Shown here: piece after piece, positions 1 to 61,046 of the stretch
How the letters are laid out: the number at the start of each line of letters is the position of its first letter
Numbering within the stretch: position 1 is the first letter of the stretch
DNA from: a virus
Lineage: Duplodnaviria; Caudoviricetes
Direction: 5' to 3' (one strand)
DNA: 61,046 nt
Virus record (IMG/VR): IMGVR_UViG_3300042988_000595
Coordinates: 1-61,046 of that record
Notes under the pieces: model-generated
The model's database searches: none
Seen by the model: only the letters and a program-made list of their open reading frames with translations
Told to the model about the DNA's origin: nothing
Program-made: the position numbers and the translations under genes

Positions 1-227
1 ACCTCGTAGTCGAACACGCCGGCAAACTCTTGCGGGTTACGTGTCGCCAGCTCTTTGTTAACCTGCTCGGACACATCGTGAATCCACATGCAGAACTCGA
101 GGAAGCCCATGCCCTCTGAGTCCCATACCTGTTGCAGCGAGTTCCAGTTGTGGTTGATGTTCATGCCATCCATGATGTTCAGGGCGGTCACGGTCAGGTC
201 AACCGGTCTAATTTCGTACGTGCTCAT
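1..227 (-). CDS. Hypothetical early protein, 3' end truncated by window edge (MSTYEIRPVDL...GVFDYE)
   Basis: Translated by hand. GGAGG RBS, ATGA overlap with the upstream stop, open to position 1. Confidence 0.7.
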   Translation of the reverse strand, partial: MSTYEIRPVDLTVTALNIMDGMNINHNWNSLQQVWDSEGMGFLEFCMWIHDVSEQVNKELATRNPQEFAGVFDYE

Positions 228-403
228 TTTGAAACCTCCACAATCTCGATGTCGTCTCGGGTGTAGTCCATGTCTGCTTCTGCGGTGTCTTCGAGGAACT
301 CAGCGATGTCTTCCTCAGCCTCTTCCAACGAGTTGTAAATGATCTCCTCGTCGTCGATGTTCCAGAAGTCACAGTTGATCACTCTCACTTTGTACGTGCT
401 CAT
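224..403 (-). CDS. Small acidic hypothetical protein (MSTYKVRV...)
   Basis: Start moved to 403 on the basis of a GGAGG RBS and ATGA overlap. Confidence 0.7.
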   Translation of the reverse strand: MSTYKVRVINCDFWNIDDEEIIYNSLEEAEEDIAEFLEDTAEADMDYTRDDIEIVEVSK

Positions 404-723
404 TTCAGTTCCTCCGGAATCTCGACGTTGTCGCCCAACATACTGGCGACATAGCACCGCATGGCGGCGATCAATGGGGTTGGGCCAACGCCATACACCT
501 GCAACTCGGCAAATGCCGACCAAGAATCGACTGGATCGGTCCTGTTATGAAGCTCGATCTTTACCCGCTCAATGATCGGGCCACCTTGTGACCAGTCGGT
601 TGAGAAGTTCATTCTACCCAACCTGTGGTGTGGGCCGAAAGAGTCCATAGACAGAATCCAAGACCCCTCGCACTTCGCCACGGCCCAATCAAGGGCTGGG
701 CCTGTCAGTTCGGACGTACTCAT
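400..723 (-). CDS. NinX/DUF2591-family phage protein
   Basis: LTGPALDWAVAKCEG, STDWSQGGPII and GPTPLIAAMRCYV motifs. Confidence 0.8.
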   Translation of the reverse strand: MSTSELTGPALDWAVAKCEGSWILSMDSFGPHHRLGRMNFSTDWSQGGPIIERVKIELHNRTDPVDSWSAFAELQVYGVGPTPLIAAMRCYVASMLGDNVEIPEELK

Positions 724-929
724 TTCACACCACCTTTCATGACGAAGTCGGCATATGACTCGTTCCAGTTACGATACACCTTGTTGAGCCCGACGCTGTT
801 GACGTAGTCTTCAGCGCTGATGATGTTCGGGAACTCTTTACCCTTGAGGGTTGACCAGTACAGGCCGTACACCGTGCTAAGCTTGATCTCCCAGCAGCAC
901 TTCTGGGTGTTGAATGTGATTTTGTACAT
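720..929 (-). CDS. Hypothetical protein
   Basis: ORF with AGGAG RBS, coupled to the next gene. Confidence 0.7.
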   Translation of the reverse strand: MYKITFNTQKCCWEIKLSTVYGLYWSTLKGKEFPNIISAEDYVNSVGLNKVYRNWNESYADFVMKGGVK

Positions 930-953
930 GATATTTCTCCTCTGTGCAGTGGG

Positions 954-1256
954 TTACAGGTGCTTGACGCGGACGTCGTAGAACGACGAGGTCTTGATGC
1001 AGTCAGCCATCTGGCCGGCAGTCAGGAAACTCTTAGCCTTAGCCTGATCCAGTACAGGACGCTCCGTCCACTTGACGCTGACCTGTACCGACGTCGTGGT
1101 GTGCAGCCCTTCGCCAAGCAGGTCGATCGCCTCGACCTTACACAGCTCCAGCTCGGTCTTGAGAGCGGCCATCTCAGACTGCAGACGGGCGTACTTGTTA
1201 ATGAGGGCGGTCTTCTTCTGGGAAGAGACATCTGCGAGTGATACGATTTGTGCCAT
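954..1256 (-). CDS. Hypothetical protein with N-terminal coiled coil
   Basis: ORF with AAGGAG RBS downstream of a consensus promoter. Confidence 0.75.
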   Translation of the reverse strand: MAQIVSLADVSSQKKTALINKYARLQSEMAALKTELELCKVEAIDLLGEGLHTTTSVQVSVKWTERPVLDQAKAKSFLTAGQMADCIKTSSFYDVRVKHL

Positions 1257-1323
1257 TTTTACTACTCCTTACGTTAGCCATTAACTGGCGGGTGGTTGTT
1301 GTTACTGCTTGGTTGATGTGGTC

Positions 1324-1351
1324 ATTATAGACCTTTTACAAACTTTGTCAA
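1324..1351 (-). promoter_or_regulatory. Sigma70 early promoter TTGACA-16-TATAAT, overlapped by palindrome 1335-1351
   Basis: Both hexamers are perfect consensus on the minus strand, with an AT-rich UP region. Confidence 0.85.
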
Positions 1352-1374
1352 TACTTATTTTAAAATATTTTAAG

Positions 1375-1557
1375 TTATTTTTCGTCGTTACTGCGGCGGT
1401 CGGACAGGTATACATCAAGCTGGGTGTCCACGTTTGTCCAGTACTCTGATGCCTCTTGTGCGTTAAGGTAGTGCTCGAGCTCCATGTCCATCTGCAGCTG
1501 TTGAGCGCGTGATGTGGGGTACTCTTCGTCAGTTCTGGTTTGGTCTTGGTGCGTCAT
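1375..1557 (-). CDS. Hypothetical protein
   Basis: 60 aa ORF with GGAG RBS. Confidence 0.55.
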   Translation of the reverse strand: MTHQDQTRTDEEYPTSRAQQLQMDMELEHYLNAQEASEYWTNVDTQLDVYLSDRRSNDEK

Positions 1558-1594
1558 GATGTGCTCCGGTGGTGTAAGGGAGAGAGGTGGTTGA

Positions 1595-2209
1595 TTAGAT
1601 GTATGGGACTAGCAGAGCCGTCACCTTAGGGCGCTGGATGATGGTTTGCTTCACGCCTTCACGGACGCCATGGTCTTTGATGGTGGCGGTCACCAGTGCC
1701 GTCTCGCCCTTGTTCGAGAAGTCACGTGATGTGCCCTTGTAGATGACAGTGTTGTTTGCTGCGTCGTCGCAGATGAATATGTAGCTTGTGCCATAGAATC
1801 CTTCGAGCTCCACGATGTGACGCACTGTTAAACGCATCTCCATACGCTTGCCGATCTCGCCAATGTGCTCTTTGGTGGCGTTCTCAGCTGCACGCTTGTC
1901 CGCCCACTCTGCACGCCGTGCGTCGTCTTTGGCCATGCATTTACGAACAGCCGCTACTTGATTTGGGGAGAGCTTGCCGTAGGTGTGCAGGGCGGATGCC
2001 AGAGAGCCAAAAAAATTGTCCATGTAGGTGAAATGGCCAAACTTGTCTTCGCCTTTGATGCCCTTACCCTGCACGTAGTCGATCAGCTGGATTGCGTCAG
2101 GGTAGGTGCGTTCAAACGTCGTGCGAGCATTCATAATGATCCGCATTTTTGTTGCACGGTCATATGCGTCAGGGTGCTCGATGGTGCTGCCACAGGTGTG
2201 GAATGTCAT
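1595..2209 (-). CDS. Hypothetical phage protein with probable C-terminal OB-fold
   Basis: HIGEIGKR...TATIKDHGVREGVKQTIIQRPKV beta-rich C-terminus. Confidence 0.6.
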   Translation of the reverse strand: MTFHTCGSTIEHPDAYDRATKMRIIMNARTTFERTYPDAIQLIDYVQGKGIKGEDKFGHFTYMDNFFGSLASALHTYGKLSPNQVAAVRKCMAKDDARRAEWADKRAAENATKEHIGEIGKRMEMRLTVRHIVELEGFYGTSYIFICDDAANNTVIYKGTSRDFSNKGETALVTATIKDHGVREGVKQTIIQRPKVTALLVPYI

Positions 2210-2242
2210 GATGGTTACCTATAAGAGGATTGATGAGGCTTC

Positions 2243-2271
2243 ATTGTGAGCGATGTTGCAAGGTTTGTAAA
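2243..2271 (-). promoter_or_regulatory. Early promoter TTTACA-17-CACAAT
   Basis: Hexamers and spacing read on the minus strand. Leader resembles that of the gene starting at 3820. Confidence 0.6.
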
Positions 2272-2605
2272 GTACTTTTTTGAGTATATTTTGAGGTGCG
2301 TATATGCCAGTCATCAGGAAAAATACATCATGCACTTATCAGAGCTTGTAAAATTATGCGTTTGGGATAATGGGTGATTTTAGTTAAAAATAGTTAAAAT
2401 CGCATATGCCTATTGATATTTAGATGTATTTTTCTGAAAAAACGAAAATTTGGGCAATTTTAGGCTTGCTTTTACAAAATTTACACTGACTGTCAAGGAA
2501 AAAGGCACATTTTAAGACTTTTTCCGAAAAATCACCAATACCAGATAATTGATATATATATATCTTTTAAAAAAGTAATAAATAATAGATAAAGGTATTT
2601 TTTCA
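2272..2605. other. AT-rich non-coding tract (candidate origin/control region)
   Basis: Very AT-rich, contains an (AT)n run near 2551-2564 and a palindromic site at 2480-2496. Confidence 0.4.
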
Positions 2606-2682
2606 GCTGAGCTGGCTTAGTTGTACCCATGGCCGGCCGGCATGATGGTCGAATGTATTTGTCATACGCACCTATGGACAAC

Positions 2683-2706
2683 AAAAAAGCCGGCACAATG
2701 GCCGGC
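2683..2706 (-). terminator. Rho-independent terminator
   Basis: Minus strand GCCGGC-cattgt-GCCGGC followed by TTTTTT. Confidence 0.75.
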
Positions 2707-2729
2707 CCATGGTTACGATCGATCGAGCG

Positions 2730-2897
2730 CTAATCGGGCACGATGGCACGCTGCACGGCGTCGAAAAACGCGTCATCCATGCAGAACATCAACGAGCGCA
2801 GATGTCCGCTAACCTTGCCCCATGTGACATAGATAATGGCGCCCTGATGGCACGCCGTGCCGGTAATACCTTTGTATTCGAACTGAGCTAATTTCAT
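2730..2897 (-). CDS. 55 aa hypothetical protein (MKLAQFEYKG...), not in ORF track
   Basis: Translated by hand. GAGG RBS, lies between the gene at 2912-3820 and the terminator. Confidence 0.6.
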   Translation of the reverse strand: MKLAQFEYKGITGTACHQGAIIYVTWGKVSGHLRSLMFCMDDAFFDAVQRAIVPD

Positions 2898-2911
2898 GAT
2901 GTAGCCTCGTC

Positions 2912-3820
2912 TTAGTGAATGGCAATAATGATCGGGATATTGCGGAAAGCCTCAGAGCCGCACGCGTGCCCTTTGGTGGTACAGTCGCCGCACGTACCAT
3001 GGCAAGGAAAAGCTTTTTTACCGTAAGCGCTGCGCAGTGCGGCATTGACTTCTGGCGTGCCGTGTTCGTTACCTTTGACGAGGCGACCAATTGAGACAGC
3101 TACAAATTCACCTCGAGTGATTGGAAGCGCTTTGACATAGGAAACCCTGGCGTCGCTGGCATCATGGCCGGACGAGATATTCAAAAGGTAATTTGATGGC
3201 CAGCTGCAGTCAGGCATGACATTGTAAGCAAGCAAGATGGCGAACGATTTAGAGTAACCGTACGCTTTAACCTGTGGAAATTCCGACAGAAGCGCCATCC
3301 AGTTAGCTACATCCTGCACGCTGGAAAAATCCCCATCCACATATAGACGAAAATCGATCTGAGCTTGGCGCTTGCTGAGCTTGGTTACCATGGCATGGAA
3401 AGCTTGCCGGATTAGGTCAAAATTAAAGCGCATCAAAAAACAATTCGCGAACTGACGACCAAATGCAGAAGGGTAGCGCCATGCGCGGAACGAATAGCAA
3501 AATTTGAGACAGTCTCCGGCGCCGTCACAGGTTACCCCTGCCAGCGTGGAAAACGCGGCGAACGGTAACTTAGAGTTACCATCCAGTTTGATGATGCTAT
3601 AAGGCGACGCGGCCAGCTCGCCGCCCATGTGCTGACGTACCATGCGATGGAGGCGGAAAAATAACTTAACCCATGCAGGCTTTCCGGCAAAGATAGGGTT
3701 TGCAGCTGTGACGCGTACGGCTTTAAGTATTTCTTCCGGCGTGCCAGTCTGGCAGACAAGCGCTAACTCTTGCAGCAAAGAGAATACCGGAGCGTTTGAA
3801 AAGGTTTTCAGTTTGATCAT
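2912..3820 (-). CDS. GP88-like, radical-SAM-like Cys-rich protein
   Basis: GNSKL, TCDGAGDCLKFCY, FRLYVDGDF, YGYSKS motifs and C-terminal CHGTCGDC...C. Confidence 0.65.
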   Translation of the reverse strand: MIKLKTFSNAPVFSLLQELALVCQTGTPEEILKAVRVTAANPIFAGKPAWVKLFFRLHRMVRQHMGGELAASPYSIIKLDGNSKLPFAAFSTLAGVTCDGAGDCLKFCYSFRAWRYPSAFGRQFANCFLMRFNFDLIRQAFHAMVTKLSKRQAQIDFRLYVDGDFSSVQDVANWMALLSEFPQVKAYGYSKSFAILLAYNVMPDCSWPSNYLLNISSGHDASDARVSYVKALPITRGEFVAVSIGRLVKGNEHGTPEVNAALRSAYGKKAFPCHGTCGDCTTKGHACGSEAFRNIPIIIAIH

Positions 3821-3853
3821 GATGGATACCTATAGAAGGATTGAGGAACGCTC

Positions 3854-3881
3854 AGGATACAGTATTTACAGGGTTTGTAAA
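3854..3881 (-). promoter_or_regulatory. Early promoter TTTACA-16-TATCCT, overlapped by palindrome 3865-3881
   Basis: Read on the minus strand upstream of 3820. Confidence 0.6.
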
Positions 3882-4142
3882 GTGTTTTTTATACATTTGA
3901 TTTGTGCATGTAGTGTATAGCGCTGCAGTGTATGCAATACAGTAGGGTACGCCGTGCCATGCCAGCGCTGCAGCGTGCGAGCGATACAGTAGGCGACGAG
4001 CTGCGACAGGATGAGAGGTAGAGCCGGCCGGAGGCGACGCGAGACCCAACCCATGGCGATCGAGGTGGGCCCGACCCCCATTGCGAATTAATGATAACTT
4101 TACCGTGCACCTCCACATAACAACAAAATTCTGTACTAAACA

Positions 4143-4215
4143 TACTTTACACACCTTGTAAATATGTAATTTAAAAAATTTCGCTCTAAATGTACTTGAC
4201 ATACCTTGTAAATAT
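4143..4215. repeat. 23 bp imperfect direct repeat (4143-4165, 4193-4215), each copy containing the TT[TG]ACA-N5-TGTAAA palindrome
   Basis: tactttacacaccttgtaaatat versus tacttgacataccttgtaaatat, 50 bp apart. Confidence 0.85.
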
Positions 4216-4312
4216 ACATCAACACACCACCCCCTACACCACATTTCACTTTTTCATCCTCAAATCACACCTGGCACCTCATAAAATTTCAAAATTTTTC
4301 ATAAAAATACAC

Positions 4313-4329
4313 TTTACAAACGTTGTAAA
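4313..4329. promoter_or_regulatory. Palindromic operator-like site TTTACA-aacgt-TGTAAA
   Basis: Perfect match to the genome-wide motif, upstream of the terminase genes. Confidence 0.7.
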
Positions 4330-4447
4330 GTACTATCACCTCGGTCGGTCGCCACCTGCGCCGCTGAAAACCACGCCATCTACCTATACTTGATAATTTT
4401 TAACATTTGTGGCATAAGACGACTCAATTACCACGGTAGGTACCGCT

Positions 4448-4954
4448 ATGAGTGACAAAACGAACATCCAAGCTGAGAAACTGGCGCTTTTGGCGCGTGA
4501 TCTGACGCTATTCCCTGAGAGTCGTGACTCCATCCTGGCTGAATACGGCCTGACGACGGACCATCTGACGACACTGGAAGAGAATCCGATCTTTCAAACC
4601 GCGACGAATCATGCCCTGCAGCAGCTTCAGGATGACCCTATTTACCCGCAACGTCTGAAAATCGCTGCCAAGACCTCTGTACTGGCGGAACGACTGCTCA
4701 ACGAGGCGATCTGTGGCACGATGGAGCACGGCAACAGCATCAAAGTGCTGGAGTTCTCTTCCAAGATCGCTAACATGGAGCCACCCAAGGTCACCCGAGC
4801 CCAGTTGACGTCAAACACCAGTATCACCTCTTCTGGTATCGACACATCACTGTTCCGTGAAGCCGCGAAGACCCTTTCAACCGAGGAGCTCACGACCCTT
4901 GACGCACTGGTGACCAAGATGAACGCTCAGCCGAGCGACACTGCAGAGGCGTAA
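4448..4954 (+). CDS. Putative terminase small subunit
   Basis: Helical 168 aa protein immediately upstream of the large terminase. Positional call. Confidence 0.55.
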   Translation: MSDKTNIQAEKLALLARDLTLFPESRDSILAEYGLTTDHLTTLEENPIFQTATNHALQQLQDDPIYPQRLKIAAKTSVLAERLLNEAICGTMEHGNSIKVLEFSSKIANMEPPKVTRAQLTSNTSITSSGIDTSLFREAAKTLSTEELTTLDALVTKMNAQPSDTAEA

Positions 4955-5031
4955 CACTCCCGCCAACACAAACCTCATCAACCGCTGTCCGTCCCACCCA
5001 CGAGAAGGTGCTGTAGTAGCACCTGAGAGAT

Positions 5032-6678
5032 ATGGACCCAACGAAGATATACACACCATCATTTAAGCTCCCGAGCGGAGGGCAGAGGCGTCTGCATACC
5101 GCTAAGAACATCGACAAGGCGCACGCGCTCAAGACCATATCCGGCACAATCAAGTTCGAGCTGGAGAAGCGTCGGGCCGAGGCGTCGTTGTATGAGTTTG
5201 TGAAGCAAGCGTGGCACGTGGTGGAGCCAGGGGTGGAGTTCTCAGAAGGGTGGCACATCCATACCATCTGTGACCACTTGGAGGCGGTGTCCGAGCGACG
5301 GATCAAGAACCTCATCATCAACATCCCGCCGCGTCACTCTAAGTCAACCATCTGCTCCGTCATCTGGCCCGTCTGGGCGTGGCTCAAGCACCCTCAAGAA
5401 AAGTTCCTGACGGCCTCATACTCAGGCTCACTGTCTGTCCGAGATGCGGTTAAGTCCCGCCGGCTGCTCGAGTCCACCTGGTTCCAGGAGCGGTGGTCAC
5501 ATATATCCTTAAATCGCGACCAGAACACCAAGCAGCGTTACGAGAACAACGACACAGGATACCGCATCGCAGCATCCGTCGGAGGTACTACAACCGGCGA
5601 AGGCGGCTCGACACTCCTCATCGACGACGCGCACGGTGCACAGGACGCTCAGTCAGATACCATGCGGGGGTCAACCCTTGAGTGGCTCGACATGGTGTGG
5701 TCCAGCCGTAAGAACGACCCGAGGACATCATGTTCCGTCGTGATCATGCAGCGCCTGCACGCCATGGACGCCACGGGGCACCTGCTCAAGCAGGGCGGGT
5801 ACGAGCACCTCTGCCTGCCGGCTGAGTATGATGGGGTCAAGCGACGGACGAGCCTTGGTGAGTATGATCCGCGCACGGAGGTGGGTGAGCTACTGTGGCC
5901 CAACCGGTTCGGTAAGACCGAGCTCGATACCTTAAAGAAAGCACTCGGGGCGTACGGTGCGTCAGGTCAGCTGCAGCAGAACCCAGTCCCATCCGGTGGC
6001 GGCATACTTAAAATCGACCATGTCCAGTTGTGGCCATACACCGTTGAGCTTCCTGACTTCCAGTATATCGTCATCAGTCTCGACACGGCGTTCACCGAGA
6101 AGACCAGTGGCGACCCGACCGGCTGTATCGTGTTCGGGGTGTTCACCCACCGTAAGCAGCAGTGCGTCATGGTGCTGGACGCATGGACCGACCACCTCAG
6201 CTACCCAGACCTCAAAGAGCACGTCATGGACGACTGGCGCAGCAGCTACGGTGCCGTCGAGGGTAACCAGCTCAAGAAGGGGCGCAGGGCAGATACACTC
6301 CTCATCGAGGCTAAGGCGTCAGGTCAGTCGCTCCTGCAGGACATGCGGCTCAGTAACATACCGGCGATCAGTTATAACCCAGGTAAGGCCGACAAGGTGC
6401 AGCGTGCCCACATGACCGCCCCCATCCTCGAGTCAGACTGCGTGTACGTCATGGAGAGCAAGAAGCGTCCAGGCGAGCCGATCAGCTGGGCCAAACCGAT
6501 GCTCAAAGAGTGGGAGACGTTCCCTGTTGCCGAGCATGATGAGTATGTAGACTGCTTGACGCAGACCATCATATATCTCAAAGATAGCGGCTGGCTGGAG
6601 GTGCCTGTGCACGAGGACGACGAGCCTGATCGTTACACTGACGACGATCGCAGCAGATCAAACCCTTACGCCCAGTAA
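5032..6678 (+). CDS. terL: Terminase large subunit
   Basis: INIPPRHSKST Walker A, LLIDD Walker B, IMQRLH, QQNP, SLDTA nuclease and HDEYVD motifs. Confidence 0.95.
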   Translation: MDPTKIYTPSFKLPSGGQRRLHTAKNIDKAHALKTISGTIKFELEKRRAEASLYEFVKQAWHVVEPGVEFSEGWHIHTICDHLEAVSERRIKNLIINIPPRHSKSTICSVIWPVWAWLKHPQEKFLTASYSGSLSVRDAVKSRRLLESTWFQERWSHISLNRDQNTKQRYENNDTGYRIAASVGGTTTGEGGSTLLIDDAHGAQDAQSDTMRGSTLEWLDMVWSSRKNDPRTSCSVVIMQRLHAMDATGHLLKQGGYEHLCLPAEYDGVKRRTSLGEYDPRTEVGELLWPNRFGKTELDTLKKALGAYGASGQLQQNPVPSGGGILKIDHVQLWPYTVELPDFQYIVISLDTAFTEKTSGDPTGCIVFGVFTHRKQQCVMVLDAWTDHLSYPDLKEHVMDDWRSSYGAVEGNQLKKGRRADTLLIEAKASGQSLLQDMRLSNIPAISYNPGKADKVQRAHMTAPILESDCVYVMESKKRPGEPISWAKPMLKEWETFPVAEHDEYVDCLTQTIIYLKDSGWLEVPVHEDDEPDRYTDDDRSRSNPYAQ

Positions 6679-6683
6679 AAATC

Positions 6684-6692
6684 TGCTACAAT
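6684..6692 (+). promoter_or_regulatory. Extended -10 element TGCTACAAT
   Basis: Same 9-mer recurs at 9375, with variants at 12091 and 28909, each upstream of late genes. Confidence 0.55.
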
Positions 6693-6724
6693 TCACAGTA
6701 ATTTTGTGATATGTAGGTGGGACC

Positions 6725-7477
6725 ATGGGACCGCTAGTTAAATTTGCATCTATGCTGGACCCGCGTCTAGGTAAGATATATGAAGACTCGATCGCCTTCG
6801 GTAAGCAGCTACCTAGACATAATCAAGATGGTCCAGGCGATGCTGCACGCCATGCATACGCATCAGCTAAAGTAGCTGACCTGTACGGTCCGACCGCATC
6901 AGACATTCTTGGGTGGTTACACGAAGCAACATCTTTTGGTCAGGACCGCCGTTCTGTTGACATGGACGACTACAACAATCGAGTTGGGCGCGACATGCGA
7001 GGTATGGACGACGCATCGCTGCGAGAGGCTATCATTGGTGCAATCAACGAAGGCGGACTGAAGACTTTACCAAAAGGTATCGATGCTCAAGGGTACGCCG
7101 GAGGCGGACTTGTCCCAATTGGTAACCAAGGTGTTGCTCCCTATGGAGGGCGCTACGGGAGCACGTCTCCAAAAGGTAAAGGATACTTTGGTCTACTGCC
7201 GGCCAAGCATGGACACTCTTCTGAGATATCGAGCGAAGATGAACTCGGGGAGTACCCACTGATGGTACCAACTCTGTCCAAAGAAGAGTTAGAGCTATTG
7301 TTGTCTGGTGAAGTACCAACTGGCGAAATCCAAGCCAAAGCTCAAGCTCACGCTAATATGCGCAGGGATCAAGGCAAGAATACGTTTGCCGAAGAGGAAG
7401 GTCTATACCATCCAAAGCCGACGTATCGCTCAGGCGGCTTAATTCAAATGAAACACTGCAATTGTGGAGGCCGCTAA
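6725..7477 (+). CDS. Two-domain hypothetical protein: DUF6973-like N-domain plus a second phage domain, each followed by a GG motif
   Basis: DAARHAY...HE...MDDYNNRVGR, then YAGGGLV, then KGKGYFG...PLMVPTL...KAQAHA, then YRSGGLI. Confidence 0.6.
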   Translation: MGPLVKFASMLDPRLGKIYEDSIAFGKQLPRHNQDGPGDAARHAYASAKVADLYGPTASDILGWLHEATSFGQDRRSVDMDDYNNRVGRDMRGMDDASLREAIIGAINEGGLKTLPKGIDAQGYAGGGLVPIGNQGVAPYGGRYGSTSPKGKGYFGLLPAKHGHSSEISSEDELGEYPLMVPTLSKEELELLLSGEVPTGEIQAKAQAHANMRRDQGKNTFAEEEGLYHPKPTYRSGGLIQMKHCNCGGR

Positions 7478-9336
7478 TGGCTGATATTTCCCAATCCATC
7501 CTGCGTCGCCTTCGTGACCTGTATGACAACCCAAGAGCCAACTTGGAGATGCTGAATGACAACATCGACAACTTTAATAAGAACCGTGTTGCCGAGATCA
7601 GACCAGAAGGTGCAGGGTACCGCACACTGACGGATGAAGAACAAGTTCGACGGATCACCCGAGGTCTTCAAGACAATATCGGCGGCGGAGGTATGGGTGC
7701 ACTTGGCATCATCAAGGGTAAAGGTGGCAACTGGCTGACGGGTACGGTGGAAGGCGCGTTGGATAGGTTGAAGAAAAAAGGGATGATAAATAATGTAGAG
7801 CGTGCGTATGGGCCTGAATTTGAAGCGGCTGCTGCTGAGAGATTGAGTACGCCAAATCTACATCCTCGTATTGCAGAAGCTATCAAAGAGGGTTTATCTA
7901 ACAATACACGTCACGCTGCTATAAACAACTGGATTGACGGTTCTCTGACAAAGTACGTTAAGCAAGATATGGCCACTGCGGCTGACCCAGTACGATTGAG
8001 GGCTGAGCGTGTCGCTGCTGCCGCTGAAAAACGCAAAGATGGCGCATTGGCGTTGGCTGAGAAAGAGCGGCGCAGAGCGGAAGCTATTCGTCAAGCGGGT
8101 CCAAAACCGGATATGCCGCCTGGGGCTTGGGAAGGAGCTATCCAAAATGCTGAAGTTAAGGCGCGTAATATGGAGGCGGCGGCACATGACACCTACGAGT
8201 TGGACATTGCAAAGGCTTTGCATGTCAATCCGGAAACGATCAACCCTAATATCGCTGACTCAGCAAATCGCATGCGAGCTACGGCCGGTCCTAACGGAAC
8301 CGTTGTTTCCAAATCACCTCTGGCCAGGGCGTGGGAAGACTTCAGCGATAGCGCTGTAGGAACGCAACCTGTCGGAGTTCGGAAGAACTACGAGTTCCAG
8401 ATGGAAGGTAGTCCATGGATGGCCAATTTGCCGGATGACGCATTGGTTCATCATTTCAGTAATCCGACCGACTCACTCGGCTTTCCGCACATGGTGGACG
8501 AGCTAACCAACGCCTTGAACCCCAACTCAGGTCTTCCGCAGCACCTGCAGCTCACACCCGAACAGATGAAGCAGCTCGGTATGGAGAAGGCTGTTGATCA
8601 CGTTGCAAACATCAACGCTTGGCGTGCTGCACAGCAGGTTGAAGCTACTCGAGCGATGAACGCTCATCCTGCAGTTCGTTCAGTACGCGACTACGCGGAC
8701 AATAATCCGAAGGGTCTGCGTTGGGTTGAAATTAAACCCCAAGATGCTGATGCATGGGAAGCTGCAAACTCTCATTTAGGACCAAGAGAATTTGATGAAC
8801 AGGTAGCTAAGTTCCGTCAAGAACGTATGAAGAACTTGGCGGATCAACTTGAGTACGAGGGTAGTACGATGAACCACTGCGTCGGTGGTTACTGTAACGA
8901 CGTTGCGTCAGGTAGGTCACGTATCTTCTCCTTGCGTGATGCCAAGGGTGAGCCTCATGTGACAATTGAAGCCGCTCCTCGCAAGCAAGATTTCAAGTAT
9001 ACCCTAGAAGAGCTGTTCGACTTACCGAAGGTTACAGAAAGGATACCTGACGACATCGTCCAAATCAAAGGTAAGCAGAACCTCAGACCAAAAGACGAGT
9101 ATATTCCGTTCGTTCAAGACTTCATCCGCAATCACCCAGAGAGTGGTCGTTGGGGCAAGATCGGCGACTTGGATAACACAGGGCTTTATCCGCACAAAGG
9201 TGCGTACCTTACAAAGGAAGAGCTTGGCACATTGGTTGACAAAGCCGACCCAGCAGCGCTGGAAACATGGCAACAGTACATTGTCGACGGCGGATCACCT
9301 TTTGCAGAAGGCGGTCTCGTTGAACCACGCTACTAG
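7477..9336 (+). CDS. Large protein with C-terminal PcfJ-like domain and terminal FAEGGLV motif
   Basis: EGSTMNHCVGGY...IFSLRD...PHVTIE...QIKGKQN. Start at 7477 from TAATG coupling and GGAGG RBS. Confidence 0.7.
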   Translation: MADISQSILRRLRDLYDNPRANLEMLNDNIDNFNKNRVAEIRPEGAGYRTLTDEEQVRRITRGLQDNIGGGGMGALGIIKGKGGNWLTGTVEGALDRLKKKGMINNVERAYGPEFEAAAAERLSTPNLHPRIAEAIKEGLSNNTRHAAINNWIDGSLTKYVKQDMATAADPVRLRAERVAAAAEKRKDGALALAEKERRRAEAIRQAGPKPDMPPGAWEGAIQNAEVKARNMEAAAHDTYELDIAKALHVNPETINPNIADSANRMRATAGPNGTVVSKSPLARAWEDFSDSAVGTQPVGVRKNYEFQMEGSPWMANLPDDALVHHFSNPTDSLGFPHMVDELTNALNPNSGLPQHLQLTPEQMKQLGMEKAVDHVANINAWRAAQQVEATRAMNAHPAVRSVRDYADNNPKGLRWVEIKPQDADAWEAANSHLGPREFDEQVAKFRQERMKNLADQLEYEGSTMNHCVGGYCNDVASGRSRIFSLRDAKGEPHVTIEAAPRKQDFKYTLEELFDLPKVTERIPDDIVQIKGKQNLRPKDEYIPFVQDFIRNHPESGRWGKIGDLDNTGLYPHKGAYLTKEELGTLVDKADPAALETWQQYIVDGGSPFAEGGLVEPRY

Positions 9337-9374
9337 CAACTTCGATTTCAACGCGTGGGAACCTGAGTAATTTC

Positions 9375-9383
9375 TGCTACAAT
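9375..9383 (+). promoter_or_regulatory. Extended -10 element TGCTACAAT upstream of portal
   Basis: Identical to the element at 6684. Confidence 0.55.
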
Positions 9384-9445
9384 ACCGTTGACTTTAACCA
9401 AAATTATAGCTAAGACTAGCATCAGTCTTACTTTAGGGCCAAACA

Positions 9446-12196
9446 ATGAGCGATTTGAATCCTTTGTCACTTGGTGATACGCCAGAAGACTATATTGAGA
9501 ACGACGACGGTTCCGTAGAGATTCTCGATATGGAAGAGATTCCGACCGACAACAGCGACTTCTACTCGAATCTGGCGGAGACGATTGCCAAATCGACGCT
9601 TACGGACATCGCTCTTGAATACACGGAGCTGGTTGAGAAGGATAAGCGCTCACGCGACAAACGCGACAAGCAGTATGAAGAGGGTCTGCGTCGTACGGGT
9701 CTGGGTGATGATGCCCCAGGTGGTGCCCAGTTCGAAGGTGCGTCCCGTGTCGTTTCCCCCGTCCTGGCCGAAGGTTGTGTTGACTTTGCCGCACGTGCCA
9801 TCAAAGAGTTGTTCCCTGCTCAGGGTCCGGTTCGCACTTATGTCTTCGGTGACGCTGATGTAGACGCCATCGAGCGAGCTGAGCGTAAGCGCCAATACAT
9901 GAACTGGCAGTTGTCAGTTCAGATGCCTGAATATCGTTCTGAGCTTGAGCAGCTTCTGACTCAGTTGCCGCTGGGTGGTTCTCAGTATCAGAAGTTCTGG
10001 TATGACGAGCGCTGCGGCCGTCCGGTCAGTGAGTTCATCCCGATCGATGAAGTGTATCTTCCGTTCTCAGCATCATCCTTCTATACCGCTCAGCGCGTCA
10101 CCCATCGTCAACTGATTACCAAGTACGAGTTCAACCGGCGCACCAAGTCAGGTCTGTACAAAGAGATTGATCTGTCTGTCGATGAAGAGCTGCCGGATCG
10201 CAGCATGGCAGCGGTGGCCAACGACAAGATTGAAGGGCGTTCTGAGGATGCCTACAACGATGACGGCCTGCGTGCTGTGCTCGAGATTTACACTTGGCTC
10301 GACTTGGACGATGACGCAATCACTGGCGGAGAAGGTGCTCCGTATATCTTGACGATCGATGAATACACTGAGGAAGTTCTCGCTGTTTATCGCAACTGGG
10401 AAGAAGGCGACGAGACGTTCGAAAAGCTTGACTGGATTGTTGAGTGGAAATTCATCCCTTGGCGCGGTGCTTACGCAATCGGCCTCCCACATTTGATCGG
10501 TGGCTTGTCTGCAGCTGCTACGGGAGCTCTCCGTGCCCTGATGGACTCAGCACACATCAACAACGCCCCATCGATGTTGAAGTTGAAGACGGGACGTACG
10601 ATCGGCGGTAACACCTCCGTCAATATCACCGAAGTAACAGAAGTAGAAGCACCTCCAGGCTGTAGCGACATTCGTCAGATCGCGATGCCGATGCCGTTCA
10701 ACCAACCGAGCCCAGTGCTGTTCCAACTGCTAGGCTTCTTGACAGACTCTGCTAAGGGCGTCATTGCAACGGCCGATGAGAAACTGAACAGCGTTGGCGA
10801 CCGTACCCCAGTTGGCACCACGATGGCGCTGATTGAGCAAGGTAGCGTTACGTACTCTGCGATCCATGCGCGTCTGCATGAGAGTCAGAAGAAGGCACTC
10901 CAAATCCTTTCTCGCATCAACCGTCAGTGGTTGAGTGACCATGAAGAGATCGAAGACCTGGGCCGTCTGATTATCAGTAAGGATGACTTCCTGCGCTCAG
11001 GCGACATTATCCCTGTGTCCGACCCCGCAATCTTCTCTGAGTCTCAGCGTTTCGCGCAGTCACAATCCTTGATGCAGATGGCCGCTCAGGATGCACAGAA
11101 CCCAAACATTCATTGGAATCAGATTGAAGTTCGTCGTCGCATGCTCAAACAGATGCGAATCGAGGGTATCGATGAGCTGTTGCCGGCACCTAAGAAGCCG
11201 CTGACGTCCGACCCATTGAGTGAGAGTGACGCTGCGATGCAAGGCGTACCGCTTAAGGCGGCTGATCAGCAGGATCACATGGCTCACATCAATGCTCACC
11301 TGACGTTTATTTCGACCCCTTGGGTCATGCAAAACCCGCTTGTTCCACCGCCTGCGATTAGCGCGGTACTGGGTCACATTAACGAGCACATCCTGATGTA
11401 CCAGAAGCAAGTGGTAGCTCAAATGACGCAACAGGTGATGCAGCAGGCTATGATGATGGGTCAACCGTTGAACCCTGAACAAGCTACCGCGATGGCCATT
11501 GGTCAGTCTACCCAAGTGCTGGGTCAGCAGTTGCAGCCGATCATGCAGCAGATCGCTCAAGTTCAACAGACTGTACAACAGCGCACCCCGCCGGCACCGA
11601 TGCCTCCGGAAGTCCAGGCGTCTATCCAGATCGCTAAGATGGATATTGACCGCAAGGCTCAGTACGACCAAGCTACGCTGCAGAACAAGCAGGCAGAGCT
11701 GCAAGCCAAGCAGCAACTAGATGTCGCCACGTTCCAGGCTGAACAAGCCGCTGAGCAGTTCCGTCAGCAGCAGGAAACCACGCGACAGCAGTTCGAACAG
11801 TTTATGGCTGCTCAACAGCAACAAGCCGATGCTCGCGCTGATGAGATGAAGGGTCAGATTCAACTGCTGATCAATGAGCAGGATAACAAGCAGAAGCAGA
11901 TGACTGAGTTGTTAAAGAACCATGAGGACAACCAGACTAACCTGTTCATCGCTCAGATGAAGGAGCAGCTGGCCAGCTTCCAGCAACAGCCGGCCGTTGA
12001 ACCGAGCGGTCCTGACACCAGTGCGCAACTGCAGCAGGTTCAGACGATGCTCGAGCAATTGAGCAAGCAGCAAACCAACGACTCTTTATCTGCTATAATG
12101 CAGGGGCTTCAAGCAACTGTTGAGCACCTCGGTAAGCCGAAGATGATTGTGCGAGACGGTTCTGGTAAAGCGATCGGTGTACGTGCTGCAGAATGA
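9446..12196 (+). CDS. Portal protein with long Gln-rich C-terminal extension
   Basis: Size, position, and motifs FEGASRVVSPVLAE, KELFP, PVGTTMALIEQG, SAIHARLH, QDHMAHI. Confidence 0.88.
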   Translation: MSDLNPLSLGDTPEDYIENDDGSVEILDMEEIPTDNSDFYSNLAETIAKSTLTDIALEYTELVEKDKRSRDKRDKQYEEGLRRTGLGDDAPGGAQFEGASRVVSPVLAEGCVDFAARAIKELFPAQGPVRTYVFGDADVDAIERAERKRQYMNWQLSVQMPEYRSELEQLLTQLPLGGSQYQKFWYDERCGRPVSEFIPIDEVYLPFSASSFYTAQRVTHRQLITKYEFNRRTKSGLYKEIDLSVDEELPDRSMAAVANDKIEGRSEDAYNDDGLRAVLEIYTWLDLDDDAITGGEGAPYILTIDEYTEEVLAVYRNWEEGDETFEKLDWIVEWKFIPWRGAYAIGLPHLIGGLSAAATGALRALMDSAHINNAPSMLKLKTGRTIGGNTSVNITEVTEVEAPPGCSDIRQIAMPMPFNQPSPVLFQLLGFLTDSAKGVIATADEKLNSVGDRTPVGTTMALIEQGSVTYSAIHARLHESQKKALQILSRINRQWLSDHEEIEDLGRLIISKDDFLRSGDIIPVSDPAIFSESQRFAQSQSLMQMAAQDAQNPNIHWNQIEVRRRMLKQMRIEGIDELLPAPKKPLTSDPLSESDAAMQGVPLKAADQQDHMAHINAHLTFISTPWVMQNPLVPPPAISAVLGHINEHILMYQKQVVAQMTQQVMQQAMMMGQPLNPEQATAMAIGQSTQVLGQQLQPIMQQIAQVQQTVQQRTPPAPMPPEVQASIQIAKMDIDRKAQYDQATLQNKQAELQAKQQLDVATFQAEQAAEQFRQQQETTRQQFEQFMAAQQQQADARADEMKGQIQLLINEQDNKQKQMTELLKNHEDNQTNLFIAQMKEQLASFQQQPAVEPSGPDTSAQLQQVQTMLEQLSKQQTNDSLSAIMQGLQATVEHLGKPKMIVRDGSGKAIGVRAAE

Positions 12197-12651
12197 AGTG
12201 GGACTTTATGACTAGACGAAACATACCGTCGCGCCTAGCGCACATCATGTGGCACTCAGACCTTGAGGCAACGCGCCTCGGTCTGGCTGTTGGTTCGCTG
12301 ATGTGGGCGGTATTCCTCTTCTGGCCAGGTGATCTTTTCACCCCGACGCGCACGACCTACACGGTAATGGCTGAGATCGCCCCCGAGGTGTGCTGGGGCT
12401 ACGCCTTTTTGGTTCAAGGTGTTGTGATGCTTTATTCCCTGCTGTGGGGCTACCGTTCCCAGCTATCCTTTGTTGCTGATGCTCTCTTGGGGTGTTTGTT
12501 ATGGACTACATCAACAGCGGCATGCTTCCTCGCACACTATCAGTCGCTGGCCACGTATCAGCCGCCAGCAGCCATGTCATACGAATTAGTCGGTGCCGTC
12601 CTGAGTTGGTGGTGCCTTGTCCGCTACAGCCTCGACAAGAAAGGCAAATGA
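12193..12651 (+). CDS. Multi-pass membrane protein (holin/antiholin candidate)
   Basis: About four hydrophobic segments, first gene of the lysis cassette. Confidence 0.5.
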   Translation: MKWDFMTRRNIPSRLAHIMWHSDLEATRLGLAVGSLMWAVFLFWPGDLFTPTRTTYTVMAEIAPEVCWGYAFLVQGVVMLYSLLWGYRSQLSFVADALLGCLLWTTSTAACFLAHYQSLATYQPPAAMSYELVGAVLSWWCLVRYSLDKKGK

Positions 12652-13043
12652 TGGAAATCGGTAACACCGAAGCATTGGGAACAATTGCCGGCATTTTGAT
12701 CGCTGGCGCAGTCTGGGTTCGTAAACTGAAGCCAGGGTTTGCCGCCGACGACAAAGTTGCGGCTACCGCCAATGCAGATACCGGAATCATCAAGCGCCTT
12801 GAAGAACAGTGCGACCGTTTAGCAGACCAGAACAAGAAATTGGCGACTCAGGTGAACGAGTTCCAGATTCAAGTGGGCGAACTGTCCATGCAGGTTATCA
12901 CGCTGCGCACTGAGAACAACAAACTATCCATTGAGAACAACGCGCTGCGTGAAGAGAACCTGTCGTTGCGCGAAGAGATCATGGACCTGCGCAAAGAGAT
13001 TCAAGACCTCGGCAAAGCCGTGATGGAGATGGCCAAGAAATGA
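12648..13043 (+). CDS. N-terminal TM plus coiled-coil lysis-cassette protein
   Basis: ALGTIAGILIAGAVWV followed by long heptad repeats. ATGA overlaps on both sides. Confidence 0.55.
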   Translation: MMEIGNTEALGTIAGILIAGAVWVRKLKPGFAADDKVAATANADTGIIKRLEEQCDRLADQNKKLATQVNEFQIQVGELSMQVITLRTENNKLSIENNALREENLSLREEIMDLRKEIQDLGKAVMEMAKK

Positions 13044-13468
13044 TTTCTAAGTATTTCTCCCTCGAGGAGTTGATTGCTTCCGATACGGCTTCGCGCAAGC
13101 ACATCGACAACACACCGACTGCGGAACACTTGCAGAACCTGACCGAGATGGCACAGCAGGCTGATCGTGTCCGTGAGTTCCTCGGCCACCCCATGATCGT
13201 CACGTCCGGCTATCGCGGCCCGAAGCTGAATGCTGCCATTGGCGGCTCCAAGACCTCCAGCCACATGACCGGCCATGCGATGGACTTCCGTTGCCCCGGC
13301 TTTGGAACAGCGAAGGAAGTGTTTGAGGCGCTGAAGAAGTCTGACATCGAGTTCGACCAACTGATTCTGGAGTTCCCAGATTCCCCCGGAGCTTGGGTTC
13401 ACATCGGCTTCGCTCCGGAGTTCCGCCATCAATACCTCGTCTATGACGGCCAATACAGGATCGCCTAA
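13040..13468 (+). CDS. Endolysin, peptidase M15A family
   Basis: SGYR..LNAAIGGSKTSSHMTGHAMDF and WVHIGF zinc-peptidase motifs. Confidence 0.9.
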   Translation: MISKYFSLEELIASDTASRKHIDNTPTAEHLQNLTEMAQQADRVREFLGHPMIVTSGYRGPKLNAAIGGSKTSSHMTGHAMDFRCPGFGTAKEVFEALKKSDIEFDQLILEFPDSPGAWVHIGFAPEFRHQYLVYDGQYRIA

Positions 13469-13995
13469 TGGAACCGATTTCAATCGCACTCGCACTCGCT
13501 GAGTACGCCCCTCAACTGATCAAGTGGGTGACTGGAAATGATAAGGCAGAGAAAGTCGCAGCAGTCGCAGTGGATGTGGCTAAAAAGGTTACAGGCGCAA
13601 CGACCGGAGACGGCGCTCTTGAACTCATCAAGGCCGATCCAAAGCTCGCAGCCGAGTTTGCCGACAAAGTTGCCGAACGCGAAGCCGACCTAGAGAAGGC
13701 TTACCTTGCCGATATGGACTCCGCTCGTCGTATGCAGATCGCTGCACTGGCCCAGTCTGACGTGTTCTCCAAGCGCTTCGTCTATTACTTCGCCTGCGCG
13801 TGGTCGGCATTCGCCATGCTGTACTTCTCGTTCGTAACGTTCGGCCATGTTTCCCAGTCTGGGCAGCGTATGGCTGACACGATCCTCGGTGTGCTGATCG
13901 GCACGGTGATCACGGGCTTCTTCAACTTCTTCTACGGCTCATCTGCACGCAGCCGCGAGAAGGACGACACCATCAAACAACTGAGCAAGCAATGA
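13468..13995 (+). CDS. Putative holin
   Basis: Two C-terminal TM segments ending FFYGSS, downstream of the endolysin. Confidence 0.65.
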   Translation: MEPISIALALAEYAPQLIKWVTGNDKAEKVAAVAVDVAKKVTGATTGDGALELIKADPKLAAEFADKVAEREADLEKAYLADMDSARRMQIAALAQSDVFSKRFVYYFACAWSAFAMLYFSFVTFGHVSQSGQRMADTILGVLIGTVITGFFNFFYGSSARSREKDDTIKQLSKQ

Positions 13996-14342
13996 AGAAA
14001 CTCGCGCTCCTCCTACTCCTGCCGACGCTGGCATTTGCACAACTGGTCGATCCGCGCTACTGCGGCGCTGAAGTCAAGCGCGAAGCTGACGGCACGATCA
14101 CGCGCAGCCGACTGGTGCTGAAGCATTACCAAATCCTCCACCCATGTCCATCGACGGGACTAAAGACCGGCGCATGTCCCGGCTGGGCACTGGATCACGT
14201 TATTCCGCTGGCCTGTGGTGGTTGCGACGAGATTGGAAACCTTCAGTGGCTAAAGAACACCATCAAGTCGTGCGCTGGCACGGAATGTAAAGACCGTTGG
14301 GAACGCAAGATCAACTGCGAACCCGTTCAAATTGTAAAGTAA
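13992..14342 (+). CDS. HNH-family protein with N-terminal signal peptide
   Basis: MKKLALLLLLPTLAFA leader, then HPCPSTG...CPGWALDHVIPLACGGCDEIGNLQWL. Confidence 0.75.
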   Translation: MKKLALLLLLPTLAFAQLVDPRYCGAEVKREADGTITRSRLVLKHYQILHPCPSTGLKTGACPGWALDHVIPLACGGCDEIGNLQWLKNTIKSCAGTECKDRWERKINCEPVQIVK

Positions 14343-14351
14343 GGAGCCAGC

Positions 14352-14558
14352 ATGAACGTAGCACAAGGCAATCTCGTCCTGATCGGACTGCACACCAAGA
14401 CGCCGCAAGTGTTCTGGAATGGGCAACTGGTCGAAGGAATCCGAGCCATCAAGGTGAATAACGACAGCCTGATTTCCAAGGTGCAACTGACACTTGGCGC
14501 AACTGGCGCACTGGCTGAAATGGCCGCTGCCGGTATCGAAATCAAAGTAGGAGCCTGA
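14352..14558 (+). CDS. Hypothetical protein
   Basis: AAGGAG RBS, 68 aa. Confidence 0.7.
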   Translation: MNVAQGNLVLIGLHTKTPQVFWNGQLVEGIRAIKVNNDSLISKVQLTLGATGALAEMAAAGIEIKVGA

Positions 14559-14559
14559 T

Positions 14560-14763
14560 ATGAGTGATTTCCTTTTCATCGTTCCTGCAGGCTGGACGCA
14601 GATTTCCCAAGACATCATCGACCAGATCGGCGCCAATCAGATTCTTGGCTGGGTGCAGACAAGCGACTACGGCACGTTGGGTATTGCTCTGCGAGAAGCG
14701 GGTGGCCCTGAGTCTATCTCTGAGGCTGTCTTCTTCAACAGTGAGATTCTGGCAGTCCGATAA
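14560..14763 (+). CDS. Hypothetical protein
   Basis: AGGAG RBS, 67 aa. Confidence 0.7.
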   Translation: MSDFLFIVPAGWTQISQDIIDQIGANQILGWVQTSDYGTLGIALREAGGPESISEAVFFNSEILAVR

Positions 14764-17355
14764 ATGACAGCCTTTGTCGCCAATAACGGTGCGGTCAATT
14801 ACTTTGACGGCTACAGCGGTGGATCAGTCAATGCCACGCTGGATACCTACACGATCTCAGCCGGTTCGACGCTGACCGTTCGCACCGATAGCTACTGCTG
14901 CCCGAACCATTCGACGGCCTTTGGCTCGCTCGATACGGTGACGTTCAGCGGGCAGGGCGGCACGCTTAATTTTGATCCGACTTACGTTCGTGTGATTTCC
15001 TACACGGGCGGCTCTGGTAATTCCCCAGCTTACGGCACGACGATCTCCCAAGGTGGCGTGTCCGGTGTGTTCTTGGGTTGCTGGACAAACTGGCTGTCAG
15101 AGCCGATTGCTGCCGGTGCTGCGATTGGTGCAACGGGCTTTATGAAGATTGGCGGCGTCACGGGCGGAAACTTCGCTGCCGGCGCACTGACGGGTATCAC
15201 GGCAACTTGCTCTGGCGCGGATGTTCAAGGCTGGATGGAAGTTCGCGGCGATACCACGGCAACCATCACGGTGCCGCGTATTGGCAAGGTGACATCCACC
15301 GAAGCATGGTTTGAGATCGGCACAACGAACGGCACACGCGGCCAAGTAATCCCATGCCCGACATGCGCAACCAATGCGGGTGTTTTCCCTGCGGTGTGGA
15401 TTGAAACGGCTGTCGGTTCTGGCGTGTATGAGCCGTATGTCAGCGTAGGCTCTCAGGTTGCTTTGGCAACGACAAGAACGACTGCCGAAATGAAAGTCTT
15501 TTGGCAGACGACGGGCGGCATTCGTATCGGTAACGACGGCACAAACGGCGTTGGTTATTTGCCGGTAACTGGCCTCAAGGTTCGCATTCCCGCTGTCATC
15601 CTGACCAACAGCACGCGGACGGTATCGGGTACCGGCCCTCGCGTTCTACCGAATGCCACGATTGCTACACGGCAAGAAATGATTACCACGGGTGCAGGTT
15701 ACTTCGACCTGCGCGGTTGCGTGATTCAGTGGTACATGAACCTGACCCAGCCGTTCTACGTCAAGTACAAGTCCTGCGCGATCAACGACGCAATGATCTT
15801 GTCGGAAGTGGCATCCCCGCTCGATGTAAGTGACTGTGTGGTTGCTCCGACCCAAGCGCAGATCAACGTGGCATTGCAGGTGGTTTCTTGTTTCGCTGGC
15901 GGCACGATCTCAAATAGCCGGTTCTGGTCGTTCTCCCTCGCTGCGTCTGGCCGGTACGTCACAACGCTGAATTACGTCACTGGCGTCACGTTCTCAGGCA
16001 ACACTTACGGCTCATTTACGCTGCGAGCGAATGCCACGACGGGCGTTCATAACAGCACGCAAGCGGTGAATTGCACATTCACTGACGACAAGTTGATTGG
16101 TGGTCGCGGTCTGTTCATCGGTGCACAAAGCTGCACGTTCAACAATCTGTCTTACTACGACCACACGATCACGACGACCACGACATCGACCAACCCGATG
16201 GCCGGCCTTGAATTCACCACGGGCGGCAATGGGAATACGGTCAATGGCTTCTCGCTACCGCTGCCGAATAATGGACCATACAACGCGCTCGTTACGCTGA
16301 CAGCCTGCTACAACACGCTGGTCAAGAATATCGGCACAAGCACGGTTGCTCCGCTGGCAATGACCAGCACCGTCACTGGTCTGGGCGTCAATGCGACAGG
16401 TAACAACGACGGCATCACCATCAAGCGCATGTTCCTGTCAGGTACGCGCACCGGCCCCTACGTCTTCGTCAATTCGGACACGAACATCCTGATCGAAAAC
16501 TGCATGGGCGACTATGCCGATACGACGGTCATGGCTGGGCTGAATGCCATCGAGAAGAATGTCGGGATCACTTCCGCCACTACGGGACAGGTGTCGGTCT
16601 ATGGATCGCACTGGAAGACGCGCTTTACCTCAACGACGGCTGGTTTCACTGAGATTACTTGCAATGAGCCGACTGCAGCGAGTGCCGCTCAGTGCGCAGC
16701 GACAGGCGGAACGCCGCAGTTCAACTCTTCTGGCTCGGTGCTGCTGACCAAAGCAGGCGACCAAGTAACGTGGGAAATGCCGTTCTTCGCGCTGGGCTAC
16801 ACGGCTTTCACAAACACGAACTGCACGGTCACCGGAACGAACGTCACTTACTCATCTGGTTCATCTTGGGGCAACCACACGCTTGAGTACCAGATCGACA
16901 CCGGCTCGGGCTACAACGGCACATGGCTGGCGCTGAACAACACCAACCTGATCACGCACACGATCACTGCGACGACGGGGTTCAAGCTGAAGATTCGCGC
17001 CACGACGCTTACCGTCAATGCTGGCAACGTCCTGACGAACATTCGCATACCGATGACGACGACTTCGGCGGCGCAGCAGACAAACCTGTATCCGCTGTCT
17101 GTGAATACCGTCATCGTTGATGGACTGGTTACAGGCTCTCGCGTCAAGGCCACAAAGGTTTCAGACGGTACTGTTCTGGCGAATCAAGCAGAAGTCGGCG
17201 GCACGGTGACTTTCACAACGGACTACACAGGTGCGGTAGCCATCGAGGCGCGTAAGGCTAGCGGATCGCCTTACTACATCCCGTGGAATACGCAGATCAC
17301 AACCATTTCAGGTTCAACCGTGTCGGCAACGGCACTTCAGCAATTAGACGAGTAA
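14764..17355 (+). CDS. Large Thr/Gly/Asn-rich virion appendage protein with probable beta-helix
   Basis: Composition and repeated N-x-x-F/I strand pattern in the centre. C-terminal module shared with 17366. Confidence 0.6.
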   Translation: MTAFVANNGAVNYFDGYSGGSVNATLDTYTISAGSTLTVRTDSYCCPNHSTAFGSLDTVTFSGQGGTLNFDPTYVRVISYTGGSGNSPAYGTTISQGGVSGVFLGCWTNWLSEPIAAGAAIGATGFMKIGGVTGGNFAAGALTGITATCSGADVQGWMEVRGDTTATITVPRIGKVTSTEAWFEIGTTNGTRGQVIPCPTCATNAGVFPAVWIETAVGSGVYEPYVSVGSQVALATTRTTAEMKVFWQTTGGIRIGNDGTNGVGYLPVTGLKVRIPAVILTNSTRTVSGTGPRVLPNATIATRQEMITTGAGYFDLRGCVIQWYMNLTQPFYVKYKSCAINDAMILSEVASPLDVSDCVVAPTQAQINVALQVVSCFAGGTISNSRFWSFSLAASGRYVTTLNYVTGVTFSGNTYGSFTLRANATTGVHNSTQAVNCTFTDDKLIGGRGLFIGAQSCTFNNLSYYDHTITTTTTSTNPMAGLEFTTGGNGNTVNGFSLPLPNNGPYNALVTLTACYNTLVKNIGTSTVAPLAMTSTVTGLGVNATGNNDGITIKRMFLSGTRTGPYVFVNSDTNILIENCMGDYADTTVMAGLNAIEKNVGITSATTGQVSVYGSHWKTRFTSTTAGFTEITCNEPTAASAAQCAATGGTPQFNSSGSVLLTKAGDQVTWEMPFFALGYTAFTNTNCTVTGTNVTYSSGSSWGNHTLEYQIDTGSGYNGTWLALNNTNLITHTITATTGFKLKIRATTLTVNAGNVLTNIRIPMTTTSAAQQTNLYPLSVNTVIVDGLVTGSRVKATKVSDGTVLANQAEVGGTVTFTTDYTGAVAIEARKASGSPYYIPWNTQITTISGSTVSATALQQLDE

Positions 17356-17365
17356 GGAGCCACAC

Positions 17366-18814
17366 ATGGCGATTGCATCAGACTTTACAATTAGCGCAGG
17401 CGGCAACATCCGCCACGTTTCAGGCACCACCGTCTATACGGTTCTCGACCTGCACCAATGGCTTCAGGACTTGGCTGACGACGGCAGTATCTCTGTCTCA
17501 GGCGATGATGTTTCCATCCTGTCGGCCAACCCGTCTAAGCTGGACGGCCCACGTTCAGCCATCAAGCCGATGCTGCTTAACCTGCTCAACGGGTTCAACA
17601 TCGACGACGACGCAGCTAAGTACATCAACTTCGGCTCGATCCAACAAGACGGCACGAACGTCCTCTACACCGGCCTGAAGTCAATCGGTTCTCCGCTGGT
17701 TGCTGGCTCTCCAATGTACGTCGTGCAAAACAACGCCAAGCTGACAAGCTACTGGCCTGCCGGTCACATTCAGATCATGGTCAAGTGTAAGACCGCTGGC
17801 GCACTGATCGACAACGGCGACGTTCGTGTTTATTCTCGCAAGTACGGCCAGACTTACGGCGACTTCGCGGCAAACCTTGTGGCCGGTGGTGAGCAGCCAG
17901 CCGCTATCTCGACTGCCGTGACCGACTGGACTCCGCTGAATCTGGCGTCCGCGCTGGCGCTGAATACGAAGGTTGCAATCACCACGGGTTCGCACTTCAA
18001 GGACACGGGCGACGGTAACGGCAGCAAGGAATACAAAGGTACGATCACCCTGTCTGGCGGATGCACGATTGCCGAAGCTGCTCAGTATTGCCAAGCGATC
18101 TGCGACGAGTCTTCAACGACTACGGTTGATGGTGTTCTTGGCTGGAAATTCCGCTCACTTGGCGACGGTGCGTATGGCTACACCCCGAACGGTGCTGCTC
18201 CTTTTGGTACGGTGGCCGGTGGTAAGTGGTTCGTTGCGCAGGGTTGGTATATCGCTGGCGCACTGGCTGGCGATCTTCAGAAGTACCAGATGGTTTCCCA
18301 TGACGGCACCACGATCACCAACCCAGTGGTTGCGGGTATCACCATCGGCGGCTTGACGGTCGGTGCGCGTGTTCTTGTTGGTCGCAGTGCAGCGACGGCC
18401 TCTGGCTTCCTCGATAACGAGTACACGCTGAACGGCGCGACGACTTCGGGCGGCAACACCTGCGTTGTCAATGAGGCGATCAAGGCCGACACCCCGCCGA
18501 CAGGTTATCTGCGTGTCAATGGCGTGCCGTACAGCTACACCTCAGTCAATGCAGGTACAAAGACCTTCACCATCAGCGGCACTTGGGGCCAAGTTCACGC
18601 CAACGCTTCGCCTGCATGGGTTCCGTTCATCGACAAGGTTGCGGCAAGTACCAGCGAATCCAGCACGAACTACACCTACGCATCTGACTTTACGGCGCGT
18701 CTGAAGGTTCGCAAAGGCACAGCCGGCTCTTCGCTTCAGCCGTTTGAAACCACATTCACTGCGAGTTCCAGTGCAACCAACGGAACGAACAGTATAGCCA
18801 CGCCGGATGAATGA
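17366..18814 (+). CDS. Putative virion appendage protein
   Basis: Beta-rich. N-domain resembles 19564, C-module resembles 14764. Confidence 0.55.
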   Translation: MAIASDFTISAGGNIRHVSGTTVYTVLDLHQWLQDLADDGSISVSGDDVSILSANPSKLDGPRSAIKPMLLNLLNGFNIDDDAAKYINFGSIQQDGTNVLYTGLKSIGSPLVAGSPMYVVQNNAKLTSYWPAGHIQIMVKCKTAGALIDNGDVRVYSRKYGQTYGDFAANLVAGGEQPAAISTAVTDWTPLNLASALALNTKVAITTGSHFKDTGDGNGSKEYKGTITLSGGCTIAEAAQYCQAICDESSTTTVDGVLGWKFRSLGDGAYGYTPNGAAPFGTVAGGKWFVAQGWYIAGALAGDLQKYQMVSHDGTTITNPVVAGITIGGLTVGARVLVGRSAATASGFLDNEYTLNGATTSGGNTCVVNEAIKADTPPTGYLRVNGVPYSYTSVNAGTKTFTISGTWGQVHANASPAWVPFIDKVAASTSESSTNYTYASDFTARLKVRKGTAGSSLQPFETTFTASSSATNGTNSIATPDE

Positions 18815-18823
18815 CATTAGAAT

Positions 18824-19567
18824 ATGTCCATGCTTAGCTCATCCGGTATCTATGTGATAACAAATCTAGTGAACGGTAAGCGCTATTACGGTAGCGCTGC
18901 CAAGTTCAGCACTAGGTTTTCTGTTCACAAGTATTACTTAAACAAAGGGACTAGCCGATCTACTAAGCTGCAAAACGCTTGGAATAAATACGGTGAGTCA
19001 TCGTTTGAATTCACTCCAATGTTTGTATGCGCCAAGAGCGACTTGCTTATGTATGAGCAGCGTGTTCTCGATGCGTTTGATGCAGTTAATACTGGGTACA
19101 ACATATGCTCAACGGCTGGTAGTGCGCTTGGAGTTAAGCGTCGTCCTGAGTCGATTGCAAAAACGCGAGCTGCACACATAGGTAGGAAGTACCCTGAAGA
19201 TGTACGCAAGAGAATGGGTGCTGCTAATCTTGGGAAGAAACTGTCTGAAGATCATGTCGCAAAAGTTGTTGCGCGAACGAAGGGCTTGAAACGTGATGAT
19301 GAGTTTCGTCGCAAGCTATCAGAGCGCAGCAAAGGTAAGCGGCACTCTGATGAAACAAAGGAAAAGCAGCGTCAAGCGGCGTTAAACAGAGACTCAGCTA
19401 GAGGCGAAAAAAATGTGAACGCAAAAATGAATCCTGATCGCGTAAGACACATTCGTGATTTGCATTCAAAAGGAGTCGCATTGACAGAAATCGGTCGAGA
19501 GGTCGGTCTACATCCGTCAACGGTTGCTGATATTGCATACCGCAAAACTTGGAGGCATGTGGTATGA
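18824..19567 (+). CDS. GIY-YIG homing endonuclease with NUMOD3-like repeats and C-terminal HTH
   Basis: SGIYVITNLVNGKRYYGSA, LQNAWNKYG, GYN, HSDETKEK. Confidence 0.9.
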   Translation: MSMLSSSGIYVITNLVNGKRYYGSAAKFSTRFSVHKYYLNKGTSRSTKLQNAWNKYGESSFEFTPMFVCAKSDLLMYEQRVLDAFDAVNTGYNICSTAGSALGVKRRPESIAKTRAAHIGRKYPEDVRKRMGAANLGKKLSEDHVAKVVARTKGLKRDDEFRRKLSERSKGKRHSDETKEKQRQAALNRDSARGEKNVNAKMNPDRVRHIRDLHSKGVALTEIGREVGLHPSTVADIAYRKTWRHVV

Positions 19568-20058
19568 CCATCTCAATCGACTGGCAAAATAAGCTAGTCC
19601 TCTCCACGGCCAGCATCACCGACATCGTTGCCCACCACGACACCCTACGGGAGTTTGAGGACGACGCTGTTGGGATGCTGTACCCGCCGATCATCTCCTA
19701 CAAGGTGCTTGATCTCGGCGGCGGGGCGTTCTTTTACGGTTTGGACTACATCAATGGATACCAACTGAAGTTCCCGAATCCGGGCAACTACACGGTCATC
19801 GGCAACATTGGTGCGACGATTGTTCCTGTAGATGGCGTGTTTGTTGACAGAACAAAGTCCGCTGCGTTTGCTACGGTTGCCGGTTCTGGCGGTTCTACCG
19901 GACCAACAGCAGAAGAGATTGCCGCTGCCATCCTAGCCGCTGCACAGATCACGCCTATTCATGCTAATGTGCAGAAAATGAACTCTTACGGTGTAATTGG
20001 TACGGGCCAGGCTGGTGATGACTGGAGGGCTGAGGGTGTTCCTCCGAACGTCATTTAG
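19564..20058 (+). CDS. Putative virion protein (MTISIDWQNK...)
   Basis: ATGA-coupled start with GGAGG RBS. Confidence 0.65.
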   Translation: MTISIDWQNKLVLSTASITDIVAHHDTLREFEDDAVGMLYPPIISYKVLDLGGGAFFYGLDYINGYQLKFPNPGNYTVIGNIGATIVPVDGVFVDRTKSAAFATVAGSGGSTGPTAEEIAAAILAAAQITPIHANVQKMNSYGVIGTGQAGDDWRAEGVPPNVI

Positions 20059-20488
20059 TCCGATATCATTTAGCGCCATCTCTTTCAACGGAGCATCTAC
20101 GCAGCCGGAGAAGCAAGACGGCCGTTCTGGCTACTGGCGCTTGTTCTTCCAGCAGTTACAGGAAGAGGCTGACAAGCCTAAGACCACTGAGCCGACCGAG
20201 GTTGTGACAGAAGTTGTTGCTGTCAAAACTAAGACTGCAGCTAAGCCTGTCAAGGCTAAAAAACCAGTTAAGGTTATACCGGAAGAGGTGGAGGTTGTAC
20301 CACCATTCCGACCGCTACCGATGTATGAGCGTAAGGTTGACGAGCCGACATACCTTCAAGAGATGTGGAATATCACCGCAGAACTGCGGATAATGATAAA
20401 GTCTTTGTCGGTAATCAATGATGAATTTGATATTAAGCGTCAACAGCAAGACGAAGATGATGTAGAATTATTGTTATTAATCTCATAA
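20036..20488 (+). CDS. Hypothetical protein (SF-repeat N-terminus, acidic-hydrophobic C-terminus)
   Basis: Probable GTG start at 20036 (MFLRTSFSPISFSAISF), ends DEDDVELLLLIS. Confidence 0.6.
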   Translation: MFLRTSFSPISFSAISFNGASTQPEKQDGRSGYWRLFFQQLQEEADKPKTTEPTEVVTEVVAVKTKTAAKPVKAKKPVKVIPEEVEVVPPFRPLPMYERKVDEPTYLQEMWNITAELRIMIKSLSVINDEFDIKRQQQDEDDVELLLLIS

Positions 20489-20499
20489 ACAGGTGATGT

Positions 20500-20679
20500 A
20501 TGGGCAAACTGGCACAACAACTTGGTGGCCAAAGTCAAGTTAAGGTATTCGCCAAAGGCGGATTGGTGGAGAAGAATGAGCCGAAGCGCGAAGAGCGTCG
20601 TGAAGCCAAGCTGTCTCCGAAGGCTCGTGCCAAGGTGGAACGGGTGGAAAAACACAAATGTGGCGGAAAGGTTAAGTAA
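20500..20679 (+). CDS. 59 aa basic protein carrying FAKGGLV, not in ORF track
   Basis: Translated by hand: MGKLAQQLGGQSQVKVFAKGGLVEKNEPKREERREAKLSPKARAKVERVEKHKCGGKVK. AGGTG RBS, fills the gap exactly. Confidence 0.75.
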   Translation: MGKLAQQLGGQSQVKVFAKGGLVEKNEPKREERREAKLSPKARAKVERVEKHKCGGKVK

Positions 20680-20681
20680 GC

Positions 20682-20867
20682 ATGGCACAACTCAAAGTAA
20701 CGTGGAATGACGGTTCTAAAGAGGAACTGATCGAATCGATCGATATGTCGGCCGACGAGTACAAGACGATGCGTTTTGGTACGCCAGCATCTGAAGTGAC
20801 GGTTGTTGAAGTCGTCACCAAGAAATCTTCCAAGAAGGCTGCTGCGGAAGAACCTGCTGCTGAATGA
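20682..20867 (+). CDS. Hypothetical protein
   Basis: 61 aa ORF, coupled to neighbours. Confidence 0.65.
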   Translation: MAQLKVTWNDGSKEELIESIDMSADEYKTMRFGTPASEVTVVEVVTKKSSKKAAAEEPAAE

Positions 20868-21040
20868 TTGCTCAAGTAATCAAACTCATTAAGGATGAAC
20901 AGCGCCGAGTTGCTGACGCTTCGGTGGCCTATCGACCACTATCGCACGATGAATATATCGAGCAGGTTGGTAAGTACCGTGGTCTGCAGGAAGCGCTGGA
21001 CATCATTGATGAAGTCCTCAAAGGAAACGAAGAGGATTAA
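20864..21040 (+). CDS. 58 aa helical protein (MIAQVIKLIK...YIEQVGKYRGLQEALDII), not in ORF track
   Basis: Translated by hand, ATGA overlap. Resembles the small gene that often precedes phage GroES. Confidence 0.7.
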   Translation: MIAQVIKLIKDEQRRVADASVAYRPLSHDEYIEQVGKYRGLQEALDIIDEVLKGNEED

Positions 21041-21045
21041 GATTT

Positions 21046-21101
21046 AGCCGTCCCACTCTCCGACGGGGGAGGAAGTTTGCCTCAGACTTCACGGGACGGT
21101 T
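21046..21101 (+). other. Predicted three-way-junction RNA structure upstream of groES
   Basis: P1 agccgtccc/gggacggtt, P2 ctctcc-gacg-ggggag, P3 gaagttt-gcctc-agacttc. Confidence 0.55.
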
Positions 21102-21128
21102 TTCCAGAGGCTACATTAGGAGAATCGT

Positions 21129-21536
21129 ATGATTCCTGCTTCAACGCTACAGGATGCATTTCCTGAAGTGTCCCCAGGTGTGTACCCCATGGGTGCTCGC
21201 GTTCTCGTTCAGTTACGCACTGTTCGAGAGAAGACTGCCAGCGGTATCGTGCTAGTCGAAGACACCAAGGTCTTCAATAAATCCACCACGCAGATGGCCA
21301 AAGTTGTTTGGCTGGGTCCGATCGCCTATCGCAATCGCGATAACGGTAATCAGTGGCCAGAGGGTGTGTGGTGCCGCCCAGGTGAGTACGTTCGTATCCC
21401 TAAGTTTGGCGGGGACCGTTTCGAGCGGAAAATCCCAGGGACCGAAGATACCGCTGTATTTTGTATTTTCTCAGACCACGAGATCATCGCTAAGGTTGAC
21501 CCTGACGCGTATGAAGAACTCGATGAAATTCTTTAA
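21129..21536 (+). CDS. groES: GroES-like co-chaperonin
   Basis: PMGARVLVQ, KTASGIVL, VVWLGP motifs, located in the head module. Confidence 0.85.
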   Translation: MIPASTLQDAFPEVSPGVYPMGARVLVQLRTVREKTASGIVLVEDTKVFNKSTTQMAKVVWLGPIAYRNRDNGNQWPEGVWCRPGEYVRIPKFGGDRFERKIPGTEDTAVFCIFSDHEIIAKVDPDAYEELDEIL

Positions 21537-21547
21537 GGAGAGCAACG

Positions 21548-22519
21548 ATGGCAGAACAAGACATTGAAGTCGATTTGGAGTCCGGCGAAGAGATTAAATC
21601 TCAAGCACCCGAGGCGGATCACGAGGACGCCGAAGATCACGGGTCCGAGCAAGATTACCAAGAGGGTGATACTTCTGATGAAGACGAGCGTGCCGCAAAG
21701 TCTTCCGATGACTCCGAACTCGATGATGCTGAAGATGACAATGAACGTGAAGCAATTCGCGAACGTCGTCGTAAAGATCGCATCCGCAAGAAGCAGGCTC
21801 AGAAAGAGCGCGAAGACACCATGCGCCGAGAGTTGGCTGCACGGGACTCCGTCATCAATGAGCTCCGCGCCAAGATGGATGCGATTGAGCGCCGTAACTC
21901 CGGTTCAGAAGTAGCCCAGCTGGAGAACGCCAAGAAGCAGACCGCCCAAGCCTACGCACATTTCAAGGATCAAATCCGTATTGCCACCGAAGCTGGTAAC
22001 GGTATGGCTGTCGCCGATGCGACCGAAAAAATGATGCAGGCTCAGCGGAAGTTTGACGAGCTCACCTCTTATGAGAAGGCGATCAAGCAGCGTCAGGCTC
22101 AACCGCAACCGCTCGACCCTCGTCTGGTCAACCATGCACAACAGTGGATGGAGCGCAATAAGTGGTATGACCCGTCAGGTAAGGACGAAGATTCCCACAT
22201 TACGTTGACCATGGACCAGCGTCTTGCTCAAGAGGGTTGGGACCCGACGACGCCTGAATATTGGGAAGAATTGCAAAACCGTGTTAAAAAATACTTGCCA
22301 CATCGTGTAGTTAGTGGTAATGTCAAAAGTACCAAACCGAAGTCTGTTGTATCGGGGTCTGGGCGCGAGTCTGGGTCAGGTGCTAGTAGTACGGCGTCTT
22401 ACAAACTTTCATCCGAACGAGTGCAAGCTCTCAAAGATGCAGGAATCTGGGATGACCCGAAACAACGTGCCGACGCAGTTAAGCGTTTCCGCGATTACGA
22501 TAAACAAAACCAAGGTTAA
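21548..22519 (+). CDS. Putative capsid scaffolding protein
   Basis: Acidic N-terminus, long coiled coil, position upstream of the capsid genes. Confidence 0.65.
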   Translation: MAEQDIEVDLESGEEIKSQAPEADHEDAEDHGSEQDYQEGDTSDEDERAAKSSDDSELDDAEDDNEREAIRERRRKDRIRKKQAQKEREDTMRRELAARDSVINELRAKMDAIERRNSGSEVAQLENAKKQTAQAYAHFKDQIRIATEAGNGMAVADATEKMMQAQRKFDELTSYEKAIKQRQAQPQPLDPRLVNHAQQWMERNKWYDPSGKDEDSHITLTMDQRLAQEGWDPTTPEYWEELQNRVKKYLPHRVVSGNVKSTKPKSVVSGSGRESGSGASSTASYKLSSERVQALKDAGIWDDPKQRADAVKRFRDYDKQNQG

Positions 22520-22534
22520 TAGGAGCGATCTGTT

Positions 22535-23089
22535 ATGAGTGAAGGTAAATTTTCCGGTGCTGATGAGCGACTGAAGAAGTCTGCTGGTGCACAATCCCGC
22601 GAAGATCGCGCAACGGCTGACGCCGATCGTAAACTTAAAGATGGTACCTCTCTGACGATTGAAGAGCGCCGCCGCATGATGCGCTCTGAGTGGAATCAAG
22701 AAGTACTGCCTACACCTCCTGCTACCCCAGGCTGGCACTATTGCTGGCTCTCTACGACTAGCAGCGCTGACCCAATTTACAAGCGCGTGCAGAAGGGTTA
22801 TGAACCCGTTAAAGTCTCCGAGATTCCAGGTTTTGCTCAGTACAGTGTGACGCAAGGGGAATTTGAAGGTTGCATCGCTTGCAACGAAATGGTGCTTTTC
22901 AAGCTGCCGGAAGAACTGTATCAGGACTATATGTCGTACCTGCATCACGAGCTGCCGAATGATGAAGAGACCATGTTGAAGGCAAATGCAGCTGTTCAAG
23001 GACAAGACAGCGATGGGCGCGAGCTGGGTCAGACTGAAGGTTTCGACAGTTTGGCACGCAAGACCCGTCAACCACATTTCGCTTCATAA
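22535..23089 (+). CDS. Conserved head-module protein
   Basis: PGWHYCWL...GYEPV...MVLFKLPEE pattern, AGGAG RBS. Confidence 0.6.
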   Translation: MSEGKFSGADERLKKSAGAQSREDRATADADRKLKDGTSLTIEERRRMMRSEWNQEVLPTPPATPGWHYCWLSTTSSADPIYKRVQKGYEPVKVSEIPGFAQYSVTQGEFEGCIACNEMVLFKLPEELYQDYMSYLHHELPNDEETMLKANAAVQGQDSDGRELGQTEGFDSLARKTRQPHFAS

Positions 23090-23100
23090 GGAATTAACAA

Positions 23101-23670
23101 ATGGCTCTTACCGCCTCTCCTTCTGGCCTGGTACTGCGTAACAACGCCACCGGTCAGTCCCGCGCCAATCAGTACACGATTGGTTCTGGTTACGCCTCCG
23201 CTATCGGTTACGGTGATGCAGTTCTGCTGAACACCGATGGTACCCTCAACATCGCTACCGCTGGTGCAGACATCCTCGGCGTTTTCGCCGGTTGTGAATA
23301 CATCGACGCTTCTGGTAAGCCGACTGTTTCCAAGAACTGGGTTGCTGGCACCGTTGCCACGCAAGTCAAAGCCTACGTCTATGACGACGCTGACAACCTG
23401 TTCGAAGTTCAAGTTGGTGCCACCGGTACCGGCTACGTTCAGACCGCCATCGGCGCTCAGGCTAACCTCGTGTTCGCTGCTCCGAATTCTGCTACTGGCC
23501 AGTCTACCAGCTACCTGAATGCCACCCTGATCGCTGCTGCCTCTCAAGGTCAGTTCCGTATCGTGGGCTTCGGCGCTGATGGTTTCTACGATGCCACGAA
23601 CAACCCGTTCCCGACTGTTTTGGTGAAGATTGCTCAACACCAGTTCATCGCTAACAAAGTAGCCATCTAA
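23101..23670 (+). CDS. Putative capsid decoration/minor capsid protein
   Basis: Ala/Gly/Thr-rich, strongly biased codons, directly before the major capsid gene. Confidence 0.6.
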   Translation: MALTASPSGLVLRNNATGQSRANQYTIGSGYASAIGYGDAVLLNTDGTLNIATAGADILGVFAGCEYIDASGKPTVSKNWVAGTVATQVKAYVYDDADNLFEVQVGATGTGYVQTAIGAQANLVFAAPNSATGQSTSYLNATLIAAASQGQFRIVGFGADGFYDATNNPFPTVLVKIAQHQFIANKVAI

Positions 23671-23683
23671 GGAGTAATGTAAA

Positions 23684-24589
23684 ATGGCCGGTGCAATTCT
23701 TCGCAGTACCCAGTTCCGCTCGATCGTCGAGCCGATCCTCAACCAGTCCTTCGATGGTGTTTACGACCAGCGCAAAGACGAATACAAGGCTATCTTCTCG
23801 GAAGAGAACGGTACGCCGCGTGCTTACCATGAAGAAGTCGTCCTGCACGGTTTCGGTGCTGCTCCGGTTCTGCCGGACGGTCAGGCCGTTACGTATGACG
23901 AAGGTGGTCAGCTGTACGTCAAGCGTTACACCTACGACGTCTACGGTCTGGCTTTCGCCCTGACCAAAGTGTTGGTTGAAGACGGTGACCATATCCGTAT
24001 CGGTTCCACCTTCTCCAAGCACCTCGCTCAGTCTATGACCGAGACGCTGGAAACCGTTTGTGCTAACCACATGAACCGTGCTTTCAACAGCAACTACAAG
24101 GGTGGTGACGCAGTTGAACTGATCTCCAACGCTCACCCTGTCGTCGGTGGCACCCAGTCCAACCTTCTGACCTCTGCTGCTCTGTCGCAGACCTCTCTGG
24201 AACAAGCTGTTACCCAGATTCGTCAAGCCCAGGACGCTCGCGGTAAGAAGATTCGCCTGACGCCGCAGAAGCTGGTCGTTCACCCAGGTAACATGATTCA
24301 GTCCGAAGTTCTGTTGAAGTCCGTCCTCCGTGCCGGTACCAACAACAACGACCTGAACGTGTTGAAGAACCTGAACCTTGAGCCGGTTGTTCTGTCTCGT
24401 TTGACCTCTGCTAACGCATGGTTCATCCAGACTGATGCACGCGACGGTATGAAGGTTCTCTGGCGTCGTAAGCTGGAAAAGGCTATGGAAGGCGACTTCG
24501 AGACCGATTCCGTCCGCTACAAGTCCACCATGCGTTTCGGCTCCGGCTGGACCGAATGGCGCAACATGTTTGGCAATTCTGGAAACTGA
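23684..24589 (+). CDS. Major capsid protein
   Basis: EEVVLHGFGAAP, YGLAFALT, LAQSMTETLE, GGDAVELISNAHP, GDFETDSVRYK...GWTEWR motifs and strong codon bias. Confidence 0.88.
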   Translation: MAGAILRSTQFRSIVEPILNQSFDGVYDQRKDEYKAIFSEENGTPRAYHEEVVLHGFGAAPVLPDGQAVTYDEGGQLYVKRYTYDVYGLAFALTKVLVEDGDHIRIGSTFSKHLAQSMTETLETVCANHMNRAFNSNYKGGDAVELISNAHPVVGGTQSNLLTSAALSQTSLEQAVTQIRQAQDARGKKIRLTPQKLVVHPGNMIQSEVLLKSVLRAGTNNNDLNVLKNLNLEPVVLSRLTSANAWFIQTDARDGMKVLWRRKLEKAMEGDFETDSVRYKSTMRFGSGWTEWRNMFGNSGN

Positions 24590-24656
24590 AATTACTAGAC
24601 ATTCTGTCCAGTAAGTGATAGAGTCCCCTTCACGTTAACTCTGAAGGGGATTTTTA

Positions 24657-25367
24657 ATGTCCAACATACCTGTCGGTAAAAAATGCTGCATTCATAATTG
24701 CACCAAGATTGCAGTATCAAAAGGTTTGTGCGATACACATCGAAAACGCGTCCAAAGGCACGGTAGTGCTGATGATTCTTTCGGACTTCAAAAGATAGCG
24801 GGTTATGCAAAAATAACGTCTCACCCGTTATACCAGTCATGGAGAAATATGGAGCGCACAGATTCTGGTGCGGCGTTATCTGAACGGTGGAAGAAATTTT
24901 CAAATTTTGTAGAAGATATTGGTTCGAAGCCTGATGGAGATTTCAATCTCGCACGGGTTGATACCACCAAACCTTTTTCTGCAGACAACTGTTATTGGAA
25001 ACCCATTACTCGTGGTACACCAGGGGCTGAACACAAAAAAGTTTATATGCGAGAATGGCAGCGCAATGCGAGATTAAATAACCCTGACTATCATAGAAAC
25101 TCGAATTTGAAGAAGACATACGGTATCACCTTAGATGATTACAACCGTATGCTATCCGAGCAAAATGGGTTGTGCAAAATATGTGGTAGACCAGAGAGAC
25201 GGGTTACAAGGGACGGCAAAGTTATGAATCTACACGTAGACCACTGCCATTCTTCAAACAAAGTGCGCGGCCTTCTGTGTCACCATTGCAATGTAGCACT
25301 TGGATCATTCGACGACTCGATTGAACTTTTACAGTCTGCCATCGATTACTTGAACAAAAACACCTAG
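24657..25367 (+). CDS. Endonuclease VII-type HNH homing endonuclease
   Basis: YGITLDDYNRML..QNGLCKICG...LHVDHCH...VRGLLCHHCNVALG. AT-richer than neighbours. Confidence 0.9.
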   Translation: MSNIPVGKKCCIHNCTKIAVSKGLCDTHRKRVQRHGSADDSFGLQKIAGYAKITSHPLYQSWRNMERTDSGAALSERWKKFSNFVEDIGSKPDGDFNLARVDTTKPFSADNCYWKPITRGTPGAEHKKVYMREWQRNARLNNPDYHRNSNLKKTYGITLDDYNRMLSEQNGLCKICGRPERRVTRDGKVMNLHVDHCHSSNKVRGLLCHHCNVALGSFDDSIELLQSAIDYLNKNT

Positions 25368-25419
25368 TTGTGGTAGGATCAAGATGCGCATCATTTTAAT
25401 CTCATAAGGAGTGCAGTAT

Positions 25420-25854
25420 ATGGCAACGTATTTTCAAGGCGCAGTAAAGTCCGGCGACAATTTCTCTGAATTGCCGTCTGGCGTCGGTGTTGGTACCGCT
25501 GTATTTACCCAGACCGTAACCCTGCAAGCTGCTACCGCAGCGAACGTGGATGCTTCTTTCCTGATCCCGAAGGGTGCTCGCATTCTCGGTTTCAACGCTG
25601 ATTCCAGCGTTGCATGGACGGCAACCACTGCTTCTCTGACTGTCGGTCAGTCTGCTGGTGGTACTGAGTATGTCACCGGTTTCGACGTCAAGACGATTAC
25701 CCGTGGCCCGACGGCTGCTTACACTGCGGCTCAGTTGGGTGCGATGGACAACGTTGGTGCAAACACCACGGTTTATGTCCGCGTGGCTTCTACCGGTGCT
25801 AACGCTACCGGTACGACGAAGGTGACCATCCAGTACACTGGTGGTTCGTTCTAA
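25420..25854 (+). CDS. Putative capsid-associated virion protein
   Basis: Start ATG at 25420 after AAGGAG. Beta-rich, biased codons. Confidence 0.6.
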   Translation: MATYFQGAVKSGDNFSELPSGVGVGTAVFTQTVTLQAATAANVDASFLIPKGARILGFNADSSVAWTATTASLTVGQSAGGTEYVTGFDVKTITRGPTAAYTAAQLGAMDNVGANTTVYVRVASTGANATGTTKVTIQYTGGSF

Positions 25855-25866
25855 GTTGTAATACAA

Positions 25867-25889
25867 GCGGGGGCTTCGGCCCCTGTTTT
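25867..25889 (+). terminator. Terminator with cUUCGg tetraloop
   Basis: gcgggggc-ttcg-gcccctgt-ttt at the end of the capsid operon. Confidence 0.75.
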
Positions 25890-25906
25890 AGCTTGAGGTT
25901 TCAAAA

Positions 25907-26164
25907 ATGGCATATCGTCAAGTAGATGCAACAATTTCAGCTTCCAAAGGGAAGGCTGTTACGAATTCCGACGCCACCGTGATCGAATGTACGCGTGGTC
26001 TTTATACCGGCTCTGGCGGTGACATCAAGGTCACCTTCGCCCTTCAAACCGATGCTGAAGCCGTGGTATTATCTGGTGTCGCTGGTGGTATCGTTCTGCC
26101 GGTCCAGGTTACTAAAGTTTGGGCAACAGGTACTGTTGCTACGGGTATCGTCGCGTTTTACTGA
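25907..26164 (+). CDS. Small virion protein (fibre/spike base candidate)
   Basis: RGLYTGSGGDIKV...VLPVQVTKVWATGT. Confidence 0.6.
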   Translation: MAYRQVDATISASKGKAVTNSDATVIECTRGLYTGSGGDIKVTFALQTDAEAVVLSGVAGGIVLPVQVTKVWATGTVATGIVAFY

Positions 26165-26179
26165 TTCAGGAGTACCGCT

Positions 26180-28153
26180 ATGCAAATCGGCATGTCAATG
26201 TCTATCCCCAGTGTTGTCCGAACATTGCCGATGGCGGTCCGCTCCATCCTCGCCAAATACCCCGCAGGTGACGCGCACCTCTACCTCCCCGCAGCGCAGA
26301 CGCCTGTGCTTGGGCCGGAGCTTGTGGTTAATGGGGATGGGTCGAGTACAACGGGTTGGCTAAGTAGCGGCACGTTTGCTTCCGTTGGCGGCGAATTGCA
26401 AGTTACCACAACAGGTGGTTTTGGCTGGATGCGTCAGGTTGTTCCGGCAACGGTTGGCAAGACATACCGTGTCTCGTTTGATTTTCGTCGAGTTACTGGA
26501 TCGTCTGGCTATGTCAATGTGCGTGATAGTTCAAATGCTATTAGCTACGGGCAACAATTAAGCACCGGAACATTTAATCAACTTGTCACGCTAACCGCTG
26601 GCACTGGTATCTGGATACAGACGGAAAACTACACCAACGGCGATGTGATGGGGTTGGACAACATCTCCGTCCGCGAAATCCTCTCATACTCCGACACCAT
26701 CTCAGGCTTTCACACAGGCAATTACCTAGACAGCGCAGGCACTACTCCGGCGACTGTCGATAATCCTGTTGGTCTTGTGCTGGATGGCGCGGGGAGTGTT
26801 GGGAGTGAGTTAAAGGATACGTTCTCCGCTGGTAGTGGCGTCACTAAAGTTGGTGATACCTATAGCGGCACATCTGTTGGCACGTTCGACACAATTGCAG
26901 TGAAGAGTTCCGGCCTCGCTATCGGCAAGACTTACAAAATCACTTACACGGTTAATTCTATAAGTGGTGGAAGCATTCGCTGGATGGACACGGGTGGCAC
27001 AGGGCACACGGCTGGTTCCGTTGGAACATACACATTCCACTACACAATCGGCATTGCCAATCTGACGCTGCAAACAATGGCAATCGGTGTTGCGTTCAAT
27101 GTCACCGTAACGTCCGTCCGCGAAGTCACCGGCATCCACGCATCTCAATCGACAGCAGGTTTCAAGCCTGTCGAGCGCAGGGGGATTGTGAATCTGCTGA
27201 CGTATAGCAATGATCTTACGAATGCAAGCTGGACAAAGTTCGGAACGGCATCTGTAACTGGTTCTGTTGTTAGCCTTCCTGCGCTTGCTGATCGTGTTTA
27301 TAAGATTCAATCAGGGTGCGTGTCTGGCTCTACTTACACTGTCGGCTATGTCCTATCAGGAAGCGGAACAGTAAAGATCGGGGCAAACAATTCCGTTGCT
27401 GATGAAACTGTAGAAATCACGCTGACTGCCACGCCTACGCTTTACGTTAAGTCTTACACAGCGCAGGGAACGACTACTTATCCGTATGCTGTTTATCGTG
27501 ATGGAACAACTGCAACCAGCGTAACAGTTGAATCTGTCGGACTCTTCCAAGGCACCCTAACAGCCTCTCAAATCCTCTCCTACGGCGGCATCCCACTGAC
27601 CACCACGGCAGCAGCGAGTAGCAGCGGGGGGAATTACTTCTGGCAGTTCGATGGGACGGATGATCGTATCAGCTTGGGTGCGCCTCTGTTCCAGATGAGT
27701 GATGACCATTGCGTTGTGGCTGGCGTGACGGGAACTGCCGCTTCATCTGGCCGACCTATTTTTGCAGGGTGGAATACTGGCGGTGTGAGTGCGTTTATCA
27801 ATCTTTACCACAATGCAGGGAATTACTATGCAGCGTGGAAAGATGATGCGTCCGCATATTACGCTATTTCGTATGCCGTTCCAGTGGGTACTCCTGTCGT
27901 TCCAACACTACGAAAAGTTGGTAACAACAAGTCTCTGCGTATAAACGGAAGTCAGGTGGCAATTAACACCGCCGCTATTGGAACGGGAACGATTGCTCAA
28001 GCTGCTATTGGTCAATGGCAGTATGGTGCGTCAAGTTATGACTACTTCCAAGGGAATATTGGCCCAATGGTCATTATTAAGGGAACCGTCAGTGACGCAG
28101 ACCTGCTTGTACTGGAACGCTTCGTTGCTTCCTTGTCAGGCGTAACCCTATGA
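26180..28153 (+). CDS. Mosaic fibre/receptor-binding protein with carbohydrate-binding-like modules and LamG-like C-domain
   Basis: GPELVVNGD...DNISVREI, VTSVREV, NLLTYSNDL, WQFDGTDD, YFQGNIG. Confidence 0.7.
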   Translation: MQIGMSMSIPSVVRTLPMAVRSILAKYPAGDAHLYLPAAQTPVLGPELVVNGDGSSTTGWLSSGTFASVGGELQVTTTGGFGWMRQVVPATVGKTYRVSFDFRRVTGSSGYVNVRDSSNAISYGQQLSTGTFNQLVTLTAGTGIWIQTENYTNGDVMGLDNISVREILSYSDTISGFHTGNYLDSAGTTPATVDNPVGLVLDGAGSVGSELKDTFSAGSGVTKVGDTYSGTSVGTFDTIAVKSSGLAIGKTYKITYTVNSISGGSIRWMDTGGTGHTAGSVGTYTFHYTIGIANLTLQTMAIGVAFNVTVTSVREVTGIHASQSTAGFKPVERRGIVNLLTYSNDLTNASWTKFGTASVTGSVVSLPALADRVYKIQSGCVSGSTYTVGYVLSGSGTVKIGANNSVADETVEITLTATPTLYVKSYTAQGTTTYPYAVYRDGTTATSVTVESVGLFQGTLTASQILSYGGIPLTTTAAASSSGGNYFWQFDGTDDRISLGAPLFQMSDDHCVVAGVTGTAASSGRPIFAGWNTGGVSAFINLYHNAGNYYAAWKDDASAYYAISYAVPVGTPVVPTLRKVGNNKSLRINGSQVAINTAAIGTGTIAQAAIGQWQYGASSYDYFQGNIGPMVIIKGTVSDADLLVLERFVASLSGVTL

Positions 28154-28284
28154 CCTACCTAAACCACATCATAGACACTCACGCCTTCTGGTGCTTAGTC
28201 GGATTCGCCGCTGGCTTCTTCGTATGCGCTTGGGTGGTGCAAATGGTGCGCTGTGATAACTGTTGCTGGAGGGAGAAAGAATGA
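28150..28284 (+). CDS. 44 aa single-TM peptide (MTYLNHIIDTHAFWCLVGFAAGFFVCAWVVQMV...), not in ORF track
   Basis: Translated by hand, ATGA overlaps at both ends. Confidence 0.6.
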   Translation: MTYLNHIIDTHAFWCLVGFAAGFFVCAWVVQMVRCDNCCWREKE

Positions 28285-28538
28285 CAAACGAACAGATTAT
28301 TGAGGCGGCGCTTGAATGTGGTTTTTCTGTCGAACCCGCAACAGGGATGATCTACGCAGAAGATGGATTCACAAAGGTTTCGTGCAAGCACGGCCTTACT
28401 GAATTAGCCAAACACTTCTACCGCCAAGGCTTGCTGGATGGGGCTGCTGAGTTTGATAGGCGTGATGATGGAAATGGGTTTTACGATCCACATGAACCAG
28501 CCGAGATACTCCGAAAGATGGCAGAGGTAACACAATGA
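28281..28538 (+). CDS. Hypothetical protein, paralog of 59528-59833
   Basis: Shares QIIEAALEC and YRQGLLDGAA. Confidence 0.75.
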   Translation: MTNEQIIEAALECGFSVEPATGMIYAEDGFTKVSCKHGLTELAKHFYRQGLLDGAAEFDRRDDGNGFYDPHEPAEILRKMAEVTQ

Positions 28539-28903
28539 ACTACGACCACACCATCACACTGATCGTGCCGCTTGACGCACTGGATATTGCCAAGCGTGTT
28601 AGCCGTGCGCTCGATCCAGATGTCGGCGGGTATGATGCTTTTCAGTCTCGCGTGACGAAGGCCGGTGTCGAGTTCGCAAGCTATTCGACTTCATGCGTTG
28701 CATCGTTCGCCCAGAACGCGGCCATGCTGCTGGCTATCCCCGAAGAACTTTACGCGATGGTGTCAGCAGACTACGCAAGCCGCTGGCCTGATCTGGAATG
28801 CCCAACGCTGGAAGAATGCACGGCGCTTTGTTCCGTCATCGAGTGTTACGTCGATTGCCAAGCTGAAGGTTATGAGCAAGTGGTGCCCGTTACCTCGATG
28901 TAA
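28535..28903 (+). CDS. Hypothetical protein (possible fibre partner/chaperone)
   Basis: GAGG RBS, ATGA coupling, position. Confidence 0.6.
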   Translation: MNYDHTITLIVPLDALDIAKRVSRALDPDVGGYDAFQSRVTKAGVEFASYSTSCVASFAQNAAMLLAIPEELYAMVSADYASRWPDLECPTLEECTALCSVIECYVDCQAEGYEQVVPVTSM

Positions 28904-28908
28904 CTTTA

Positions 28909-28917
28909 TGGTATAAT
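28909..28917 (+). promoter_or_regulatory. Extended -10 element TGGTATAAT
   Basis: Consensus TGn-TATAAT about 25 nt before the ATG at 28942. Confidence 0.65.
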
Positions 28918-28941
28918 CAGTAAAAATCAAGGACTAAGCTC

Positions 28942-29916
28942 ATGGCGACTTCTGGAACAATCGGTTCAACTACCATCAAGACCTCGAACCTGTTGGAAAA
29001 GGCTGTTCGTCGCTGTGGCTTGCTCCCTGCTACGCTGACCCCTGAGTCTGTAGATACTGCCACCGAGAGCTTGTTTATGCTCTTGATGAGCTTGTCCAAC
29101 CGAGGTTTGAACCTTTGGTGTGTAGACAAGAAGCTCATGGCGTTGGAAGTGGCCAAGGCGACCTATCAGTTGCCGATCGGCACCCAAGTGGTCCTCAACC
29201 TGCTTCATGCCACGCCGACCCTCGTTACGGGTACGGACACTTCTGATGCAAATAACTACACCACCACTCTGACGACAGCCTCTCCCGTGGTCCGCTTCGG
29301 TGTAAAGTTTAGCGTTTCGCCCACTTCGTTCACCTTTGAATCGTCCGCCGACGGCGTTACTTGGACCATTGCTGAGACGTTCACAGAAGTAGCTGCTTCG
29401 GGCACCCTCGGTTGGTACGACGTTGACCCTTCCGTCACTGCGGCTTACTTCCGCGTGCATAGTGCGACCGGTATTACCGTGACCCAGTTCACGCTGGTGA
29501 CAGAAGTCAAAGAAGTCATGGTGGCCAAGTTCAACCGCGACGACTATGCCAACCAACCGAACAAGACGCAACAGTCCAACACAGTCACCAACTATTACTT
29601 CGAGAAGCTGATCACCCCTCAGCTAACCGTGTGGCCAGTGCCGTCCGATGCTACCCGTCACTTGGTGCTGTTCCGCTACCGCCAGATTCAAGACGTCGGT
29701 ACGCTGACTCAAGAGTTGGAAATCCCTGCCCGTTGGTATGAAGCAATCTGCTGGCATTTGGCACTGCGCCTAGCATTCGAGCTGCCTGGGGTTGACCCCG
29801 CACGCCGTCAAGAGGTTAAGGGTATGGCTGACGCTATGACAATTGAAGTTGAGCGTGACGAAAGTGATGATGCACCTATTTATTACAGCCCTGCGATAGG
29901 TGTATATACCCGATGA
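28942..29916 (+). CDS. Head-tail adaptor-like virion protein
   Basis: MATSGT..., SNRGLNLW, NRDDYANQPNK, VWPVP, EIPARWYEAI motifs. Confidence 0.6.
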   Translation: MATSGTIGSTTIKTSNLLEKAVRRCGLLPATLTPESVDTATESLFMLLMSLSNRGLNLWCVDKKLMALEVAKATYQLPIGTQVVLNLLHATPTLVTGTDTSDANNYTTTLTTASPVVRFGVKFSVSPTSFTFESSADGVTWTIAETFTEVAASGTLGWYDVDPSVTAAYFRVHSATGITVTQFTLVTEVKEVMVAKFNRDDYANQPNKTQQSNTVTNYYFEKLITPQLTVWPVPSDATRHLVLFRYRQIQDVGTLTQELEIPARWYEAICWHLALRLAFELPGVDPARRQEVKGMADAMTIEVERDESDDAPIYYSPAIGVYTR

Positions 29917-30596
29917 ACCACGTGTATATTGATTTTAAGCCTAACGGTACCCCATTTTATGTGGGGATCGGTTCTGCACGTAGAGTCAAAGTTGCCCGTA
30001 GAAACCGTCATCACTCCAATGTTTGCAAGAAATACAAAGACTGGTACAGGGTGGTTGTGGAGTCCACAGAAGACTATGATCTTTGCAAAGAGTTTGAAAT
30101 ATTTCTTATTTCAGAAATAGGTCGTAAAGATTTACACGATGGTCCATTGGTGAATTACACCGACGGAGGTGACGGCGTTAAAGGTTTGGTGTTCTCTGAA
30201 GAGTCTCGTGCGAAGCTGTCCAAAGCTCGTCTCGGCAATACACACCTGCTTGGTTATGTCCCTACACAGGAGACTCGTCGCAAAATCAGCAGAGCGAACA
30301 TGGGTCGCAAGCATACGCCTGAGGCCAAGGTGAACATGAGTAATGCCCAACGCGGAGAAAATCACCCGATGTATGGTAAAACTCATAAAGATTCATCCAA
30401 GTTGAAGACTTCGCAAAGTACCAAAGGTAAGGTGTGGATTACTAATGGAGAAACAGAGTCTCTTATCCGTTTAGTGTGTGGTGTACCACTTGGATGGGAA
30501 CTTGGTAGAATTAATGGTAAGTCGAGAAAGGCTGACCGCTCTCCGGAAGCAACAGCACGTCGATCCGAGGCTGCAAAGCGGGGTGCTAAAAAATGA
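29913..30596 (+). CDS. GIY-YIG-like homing endonuclease with NUMOD3 repeats
   Basis: VYIDFKPNGTPFYVGIGS, LVNYTDGGDG, SEESRAKLS, GENHPMYGKTH. Confidence 0.85.
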   Translation: MNHVYIDFKPNGTPFYVGIGSARRVKVARRNRHHSNVCKKYKDWYRVVVESTEDYDLCKEFEIFLISEIGRKDLHDGPLVNYTDGGDGVKGLVFSEESRAKLSKARLGNTHLLGYVPTQETRRKISRANMGRKHTPEAKVNMSNAQRGENHPMYGKTHKDSSKLKTSQSTKGKVWITNGETESLIRLVCGVPLGWELGRINGKSRKADRSPEATARRSEAAKRGAKK

Positions 30597-30817
30597 GCTT
30601 GTACCATCCAGTATCCACTAAAGGTACGGCTGCGATTGCGGTGTGCGACCGCTGCAAGCTCAAAATGAGCTACGATGAATTACGCCCAGATGGTAACTCT
30701 CCTGGGCTGCGTGTCTGCAAGGACTGCTGGGATGTTAAAGACCCATGGCGCTTGCCGGCTCGCAAGACTGAGAACATTACACTGCGCTATCCGCGCCCAG
30801 ACGAGAATTTGGAGTAA
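30593..30817 (+). CDS. Small Zn-ribbon protein
   Basis: AVCDRC...GLRVCKDCWD...PRPD. Confidence 0.7.
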   Translation: MSLYHPVSTKGTAAIAVCDRCKLKMSYDELRPDGNSPGLRVCKDCWDVKDPWRLPARKTENITLRYPRPDENLE

Positions 30818-30820
30818 CCG

Positions 30821-31444
30821 ATGGCTGAAGCACTTACGTATGACAGCTTAGTTCAAGATATCAAGGATTATTCTGAGCGATCGGACGAACCGTTTTTGAA
30901 TCAGATTCCGCGTCTGATCATGATGGCTGAAAATCGCATTGCTTCCGAGTCTAAGCCGTTCGGCTTTGTTCGCACCGTGACCGGTACGCTTAACGGGAAC
31001 ACGCTTGAGAAACCGACCCGTTGGCGCAAGACGAAAAGTTTTAGCCTCCTCGACGGTACCACGAGACGTTATCTTTACAGCCGAGAATATGAGTATTGCC
31101 GTAGTTTTTGGCCAAATGCGGCGCTGACGGCACTGCCTAAGTATTATGCAGATTATGACTACGAGCACTTCTTTCTGGCAGCAACTCCGGACCAAGCGTA
31201 CCCGTTTGAACTACAATATTACGAACGGCCGATTCCGCTCAGTGCTGAGAACCAGACAAATTGGACTACCCAATACGCACCACAGTTGTTACTCTACGCA
31301 ACCATGATGGAAGCGATGCCGTTCTTGAAGACTTCAGAGCGTATTCCTGAGTTTCAAGGTTTGTACGATCGCGCCATGGCTGCGATTACGAAAGAAGATG
31401 AATCTCGCGTTATGGATAGCGCAGTTGTAAGGAGTCAGCCTTAA
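30821..31444 (+). CDS. Tail adaptor/tubular-like protein
   Basis: LTYDSLVQDIKDYSER, MAENRI, PKYYA, TPDQAY, APQLLLYA. Confidence 0.65.
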   Translation: MAEALTYDSLVQDIKDYSERSDEPFLNQIPRLIMMAENRIASESKPFGFVRTVTGTLNGNTLEKPTRWRKTKSFSLLDGTTRRYLYSREYEYCRSFWPNAALTALPKYYADYDYEHFFLAATPDQAYPFELQYYERPIPLSAENQTNWTTQYAPQLLLYATMMEAMPFLKTSERIPEFQGLYDRAMAAITKEDESRVMDSAVVRSQP

Positions 31445-33345
31445 TGAGTTATGTAGACGTTTTTGGAGCCAATACGCTCCCACCCAGTGAGTTAGGTTAC
31501 CATGCGCTGACGATCACGACAGATACTACGGTTGTCTGGCCGTACAATGCGGACTCCACATCGACAACCCTGGCCAAGATTAACAACGTCTCTTGCGATG
31601 CAGGTAATGCGCTTACGCTCCCTGATGCGACACAAGTGTCTACCGGTGAGGACTTCCTGATCCGCAACGTTGGTGCTAATGCCCTTACGGTTAAGAGTGC
31701 CGGTGGGGTCACGGTTGCAACGGTAGCATCCGGTGCCGCTTCGTACTTTTACTTGACCGACAATACGACCTCTGCTGGTGTGTTCGGAGTTATCGGTTTC
31801 GGCGTAGGGACATCGACCGCAGATGCAGCAAGCCTTGTCGGTTATGGTGTAAAAGCGATCGGTAACACGCTGAACCAATCCCACCCTGTCGTCCCAACGG
31901 CGTCGGGCATTACGATTGGTTCCACCTACCGTTCAAAACTGGTTGTATTCACTGGCGGCTCAGCTACATTCAATCTGACAGCTGCCTCCACGTTGGGTGA
32001 TGATTTCTTTGTCTTGATCCGCAACGACGGTACCGGTACGCTGACGATTGACCCGTCAACTACGGAAACGATTGATGGCCTGTCCACGTTGCAAGTGCAA
32101 CCGTCTGAGTCCTTGATCCTTCTGTGCACGGGCACGTTGTGGTACTCGGTTGGTTACGGCCGCTCGGTTCTTTACCAGTTTACCCAGCTCACCAAGGATG
32201 TCAGTGCCGGCGGTACGATCACGCTGACTGCAGCAGAGGCGTCTAACAAGCTGATCACTTTCATCGGCAACCCTGCTGGCGCTGTAACGGTCATCGCCCC
32301 TTCTGTGGTGGCGGTTTATTACACCTATTCGAACATCTCGACCGCACAGACGATCACCTTGAAGACACTTGCCGGCTCAGGCGTTGGTATCAGCCAGGGT
32401 GCTCGCATTATCGCAATTTGTGATGGTACGAATGTGTTGTCCGCACAATCTGCTGTGGCCAATAGCTCACTGAGTTTGACCGATGGTACGGTGTCCGCCC
32501 CATCCCTGTATTTCGCTACGCAGACGAACAGCGGTCTTTATAAGGTCGGAACGAACGGCGTCGGCGTGACGGTCAATGGCAGCAATGCAGGTAGCTTTAC
32601 AACGAGCGGCACTACGCTGACCAGCTTGCAAAATACACCCATCGGCTCCACGACGCCGAGCACGGGGGCATTCACCTCAATTTCACTGACGACCGATTTG
32701 GCAGTAGCTGACGGTGGAACCGGTGTATCTACTTTGACAGGTATTGTTAAGGGCAACGGTACATCCGCGTTTAGTGCAGCAACAGCTGGTACTGACTACC
32801 TTGCCCCGCCGAGCGGGACGTCGATTTTGAAAGCTAATTCTGGCGGAGCCCTGGCCAACGCTGTAGCAGGTACAGACTATCAAGCGCCGATCGGTACAAT
32901 CTCTGGCATTGCCAAGGGTAACGGTGCTAACGCACTGACAGCTGCTGTAGCGGGTACTGACTACCTTGCTCCGGCTGCGATTGGTTCAACCGTCCAAGCC
33001 TATGACGCTCAACTGTTCTCCAACATTCCGCAGAACTCGCAAAGCACGGCATACACGCTCGTAGCGACTGACGCACAGAAGCATATCCTCCACCCGTCTG
33101 CTGACACGACTGCGCGGACTTTCACGATTCCGGCGAATGCTTCCGTAGCTTATCCAATCGGCACGGCTTTGACGTTCATCAACCAGAATGGTGCTGGCGT
33201 TGTAACTATCTCTATTAACTCTGACACGCTTCGCCTCGCAGGTGCAGGCACTACTGGTTCTAGGACTCTTGCTGCTAACGGCCTAGCTACTGCGATCAAG
33301 GTTACATCGACAGAGTGGATTATTTCTGGAACGGGGCTTACCTAA
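31444..33345 (+). CDS. Tail fibre protein
   Basis: Thr/Gly-rich, LAVADGGTG, three AGTDY repeats, C-terminal NIPQNSQS...WIISGTGLT. Confidence 0.75.
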   Translation: MSYVDVFGANTLPPSELGYHALTITTDTTVVWPYNADSTSTTLAKINNVSCDAGNALTLPDATQVSTGEDFLIRNVGANALTVKSAGGVTVATVASGAASYFYLTDNTTSAGVFGVIGFGVGTSTADAASLVGYGVKAIGNTLNQSHPVVPTASGITIGSTYRSKLVVFTGGSATFNLTAASTLGDDFFVLIRNDGTGTLTIDPSTTETIDGLSTLQVQPSESLILLCTGTLWYSVGYGRSVLYQFTQLTKDVSAGGTITLTAAEASNKLITFIGNPAGAVTVIAPSVVAVYYTYSNISTAQTITLKTLAGSGVGISQGARIIAICDGTNVLSAQSAVANSSLSLTDGTVSAPSLYFATQTNSGLYKVGTNGVGVTVNGSNAGSFTTSGTTLTSLQNTPIGSTTPSTGAFTSISLTTDLAVADGGTGVSTLTGIVKGNGTSAFSAATAGTDYLAPPSGTSILKANSGGALANAVAGTDYQAPIGTISGIAKGNGANALTAAVAGTDYLAPAAIGSTVQAYDAQLFSNIPQNSQSTAYTLVATDAQKHILHPSADTTARTFTIPANASVAYPIGTALTFINQNGAGVVTISINSDTLRLAGAGTTGSRTLAANGLATAIKVTSTEWIISGTGLT

Positions 33346-33346
33346 C

Positions 33347-34168
33347 ATGAGCGCGATCATGCAGGTTATTGCGTCTATCGGTGCAGCTAAGATTTCTGCA
33401 ACTGGTGGAACGATCACTACGGCAGGCTCTTACAAGATTCACACATTCACCTCTAGCGGCACATTTGAGATTACTGGCGGCTCTGGTGACGTTGAGTATC
33501 TTGTAGTGGCTGGCGGTGGTGGCGGTGGCTCCATTCAGGCCGGTGGTGGTGGTGCTGGCGGTGTATTGACGGGAACGCTCACTAATAAGTCGGTTGGAAG
33601 TTACTCGGTAACTGTAGGCGGCGGTGGTGCTGGTTCTGAAATCAGAACAGCTAAAGGATCAAACGGTACTAATTCCACGTTTGACACGATCACAGCTACA
33701 GGTGGTGGTGGCGGTGGTTCAATGAATAACGGCTCCGCTCCAATCTACAACGGTGCAAACGGTGGCTCTGGTGGCGGCGGTGCTATTGCTCCAGGAGCCG
33801 TAGGTGGTACTGGTGTTGCAGGTCAAGGTTATGCCGGTGGTGACTGCGGTGTTATTTACTACGGCGCAGGCGGCGGCGGTGCTGGCGGTGTTGGTGGCAA
33901 CTCTTCTGGAACGTCATCAGGTAACGGTGGTGCAGGTGTAACCGTGTTCGGACTGAACGTCGGTGGTGGCGGTGGTGGCTCTGACTATTCAGCAGGTTCC
34001 GGTGGTACTGCTTCTTACGGTGGCGGTGCAGGCTCTCACTCTGCCGGTGCTGGCGGTGCTAGTGGTACTGCTAACACAGGCGGTGGTGGCGGCGGTGGTC
34101 ACGAAGGAACAGGCATTGGTGGTGGGTCCGGTGGCTCTGGAATCGTTGTCGTGAGGTACTTAATCTAA
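33347..34168 (+). CDS. Glycine-rich tail fibre tip protein
   Basis: IHTFTSSGTF, YLVVAGGGGGG, ANTGGGGGG, GGSGIVVVRY. Confidence 0.8.
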   Translation: MSAIMQVIASIGAAKISATGGTITTAGSYKIHTFTSSGTFEITGGSGDVEYLVVAGGGGGGSIQAGGGGAGGVLTGTLTNKSVGSYSVTVGGGGAGSEIRTAKGSNGTNSTFDTITATGGGGGGSMNNGSAPIYNGANGGSGGGGAIAPGAVGGTGVAGQGYAGGDCGVIYYGAGGGGAGGVGGNSSGTSSGNGGAGVTVFGLNVGGGGGGSDYSAGSGGTASYGGGAGSHSAGAGGASGTANTGGGGGGGHEGTGIGGGSGGSGIVVVRYLI

Positions 34169-34428
34169 TGGCACACTTCGCAGAAATTGACCAAAACAAC
34201 ATTGTTCTTCGCGTTCTGGTAGTCGGTGACGATCAGGAACATCGTGGGCATGACTTCCTAGCCAACGATCTAGGTCTTGGTGGAACGTGGATTCAGTGCA
34301 GCTATAACGCAAAGATTCGTGGCTGCTATCCGGCACAAGGATTTATCTACGATCCGGTAGCTGATGTGTTTGTTGATCCGGCTCCACCTATTCCTGAAGA
34401 TTCGCCTCCGCTTTGGATGCCAGAATGA
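34168..34428 (+). CDS. Small partner of the glycine-rich fibre protein
   Basis: MAHFAEID.NNIVLRVLVV...WIQCSYN...YDPVADVF. Confidence 0.7.
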   Translation: MAHFAEIDQNNIVLRVLVVGDDQEHRGHDFLANDLGLGGTWIQCSYNAKIRGCYPAQGFIYDPVADVFVDPAPPIPEDSPPLWMPE

Positions 34429-34790
34429 ACGTCACTTGTAGATACCGCAACGACTACGATCGACCGTTAAGCGATCCTCTGCCTGAACTCGGTGGCCGTC
34501 GTTTTATCTTCCGTCTGTACTCTGGTCAGATCAATGATCCGGTGCAGATAGGAGGCAACTGGTTCACGCCACCATATCCTACGAAAGTGTGGAAGAAGTA
34601 CGTCAGCCTTCCTATTCTTCCGTTCATTGCATGGCGTTGGCCGTTCTCTAATCGTGGCGGTTACATCGGATTCAAGCTGTACGGTGTAGATTCAGAAGCC
34701 TACAAGAACTGGATGGACCCCAACGATGTCTACGAAGGCTCACAGGCGCTGTGCCTGTCCTGCCGACCGTTTGCTAACTTGGCAAAATGA
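34425..34790 (+). CDS. Hypothetical protein
   Basis: ATGA-coupled, aromatic-rich. Confidence 0.6.
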   Translation: MNVTCRYRNDYDRPLSDPLPELGGRRFIFRLYSGQINDPVQIGGNWFTPPYPTKVWKKYVSLPILPFIAWRWPFSNRGGYIGFKLYGVDSEAYKNWMDPNDVYEGSQALCLSCRPFANLAK

Positions 34791-35167
34791 ATCCACAAGA
34801 CGACTTCTCTCTTGTGCAAGGTGGTGATTGCTTTAGCCACTGGCACTCGTCCGACCGGCAACCCACCCAGGACTTCTTACATGGTCTTCAAGGTGTCACC
34901 CGTGTCGAGTATCGAGCAGCGGACTTTACCGTAGACTTGTCAGTTGATTACTACATCGTGACTACACCTGCCGCAGTGACGGCGACGCTGCCGTTAGCCA
35001 GAGGTAATAGAGTCATTGTGCTTCTACGAGACGGCGGGGCGCATAATTTGTCCATCTATCCGTCGGGTGGTGAAACCATCAACGGCACAACGCATATCGA
35101 CATCACCTCTTCTTATTCACCTGTTAGACTTCTTGCTCTAAAAGGTGTTGGATACGTACAGGTTTAA
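34787..35167 (+). CDS. Hypothetical tail-module protein
   Basis: TLPLA...PSGGETING fibre-like motif. Confidence 0.6.
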   Translation: MNPQDDFSLVQGGDCFSHWHSSDRQPTQDFLHGLQGVTRVEYRAADFTVDLSVDYYIVTTPAAVTATLPLARGNRVIVLLRDGGAHNLSIYPSGGETINGTTHIDITSSYSPVRLLALKGVGYVQV

Positions 35168-35168
35168 T

Positions 35169-36914
35169 ATGGCTGAAATCAAAGAAGTCTTCCAGATTAC
35201 CACCCTTCCAGGGGTAAAGCGTGACGGCACCAACTTGGATGGTGACAACTTCGTGGATGCTCAGTGGTGTCGATTCATTCGTAAAGAAGGTCGCCCGAAG
35301 AAAATGGGCGGGTACCAAGAGATCAACACGCCTCTGGCAGGCCCGATTCGAGCGCTTCAGGTGTGGACTCGCGGTGACCTGAACGAAGTCATTGCCGCTT
35401 CTAAGTACGGCATCACTCAAGCCAACATTGACAAGAACGGTGGGGCTGGTCCAAGCTATGATCGCACACCTGCCGGCATGCCAACCTTCGATGGTGTGTG
35501 GACGCTGGAGACCATGTACGATGACGCCGTTGGTAGCCAGAACACAATCCTGATCGCGCATCGCGCATCCTCTCTGTCTAACATTGACGACCCAAATACC
35601 TCACAAGTGTACTACGGCGTTATTAGCGACACCACGGCGCTTGTACCTATCTCAGGCTTGTCAGTGTCCGGTGGTGTATGTGCGGTTGGTCCGTACCTTG
35701 TTTATTACGGCTCCGACGGCCTAGTCGGTTGGTCTGATGTAAATCAGCCGCAAACGCTCACTGGCGGTGATGCCGGCTCCGACCGAGTCACGGGTGCAAA
35801 AGTAGTCAAGGCGCTGCCGCTCCGCTCAGGCTCCGGTCCTGCCGCGCTATTGTGGTCACTGGATACCCTGTTGCGTATGGATTACGTCGGCGGTGCGGCC
35901 ATCTTCAAATTCTCAGTCGTGTCGGCCCAGACCAGTATCCTGTCTCAAAACTCAGTCATCGAGTATGACGGCGACTACATGTGGATTGGCGTTGACCGAT
36001 TCATGGCATATACCGGCGGCAAAGTGATTGAGTTGCCAAACGAGTTGAACAAAAACTGGTTCTTTGACAACGTGAATTTCGAACACCGCCAGAAGATTTG
36101 GGCGACGAAAGTACCTCGTTTCGGCGAGATCATTTGGTTCTTCCCGTTCGGAGATTCCACGGAGTGCAACCGAGCTATCGTCTTCAATATCAATCTCAAG
36201 ACGTGGTACGACTTCGAGCTGTCCCGCACGGCCGGCTACTACTCTCAGGTGTTCCATTATCCAGTTTGGTCTGGTGACTCATCCAATGCACTGACACGGG
36301 TTGCACTTACTGGCGTAACGGGTTCGTTTCAAAGTGGCGACATCTGCACAGGCAACAACACCAACACGGTTTGCGAGGTACACACAGTCGAAAGTGCCAC
36401 ATCGTTGCTTGTCAAAACACCCCTGTCCCCAGGGCGCACAGCACTGCTTGGCGTAGGTGAGACGCTGGTGAACAACTCCAGATCGGGTACAGGCGTTATT
36501 AGCGCAACGACCGAGGTTCACTCAAGCTACATCCATGAGAAGGGCAAGAATGCTGTGACGGTTGGCAACGAGCTGGCCATCCCTGCACACTTCGAAACTT
36601 CAGACTTTGGATACCCTACCGGTGGTTCGCAGCAGAACAACATTAAAGGTATAAACCGCTGGACCCGATTGATTCGAATTGAGCCGGACTTTATCCAGAA
36701 CGGTGACATGACCGTTGAGGTGGCTGGTCGAGAGTTTGCACAGCAGGATGACACGTACAGCGAACCATTTACTTTTGGGTATAGAACGGGTAAAATCGAT
36801 TTACGTGAACAAAGAAGGCAGATACGACTTCGGTTCTCTAGCAACACAATCAACGGGGATTTTGAGATGGGTCGTGTAATTCTTCACACCGAGCCCGGAG
36901 ATGTTCGGAGTTAA
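35169..36914 (+). CDS. Tail nozzle / DNA stabilisation protein (podovirus gp10/gp12-like)
   Basis: PGVKRDGT, RPKKMGGY, beta-propeller-like pattern, FGEIIWFFP, IEPDFIQ. Precedes the ejection genes. Confidence 0.65.
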   Translation: MAEIKEVFQITTLPGVKRDGTNLDGDNFVDAQWCRFIRKEGRPKKMGGYQEINTPLAGPIRALQVWTRGDLNEVIAASKYGITQANIDKNGGAGPSYDRTPAGMPTFDGVWTLETMYDDAVGSQNTILIAHRASSLSNIDDPNTSQVYYGVISDTTALVPISGLSVSGGVCAVGPYLVYYGSDGLVGWSDVNQPQTLTGGDAGSDRVTGAKVVKALPLRSGSGPAALLWSLDTLLRMDYVGGAAIFKFSVVSAQTSILSQNSVIEYDGDYMWIGVDRFMAYTGGKVIELPNELNKNWFFDNVNFEHRQKIWATKVPRFGEIIWFFPFGDSTECNRAIVFNINLKTWYDFELSRTAGYYSQVFHYPVWSGDSSNALTRVALTGVTGSFQSGDICTGNNTNTVCEVHTVESATSLLVKTPLSPGRTALLGVGETLVNNSRSGTGVISATTEVHSSYIHEKGKNAVTVGNELAIPAHFETSDFGYPTGGSQQNNIKGINRWTRLIRIEPDFIQNGDMTVEVAGREFAQQDDTYSEPFTFGYRTGKIDLREQRRQIRLRFSSNTINGDFEMGRVILHTEPGDVRS

Positions 36915-36917
36915 TTG

Positions 36918-38621
36918 ATGAATTCGTATCAGGGAACCAACTCATTCGTAACACCCAATCCGACCAGCGTAACCACGCCTGTGTCTGGAATTCAGACGTA
37001 CACAAACACGTCTCTTGGTGGGGCCGTACCGCTTCTGTCCGACCTGTTGACGGCCAAACCGACCGCGAATAGCTTTCAGCAGCAAACTTATACCGGTGAT
37101 TCTCAGGTGATTTCCGATCGTTTGAAGCAGTACAGCGTCTATAACACGTCCAGTCTGGGTGATCTGGCAAACTATCTCGCACCTAAAGCCGCGTTAAATG
37201 CCAACGGTAACCTGTTCTTCAAGCCTGAAGACTTCAAGTCGGCCACATCGAACTTCACTACACTTGACACCCTTGGGTTGACCAACACGCCGCTGTCAGA
37301 GGATACCAAGTCACTCGGTAAAATGGGTGGCAAAGATATTTATGATCTGACGTCACTCCAAGATGAACTGAGTGCTCGCGATACGCCGATTTTCGACTCA
37401 CTCCTTCAGCAATATGGCTTAAGTCCGTCTGATTTGGCGAAATACGGCACCACGTACAGTACGCCGAACGTCAAGGTGAACTCTTACGGCGACCCCGTTT
37501 ATGAAACATACACCAACAACTACGGCGAGCAGTCAACAAAATATGATGCTAACGGTAATCCAGTTCTGGATATGTCTGGCACGCCGTCTTACACAAAAGC
37601 GGGTCTGCTTCAAAGCACCCTCGGTGGTCAACATTTAAATTGGCAAGATGTCGTCTCACTGCTGCCGCAGTCCAACGAGATTATCCCGCACAACCCCGCA
37701 TACAGCCAACTCCTGGGGCAATACGACTCGTTATATACCTCTAAGCCGGTGCAACAGGTATTTGAGAATACGGCAAAGTCGCTCGGACTAACCAACGACG
37801 AGATGACAAAACTGGCTGGGATTACTGCGGGTAACCTATATAACAAGAGCTTCCAGTCGGGCACCGCGCCTTACAGTATGGGTTACTATGACGCTGTCCC
37901 TCAGTACATGGACACGTTGTCTAACTTCTACAAACAAGCGTACGGTAAAGACCTACCGACCAATGTCACAGATTATCTGACTAACGCCGGTAAGGACATC
38001 GACTCTCAGTTCACCTCGGCCCGTCAGATTCAGTCGCATAGTGGTGGCTTCTTCAGCGACATCTTACCGATGGTCAGCACGGTATTGAAGTTCACCCCGC
38101 TTGCTCCGGTAGCGTACGCATACGATGCTTACAACGCAATCAAATCCGGTAGCCCCCTGGCCATGGCGGGTGCAGCACTTGGTGCATACGGTGCATACAC
38201 GGGCACGGACATTGCCGGATCGGTCGGAGGGGCGATCAACGACTTCACCGGATTAGGTCTCAGTCCAGAGATGATCAAGGCGCTCGGCAACACCACGCTA
38301 GGTACCGGCATGGGTGTACTGGGTGGCCAAGACTTCGGTACTGCTCTGGCTGGCGGCTTAGGTAGCGGCGCTGGTGGTTACCTTGGTGGTAATCTGGCCG
38401 GATCACTCGACCTGTCTCCAGCAATGACAAAAGCTCTGGCAGGTATCGGCTCAGGCATCGGTGGCGCAGCCTTAACTGGGAATGATGTCGGAATGGGTGC
38501 ACTGAGCGGCGGTTTGAATGCAATGTCGTCGTACGGTGGAAACACTTTGAATCCAATTAATGGTGTATCAACCATTGCACAGCAACTTTTGAAGAACAAA
38601 CGCCGTCAACTCGGCAAGTAA
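36918..38621 (+). CDS. Putative ejection/internal virion protein with glycine-zipper C-terminus
   Basis: Repeated GxxxG hydrophobic segments in the last ~170 aa. Confidence 0.55.
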   Translation: MNSYQGTNSFVTPNPTSVTTPVSGIQTYTNTSLGGAVPLLSDLLTAKPTANSFQQQTYTGDSQVISDRLKQYSVYNTSSLGDLANYLAPKAALNANGNLFFKPEDFKSATSNFTTLDTLGLTNTPLSEDTKSLGKMGGKDIYDLTSLQDELSARDTPIFDSLLQQYGLSPSDLAKYGTTYSTPNVKVNSYGDPVYETYTNNYGEQSTKYDANGNPVLDMSGTPSYTKAGLLQSTLGGQHLNWQDVVSLLPQSNEIIPHNPAYSQLLGQYDSLYTSKPVQQVFENTAKSLGLTNDEMTKLAGITAGNLYNKSFQSGTAPYSMGYYDAVPQYMDTLSNFYKQAYGKDLPTNVTDYLTNAGKDIDSQFTSARQIQSHSGGFFSDILPMVSTVLKFTPLAPVAYAYDAYNAIKSGSPLAMAGAALGAYGAYTGTDIAGSVGGAINDFTGLGLSPEMIKALGNTTLGTGMGVLGGQDFGTALAGGLGSGAGGYLGGNLAGSLDLSPAMTKALAGIGSGIGGAALTGNDVGMGALSGGLNAMSSYGGNTLNPINGVSTIAQQLLKNKRRQLGK

Positions 38622-38632
38622 AGGATTGAATT

Positions 38633-39898
38633 ATGGGTTGGGAAGATAACAGCTACGACTGGAATGTACCGGACACCTCTTACTACCCGTCTGGGGATGG
38701 TCTGGACTTTACCAATTATTACGATGCCGGCCAGTTCGACCCCAGTTCTTTCCAGCTGGATATGCCGTCGTTCGATTGGAATGACTCAGACATTCTGTCA
38801 TCCCTTGGTATCTCCTCGTATGATGTTCCGACGCCAGAGTCTCTGATGTTCCAATCTCAGTCCCCGATGGGTCTGGCTGACCAACTGGCGATCGAACAGT
38901 ACCAATCTCAAATTCCTCCTGACGTCGCGTCTATCTTGACTGCGAAGGGTATTGACCCTGCCACCAGTCGGATCAGCGAGAATGGCTACATTTCCACTCC
39001 GCGAGGTGAGTTCACTCCGGAAGAACTTCAGTCCATGAACGTTGGCGGTGTCAAGTCGGAAGACGAGCAGCTCGCTCCGATCTCTATTGATAGTCAACCA
39101 TCGGCCTCAAACATTTACTCTTCTGGCATCTATGGTGACATGAAGCTACCGGAAGGCGAAGTCGTTAACCCGCTCTGGAAGCAATCTGCCACTGAACAAG
39201 GTTTGATTGACAATATCAGCGCTCGCGACGATCTGTCCACGCCCGAAAAGATTAAGATGTTGCAGGACATGAAGCTCCTTGGTGGCTTCGTAGAGCCGGA
39301 CGCCTACAACAAAGAATCAGCCGTTGCATCCCCCGATGAATACCGTGCGGACAACCGTAGCGTTGGTCAAAAGTTGCTTCAAGGTGCTCTGAACATGATG
39401 AAACCTGGCACTAATGGCGCAAAGACATACCGTCGTAACGCCGACGGCTCGGTGACCGAAACGCAGGCACGAGAGTCTTCCATCCTTGAAAAGGCGCTAC
39501 AAGCGTACGGTATTCTCGCGGGTGGCGGAGGTAAGGCTCCGGATGCTATCGGCGATCGTGGTGCTCAGGCTTGGTCTGTCGGTCGTAAAGCTGGATCAGG
39601 TCGCAAGATGGCTACGGGTGGCGCGGTGGGTGGCTCCGGCACCAAAAAGGGAGCACTTGGCCTTCTGCAAGGTGCTTCGACCGGTCAATCCGACAAGGTG
39701 GATGCCAAATTGTCTCACGGTGAATATGTAGTGGATGCGGACGTCGTGTCTGCTCTGGGTGACGGTAACACTGAAGCTGGTGCTGATAAGCTTGATCAAA
39801 TGCGTCAAGCCGTTCGCTCTCACAAACGTTCCGCACCTTCTGGTAAAATTCCTCCTGCGGCTAAGTCGCCGCTGCAGTACATGAAAGGGGCCGCATAA
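38633..39898 (+). CDS. Putative internal virion protein with MATGG...GQSD...LSHGEYV module
   Basis: C-terminal module resembles the one near tape-measure protein C-termini. Confidence 0.6.
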   Translation: MGWEDNSYDWNVPDTSYYPSGDGLDFTNYYDAGQFDPSSFQLDMPSFDWNDSDILSSLGISSYDVPTPESLMFQSQSPMGLADQLAIEQYQSQIPPDVASILTAKGIDPATSRISENGYISTPRGEFTPEELQSMNVGGVKSEDEQLAPISIDSQPSASNIYSSGIYGDMKLPEGEVVNPLWKQSATEQGLIDNISARDDLSTPEKIKMLQDMKLLGGFVEPDAYNKESAVASPDEYRADNRSVGQKLLQGALNMMKPGTNGAKTYRRNADGSVTETQARESSILEKALQAYGILAGGGGKAPDAIGDRGAQAWSVGRKAGSGRKMATGGAVGGSGTKKGALGLLQGASTGQSDKVDAKLSHGEYVVDADVVSALGDGNTEAGADKLDQMRQAVRSHKRSAPSGKIPPAAKSPLQYMKGAA

Positions 39899-40623
39899 TG
39901 GCTGACGCACTCCCCACCGCTGGTCAAACTGTAAGCTACCAGCAACCAGAATATTACTCATCGACCGGCTCGCAGTTTGCGGGTGGCGTACAAGACCTCC
40001 TTGGTCAGAATGGCTATATCAACGATATTGCCAACAATTGGTACGACACCACCCCTGGCCAAGGTGCTCTGGGTCAATTTGCGCAATACGATCCGAACAA
40101 GCAGCAGCAGTTCATGAACCCGTATACCCAAAACGTGGTCAATGCGAACACTCAGCAGTCCAATCAGAACTTGTTCGAGAACGTCATCCCGCAGCTCAAC
40201 TCTACGTTTACGGGCGCGGGTCAGTTCGGTTCCAGTCGAAATGCAGATTTCATGAATCGCGCTATTCGCGATCAGCAGCAGAATCTGATGAACACCAACG
40301 CAAATACCTTAATGGGTGCTCAGAACCAAGCGGCTACGCAATACCAAAACTGGCAGAACATGGGTAACACGGCCGCACAGCAAGATTTCACCAACTGGCA
40401 GACTCAGGCCAACTACCCGCTGTCCGCTCTGTCTCAGGTCGGCACTATGTTCCAAAACATGCGTTCTGGTCAACCGCTGGCTGTGTCCACCTCGTCGGCT
40501 GCGCCTACCACCACTGAGAAACTTGGTTCTGTGTTGAGTTTGCTTGGCCAAGGGTTGAATGATACGACGACGCAACAACTGCTTGACTGGGCTGGTCTTA
40601 ACTTTACAAGCCCAACGGCTTAA
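39898..40623 (+). CDS. Putative DNA transfer/ejection protein
   Basis: Gln/Asn-rich, FMNPYTQNVV and AGQFGSSR motifs. Confidence 0.6.
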   Translation: MADALPTAGQTVSYQQPEYYSSTGSQFAGGVQDLLGQNGYINDIANNWYDTTPGQGALGQFAQYDPNKQQQFMNPYTQNVVNANTQQSNQNLFENVIPQLNSTFTGAGQFGSSRNADFMNRAIRDQQQNLMNTNANTLMGAQNQAATQYQNWQNMGNTAAQQDFTNWQTQANYPLSALSQVGTMFQNMRSGQPLAVSTSSAAPTTTEKLGSVLSLLGQGLNDTTTQQLLDWAGLNFTSPTA

Positions 40624-40631
40624 GGATAGAT

Positions 40632-42395
40632 ATGGCATACGAAGATCAACAAGCGCCTGTTGGTGGACTGAGTCAAGCCGCCACTGCGCAGAATCCGGCT
40701 CAGAAGATTCAAGAGTTATTGTTGAGTCGCATCCATACGCCGGACGAGATGAAGGCGCTTGAAGCGCAACGTCAGGGGGCACTTGAGCAGTTGCAGGGTG
40801 CGGTTCGTGCTGATCCAACCGGCGGTTACATGCCGTCCCAGCGCAGCTTCGATGCTTGGATTGAAAACATCGGTAAGACCGGTCCTGCCATGGCTGCGAT
40901 TCGCGGTGTGGCTGAAGGTAACAAGTTGATGCAGCAGCGCATGCAATCGGTTCGCGATAACGAGGTTACTGCGTCTCAGCTGGGCTACAAGGATATTGCC
41001 GACCGTTCGAAGTTGGACATGCAAGAGTTGTCTGCCATTAAAGGTATGGGTAAAGGTGCGACGATTACACCAGAAAAACTGGCTCAACTTCGTCAGTCTA
41101 GCCTTGTCGCTGCTCGAAACGAGTTTGATCCAAAGGTTACGCCTAATATGACACCGGAAGAGCGTGCTCAGAAGATTAACCAGCGTTCCCAAGAGCTGTT
41201 TTTGAACAGCGTCAACGATCTGCGAGAGGCCGGTTCATTCATGCCGAACGCCGATGCGGTCGCAAATGCATTGCCTACAACCCAGCCTCCTGCGACAAAG
41301 CCGGTTGACGCTACCACCTCTGTCAAAGTTGAACCTGGGTATGATAACGCTGCTCCGGACATCAACTCTGTTGAAGGTAAATCCGCATTGCGATCTGAGT
41401 ATGAGGCTGCAAAACAACGCGCAAATGCTGCCGGTGTTGGTACTCCGATTTACGAGCGCGAGACAGCGAATATGATTGCGCTTCGGAAGCAAGGTCAGGC
41501 TTGGGGCTATGATCCCGCTACCAATAAATCCACACCTAAGACCGAATTTGAAGCTAAGCCAGGGCAGACTGCATCTGAAGCCGGTATTACTCCTGTCAAG
41601 TTTGATCAAGTAAAGGAAAGTCCGTTTGCACCAGCTCTGGACTTGAAGCCTGTTTTGACCGCAAGCCTACCTCAGATGCAGGAAAAGGCAATCAAAGCCG
41701 ACCGCGAAGCGTACCTTAAGAGCGATGAGTTTACAGGTCTGAACACCCAAGCAGCGGGTGCAAAAGAGCTGATGAAGTTCGTCGAAGCGGCGATCGAGAG
41801 TCCTGCCAAGACGAACTCTTTGAGTGGTCTGAACCAGATGTTGAATTCATATGCATCTGCTGCCGGCATCCCATTGGATCAAAAGACCAAAGATCAAATG
41901 CTTGAGTTTGTCAAATTGAACCAGACGGCTAACGCCATGGGTCTGGTCGGACAGCTGATGCAACGTGGTGTTCAGACTGACAAGGACTTTGTGCGAATTA
42001 TGCAAGCCGCCTTTGACACCAGTCTTACACCCGAGCAGCGTCGTGCTTCCATGCGTCAGTATGCAGATAACCTCAACGCTACGATCACCAAACAGCGCTA
42101 CGCTGAGCAGTATATGAACCACCCGTACTCTTATGGTAACGAGCGCAACTGGGAATCAGAATACTCTAAACTGAAGCAGGCTGGTGCTCCGGAATCCGTG
42201 TTCATGCCGAATAAGAAGGTGCTTCCGTATGACGAAGCTGCCAAGACGTTCTGGGGTACCGAGCAGGGCTCCAAATACAAGCCTTCTAAGGATGACTCTC
42301 CGGAAGAAGCTAAACGGAAGCAGACGCTAACAATCAAGGCGCTTAACGCATATAATACTCGCATGAGAGAAAAGCTTAAGACCGGAGCAGAATAA
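40632..42395 (+). CDS. Putative ejection protein
   Basis: Helical, GVQTDKDF motif, position. Confidence 0.5.
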   Translation: MAYEDQQAPVGGLSQAATAQNPAQKIQELLLSRIHTPDEMKALEAQRQGALEQLQGAVRADPTGGYMPSQRSFDAWIENIGKTGPAMAAIRGVAEGNKLMQQRMQSVRDNEVTASQLGYKDIADRSKLDMQELSAIKGMGKGATITPEKLAQLRQSSLVAARNEFDPKVTPNMTPEERAQKINQRSQELFLNSVNDLREAGSFMPNADAVANALPTTQPPATKPVDATTSVKVEPGYDNAAPDINSVEGKSALRSEYEAAKQRANAAGVGTPIYERETANMIALRKQGQAWGYDPATNKSTPKTEFEAKPGQTASEAGITPVKFDQVKESPFAPALDLKPVLTASLPQMQEKAIKADREAYLKSDEFTGLNTQAAGAKELMKFVEAAIESPAKTNSLSGLNQMLNSYASAAGIPLDQKTKDQMLEFVKLNQTANAMGLVGQLMQRGVQTDKDFVRIMQAAFDTSLTPEQRRASMRQYADNLNATITKQRYAEQYMNHPYSYGNERNWESEYSKLKQAGAPESVFMPNKKVLPYDEAAKTFWGTEQGSKYKPSKDDSPEEAKRKQTLTIKALNAYNTRMREKLKTGAE

Positions 42396-44974
42396 TGGGT
42401 GATCCAGTTAGCACACAAACGTTGAGTGATTTGGTTACGGGTAAGAAGTCTCGCCCCTGGGGCCAAGGGGCGCTAACGGCCGTCAATAAAGCTTTGATTG
42501 GCACACCGATGTTCCCGTGGGAGCTCAGTAAAAAAGCAGTTTCCATGATCCCTGGCCTGCCGTCATACGAGTTTGGTAGTGATACGGAACATGCATATGA
42601 CTTAGCTCGAAAGTACCATATCTTAAATGACCAAGGTATGGCCCCTGCTACCGGCTGGCAAAAGACGTTTGAAGACACTGTTGGTGCGGCCACATCGGGT
42701 GGTACATTCGGCACAATGGCTCGTCTGCCGCAGCTAATCAATGCCGCCAAAACGAGTGTTCCTGCGCTGAATAACGTGATTCGCCAGATTGGAACCTATG
42801 ATGTAGGTCTGCCTGCATCGGTCGAACCGTTTGCGTCCGGATTGGATCAAGGTAATAACTCTGGGGCTGCAACGGCGGCTCGGGTTGTTTTGCCTATCCT
42901 CGGTGGCCACATGATGCCTCGTGGCGACGTCGGTGTTAAAGAGGGTGCGCTGCGATCCGTTCAGAACCGACTGGGTACCGCTACTGGGTTCCGATCTAGC
43001 CCTGGGCAAGAAGGTCTACGGATGCCCCTGCAAGATATGGCTCCACCGTCTGGTAACACGCTGCGTAGCACGGCAAACGATGCTTACCGTAATGCGGGTG
43101 CTACAAAAGCGATGTTGGCCAGTCCGACCGGCGCAAGAACGGCACTCGAGAACCGTGCGGCTAATGTGCGTACCGTTGAAGGTATGCCCGTCGAAGGTGT
43201 TAATCTTCAGCAGGTGTCCACTGATGCCACCAGTGTAGCTCGATCGGCTGCTGAAGATTTGTTGTCTAGGCTCCCAGGGAGTGGTAGCGGCTTCAGAAAT
43301 ATGGCTGATCGCATCATGGACTTGATGTTCACCGAGCGCCAGCTGAAGAATGATTTGTATGCCAATCTAGGTGATGCAACCAAGCTCGGCGCAGTTGACG
43401 CTACGCCGCTGCACAAAGCATGGCAGGACATCCTGCGAGACAAGAAAGCCTCTGCCGCACTCAACGGTGGTCTGGGTGAAACCTTCAAGTCGATCCGTGC
43501 GGAAATGGACCGTGTACTCGGTGCTAATCTGGATGCCACCGCAGCCGCTCAGCAGGGTGCAAACGACGCCGTTAACGCTCAGCTGTTGGCCAAGTACCAG
43601 CAGGATGTGGCGCATGCACGTTCGATGCGTATTCCTGAACCTCCGATGCCACCAGAACTCACTGCTCCGTCGGTCGGTGCGGTCAACGTACCGAATCGAA
43701 TCGCTGTTGGTGACTTGATGGAGCAGTCTAAATACCTAAACAGTATGTACGAGTCGCTCACCCCGACCGGCCGTTGGCTGCTGGGTAAACTCCAAAAGGC
43801 TATTGACGACACCATCGAGCAAAATCCATACGTCAAGCAACAACTGGATGTTGCAAAAGAACAAAATATCGTTTGGCGCACATTGTCCGACCCATCCAGC
43901 CCGTACGGTAAAGCGATGGAGATTCGCGACGCAGACAAAGCTCGTCAGTTCCTGACAGATCACATCAAAAAGGTATTCACTGGTCAAAACCAAGGTGAGC
44001 ATGCCGATGAGTTGGCCGACCTGTTTAGCCGTAATAGCTCCCCTGATGAACTGAGAACTCTCTTCACTGATGCACTCGGTGACGCCATCGCTGATAAAGC
44101 TTGGAAGGCTGGAGCTAAGCCGGAAGAGGTTGTTCGTAACGTAGCCGCCGCTCGTGCAGAGGTGACCGCAGCAACTCGCTTTGCCGAGCGCATTGGTATT
44201 CCACGTAACGACATCGATCAGATCGCCTCAACCATCACTCGCGATGTGGAAGCCGCATCTCCTAGGGTACAAGAGCTCACCAAGCTCAAAGATAATCCGT
44301 CTGCATACATCAAACGTGCAGTCACCGGTACTCCGGAAGAGCAGGCGCTCGTTCGATCTACATTGGACGACGTGTCTCAGGTTAACCCGAATGCAGGTGC
44401 AGTCATCGAAGGTAATCTTGCTCAAACGGAAGCTGCTCGACGCGCCTTGGCAGAATCAGATGTTAACTTGACGCGAGCTGCCGCAGACCAGAAGTTGAAC
44501 CTTGACTTCAGTAATGGAGAATTGGCCAACGTCGGTGCTCTGGGTGGTGCGGCTGCGGGTGTGAATCCATTCTTGATGGGTCGTGCTACGCGTTTGGGTG
44601 AGCATATCGCTGACTTCGTGCGTCACAACCCTGCTCGCGAGAACTTGTACGGTGAGTACCTGGCCAACCCAAGTAAGTATTACGGCGATCTGATGGCCAA
44701 CCCGTTTGCACACTCTGGCAGCTCTTCACAGCGCATGCTTCCGACCATCGTTAATTCGATCGATCAAGTGTACACAACGCGTCGTCAGGAGCCGAAGGAG
44801 CCCTCTGCAGAAGCTACCTCTCCGGTGGTCGATGATTGGGTGCTGCCGAGCGAAGAAGAGTTACTTGCCGCTCCGGTCGGACCTACTGGTAAGAATAAAG
44901 ATGAAGATTGGTCTTTCGAAGCAGATGATCAATCCGAAAAGCCATTGTCACTTACGATTGGCACAGGGCGCTAA
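42395..44974 (+). CDS. Large putative ejection/internal virion protein
   Basis: 859 aa Ala-rich helical protein ending the late arm. Confidence 0.5.
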   Translation: MGDPVSTQTLSDLVTGKKSRPWGQGALTAVNKALIGTPMFPWELSKKAVSMIPGLPSYEFGSDTEHAYDLARKYHILNDQGMAPATGWQKTFEDTVGAATSGGTFGTMARLPQLINAAKTSVPALNNVIRQIGTYDVGLPASVEPFASGLDQGNNSGAATAARVVLPILGGHMMPRGDVGVKEGALRSVQNRLGTATGFRSSPGQEGLRMPLQDMAPPSGNTLRSTANDAYRNAGATKAMLASPTGARTALENRAANVRTVEGMPVEGVNLQQVSTDATSVARSAAEDLLSRLPGSGSGFRNMADRIMDLMFTERQLKNDLYANLGDATKLGAVDATPLHKAWQDILRDKKASAALNGGLGETFKSIRAEMDRVLGANLDATAAAQQGANDAVNAQLLAKYQQDVAHARSMRIPEPPMPPELTAPSVGAVNVPNRIAVGDLMEQSKYLNSMYESLTPTGRWLLGKLQKAIDDTIEQNPYVKQQLDVAKEQNIVWRTLSDPSSPYGKAMEIRDADKARQFLTDHIKKVFTGQNQGEHADELADLFSRNSSPDELRTLFTDALGDAIADKAWKAGAKPEEVVRNVAAARAEVTAATRFAERIGIPRNDIDQIASTITRDVEAASPRVQELTKLKDNPSAYIKRAVTGTPEEQALVRSTLDDVSQVNPNAGAVIEGNLAQTEAARRALAESDVNLTRAAADQKLNLDFSNGELANVGALGGAAAGVNPFLMGRATRLGEHIADFVRHNPARENLYGEYLANPSKYYGDLMANPFAHSGSSSQRMLPTIVNSIDQVYTTRRQEPKEPSAEATSPVVDDWVLPSEEELLAAPVGPTGKNKDEDWSFEADDQSEKPLSLTIGTGR

Positions 44975-45239
44975 GCCACTTTTCAGCGCCAAACTTAACT
45001 CGAAGCGGGTATTCAACCTCTGGTAATGCGTAGAGCGTACCCGCTTCTAAATCTTCTTTTGTGACCAAGTGTTTATGGATATGTTCGAATTCTTCCCAGT
45101 ACTTCAACAGCAGTTTGCAGATATTATCGTACTCTTCGTCTGGCATTACTGACTTGTGCAGTTGGTAGTAGGCGTAAGAAGCCATCAGCATCTTCTGCAA
45201 TAGCTTCCCGCAAGCTTCACCGATTGGGCTATTTGGCAT
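44952..45239 (-). CDS. Stand-alone protein resembling NAD-dependent ligase domain Ia
   Basis: ASYAYYQLHKSVMPDEEYD matches the YY...x-D-x-EYD pattern. Confidence 0.6.
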   Translation of the reverse strand: MPNSPIGEACGKLLQKMLMASYAYYQLHKSVMPDEEYDNICKLLLKYWEEFEHIHKHLVTKEDLEAGTLYALPEVEYPLRVKFGAEKWLSALCQS

Positions 45240-48200
45240 CCGCAATCTCACTGATAAGCGCCCCGCCACCTAACTTGCTGGCCACAATCCTGTAGCACGG
45301 GACAATCATCGGTGGAGCTCCGTTCACCCCTTGCATCAAGTTCACACGGTCCGTCTGACGTTCCATGATATTGCTGGTGGTTAGCCGACCGACGATGAAG
45401 TCCACGTTCAGGTGCTTCGATGTGATCCACTTCTCCAGTGCCGACTTGTGGATGTACAGTCGATCGAGGAATTGTTCATAGCGCCCCACCGCAGCAACGC
45501 GAGGTGTTGTTGACTCGAGCACGGTGTACACCCCGTTCACACATTTGGTCGCCGTGATGATCTTACCGGTATGTTCTGCCAAGAATGACCCCATCGTCTC
45601 GATGGGATCGCAGGTACCGTTGCGAAGCTTGAACGCGTTGTCCTTGAGGTATTGGATCAACCACACGATGACGGGCTCGAGGTCGAACTTGATCAGTCCC
45701 AACTGCTTGGCGATGATGCCTCCGACGACAGCCGATGCTGCAGCACCGATCCAGAAACGACCTTCGCGTGGCACACCCGACGCAGCCGACAGTTGCTCTT
45801 TCATCTGCTTAACCTTTTCCTGAACCAGCTCCTCATTGTTCAGAACCCAGGTCATGAATACTTCGCCGGCCAGACCGTAGTCGCTTTCAAAAAGGTCGGA
45901 CAGCACTTCGCCGCAGAAGTCTTGCCACACGTGGTTCTTCTCGATGCGGAACTCCATGATGCGTGCGGCGAGAGGGGAATTGTCAGCCTTGAACGCCTTG
46001 GTCTTCTCCAACAGAGAAGTGTTGGTTGTGAAGATGCCGATCATCGCGTGACGAATGCGGTCCACATTAGCACTGGTGGCGTCAGACTTCAGGCGGGATT
46101 TGTCCTTACCGTTGGAGAAGTCGTAGATGAAGTGGCTGATCTCTTCTGGGACAGCGTCGGTACATTCGTCAATCAAGACGGGGATATTCTTGTACTTCGA
46201 TACGTGAGCTCGAAGCGAATTCTTTGTGTCAGTCCAGTTGCGCAACATGTCTTTCGGGTAGCCCCAAATAGAGGCGGCAAAACTGCCGACCGACGTTTTC
46301 CCCGCACCCGTCTCGCCAAGCAGAGAGATCGCTGTGGCGCTGGCCATACCTTGGTAACGCATGAATGGCGATCCGAAGCCGCACATCAGGACAAACGCCT
46401 GCATCTCGAAGCCTGGGCGAGCCAGCATCTCGGTTGCACTAACCCACCGGTCGAGGCTACCACGCGAGTGGCACTCTTTCGACTCAACCTTAATTCGAGA
46501 GGAGATACCTGCCTCAGTTACACCGTTCTTGGTGGCCAGTCGGTTACCGATGACGAAACCGGCGACATCCTGCTCACGACCTTCGACGTCTCGTGAGATT
46601 GCCCAACCCATGGATGCATGGAGTGGTATCGTTTTTACGTTCTGATTCATATCGCGAATCATGGCTTGCAGAAATGTCGTCATAGCTTTCGCATGTTCCG
46701 GATTGATGAAGATACCCTGATCGTACAACCACGTCAGCGTTGACTTCGGGTCGGCCATGATGCTGCACTTGATCTGGGTCTCGCGTATGTCGCCATGCGG
46801 GTCACGGTAGCACACGTTGGTTATAAGGACATCGTTCTGCAGGTCGCGAGCATTGCGGCTCACCCAGACATCGTAGTCACAAATGGTGATCGGTGCCGGC
46901 AGATTGTCGTCAACGACTTGAATACCCTTCACCGTACGGCGGAAGCTCCCGATCTGCAGTGGCGGCTTGTAAATCGACTGTTCCATCGACACAACGATGT
47001 CGCCGATCGGCTTGATATTGATGTCCGGAGTCTCGGGTAGAAGCTCATCGGCCTCTGCACCCAGCTGCAATGGGAAAGCGACTTTACCTTTGAACTTGCA
47101 ACCGGTACAGCCGCTCGGATTTTTAGACTCGAACGCGGCACACGACGATGGACCCGTGGTGCGGTCCTTCCACTGGATGATCTTCTCAGATGTAGCGGCA
47201 GCGCTGTATTGTGGATGGCCAGATGACCATTCTTGAAAGAACGCTTCGCCGTTGATGCAGTGGCCAACCGTGCCGGCCATCAGATACCAAACAGGCTCAT
47301 CGACGTTACCGCGCACCTTGCGGAAGTGGTTTACCTGCAGACACTTGGATGCAACAAGCTCGGCGTTCGCCGGAGGAAACTCAGATGGGCGCAGAATGGC
47401 TGCGGCAACACCGGTCGGGGCGGCACGCTCCTGAGACTTAAGAACGGCCGTCGGATTAGCATTGCGCAGGCACTCAGTGACGGTCGCCTCAAACTCACCA
47501 TAGGTGTAGTCGCGATCAACCTCTTCGATCACCTTAACTTCGAGCGGCTCACCCTTACGGTGCCAAGTGCCGCAAAGGCGCATGAGTGACGCTGCGTCGG
47601 CCGTACGCATTGGGTCGGCCTTCAGTCCGAGCGACTGAGTCAAAGACTTGAACTTATCAGCGACAGAGCGCCATGCATTGGCCGTCAGAGACTCGTTGAG
47701 CTTCCAGTAGGCGTGTACCCCACGGCCGGACGATAGAACCAGTGTGGGCTGCAGCTTGGTTGCGTGAACGAAGCTATTGAGACCTTTGCGAGCTGACTCT
47801 TGTGAGTCATATTTGTCCAACTCTTTCAGGTACTCGTTGATCTCTACCTGCAGCTCCGGAGCCAACTGGCTGATCACGTCCTGGCGATTGGGTAAAACGG
47901 CGAGCTGACGTACGTATTGATCCAAATTCTCAGGGATAGGCTTGGCAACGTCGAGGTCCACCCAAAACGAACCGACACCGACGACGTTCTTGGTTGAACG
48001 GCTGGGGTTACCATACTTGTTTAGCGTGGGCTCTTCCGTGTAAGACGCAGTGGCGTACCAGATACCCTTCGTAGCATTAACTACCGACGCATGGATGGCA
48101 TACGTGCAAGCGCCCTCTGCTGTACGAAACCAATGATGTCTTGGAGCAACGTCGCCATCACGCTGTGTGGCAATACAATACACACCACCGGCTGGGGTGG

Positions 48201-48348
48201 TCGTCATCAGCTGCTTATAGGCTGCACGGATTGCAGTCGTGGCCTCGAACGGTGCTCCGCTCGGATCAACAGTAACGCTTGTCAACTCTGACCATAGCTG
48301 CGCAGTCAGAGCGTCATCAGTTTTAATATTCTGTAACAAGGGTGCCAT
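45229..48348 (-). CDS. Primase-helicase (AEP-type primase plus DUF927-like/SF3 helicase)
   Basis: FWVDLD, SSGRGVHAYW, MRLCGT, CxxC cluster, GETGAGKTS, VLIDE. Exact start uncertain (48339-48366). Confidence 0.85.
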   Translation of the reverse strand: MAPLLQNIKTDDALTAQLWSELTSVTVDPSGAPFEATTAIRAAYKQLMTTTPAGGVYCIATQRDGDVAPRHHWFRTAEGACTYAIHASVVNATKGIWYATASYTEEPTLNKYGNPSRSTKNVVGVGSFWVDLDVAKPIPENLDQYVRQLAVLPNRQDVISQLAPELQVEINEYLKELDKYDSQESARKGLNSFVHATKLQPTLVLSSGRGVHAYWKLNESLTANAWRSVADKFKSLTQSLGLKADPMRTADAASLMRLCGTWHRKGEPLEVKVIEEVDRDYTYGEFEATVTECLRNANPTAVLKSQERAAPTGVAAAILRPSEFPPANAELVASKCLQVNHFRKVRGNVDEPVWYLMAGTVGHCINGEAFFQEWSSGHPQYSAAATSEKIIQWKDRTTGPSSCAAFESKNPSGCTGCKFKGKVAFPLQLGAEADELLPETPDINIKPIGDIVVSMEQSIYKPPLQIGSFRRTVKGIQVVDDNLPAPITICDYDVWVSRNARDLQNDVLITNVCYRDPHGDIRETQIKCSIMADPKSTLTWLYDQGIFINPEHAKAMTTFLQAMIRDMNQNVKTIPLHASMGWAISRDVEGREQDVAGFVIGNRLATKNGVTEAGISSRIKVESKECHSRGSLDRWVSATEMLARPGFEMQAFVLMCGFGSPFMRYQGMASATAISLLGETGAGKTSVGSFAASIWGYPKDMLRNWTDTKNSLRAHVSKYKNIPVLIDECTDAVPEEISHFIYDFSNGKDKSRLKSDATSANVDRIRHAMIGIFTTNTSLLEKTKAFKADNSPLAARIMEFRIEKNHVWQDFCGEVLSDLFESDYGLAGEVFMTWVLNNEELVQEKVKQMKEQLSAASGVPREGRFWIGAAASAVVGGIIAKQLGLIKFDLEPVIVWLIQYLKDNAFKLRNGTCDPIETMGSFLAEHTGKIITATKCVNGVYTVLESTTPRVAAVGRYEQFLDRLYIHKSALEKWITSKHLNVDFIVGRLTTSNIMERQTDRVNLMQGVNGAPPMIVPCYRIVASKLGGGALISEIADAK

Positions 48349-48375
48349 CCTTTGTTTGCCATCCAATTATAAGGT

Positions 48376-48452
48376 GCCGCAGGGACAGAGGGAGAGAGGG
48401 GATGGCGGTCCGTTGTCCTCTTGGGTTGGGAGACAAACCCAGTCCCTGCGGC
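48376..48452 (-). other. Structured 5' leader of the primase gene
   Basis: 11 bp perfect inverted repeat gccgcagggac/gtccctgcggc enclosing two internal hairpins. Confidence 0.6.
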
Positions 48453-48460
48453 GAAAACGC

Positions 48461-48489
48461 ATTCTATAGAGAACCTTAACGTTAATCAA
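48461..48489 (-). promoter_or_regulatory. Promoter TTGATT-17-TAGAAT overlapped by inverted repeat agaacctt-N10-aaggttct
   Basis: Read on the minus strand. Confidence 0.65.
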
Positions 48490-48507
48490 GGTTCTGGAAC
48501 AATACGC

Positions 48508-48969
48508 TTAGAGTGAGACGTTCACGCCAAGGGCACTGAGAAGATCGGTCGGCAAGGGGGCCGGAGCAGCTTGGCCACCAATCACGGGTGCAGCAACCAG
48601 TGGTTCTGCGGATGGGTTGGATGAAACACCTGGCATCTGGAAGTTGAAGTTAGGGACACCAGCAGGGGGCGCCTCAACAACATGTGCCGGCGCAAGAACT
48701 TCGACTTCGGAAGGTTGCACCTCGATCACCACCGGTTCAGAAGCCTGCTTTTCAGCCTCAATCTCCTGCTTGGTGCGACGCTTGCGCTTGGTCGTTTCGA
48801 CTTCCTGAGTTTCTGCGGCCGGCTCTACAACAACTTCACCTGCTTTAGCATCAAACTGATGAGTGCTATCTGACTTAACAGCAGAAACACCAGCGCCAGC
48901 CAGTTCTGCAATGATTTTTTTGAATTCTTCAATTGAATCCACCTCGATACTGAAATTAATCTTTGCCAT
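48508..48969 (-). CDS. Hypothetical protein with KRKRRTK motif and low-complexity tail
   Basis: 153 aa ORF with RBS. Confidence 0.7.
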   Translation of the reverse strand: MAKINFSIEVDSIEEFKKIIAELAGAGVSAVKSDSTHQFDAKAGEVVVEPAAETQEVETTKRKRRTKQEIEAEKQASEPVVIEVQPSEVEVLAPAHVVEAPPAGVPNFNFQMPGVSSNPSAEPLVAAPVIGGQAAPAPLPTDLLSALGVNVSL

Positions 48970-48985
48970 TTTCTTATCCTTTTTG

Positions 48986-49007
48986 ATGGAGGGGCGAACC
49001 CCTCCGT
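48986..49007 (-). other. UUCG hairpin after the SSB-like gene
   Basis: acggagggg-ttcg-cccctccat on the minus strand. No U-tract follows, so stabiliser or attenuator rather than a clear terminator. Confidence 0.5.
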
Positions 49008-49012
49008 TTACA

Positions 49013-50041
49013 TTAACCCATCACACCTTGCAGGGCGTTCAACAATGCAGCCGGTGCTGCGCTAATTGCCGGTGCCGGTTGAGTGGTAGGAGCCGGAGCT
49101 ACTGCAGGTTGAACCACAGGGGATGTGGCTGGGGCAGCAACACCGAATCCAAACTGAGGCACCGCGATTGATGGCCCAGCATCCAACTGAGTCGGAACCG
49201 GCGGGACTTGAACTTGCTGCACAGGGGCAGGCGCAGCGACTTGTACTTGCGGGACAACCGCCGGAGCTTGAGCAACCTGGACGTTCTCCATCGGACGGAT
49301 GTTCGCACCTACCAACTCCTTCAGTTTGTCGGTATTACCGTCGATGTAATCGGCGATATAAACCATGGCTTGCTCGGGCAACTGAGCGTTGAAGATGAAG
49401 TTCAGACGCTGGCCATCAGCCGATTCGTCAAACGTCAAGCGGGTCAGTACGATTTCGACCGGAAGACCTTTGGACGACAGGGTCTTGACGTACGCACCCA
49501 GATTCTTCAGCGAACCGGCAGGGATAGACAGACCGAATGCTTTCGGCTTGCCATCGGTCATGAAGAAGTTGTTGGTGCTCGGGTCGATCGGCAGGAACGC
49601 CATGCGCTGTGAGTCGCCACACGCCTTAACCTTCTTGCCAGACTGGCTGATCTTGCTGCCCCAGATGGCTTGTGGGCAGGTTGCACAACGCTGAGACTGC
49701 GGGTTCTTCACACCGACGTCCGGACCGATACCATTGGATGATGCGCAATCCGGAGACTTGTCTTCGGCATCCTTATCGTATGCCTTGGTGTAGAAGGACT
49801 TGCTCAGGTTCGGGTTGGCGAATACGAACACGCCGTCGATGTGCAACTGCTGCAGAACAACTTCATCCATACCAGCTTGGTTGATACGGAAGCGACCGCC
49901 ACGGATGCTGATACGATCCAGCTCTACGCCGCCACCAAGGTTGGCCAGAACGGACGCAGTGTTGAAGGATGCCAGACGAGCCTGAAGGGCTGCTGGGAGG
50001 TTTGATGCTTGGAAAGCTACGATTTGATTGGACATTGCCAT
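49013..50041 (-). CDS. Putative ssDNA-binding/annealing protein
   Basis: RISIRGGRF, PDCASSNG, CATCPQAIWGS, KAC motifs and Pro/Ala-rich tail. Confidence 0.6.
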   Translation of the reverse strand: MAMSNQIVAFQASNLPAALQARLASFNTASVLANLGGGVELDRISIRGGRFRINQAGMDEVVLQQLHIDGVFVFANPNLSKSFYTKAYDKDAEDKSPDCASSNGIGPDVGVKNPQSQRCATCPQAIWGSKISQSGKKVKACGDSQRMAFLPIDPSTNNFFMTDGKPKAFGLSIPAGSLKNLGAYVKTLSSKGLPVEIVLTRLTFDESADGQRLNFIFNAQLPEQAMVYIADYIDGNTDKLKELVGANIRPMENVQVAQAPAVVPQVQVAAPAPVQQVQVPPVPTQLDAGPSIAVPQFGFGVAAPATSPVVQPAVAPAPTTQPAPAISAAPAALLNALQGVMG

Positions 50042-50073
50042 CTCCTAAATAAGAGTCAGGTGACTCAAAACGA

Positions 50074-50102
50074 ATACTACAGTACTTTCATTACAGTGTA
50101 AA
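50074..50102 (-). promoter_or_regulatory. Promoter TTTACA-17-TAGTAT
   Basis: Read on the minus strand upstream of 50041. Confidence 0.6.
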
Positions 50103-50105
50103 GAA

Positions 50106-50522
50106 TTATTTGCTCTTTCCACGGCGGATTTGAACTTCTTTTACAGCGGTATAGTTCAGACCTGGGGGCAGGTGACCGGTGTTTTCCTTGTACTCAAGGC
50201 AGTGAGTCTTTGATGCCGAGACCGTCAGGAAGTTGAGATCGTCCTGCTGCTTAACGAACTCCACAAACGTAGACTTGTCTGCCACTTTGAGATACTCAGA
50301 AGTCTTGATGAATGCTGTACCAGCGCTGGTGCTAAACGACGTTTCGCCCTTCTGCACCATGTCAGACAGAAGGTAATTTTCAATGACGCCCTGGCGCTCT
50401 TTCAGTTTTGCAATCTCAGCCTTGTGCGCAGCTTCCTTTGCATCAATCTCATCTCGCAGCTCCACAAACTTCGCCACAATCTGGTCTCGGGTAAATACAA
50501 CTTGTTCACTCATGGTTGCCAT
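50106..50522 (-). CDS. Conserved replication-module protein
   Basis: Coiled coil, TSAGTAF, LPPGL. Start moved downstream of its promoter. Confidence 0.7.
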   Translation of the reverse strand: MATMSEQVVFTRDQIVAKFVELRDEIDAKEAAHKAEIAKLKERQGVIENYLLSDMVQKGETSFSTSAGTAFIKTSEYLKVADKSTFVEFVKQQDDLNFLTVSASKTHCLEYKENTGHLPPGLNYTAVKEVQIRRGKSK

Positions 50523-50545
50523 CCTTACGGGTTGTTGATGTGAAT

Positions 50546-50573
50546 ATTCTATCTTGTTTACAAACCTTGTCAA
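50546..50573 (-). promoter_or_regulatory. Promoter TTGACA-16-TAGAAT overlapped by palindrome 50557-50573
   Basis: Read on the minus strand. Confidence 0.8.
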
Positions 50574-52151
50574 CTATTTCTGAACATATTTTTTACTGTC
50601 CTCAGCGACAATTTCCAAGAAGGAACCTTGCATTTTACCCTTGTGTTCGAGTTTTTCATACATAACTTCTTCGCACGGGCTACCTACAATGTGGCACACC
50701 ACGGTGCGGTCTTTTGAGTCCAGTCGTTGGTTACGGGCCAAGGCTTGTTCGTAGATTTCTGCATCGTACAAAGGTGTTGCCCAGATCATCGTGCTGGCGG
50801 CGTTCAGGGTCAAACCATGGGATACCGTGTTCGGGTGACACAGCAGAATATGAGGGTCTTTCTGGTTCTCGAAATTGTTGAATATGTCTCGGCGAGCGTT
50901 GACCGACGTGCGGCCGTCAACCACAGACACTGTATATTTCCGCTTGGTGAGCTCGTCAGCCAGTCGGTCAATCAGGGCGGTCAGTCCGGCGAAGATGATA
51001 ACTTTGCGTTCAGACTCCTCAATCACCTCAAGGATAGCCTCAAGGCGTGGTCCAAACGGGAGTAGGGTAGCCTTACCTTCTTCGTCGTACGCCACACCGG
51101 CTGCAATCTGGGCGAGCTTAAGAATCTTCACACCTTCATTGACGGCCGTCACCTGCTGCGCCTGATACTCTGCGGTCAGGTGCTTACGCATCGCTTCATA
51201 GGCCACATGCTGCTCTTTGGTCATCTGCACGGTGCGCGTCTCGAAAATCCGATCGGGCAGCTCTCGGCAGTCGGCCAGACTGAAACGGATACTCGGCTGC
51301 ATGAAGTTGATGACAGTTTGCTCTGCACCCGCTTTCGGGATGTCGATGAACTGGTTCACCGTGTTGCACACCGCCTGCTTGAACGTGGTGAAGTATGGAT
51401 ATTTGTTTTTTGTCCACACTGGGCGCAGAAGTTTTACTTGGCCATAGGCAGCTACCGGCGAGTTGGCAATCGGCGTGCCAGTCATACCGATCAACCAAGC
51501 GTGTTCACGATGTGCGTTCATCACCGCATTCAGTGACGCCCAGCGGCCGGACTTGTGGTTCTTTGCACAGGTTAACTCATCTACGTTGATGCAACAGAAC
51601 TTACGGGTGTCACACAGCGCCTTTTCAATAGTCTTGATACCGTCAGGGTTGATCACATACACATCTGCCGGTAGCTCCAGAAGTTTCTCACGACGCGACT
51701 TCGAACCATGCAGAACTGTCACTTTAAGGTGTGGGAAACCAAGGAAGAATGTCTTAGCCCATGTGGCATCCAGCGTGCTCAACGGGGCAACAATCAGCAC
51801 CGGCCGCTTCGTTTCTTTGATCATGATGTCCATAGCCCAGGCCGAGCTGAGCGTCTTCCCTGTACCTTGGCTAGACAGAACAAAGGATTCTCGGTTGGAC
51901 AAGATGAAATTGGTCGTTGCCACCTGATGTGAGTAAGGCTTCTTACCACCATGCCACTCGTAGTCAGGGGCAACCGGAGGAATACCCATCACTACTGCGT
52001 TATTGATGCTGTGCGGGATAAACAGGTAGTTCTGATTGGCATGAGCGAACGCTTTTACATCCGTCAAACCCGCAGGAATCTCCTGTACATACGGGTGAAT
52101 GTAACCTTTGTATTGTGCTGCATAAGTCAGGTTTGACGTAGTAAATGTCAT
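50574..52151 (-). CDS. SNF2-like superfamily 2 helicase
   Basis: QGTGKT, VDE, MTGTP, HGLTL, QALARNQR motifs. Confidence 0.9.
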   Translation of the reverse strand: MTFTTSNLTYAAQYKGYIHPYVQEIPAGLTDVKAFAHANQNYLFIPHSINNAVVMGIPPVAPDYEWHGGKKPYSHQVATTNFILSNRESFVLSSQGTGKTLSSAWAMDIMIKETKRPVLIVAPLSTLDATWAKTFFLGFPHLKVTVLHGSKSRREKLLELPADVYVINPDGIKTIEKALCDTRKFCCINVDELTCAKNHKSGRWASLNAVMNAHREHAWLIGMTGTPIANSPVAAYGQVKLLRPVWTKNKYPYFTTFKQAVCNTVNQFIDIPKAGAEQTVINFMQPSIRFSLADCRELPDRIFETRTVQMTKEQHVAYEAMRKHLTAEYQAQQVTAVNEGVKILKLAQIAAGVAYDEEGKATLLPFGPRLEAILEVIEESERKVIIFAGLTALIDRLADELTKRKYTVSVVDGRTSVNARRDIFNNFENQKDPHILLCHPNTVSHGLTLNAASTMIWATPLYDAEIYEQALARNQRLDSKDRTVVCHIVGSPCEEVMYEKLEHKGKMQGSFLEIVAEDSKKYVQK

Positions 52152-52519
52152 TTCTTCTTCCAATAGTTCAACGTTAAAGTGTTATAGCCTTCGTATTCTT
52201 CAGGTGAATCCAACACGCCCTTCAAAGCAGCAACGTCATCGTCTTCGCCGTCGAACACCAGTGCGATCCCGCTGAACCGACTCACGCCGTTCAAGAACTT
52301 CGCTTGCAGTGCGGAACACCCTCGATTGGCCTCACCGCGACGCCCTGGTCGCTTAACTTCAATGGCGATGAACATGCCGTTCTTCAAACCCAGTCGGTCG
52401 GAGATACCCGACACGCCCATACCGCCGGCAGGGATTGGGAAGTTCATCACCCCGAGCTCATCAAGAAGGGCTTTCAGCTTCTTTTTGGCCCAGTTCTCAT
52501 CGTAGGTCTTAGTGGTCAT
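52148..52519 (-). CDS. VRR-NUC / PD-(D/E)XK resolvase-like nuclease
   Basis: GVSGISD...FIAIEVKRPG...ALQ. Confidence 0.8.
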   Translation of the reverse strand: MTTKTYDENWAKKKLKALLDELGVMNFPIPAGGMGVSGISDRLGLKNGMFIAIEVKRPGRRGEANRGCSALQAKFLNGVSRFSGIALVFDGEDDDVAALKGVLDSPEEYEGYNTLTLNYWKKK

Positions 52520-53036
52520 TTTGTTTTGCCTCAGCCTTCAGTGCAGCATATGCAATGCAATCTTCTGCGGAATCTTGGTGATAGCCTGGTCGTTGCCACA
52601 AGCGGACGTCCTTCAGAATTTGAAGAAGTAACCATCCTTCTGCCTCTGTGAGGTTTTTCTCAGTGATAACGTTGAAGGCGGCGACACATTTACCCATGCT
52701 TCGCTCACCTTCCGGCTTATCGTATTGCTTTCCGCGCTCATCCATCAGTTGAGCAGCCTTCTTCAACAACTCCGATGCCTTTGTGGCCGTCGAGCGATTT
52801 TCTGAGCTGACCACATCGTTCACACCGATCGACACAATCCGGTAGCTCATGGCGTAGCTCCAATTGATGTCTTTTGCCTTTGCGGAATCCAGCATGTTTC
52901 TGTAGCGAGTTTGAACTACGTACTCAGGGTCCACAGGGCACGATCCACCGGACCACTTGATCCAGCCGGCACTATCCATTTTCATCGCGTTATCCTTTTC
53001 TCTATGTTGTCGAACCAAATCCATAATCGTACTCAT
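52509..53036 (-). CDS. DUF6378-like domain protein with N-terminal WxGGxCPV domain
   Basis: ERGKQYD..GERSM...AFN...EGWL...LKDVR...DSAED.IAYAAL. Confidence 0.6.
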   Translation of the reverse strand: MSTIMDLVRQHREKDNAMKMDSAGWIKWSGGSCPVDPEYVVQTRYRNMLDSAKAKDINWSYAMSYRIVSIGVNDVVSSENRSTATKASELLKKAAQLMDERGKQYDKPEGERSMGKCVAAFNVITEKNLTEAEGWLLLQILKDVRLWQRPGYHQDSAEDCIAYAALKAEAKQNDH

Positions 53037-53737
53037 TTTGCTCGGTAACCCCCTTTGGCATACTCACAAAGACCTGCGAAATTGGCGCTGCACCAACCAC
53101 ATAGCCCAGTTGGTTTGGCTTGCCACACGTCGGTCTCGTGAGCTTTCTTGATGCGTTCGTAGCGTTCGACCCGTGCGTCCCAGATGCGCTTCATATCTTT
53201 GTCGCGAGTCAGCGTGCGGAAACTAATGAACTGAACAGGATCACGTTCTTTAAGCCACATGTAGCCGGCCGTAACCTCTTTGACGTCAGGAAAGCGCATC
53301 CAGATTGTTAAGGCGTAGAGCTCCACCTGTTCAAACTTGGAATGCCGCTTGCCCGTCTTGTAGTCCACGACCCATGCTTTCGGGCCTTTGACTGCTTCAA
53401 AGTCGGTGTACCCCCGTAGAAACACGTCCGGACTCTTAAAGTCACACATCTGAGCTTGGTGGTTGAACGCCCACTCGGTTTCAACGTTGCGGTAGTCACA
53501 GTCGAATGTACGCATGTGCTCCAACGCCGGTCGGAAGTCATCCAGCATCACCGTGGTCAGCGTGTCCGATTCACCCTTTACGAACTCTTCGCAGGCAGTG
53601 TGAACTGTTGTCCCCCAACGAGTAGCTTCCGTCTCCAAATACGGTGCATCATTAGCAACATACCGGTGGAAGTACTGTCGAGGGCAGCTCTCAAATGTAT
53701 CCATTGAAGAGTGACTTTGCGGTGGAACCTGAGTCAC
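53033..53737 (-). CDS. PD-(D/E)XK (Cas4/RecB-like) exonuclease
   Basis: FESCPRQY, GTTVH, VVDYKTGK, Q..LYA, LCGWC. GTGA-coupled start. Confidence 0.85.
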   Translation of the reverse strand: MTQVPPQSHSSMDTFESCPRQYFHRYVANDAPYLETEATRWGTTVHTACEEFVKGESDTLTTVMLDDFRPALEHMRTFDCDYRNVETEWAFNHQAQMCDFKSPDVFLRGYTDFEAVKGPKAWVVDYKTGKRHSKFEQVELYALTIWMRFPDVKEVTAGYMWLKERDPVQFISFRTLTRDKDMKRIWDARVERYERIKKAHETDVWQAKPTGLCGWCSANFAGLCEYAKGGYRAK

Positions 53738-54270
53738 AGAACCAACCCCGTGGTTTTGCAAATCTTGATCAGATGCATTGCTTGCTTGATCGCATCATCC
53801 AAGCCATTGTGGGCGACACCGTATTCATCCGGCGGGATTTGCTTCAGCAGCTGCTTGAACGTGCGGTAACAACGATCTTGCCAGAACATCCAAGGTTGAG
53901 GTTTACCGGCACGCTTGTAGGCATTACCGACGATGACGTTGTCGAATGTGGCACCGTTGCCCCACACACCTGACTCCTTGGTCATATTGCGCTTGCAGAA
54001 CTCGGAGAAACCATCGAGTGCCGCTTGGATAGAAATCTGTGGGCCTTTATCAAACTCAGCTCGAGCTGCATCCGACTGCTTCAGCCACCAGAGGACAGTT
54101 GACACGTCCATGGTCAAGCCGATTTCTTGGCACGATTCAGGGTTGATTCGCATGTGGTACTGATCCACGATACCTTGTTCAACATTGAACGCCACAGCGC
54201 CGATCTGGGTGATGACTGCGTTACTACTGTTACCCAGCGTCTCAATGTCCATCATGATTTCAAGCTTCAC
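53734..54270 (-). CDS. DEDDh 3'-5' exonuclease (Rv2179c/ExoVIII-like)
   Basis: MMDIETLG, WGNGATFD, RCYRT, HNGLDDA. Confidence 0.85.
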   Translation of the reverse strand: MKLEIMMDIETLGNSSNAVITQIGAVAFNVEQGIVDQYHMRINPESCQEIGLTMDVSTVLWWLKQSDAARAEFDKGPQISIQAALDGFSEFCKRNMTKESGVWGNGATFDNVIVGNAYKRAGKPQPWMFWQDRCYRTFKQLLKQIPPDEYGVAHNGLDDAIKQAMHLIKICKTTGLVL

Positions 54271-54506
54271 TTTTCGATCTCCTCGTAGCGCATCGGTGTG
54301 ATTACAAGTTTGATACCCATCAGTGGGTGCAGTGCCTCTGGAATGTGACGTTTGCCGCTCAACAACAGGCTCATGTAGGACTCACTGATACCGAACTTCT
54401 CGCGAAATTCACGACGTCCACCGACACTTCCGACTAATGCTGAAAAACGGTCGAGCACCCAATTTGGGACTTCGACGTATTTGAGATGATACTTTTTGCG
54501 ATCCAT
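54267..54506 (-). CDS. Cro/XRE-like HTH protein
   Basis: REFREKFGISESYMSLLLSGKR. Confidence 0.7.
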   Translation of the reverse strand: MDRKKYHLKYVEVPNWVLDRFSALVGSVGGRREFREKFGISESYMSLLLSGKRHIPEALHPLMGIKLVITPMRYEEIEK

Positions 54507-54545
54507 GACTACCTCCTTTATTCACATTGTAAAGTAAACTAATGC

Positions 54546-55088
54546 TTACTTCAAACCTTTTCCGGCCATGACAGTCTTGTCGCCGTTGTACTGCCCACGT
54601 GATGCATAGCTACGGTCGGCCGGTACTTCTTCATGCTCAAAGAAGACCATCTGTCCACACTTCTGGCCAGGGATGATTCGTACACAATGGAATCGATTAT
54701 GGTTAGTCAGTTCAAGCGTAAGCACTGAGCCGTTCCAGCCAGCGTCAGCCCAGCCTGCGTTGAAGTGATCGATGAAATTGCGAGCCATGGTTGACTTCAG
54801 TTTGTACTCTGCTGAAATATGGGCCGGCAGGTTGAACACCTCTGCTGTTTCGGCAAGAATAGACTCGCCTGGCTGCAGAACGTAGCCCGAGTCGTCCATC
54901 ACGATGCGAGACAGGTGCGACCCTGACTTATCCAGCATGTTGATGATACCGTCACGCTGGTTCTCAACCATGATGTTCTTGCCGAGCACCAAGTCGATGC
55001 TGGCCGAGTTGATATTCTCGTAACAAGAATTCTCGATCACACCTTGTTCAATCAGCTTACACAGCCCGTTATGGGAAATTACACTCAT
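54546..55088 (-). CDS. dcd: dCTP deaminase (trimeric dUTPase superfamily)
   Basis: SIDLVLG, LKSTMAR, AGWADAGWNG.LTLEL, GQMVF, GQY. Confidence 0.85.
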   Translation of the reverse strand: MSVISHNGLCKLIEQGVIENSCYENINSASIDLVLGKNIMVENQRDGIINMLDKSGSHLSRIVMDDSGYVLQPGESILAETAEVFNLPAHISAEYKLKSTMARNFIDHFNAGWADAGWNGSVLTLELTNHNRFHCVRIIPGQKCGQMVFFEHEEVPADRSYASRGQYNGDKTVMAGKGLK

Positions 55089-55103
55089 ACATCCTCCTTT
55101 TAG

Positions 55104-56993
55104 TTAATCATCACTTTCGTCATCAAACTGTCCACCGCTCAGCAGTGCGCTACGTAGCTTGTTCGCTCGATCGACATACCAACTGACGTTGATTGGTGTG
55201 TTCGGCGGGTTGTCCAAGTCTTGGACCAGCACTGCGTTATCTGTCAGTGCCACACGTCCACCTTTTGGCGTGTAGATGTTCGATCCGGACTCGCCGATGT
55301 ACCAGCGTACAACGCGGCCGATGTTGTCGCCACCTAAAAACACGTCAAACGGCTTCGGTCGGCTGACCCGAGTCATCTTCTTGCCCGTGGATGGAGATAT
55401 CCACTTCCTGTCGCCGTTGGGCACCCAGTCGTCACACAGACCGAACTTGCAGTTGACCCTAGCCCCACCATTCACCGTGCGGACGGATAAGAATTTCTCA
55501 AAGTAGATCGGATTGTGTGACGCCTTCCAGATGTAGGTCTGCACATCAACGGCCTCGATCTCACCGGTTCTACCGACACCGAATGACGCCATCACGGCTT
55601 CGTAGATAATCTCGAACGCAGGCGACTTACGCACGGATGCCGGCTCAAAGATACCTTTGGTCTTAACCGGCTTCTTCTTGGAATCGATCAACATGAAGTA
55701 GTTATTGACGTCGCGTCGGGCTACAAACAGCGTCTCTTCTTCCTCCATCACCATCTTGGTACGCACCTCCCACGCCTTATAAATGGCACGGAATCCCTCG
55801 ATGGACGACCGAGGCATCAACGTTTCGATACCGTCAGTGTTCGCCGATAGAACTTTGATGTTCAAACCAGAGTTTGCGAAGTCAGATATGAGTTGGAGCA
55901 GTTGAATCTGACCGAGCAGTGTGATCGAGAGCATGGCCACAGGGTTGTAGATTGGGGAGTATTTGCTGCCGAACTTACCAAAGCTGCCGTTCAAAACAAT
56001 CTTCAGTGTGGCGTCTAGCTGTTTGTCGCCGGTCGCCTTGGCGTGCAGACGCATCGCCTTTGTACGTTTGTAAATATCAAGCTGATCCTGATCCAGCACG
56101 TGACTCAGCGACTCAACGATCATTGACGGGTAGTAGGACGCAACGTCGATACCAATGCTCACCATATCCTTGTTACCGCGCAGATCAACGACGGATGCAC
56201 CATCGACGGAGTGCAGACCACCCAACCCGATCTGGTACGTTACGCCATCGATGACGCGCACTGGAAATCCTGGGTCGATCGGGGAACCGTTTCCTGGGTG
56301 TATCTCGAACTTGTGGCCAAACACCTCCACTTGGCTGGGAACAGACACCCGCCCCTTCGGTCGATTAGGAACGAGTGCTCGCTCTGCCATCTGAGCATCG
56401 GATAGGTTCTTCTGATGCCACTCTCGTACGTCCAGCGCCTCCTTACGGTCATCGAACAGTTGACGGGTGATCACCAAGTCGTGCAAACAGTACTTAATCA
56501 CATTAACCTGCTGTTCAAGCGTCAGCTCGCTCGCATGATGGTATGGTAAGTCTTGAATCGATCGACAGCCGATGCGTGCAGCAAGAAGCTTCAAACTGGT
56601 GAACGGTGGGCATACGCCAACCAAGTCGATGTGTCTGACGAAATCAGGCAGACCGAGGCGCTCATGAAAACCATTGGACTCGTCAATGATCTGGTTTGCG
56701 AAACGCTTCACCTCGAGCAGGATGTCCAGACGTGTAGCCTCGTCCTTGATCGGGTTAACAAAGAATTTGTAAGCGTGCTGCATGACTGGGAAGTCGAAGC
56801 CCAGGCCGTTGTAGGTGACCAGTGTGCAGCGATTACCTTGGTTGTACTCTTTCCACAGGTGATCAAGTAAGTCTTGCGGTGTGAAGAATACCTGATGTGG
56901 ATTGTCGAGTGCGATAACGAAGAGGTTAGGATAAACCTCAATGTCCAGTACGCGTACCGTACCGTAGTCTAATTTGTCTTGCATGGGTGCCAT
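55104..56993 (-). CDS. DNA polymerase, family B-like, with 3'-5' exonuclease
   Basis: DIEVY, YNGLGFD, YCLHD, DVASYYPS, KIVLNGSFGK, ANTDG, DVNNY. Confidence 0.9.
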   Translation of the reverse strand: MAPMQDKLDYGTVRVLDIEVYPNLFVIALDNPHQVFFTPQDLLDHLWKEYNQGNRCTLVTYNGLGFDFPVMQHAYKFFVNPIKDEATRLDILLEVKRFANQIIDESNGFHERLGLPDFVRHIDLVGVCPPFTSLKLLAARIGCRSIQDLPYHHASELTLEQQVNVIKYCLHDLVITRQLFDDRKEALDVREWHQKNLSDAQMAERALVPNRPKGRVSVPSQVEVFGHKFEIHPGNGSPIDPGFPVRVIDGVTYQIGLGGLHSVDGASVVDLRGNKDMVSIGIDVASYYPSMIVESLSHVLDQDQLDIYKRTKAMRLHAKATGDKQLDATLKIVLNGSFGKFGSKYSPIYNPVAMLSITLLGQIQLLQLISDFANSGLNIKVLSANTDGIETLMPRSSIEGFRAIYKAWEVRTKMVMEEEETLFVARRDVNNYFMLIDSKKKPVKTKGIFEPASVRKSPAFEIIYEAVMASFGVGRTGEIEAVDVQTYIWKASHNPIYFEKFLSVRTVNGGARVNCKFGLCDDWVPNGDRKWISPSTGKKMTRVSRPKPFDVFLGGDNIGRVVRWYIGESGSNIYTPKGGRVALTDNAVLVQDLDNPPNTPINVSWYVDRANKLRSALLSGGQFDDESDD

Positions 56994-57052
56994 CCCTAGA
57001 ATTGGTCCTCCGGTCTTCTAACCTCCGGAGGTAGGTTTGCTGCAGTTGACGA

Positions 57053-57081
57053 ATTATGCCCTACTTATCTAACTTTGTCAA
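57053..57081 (-). promoter_or_regulatory. Promoter TTGACA-17-CATAAT for the polymerase operon
   Basis: Read on the minus strand. Leader has a cctccgg/ccggagg hairpin at 57007-57031. Confidence 0.7.
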
Positions 57082-57414
57082 TTTCCAAGTGAACTGAGGG
57101 CGACCGTTCAAAGACTCGCTGGCAACCTCACCAACAAACTCCACGATTGGGTTGACCTCGTCGGCCATCGTCTTGAGCGTCGTGCCCATCCCTGACGGGT
57201 TGTACCCAAGGTAGTGTGCAACCTGCTTTGACGTGAGCACTGGGCCGTACTTCTCGAACACTGCGGTATATCGAGCGTTACGCTTCGCACGCAAGGTCTG
57301 ACGTCGTAGGTCGATCGCCTCACTCTGCCGCTCGGACGGCTCCCAGCTGGAGCTACGGTGCTTCTTTCGCGTCTTTGCGTTGACTGCCGCATTGAGCATG
57401 CTTGCGAAGTTCAT
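57061..57414 (-). CDS. Winged-helix-like protein (MNFASML...)
   Basis: LTSKQVAHYLG HTH and terminal beta-hairpin FTWKL. Confidence 0.6.
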   Translation of the reverse strand: MNFASMLNAAVNAKTRKKHRSSSWEPSERQSEAIDLRRQTLRAKRNARYTAVFEKYGPVLTSKQVAHYLGYNPSGMGTTLKTMADEVNPIVEFVGEVASESLNGRPQFTWKLTKLDK

Positions 57415-57686
57415 AAGTGGCGCTCCGCACGCAGCGTACCCTGGACGATTTCATCAACCGTGTGATCTTCGAGCTCATAACCAACTTCAAATGTCGCAAA
57501 GTCGTCACTCTTGTGCTCAACGTACGGCAGTTCACATTTATCGCACCAATAACCATCTGGCCAATAATAAATTTTACGCATTGGGGTCTCCTTCTTGGGT
57601 CCGAAAATTACATCGTATTGATCTCTGTACGCCTGACTGTTGGCTTTGGATACCAACCTGTCTCCGGTGATGTCGTTTGTGCTCAT
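57411..57686 (-). CDS. Hypothetical protein, apparent fusion of two micro-genes
   Basis: Internal AAGGAG RBS and ATG at 57581. Confidence 0.65.
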   Translation of the reverse strand: MSTNDITGDRLVSKANSQAYRDQYDVIFGPKKETPMRKIYYWPDGYWCDKCELPYVEHKSDDFATFEVGYELEDHTVDEIVQGTLRAERHL

Positions 57687-57943
57687 TCTGCATACCTCCT
57701 GTCGATAAACACGGGTGTACCTTCCCCCATGTACGAACCCGCAACGTTGAACTCAAAATACTCTTCTGCTTCGTCACGATCCATATCCATACGCATCAGA
57801 ACCTCGATGCACACCTGACGATCGTACGCCACAACTGCTTGCATGCCAGCTGACTCGGCAATACCAAGAATCGCTTCGTCAAACATAGCCGGCTCGAGGA
57901 ACAACGTGTCGTCCTCGACGTAGCTCATAATTTTAGCTCTCAT
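57683..57943 (-). CDS. Conserved phage hypothetical protein
   Basis: FDEAILG...EAEEYFEFNVAGSYMGEGTPVF. Confidence 0.75.
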   Translation of the reverse strand: MRAKIMSYVEDDTLFLEPAMFDEAILGIAESAGMQAVVAYDRQVCIEVLMRMDMDRDEAEEYFEFNVAGSYMGEGTPVFIDRRYAE

Positions 57944-58290
57944 TTTGTCAACCACTCATAGATAAATGCAGGTTTACGGCGGGTGCCTGCCGTCTTACCA
58001 ACGATCCTGGCGTACCCGAATTTTACAAACTTGGCGCACATTGCTGACGCCTGAGATGAGTTGTAGTCAAACGCCATTCGAAGATCAATCGCTTGAAATT
58101 GCGCAAACGTAACCGCCTTCACTTTATTCGACAGTTCATCCCAAGTCTTCTGCCGGTGAGCATTGAGTTCTTCCGTTTCAACACGCGCTTTCTTAATTGC
58201 AACGGGTGCCACCCTGGCCTTCTCAACCTCAGCCGAATAATAGGCATTCAGTGTCTTAACCGGTGTTGCCAAATAGGCTGCGAGGTTCAT
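57940..58290 (-). CDS. Winged-helix-like protein (MNLAAYL...)
   Basis: Ends KFGYARIVG...IYEW. ATGA-coupled. Confidence 0.55.
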   Translation of the reverse strand: MNLAAYLATPVKTLNAYYSAEVEKARVAPVAIKKARVETEELNAHRQKTWDELSNKVKAVTFAQFQAIDLRMAFDYNSSQASAMCAKFVKFGYARIVGKTAGTRRKPAFIYEWLTK

Positions 58291-58547
58291 TCTTTCCATC
58301 TCCATAGTGCGGCTTTTCCTTTGGTCTCTACGCGCTCAACACGACCTTGCTTGAGCATCTCATACAACATGCTTGGGTACTTGATACCGATCGCCTTAAT
58401 TGCGTCTCGAGTGGACAGCGTACGGCCGGCGAAGGCAGTCTGATACCGAAGGTTGTTTTCATCAATCCGCTGTTGAGCATGTAGCTGATTGCCATTAAGT
58501 TTCTTAGGCGTAGAGTGTACCGCCTGAAGCATCTGAGCGAAGTTCAT
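58287..58547 (-). CDS. Winged-helix-like protein (MNFAQML...)
   Basis: LSTRDAIKAIG...MLKQGRVERV...LWRW. Confidence 0.6.
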   Translation of the reverse strand: MNFAQMLQAVHSTPKKLNGNQLHAQQRIDENNLRYQTAFAGRTLSTRDAIKAIGIKYPSMLYEMLKQGRVERVETKGKAALWRWKE

Positions 58548-58654
58548 TTGCGATCCCAAGGAAAAGTTAAAGTGGTTCGCCAAGCGCGAATCCATCGGTT
58601 ATAGCGGCGTTGTTGGCTTTTTGGATAAAGCCATCGGAGAATTGTTGGCGTCAT
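58544..58654 (-). CDS. 36 aa Arg/Trp-rich peptide (MTPTILRWLYPKSQQRRYNRWIRAWRTTLTFPWDRK), not in ORF track
   Basis: ATGA overlaps at both ends, fills the gap exactly. Confidence 0.55.
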   Translation of the reverse strand: MTPTILRWLYPKSQQRRYNRWIRAWRTTLTFPWDRK

Positions 58655-58860
58655 TTGCAAAACGCCTTTATCAATCGGTTAATCGAATCGTGCGCCTGAA
58701 TCAATTTCTCTTGTAAATCGTTGTTGCGCTTTACAACTTCAGCGTACTCGACGTTGTACGTCATTCGACCAGCAGCCATTCCTGCTTCGTAAGCCTCATA
58801 AACATCTGTAACTAACGCTCCGCATGCCATCTTTGCACCGATTTCATTGCCCATGTTCAT
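58651..58860 (-). CDS. Hypothetical protein
   Basis: AAGGAG RBS. Confidence 0.65.
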   Translation of the reverse strand: MNMGNEIGAKMACGALVTDVYEAYEAGMAAGRMTYNVEYAEVVKRNNDLQEKLIQAHDSINRLIKAFCK

Positions 58861-59092
58861 ACTCCTTCATTAGTTCTTTCGCTTGTGGGTGGCGCATCCA
58901 GTACAGGACAATCGTGTTCAGTTCAACGTCACACGGCCCGCAGATAGGGCGGTAGTTATTTCCATCGGCGCAGATTTGCCACTGATACTCAGCAGGATTT
59001 CCGCAGCGGATACAACGCAGACGACGGATGCCTTTCTGTGTGTAAGGTCTGGTGCGATGGACTGACCATTGGTTGAGTGTCTTTTGTTTCAT
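58844..59092 (-). CDS. Small Cys-rich (Zn-binding) protein
   Basis: CIRCG...CGPC. Confidence 0.65.
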   Translation of the reverse strand: MKQKTLNQWSVHRTRPYTQKGIRRLRCIRCGNPAEYQWQICADGNNYRPICGPCDVELNTIVLYWMRHPQAKELMKEYEHGQ

Positions 59093-59316
59093 TTCACCTC
59101 CGGTATTGCGTAGCAGGGGATCGTGTATGTAGATTTCTCAAGACCTGTATCTGGCTTATGAAGCACTCCACCATGCGGGTTCATCCACGCCACCGGATCA
59201 CCGATCTTCTGCATGATGGCCGCTTCGATTGCTCTGGCGAAGTCGTTAGCTATACCAGCTTGACCTGCTGGAAGTGATAGCCACATTGCAGAGATTTCAT
59301 CATCTGTCAGGATCAT
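59089..59316 (-). CDS. Hypothetical early protein
   Basis: LTDDEI...FARAIEAA...PVAW motifs common in small phage genes. Confidence 0.7.
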   Translation of the reverse strand: MILTDDEISAMWLSLPAGQAGIANDFARAIEAAIMQKIGDPVAWMNPHGGVLHKPDTGLEKSTYTIPCYAIPEVK

Positions 59317-59531
59317 TTCACCACCTCCACGCCATTAACATAGCCCTTGGCAACTTTGCCGTCGAAGGTGACGAACTGATGGTCCCAGCCACCCTCGTGT
59401 GTTTTGACCCATCGCTCTGCACTGATACCTCCTGCATCAGCATGAACTAATATGTCACGCGAAAGATAAACGCCTCTGCCGGTGAAGAGATTCTTGACAG
59501 CGGCCCACAGTATTTTGAATCTTGTGATCAA
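59313..59531 (-). CDS. Hypothetical protein with LamG-like terminal motif
   Basis: WDHQFVTFDGKVAKGYVNGVEV. Confidence 0.6.
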   Translation of the reverse strand: MITRFKILWAAVKNLFTGRGVYLSRDILVHADAGGISAERWVKTHEGGWDHQFVTFDGKVAKGYVNGVEVVK

Positions 59532-59833
59532 TTCCCCACCTCGTCAGCCATTTGTCTGAGTTCTGCTGCTGCGTGATTAAATCCATCTGTATAGGACATG
59601 CTATCTAAGTCACCATCCCAGTCTCTTTCAACTCTCGCGGCCCCATCCAGCAAGCCTTGGCGGTATGCGATTAGGTAAAGCCGTTTAGTTTCATCTGACA
59701 TCTCAGCCATGATTTCTTTGACAAGTTCTTCCTCAAGATCAAGGTCAATAACACCTTTGCGTCCTTCAAGGTTGAATACGATTTTTTCGGCGCACTCAAG
59801 CGCCGCTTCAATAATCTGGTCGTTGGTGATCAT
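59528..59833 (-). CDS. Hypothetical protein, paralog of 28281-28538
   Basis: QIIEAALEC, YRQGLLDGAA, LRQMADEV. Confidence 0.75.
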   Translation of the reverse strand: MITNDQIIEAALECAEKIVFNLEGRKGVIDLDLEEELVKEIMAEMSDETKRLYLIAYRQGLLDGAARVERDWDGDLDSMSYTDGFNHAAAELRQMADEVGN

Positions 59834-60087
59834 TTCTTCTCCTTCATGGCTGCGTCGATATAAACGCGACAATCATCTATGTCACCCACCCCACCAACGC
59901 TTAGAACGTGCTGCGTGAATCCGTTACTGTGCTTTGTCGTGTGCATCCAATTCATTGCCCACACCAATCTTTCAGCATCTTTGTTTGCTTCGGCTAGTTC
60001 AGCGCGTAGTTCTCCGATCCTCTTGAACATTGAATGGTTGCAGTTGCTACAGAACGGTGTTCGTATTTGTGGTGTGCAGAAACACAT
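59830..60087 (-). CDS. Hypothetical protein (MCFCTPQIRTPFCSNC...DAER...AMKEKK)
   Basis: AAGGAG RBS, coupled start. Confidence 0.7.
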   Translation of the reverse strand: MCFCTPQIRTPFCSNCNHSMFKRIGELRAELAEANKDAERLVWAMNWMHTTKHSNGFTQHVLSVGGVGDIDDCRVYIDAAMKEKK

Positions 60088-60108
60088 TATTTCTTCTCCT
60101 TCATGGCT
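59832..60108. repeat. 20 bp direct repeat atttcttctccttcatggct (59832-59851, 60089-60108)
   Basis: Identical copies at two consecutive gene junctions. Confidence 0.9.
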
Positions 60109-60527
60109 CGGATTGCCGCTGCAATATCTTCCCAATACATGTGATCACTAAAAGGCTTTCCTTCGTTGATGTGCTTGTGCTGTTTGACAACTTCAGACTC
60201 TGCAACCTTCGCAGCTTCCTCCAGCACCTCGCTGCGGTACACAATCAGATGATCGGTTGGTGCGGGGATGGAGAGGGCTGAATCAACAACTTCCGGTTCT
60301 GGCCCTGACCACAGACTTTCAAATGAATCGTATGGCTCAAACGAATCCAAAGCCTCCCGCATCGTCTTGATGGTGGCTTCGTGTGCTGCGAGTTGCTCAA
60401 GCACATAGTTACCTGCGCTAATCTTTCGCTCGACTTCAGCTTCCAACTGCTCGATGCGGTCAGCGGCTTCGTTAATCGTATCTCGATGCAGATACCCCTT
60501 GTTTCTCAACCGTTCAACTAAGTTCAT
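60087..60527 (-). CDS. Hypothetical early protein (Ead/Ea22-style)
   Basis: LVERLR...EAADRIEQLE...VLEEAAKVAE...IAAAIRAMKE. Confidence 0.7.
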   Translation of the reverse strand: MNLVERLRNKGYLHRDTINEAADRIEQLEAEVERKISAGNYVLEQLAAHEATIKTMREALDSFEPYDSFESLWSGPEPEVVDSALSIPAPTDHLIVYRSEVLEEAAKVAESEVVKQHKHINEGKPFSDHMYWEDIAAAIRAMKEKK

Positions 60528-60640
60528 TTCGCTCTCCTTGGTGCTTTACCCTTCTTGTAACCATGAGCATCAAGTTCGTGACGAGTTCGCTGACCATTCT
60601 TATCAAACTCTTTTCCACATACTCTGCATCGGATAATCAT
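60524..60640 (-). CDS. 38 aa C2H2 zinc-finger micro-protein, not in ORF track
   Basis: MIIRCRVCGKEFDKNGQRTRHELDAHGYKKGKAPRRAK. ATGA overlaps at both ends. Confidence 0.7.
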   Translation of the reverse strand: MIIRCRVCGKEFDKNGQRTRHELDAHGYKKGKAPRRAK

Positions 60641-61046
60641 TTCTTCCACTCCTCGTAACAACGCATGGCTTTAAATGCCCACTGAGGTATATAGCCCTGC
60701 TGTTCTTTGTTTCGTTTATTCCATGTACTCAAAGCATCTGCCAAAGTCTCAATCAGCGCGGCTTGCTCATTTCTTTGCTCGATGTAATCTGTGCAAATAC
60801 CACGCTCAAATTCAAGTTGAGACTTCTGCTCCGCAATAACGGACTTGGCTTGCGCCAGTTCGCGTTCAAGGTTCTCGATGCGCTGCTTGTTGAATACGTC
60901 ACCAACGTGAGCGCCGTGTTCTGATGGGCTGAACTCCTTCTTGGCGAGCACTTCACGGATCGGGTCACGAACGTGGTACGGCATGATGTAACGCCTTGCC
61001 TGATCCCAAATCAGCGCATGCTCAAGCGCATGCTCAAGCGCACTCT
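60637..61046 (-). CDS. Hypothetical coiled-coil protein, probably 5'-truncated by window edge
   Basis: Frame stays open upstream of 60984 to the window end (SALEHALEHALIWDQARRYIM...). Confidence 0.6.
   Translation of the reverse strand, partial: SALEHALEHALIWDQARRYIMPYHVRDPIREVLAKKEFSPSEHGAHVGDVFNKQRIENLERELAQAKSVIAEQKSQLEFERGICTDYIEQRNEQAALIETLADALSTWNKRNKEQQGYIPQWAFKAMRCYEEWKK
61013..61042. repeat. 12 bp tandem repeat agcgcatgctca x2.5
   Basis: In-frame ALEH duplication on the minus strand. Confidence 0.8.

What the first reader, a model, noticed from the sequence alone, without database searches (positions are those of the whole stretch)
6725..39898. Shared [FYM]-[AR]-x-G-G-[LA]-[VI] tag on unrelated late proteins: candidate cargo-tagging or processing system
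Seen: the heptapeptide occurs as YAGGGLV (7094-7114, between the two domains of the 6725 protein), YRSGGLI (7424-7444, near its C-terminus), FAEGGLV (9301-9321, four residues before the stop of the PcfJ-like protein), FAKGGLV (20548-20568, in a 59 aa basic ORF missed by the track) and MATGGAV (39608-39628, opening the GQSD...LSHGEYV module of an internal virion protein). The four proteins share nothing else, and the codons differ, so conservation is at the protein level. Known (from memory): FATGG/YATGG followed by GE[FY]V occurs in the C-terminal region of tape-measure proteins such as lambda gpH, which is processed and ejected. Inference: in this phage without a tape measure, the motif is a portable signal that targets swappable effector domains for head packaging or ejection, or marks cleavage sites that release them.
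Basis: partly seen in the sequence, partly recalled or inferred. Interest (0 to 1): 0.82.

Follow-up and report, generated by a model that had tools for sequence, protein, structure and literature searches.

The report
Shared glycine tag on phage cargo
A seven-residue motif recurs at the loose ends and joints of unrelated proteins that this phage and its relatives carry inside the virion, and it is probably a shared handle for loading or trimming them, though no experiment has shown which.

Summary
All five heptapeptides are at the stated coordinates. Counts within the window alone are not decisive, because the pattern was defined from the data. Relatives settle it. In 105 related viral loci, [FY]A.GG[LIVAM]V occurs 48 times against 0.27 expected. 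It lies in the last 60 residues of the gene just before portal in 30 of 44 loci, against 1 of 419 ORFs outside the terL-portal interval. The carriers are varied polyvalent-type cargo: DUF6973, PcfJ, SLT and LPD23 domains. The 59-aa ORF is a real, conserved gene. MATGGAV is the conserved start of an unannotated C-terminal module found in at least 6,516 protein clusters. The module matches tape-measure PHROGs. Lambda gpH has FATGG, GEFV and YATGG at 733-784, in the unresolved region near its unmapped cleavage. AlphaFold puts the motifs in disordered segments. Function is unproven. My reading is a portable loading tag (0.40), against a maturation cleavage site (0.30). No protease and no receptor were found.

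The parts
6725..7477 (+). 250-aa two-part cargo protein. A DUF6973 helical domain (residues 1-120) is followed by a disordered stretch, a second conserved region and a disordered tail.
   Evidence: Pfam DUF6973 at E 2.1e-6. AlphaFold pLDDT is 74-98 for residues 1-120 and below 50 for 123-183 and 222-250. Homologues.
7094..7114 (+). Motif copy 1, YAGGGLV (residues 124-130), immediately after the DUF6973 domain.
   Evidence: The same position (residue 124) holds the motif in 5 of 5 homologues that start with DUF6973 (P0002-P0006), and residue 126 in P0010.
7424..7474 (+). Motif copy 2, YRSGGLI, plus a C-terminal Cys tail QMKHCNCGGR.
   Evidence: Tails of the form GGL[IV]QMKE..C.CG[RK]* are seen in P0002-P0005 and KECSCH(G)* in L016, L018, L020 and L021.
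7477..9336 (+). PcfJ-like protein (619 aa from the ATG at 7477), encoded directly upstream of portal.
   Evidence: Pfam PcfJ at E 1.2e-8. 31% identical to the PcfJ-like protein of DSL-LC04.
9301..9321 (+). Motif copy 3, FAEGGLV, 4 residues before the stop.
   Evidence: The equivalent genes of relatives carry the motif in their last 60 residues in 30 of 44 loci.
20500..20679 (+). 59-aa basic protein, a real gene. It has a conserved leader MGKLAQQLGGQSQVKV, motif copy 4 (FAKGGLV, 20548-20568), a variable basic middle, and HKCGGKV at 20653-20673.
   Evidence: An AGGTGA Shine-Dalgarno sequence lies 5 nt upstream. Syntenic homologues occur in related loci. 34 clusters match at E <= 0.01, including the window's own. 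Of the 33 others, 31 keep the N-terminal motif and 29 a Cys/Gly-Gly C-terminus.
38633..39898 (+). 421-aa presumed internal virion (ejection) protein with a variable N-terminal part and a conserved C-terminal module.
   Evidence: Synteny with Caulobacter phage GB2A gp065c, which lies among virion structural and lytic tail genes. Neighbour 35145-36914 matches a virion structural PHROG.
39590..39895 (+). Conserved C-terminal module (residues 320-421): motif copy 5 MATGGAV (39608-39628), GQSD, GEYV core (39719-39730), DADVVSALGDGN, HKRSAP...PLQYMKG.
   Evidence: 6,516 cluster representatives at E <= 1e-3 and 2,872 at E <= 1e-10; the module is C-terminal in all 150 listed. Tape-measure PHROGs 5448 and 6090 match at about E 2e-5. 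135 of 150 have A.GG within 90 aa upstream of the core, against a shuffle mean of 29. No Pfam family.
5032..6678 (+). Large terminase, the left border of the cargo locus.
   Evidence: Weak Terminase_6C hit. 114 relatives in viral contigs. tblastn matches annotated terL genes.
9446..12196 (+). Portal protein, the right border of the cargo locus.
   Evidence: PHROG 1216 portal at E 7e-20.

Best explanation
The heptapeptide is the core of a widespread, so far unannotated short linear motif. Its consensus is [G/K]-[Y/F]-A-x-G-G-x-V, and it lies in flexible tails and linkers. It marks proteins that travel inside the virion: polyvalent-type cargo encoded between terminase and portal, a small basic protein encoded among the head genes, and a tape-measure-like ejection protein. 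I think it most likely works as a portable recognition peptide. A shared assembly partner (portal, scaffold or another internal protein) would bind it and so take whatever domain carries it into the particle. The tag may or may not be trimmed afterwards. Shown: the motif is conserved, portable, enriched at termini and at the terL-portal locus, predicted to be disordered, and belongs to the tape-measure-type module. Inferred: binding, packaging, and the presence of the carriers in virions.
For: (1) In 105 related loci the motif occurs 48 times against 0.27 expected, and 36 of the 48 lie in the last tenth of the protein. (2) It lies in the last 60 residues of the last ORF before portal in 30 of 44 loci (36 of 44 with a relaxed pattern), against 1 of 419 (4 of 419) ORFs outside the terL-portal interval. 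These loci are related to one another, so the counts are not independent events. (3) A, G, G and V are invariant across 25 aligned tails. Position -1 is Y, F or W in 102 of 140 distinct contexts. (4) The carriers differ: DUF6973, PcfJ, SLT and LPD23 domains, with a weak ART-PolyVal hit. (5) Position is free. DSL-LC04 has three copies at the N-terminus of its PcfJ-like protein and copies on two small basic proteins after portal. (6) Stand-alone proteins keep the motif only 4-15 residues from their stop, for example when a fused protein (L007) is split into two genes (L020, L021). There it cannot be needed to separate domains. (7) Tandem copies 9-12 residues apart, and small proteins with a copy at each end, would suit binding by avidity. 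(8) Both copies in the 6725 protein, and the copy in the 38633 module, fall in segments with pLDDT below 50, next to a confident fold in the first case.
Against: No binding partner was identified. No virion proteomics exist for this phage or any motif-bearing relative that I could find. Large polyvalent proteins carry the motif repeatedly between domains, at intervals of about 300-400 residues, which looks more like polyprotein punctuation. In tape measures the same motif lies in the tail, not the head, so a single head-loading receptor cannot explain every context. Caulobacter phage GB2A has the module but no tagged cargo, and roseophage CRP-902 has no cargo locus and no motif, so the system is not universal.
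Confidence: 0.4

Rival explanations
1. The motif is a maturation cleavage site. It punctuates polyvalent proteins, small core-protein precursors, ejection proteins and tape measures, and a phage or host protease cuts at or beside it to release the pieces. The lambda gpH to gpH* cut would be one case.
For: The motif recurs between domains of large cargo proteins, often as doublets (L029, L050). Gene fusion and fission boundaries coincide with it. The context is disordered. For T5 pb2, mass spectrometry placed the cut after R1127, directly before AEGGMM (passages of PMC10038345; sequence). An older mapping put it after V1148 +/- 1, inside the following HGTEV|V (quoted in passages of PMC11937520). 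Both sites lie in the motif-like stretch. For lambda gpH, passages of PMC12617516 say that a fragment of about 14 kDa is removed, that the site and the protease are unknown, and that residues of about 690-817 are unresolved. A cut at F733|A734 would give 79.8 kDa plus a 120-aa fragment of 12.5 kDa. From recall, not tested here: Gly-Gly sites are used by adenovirus, ASFV and coronavirus PLpro proteases.
Against: No protease was found. The only peptidase hit is the M15 endolysin at 13040-13468 (28 window proteins in Pfam, 40 in PHROGs). None turned up in 10 cargo proteins of relatives. The motif is absent from the capsid, scaffold-position and portal proteins of the window. Copies 4-15 residues from a stop would release almost nothing. 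hhalign does not link T5 pb2 to the module, and the R1127 site is disputed because it coincides with a trypsin site. The lambda link rests on a mass estimate only.
Confidence: 0.3
2. The motif is a structural element with no addressing role. It would be a strand-turn unit, possibly metal-binding together with the nearby Cys/His and Asp-rich segments, through which ejected proteins self-associate or refold. One example would be building the trans-envelope conduit after ejection.
For: The module has invariant Gly and Asp residues (GQ.D, DAD, ALGDG) but no invariant Ser, His or Cys, so it looks like a binding module and not an enzyme. It does not fold as a monomer (mean pLDDT 63), as expected if it folds on assembly. 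C.CGG lies between motif and core in 4 of 150 module proteins and recurs in cargo tails. Tape measures and ejection proteins share the need to pass through the tail and reassemble (passages of PMC12617516).
Against: This reading does not explain why the motif concentrates on the gene next to portal or on enzyme-like cargo domains. No oligomer was modelled here.
Confidence: 0.2
3. The recurrence is chance in glycine-rich linkers, or simple inheritance of one homologous tail.
For: The post-hoc control shows that patterns of 5 fixed residues in 7, shared by three proteins, are common in shuffled proteomes of this size. Many terL-portal proteins of relatives are homologous to one another: 42 of 90 fall in one single-linkage family.
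Against: Enrichment in relatives is about 180-fold. A, G, G and V are invariant across tails attached to different domains. The motif appears in 27 single-linkage families even after the motif and the 40 residues after it are masked. It occupies different positions in different proteins. In module proteins, 135 of 150 have it against 29 expected from local shuffles.
Confidence: 0.03

Closest known systems
T4 capsid targeting sequence of the internal proteins (recalled, not tested here)
   Same: A short terminal peptide shared by unrelated small basic or enzyme proteins that are packaged in the head and ejected. Here the small basic protein has a conserved 17-residue leader followed by the motif.
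   Different: The T4 signal is N-terminal, binds the scaffolding core and is removed by the prohead protease at L/I-x-E. Here the sequence is different, the position is free, and neither a prohead protease nor a receptor is known.
Lambda gpH C-terminal region (FATGG-GEFV-YATGG) and the tape-measure cleavage of lambda and T5
   Same: The same A.GG motif followed by a G[ED][FY]V core. hhalign aligns the GEYV...ALGDGN stretch of the window module to the GEFV...RIGVGN stretch of lambda, but weakly (E 0.0058). Tape-measure PHROGs and the Douge tape measure match the module.
   Different: The window protein has 421 aa, lies in a phage without a tape measure, and has only one flanking motif. The region has no Pfam family and no solved structure in lambda, T5 or Douge. 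Its role there is itself unknown.
Polyvalent proteins of phages and conjugative elements (Iyer et al. 2017, PMC5512222)
   Same: Multi-domain cargo encoded in phages with portal-terminase packaging and predicted to be delivered with the DNA. Relatives carry LPD23, SLT and a weak ART-PolyVal hit.
   Different: That paper proposes processing by zincin-like peptidases. Its main text has no occurrence of 'glycine' or 'linker' (passages only, supplements not seen), and no such peptidase is present here.
MuF / SPP1 gp7 portal-associated head proteins with variable toxin domains (mentioned in PMC5512222; otherwise recalled)
   Same: Swappable effector domains attached to a conserved element and encoded beside portal.
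   Different: There the conserved element is a folded MuF domain encoded after portal. Here it is a 7-residue motif, with or without a short helix or Cys tail, encoded before portal.
Gly-Gly maturation sites of adenovirus, ASFV and PLpro-type proteases (recalled; a PLpro abstract was seen in the listing)
   Same: A hydrophobic residue, then x-G-G, in the linkers of internal virion precursors, including small basic core peptides.
   Different: No clan CE or CA protease was found in this phage. The one mapped cut beside a motif-like site (T5 R1127|AEGG) lies before the Ala, not after Gly-Gly.

Membership tests
Capsid-targeting / packaging signal (T4 CTS type) | The same short peptide on unrelated proteins of the virion interior | tested here: met
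   The motif is on proteins with DUF6973, PcfJ, SLT or LPD23 domains, on small basic proteins and on the module protein. That these proteins are inside virions is inferred, not shown.
Capsid-targeting / packaging signal (T4 CTS type) | The peptide is sufficient to load a foreign protein into the head | not testable with these tools
   Needs a reporter fusion experiment.
Capsid-targeting / packaging signal (T4 CTS type) | A defined receptor (scaffold core or portal) | tested here: inconclusive
   None was identified.
Viral Gly-Gly maturation cleavage site | A cognate protease encoded by the virus | tested here: not met
   Only an M15 endolysin was found among 28 window proteins scanned in Pfam and 40 in PHROGs. 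None was found in 10 cargo proteins of relatives. A host or undetected protease is not excluded.
Viral Gly-Gly maturation cleavage site | Cleavage demonstrated at the motif | not testable with these tools
   The only indirect evidence is the disputed T5 site before AEGGMM and the lambda fragment mass.
Tape-measure-type C-terminal module (A.GG ... G[ED][FY]V ...) | An A.GG motif 16-84 residues upstream of a G[ED][FY]V core, with GQ.D and DAD..ALGDG | tested here: met
   The 38633 protein has all of these elements. 135 of 150 family members have A.GG upstream of the core.
Tape-measure-type C-terminal module (A.GG ... G[ED][FY]V ...) | Sequence match to tape-measure families | tested here: met
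   PHROGs 5448, 6090 and 17300 match at E 2e-5 to 6e-3, over the module for the first two. The Douge tape measure matches at E 0.053 with two stretches. The match to lambda is weak.
Tape measure protein proper | A long protein beside tail tube and chaperone genes that sets tail length | tested here: not met
   The protein has 421 aa. No tube, sheath or chaperone hits were found, and an SU10-type adaptor is present.
Polyvalent proteins (Iyer 2017) | Two or more effector-type domains in one polypeptide of a phage with portal-terminase packaging | tested here: inconclusive
   The window proteins have one Pfam domain each. Relatives combine DUF6973 with PcfJ, or DUF6973 with LPD23.

The most novel reading that the evidence does not exclude
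One conserved recognition event acts on [Y/F]-A-x-G-G-x-V in both tails and heads. Under this reading, tape measures (including the still unmapped lambda gpH to gpH* cut, predicted at or next to F733-A734), podovirus ejection proteins, polyvalent cargo and small basic core peptides are all processed at this motif inside the assembling particle by a protease or self-cleaving chemistry not yet identified. That would be a phage counterpart of adenovirus core-protein maturation.
Probability: 0.22. Interest if true: 0.85.

Novelty: new variant of a known kind. Interest (0 to 1): 0.62.

Why it matters
If the motif is a loading tag, it explains how phages of this group swap effector domains at the terminase-portal locus and still get them into the particle. 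It would also offer a seven-residue handle for packaging chosen proteins into phage heads. If it is a cleavage site, it gives a specific, testable prediction for the lambda gpH cut, whose position and catalyst a 2025 structural paper still calls unknown. It would also bear on the disputed T5 site. Either way it gives a first annotation for a module present in at least 6,516 protein clusters with no Pfam family, and for a family of small basic head-region proteins that gene callers tend to miss.

Tried and rejected
- Complex prediction: portal of L054 (826 aa, 21-row alignment) with the 80-aa cargo tail (25-row alignment) gave no answer. The score was 0.00 against a mark of 0.32, and the controls were not run. 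This is evidence neither for nor against binding.
- Motif and LS.GE[FY]V core as variants of one unit: not supported. hhalign aligns the tails and the small-protein family motif-to-motif with the module profile (E 0.019 and 0.067), not to the core.
- Second half of the 6725 protein as a divergent copy of the module (suggested by a BLASTP hit at E 0.004): not supported. hhalign gives E 0.42, with only the motif aligned.
- T5 pb2 as a homologue of the module: hhalign does not align that region. T5 stays an analogy.
- Fold of the module: the monomer model is poor (mean pLDDT 63), so no fold search was run on it.
- Foldseek of the 6725 model against the PDB: nothing at E <= 1e-3. The only lead is the T6SS effector BteO, 9uu0_A, at probability 0.77 and E 2.2.
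- ESM Atlas: only unnamed viral clusters. A crAss cargo-protein row at 0.82 is at chance level.
- Searches that found nothing: megablast of 5000-25000 against phages, tblastn of the 6725 protein, and a viral-contig scan with the 38633 protein.
- Literature: string searches for the motif returned only primers and an unrelated medical abbreviation. A search on ejection proteins, Gly-Gly and polyprotein found nothing relevant. PMC10386132 has none of five terms searched. Supplements were closed, so motif tables there could have been missed.


Full report
WHAT THE WINDOW IS
The window is a whole 61,046-bp phage contig.
- A plus-strand late block runs from about 4.4 to 45 kb. It holds terminase (5032-6678), the two cargo genes, portal (9446-12196; PHROG 1216), an M15 endolysin, a Cpn10-like gene, a capsid gene (23684-24589), an SU10-type adaptor (30821-31444), a fibre gene, and a run of large virion proteins.
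- A minus-strand block holds replication genes: primase/helicase, helicase, two exonucleases, dCTP deaminase and DNA polymerase.
- No tape measure, tube or sheath was detected. The closest cultured terminase is that of roseophages CRP-901/902, at 45% identity. There is no nucleotide-level relative among deposited phages.

THE OBSERVATION
The pattern was derived from the data, so I ran a post-hoc control. Some pattern of 5 fixed residues in 7, shared by three or more proteins, occurs in every one of 100 shuffled proteomes (mean 24; 37 in the real set). The window alone therefore cannot carry the claim.

EVIDENCE FROM RELATIVES
A terminase scan of viral contigs gave 114 relatives, of which 80 loci were kept. 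A scan with the 21548 protein gave 25 more.
- Across 1,023 non-identical ORF products (277,046 aa) of these loci, [FY]A.GG[LIVAM]V occurs 48 times against a shuffle mean of 0.27 (maximum 4 in 200 shuffles). All 48 are on the coding strand, and 36 lie in the last tenth of the protein.
- 45 loci hold both terminase and portal, and 44 of them have an ORF in between. The last ORF before portal carries the motif in its final 60 residues in 30 of 44 (36 of 44 with a relaxed pattern). The figure is 1 (4) of 419 for complete ORFs outside the interval. The eight exceptions are L014, L029, L032-L034, L062, L067 and L074.
- The loci are related to one another, so these are not independent events.
- The carriers differ. 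Pfam finds PcfJ, DUF6973, SLT and LPD23, plus a weak ART-PolyVal hit, in 10 cargo proteins tested; 4 of the 10 had no hit. Masking the motif and the 40 residues after it still leaves 27 single-linkage families among 90 carriers.
- In 25 aligned tails, A, G, G and V are invariant. In 140 distinct contexts, position -1 is Y 68, F 29, K 12 and W 5, and position -2 is mostly G or K.
- What follows the motif falls into types: a YDP.EID.IV helix, a ..KEC.C(H)G(R) tail, or NKLWNKYHGR.
- In the metagenome-assembled phage DSL-LC04, three copies sit at the N-terminus of the PcfJ-like protein, and two small basic proteins after portal carry one each.
- CRP-902 has neither a cargo locus nor the motif.

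EACH CARRIER IN THE WINDOW
6725 protein. 9 of 15 homologues carry [FYM][AR].GG.[VI]. All five that begin with DUF6973 have it at residue 124, as the window protein does. AlphaFold gives a confident helical domain for residues 1-120 and pLDDT below 50 for 123-183 and 222-250, so both copies start disordered segments.

59-aa ORF. It has a Shine-Dalgarno sequence and syntenic homologues. 34 clusters match in the large protein collection, including the window's own. The leader MGKLAQQLGGQSQVKV plus the motif is nearly invariant, the basic middle varies, and the end is usually KCGGKVKK. Of the 33 other clusters, 31 keep the N-terminal motif and 29 the Cys/Gly-Gly end.

38633 protein. Its last 102 residues match 6,516 cluster representatives at E <= 1e-3 (2,872 at E <= 1e-10). 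The module is C-terminal in all 150 listed, on proteins of 90 to 1,837 aa. 135 of the 150 have A.GG within 90 residues upstream of the G[ED][FY]V core, against 29 in local shuffles. 99 have [FYWML]A.GG, against 4.9. MATGGAV is therefore the conserved opening of a module, not a free tag. The module hits tape-measure PHROGs, the Douge tape measure twice and Caulobacter phage GB2A gp065c. It has no Pfam family, and the Atlas finds only unnamed viral clusters. As a monomer it does not fold: mean pLDDT is 63 and the motif falls in a stretch with pLDDT near 50 or below. Its invariant residues are Gly, Asp, Arg, Lys, Pro and Tyr, with no catalytic set.

THE TAPE-MEASURE LINK
- Lambda gpH has FATGGFT at 733, GEFV at 754 and YATGGYV at 778 of 853 residues, outside its two Pfam domains.
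- Passages of PMC12617516 say that a fragment of about 14 kDa is cut off, that the site and the catalyst are unknown, that residues of about 690-817 are unresolved, and that 818-849 bind gpI.
- A cut at F733|A734 would give 79.8 kDa plus 12.5 kDa.
- In T5 pb2, passages of PMC10038345 place the cut after R1127, which the sequence shows is directly before AEGGMM. Passages of PMC11937520 dispute this, since R1127 is a trypsin site, and quote an older mapping after V1148 +/- 1. That position lies in the following HGTEV|V.
- hhalign aligns the window module to the lambda GEFV stretch only weakly (E 0.0058), and does not align it to T5.
- In Douge only residues 1,658-1,699 of the tape measure are resolved, so no structure of the module exists.

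HOW IT MOST LIKELY WORKS
Two readings fit.

For a docking or loading tag:
- The motif concentrates on the gene next to portal.
- It persists a few residues from the stop of stand-alone proteins, even when a fused protein is split into two genes (L007 against L020/L021).
- It occurs in tandem, or at both ends of small proteins.
- Its position in the protein is free.

For a cleavage site:
- Large polyvalent proteins are punctuated by it between domains.
- Gene fusion boundaries coincide with it.
- The lambda and T5 data point to this region.

Against cleavage, no protease was found. Against a single head receptor, the motif also occurs in tail proteins. The two readings can combine, as in a targeting peptide that is later removed. 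I give the loading tag 0.40, pure cleavage 0.30, a structural or self-association element 0.20 and chance 0.03. The remainder is unassigned.

COMPARISON WITH WHAT IS KNOWN
The cargo proteins fit the polyvalent-protein concept of PMC5512222. Its main text has no occurrence of 'glycine' or 'linker' and proposes zincin-type processing (passages only). I found no description of the motif in print. Supplements were closed and subscription journals are not held, so this is not proof of absence.

The kind of element (a portable targeting or processing peptide) is known. This sequence, its breadth, and its bridging of head cargo and tape measures appear new.

Noticed in passing
window 7445-7474 and 20653-20676; L016, L018, L020, L021; P0002-P0005: Motif-bearing tails often end in a His/Cys cluster followed by Gly-Gly and a basic residue (KHCNCGGR*, KHKCGGKVK*, KECSCHG*, KGGKC*). 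A C.CGG element also lies between motif and core in 4 of 150 module proteins. This could be a metal-binding half-site or a disulphide.
   Followed up: partly
window 53033-53761 (-): An early-region exonuclease (PHROG 69) ends in EYAKGGYRAK*. This is a partial motif copy outside the late genes and lacks the final Val.
   Followed up: no
window 18824-19567, 24657-25367, 29913-30596 (also 13992-14342, weak): Three homing-endonuclease or HNH/endonuclease VII-like genes are inserted within the late structural operon.
   Followed up: no
window 21129-21536: A Cpn10/GroES-like gene (Pfam E 1.4e-8) sits between the small basic ORFs and the 323-aa acidic protein upstream of the capsid gene. DSL-LC04 has the same arrangement.
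   Followed up: no
window 6725-7084: The DUF6973 domain models as a confident six-helix bundle. Its only structural lead is the Bacteroides T6SS effector BteO (9uu0_A, probability 0.77, E 2.2). When the domain follows another domain in homologues, its N-terminus (MGPLVKFAS) lines up with the GGLV of a preceding motif.
   Followed up: partly
window 20682-20867 and 20864-21040: Two further small ORFs (61 and 58 aa) lie directly after the 59-aa gene. They were not examined.
   Followed up: no
L106 10865-11056 (DSL-LC04): A 64-aa protein deposited as 'type III secretion system' lies in the head-gene block. The name looks like an annotation artefact.
   Followed up: no
L111 25270-25398 (GB2A gp091c): A 42-aa basic protein after portal ends in KGKC* but has no motif. 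It may be a counterpart of the small basic proteins in a phage that lacks tagged cargo.
   Followed up: no
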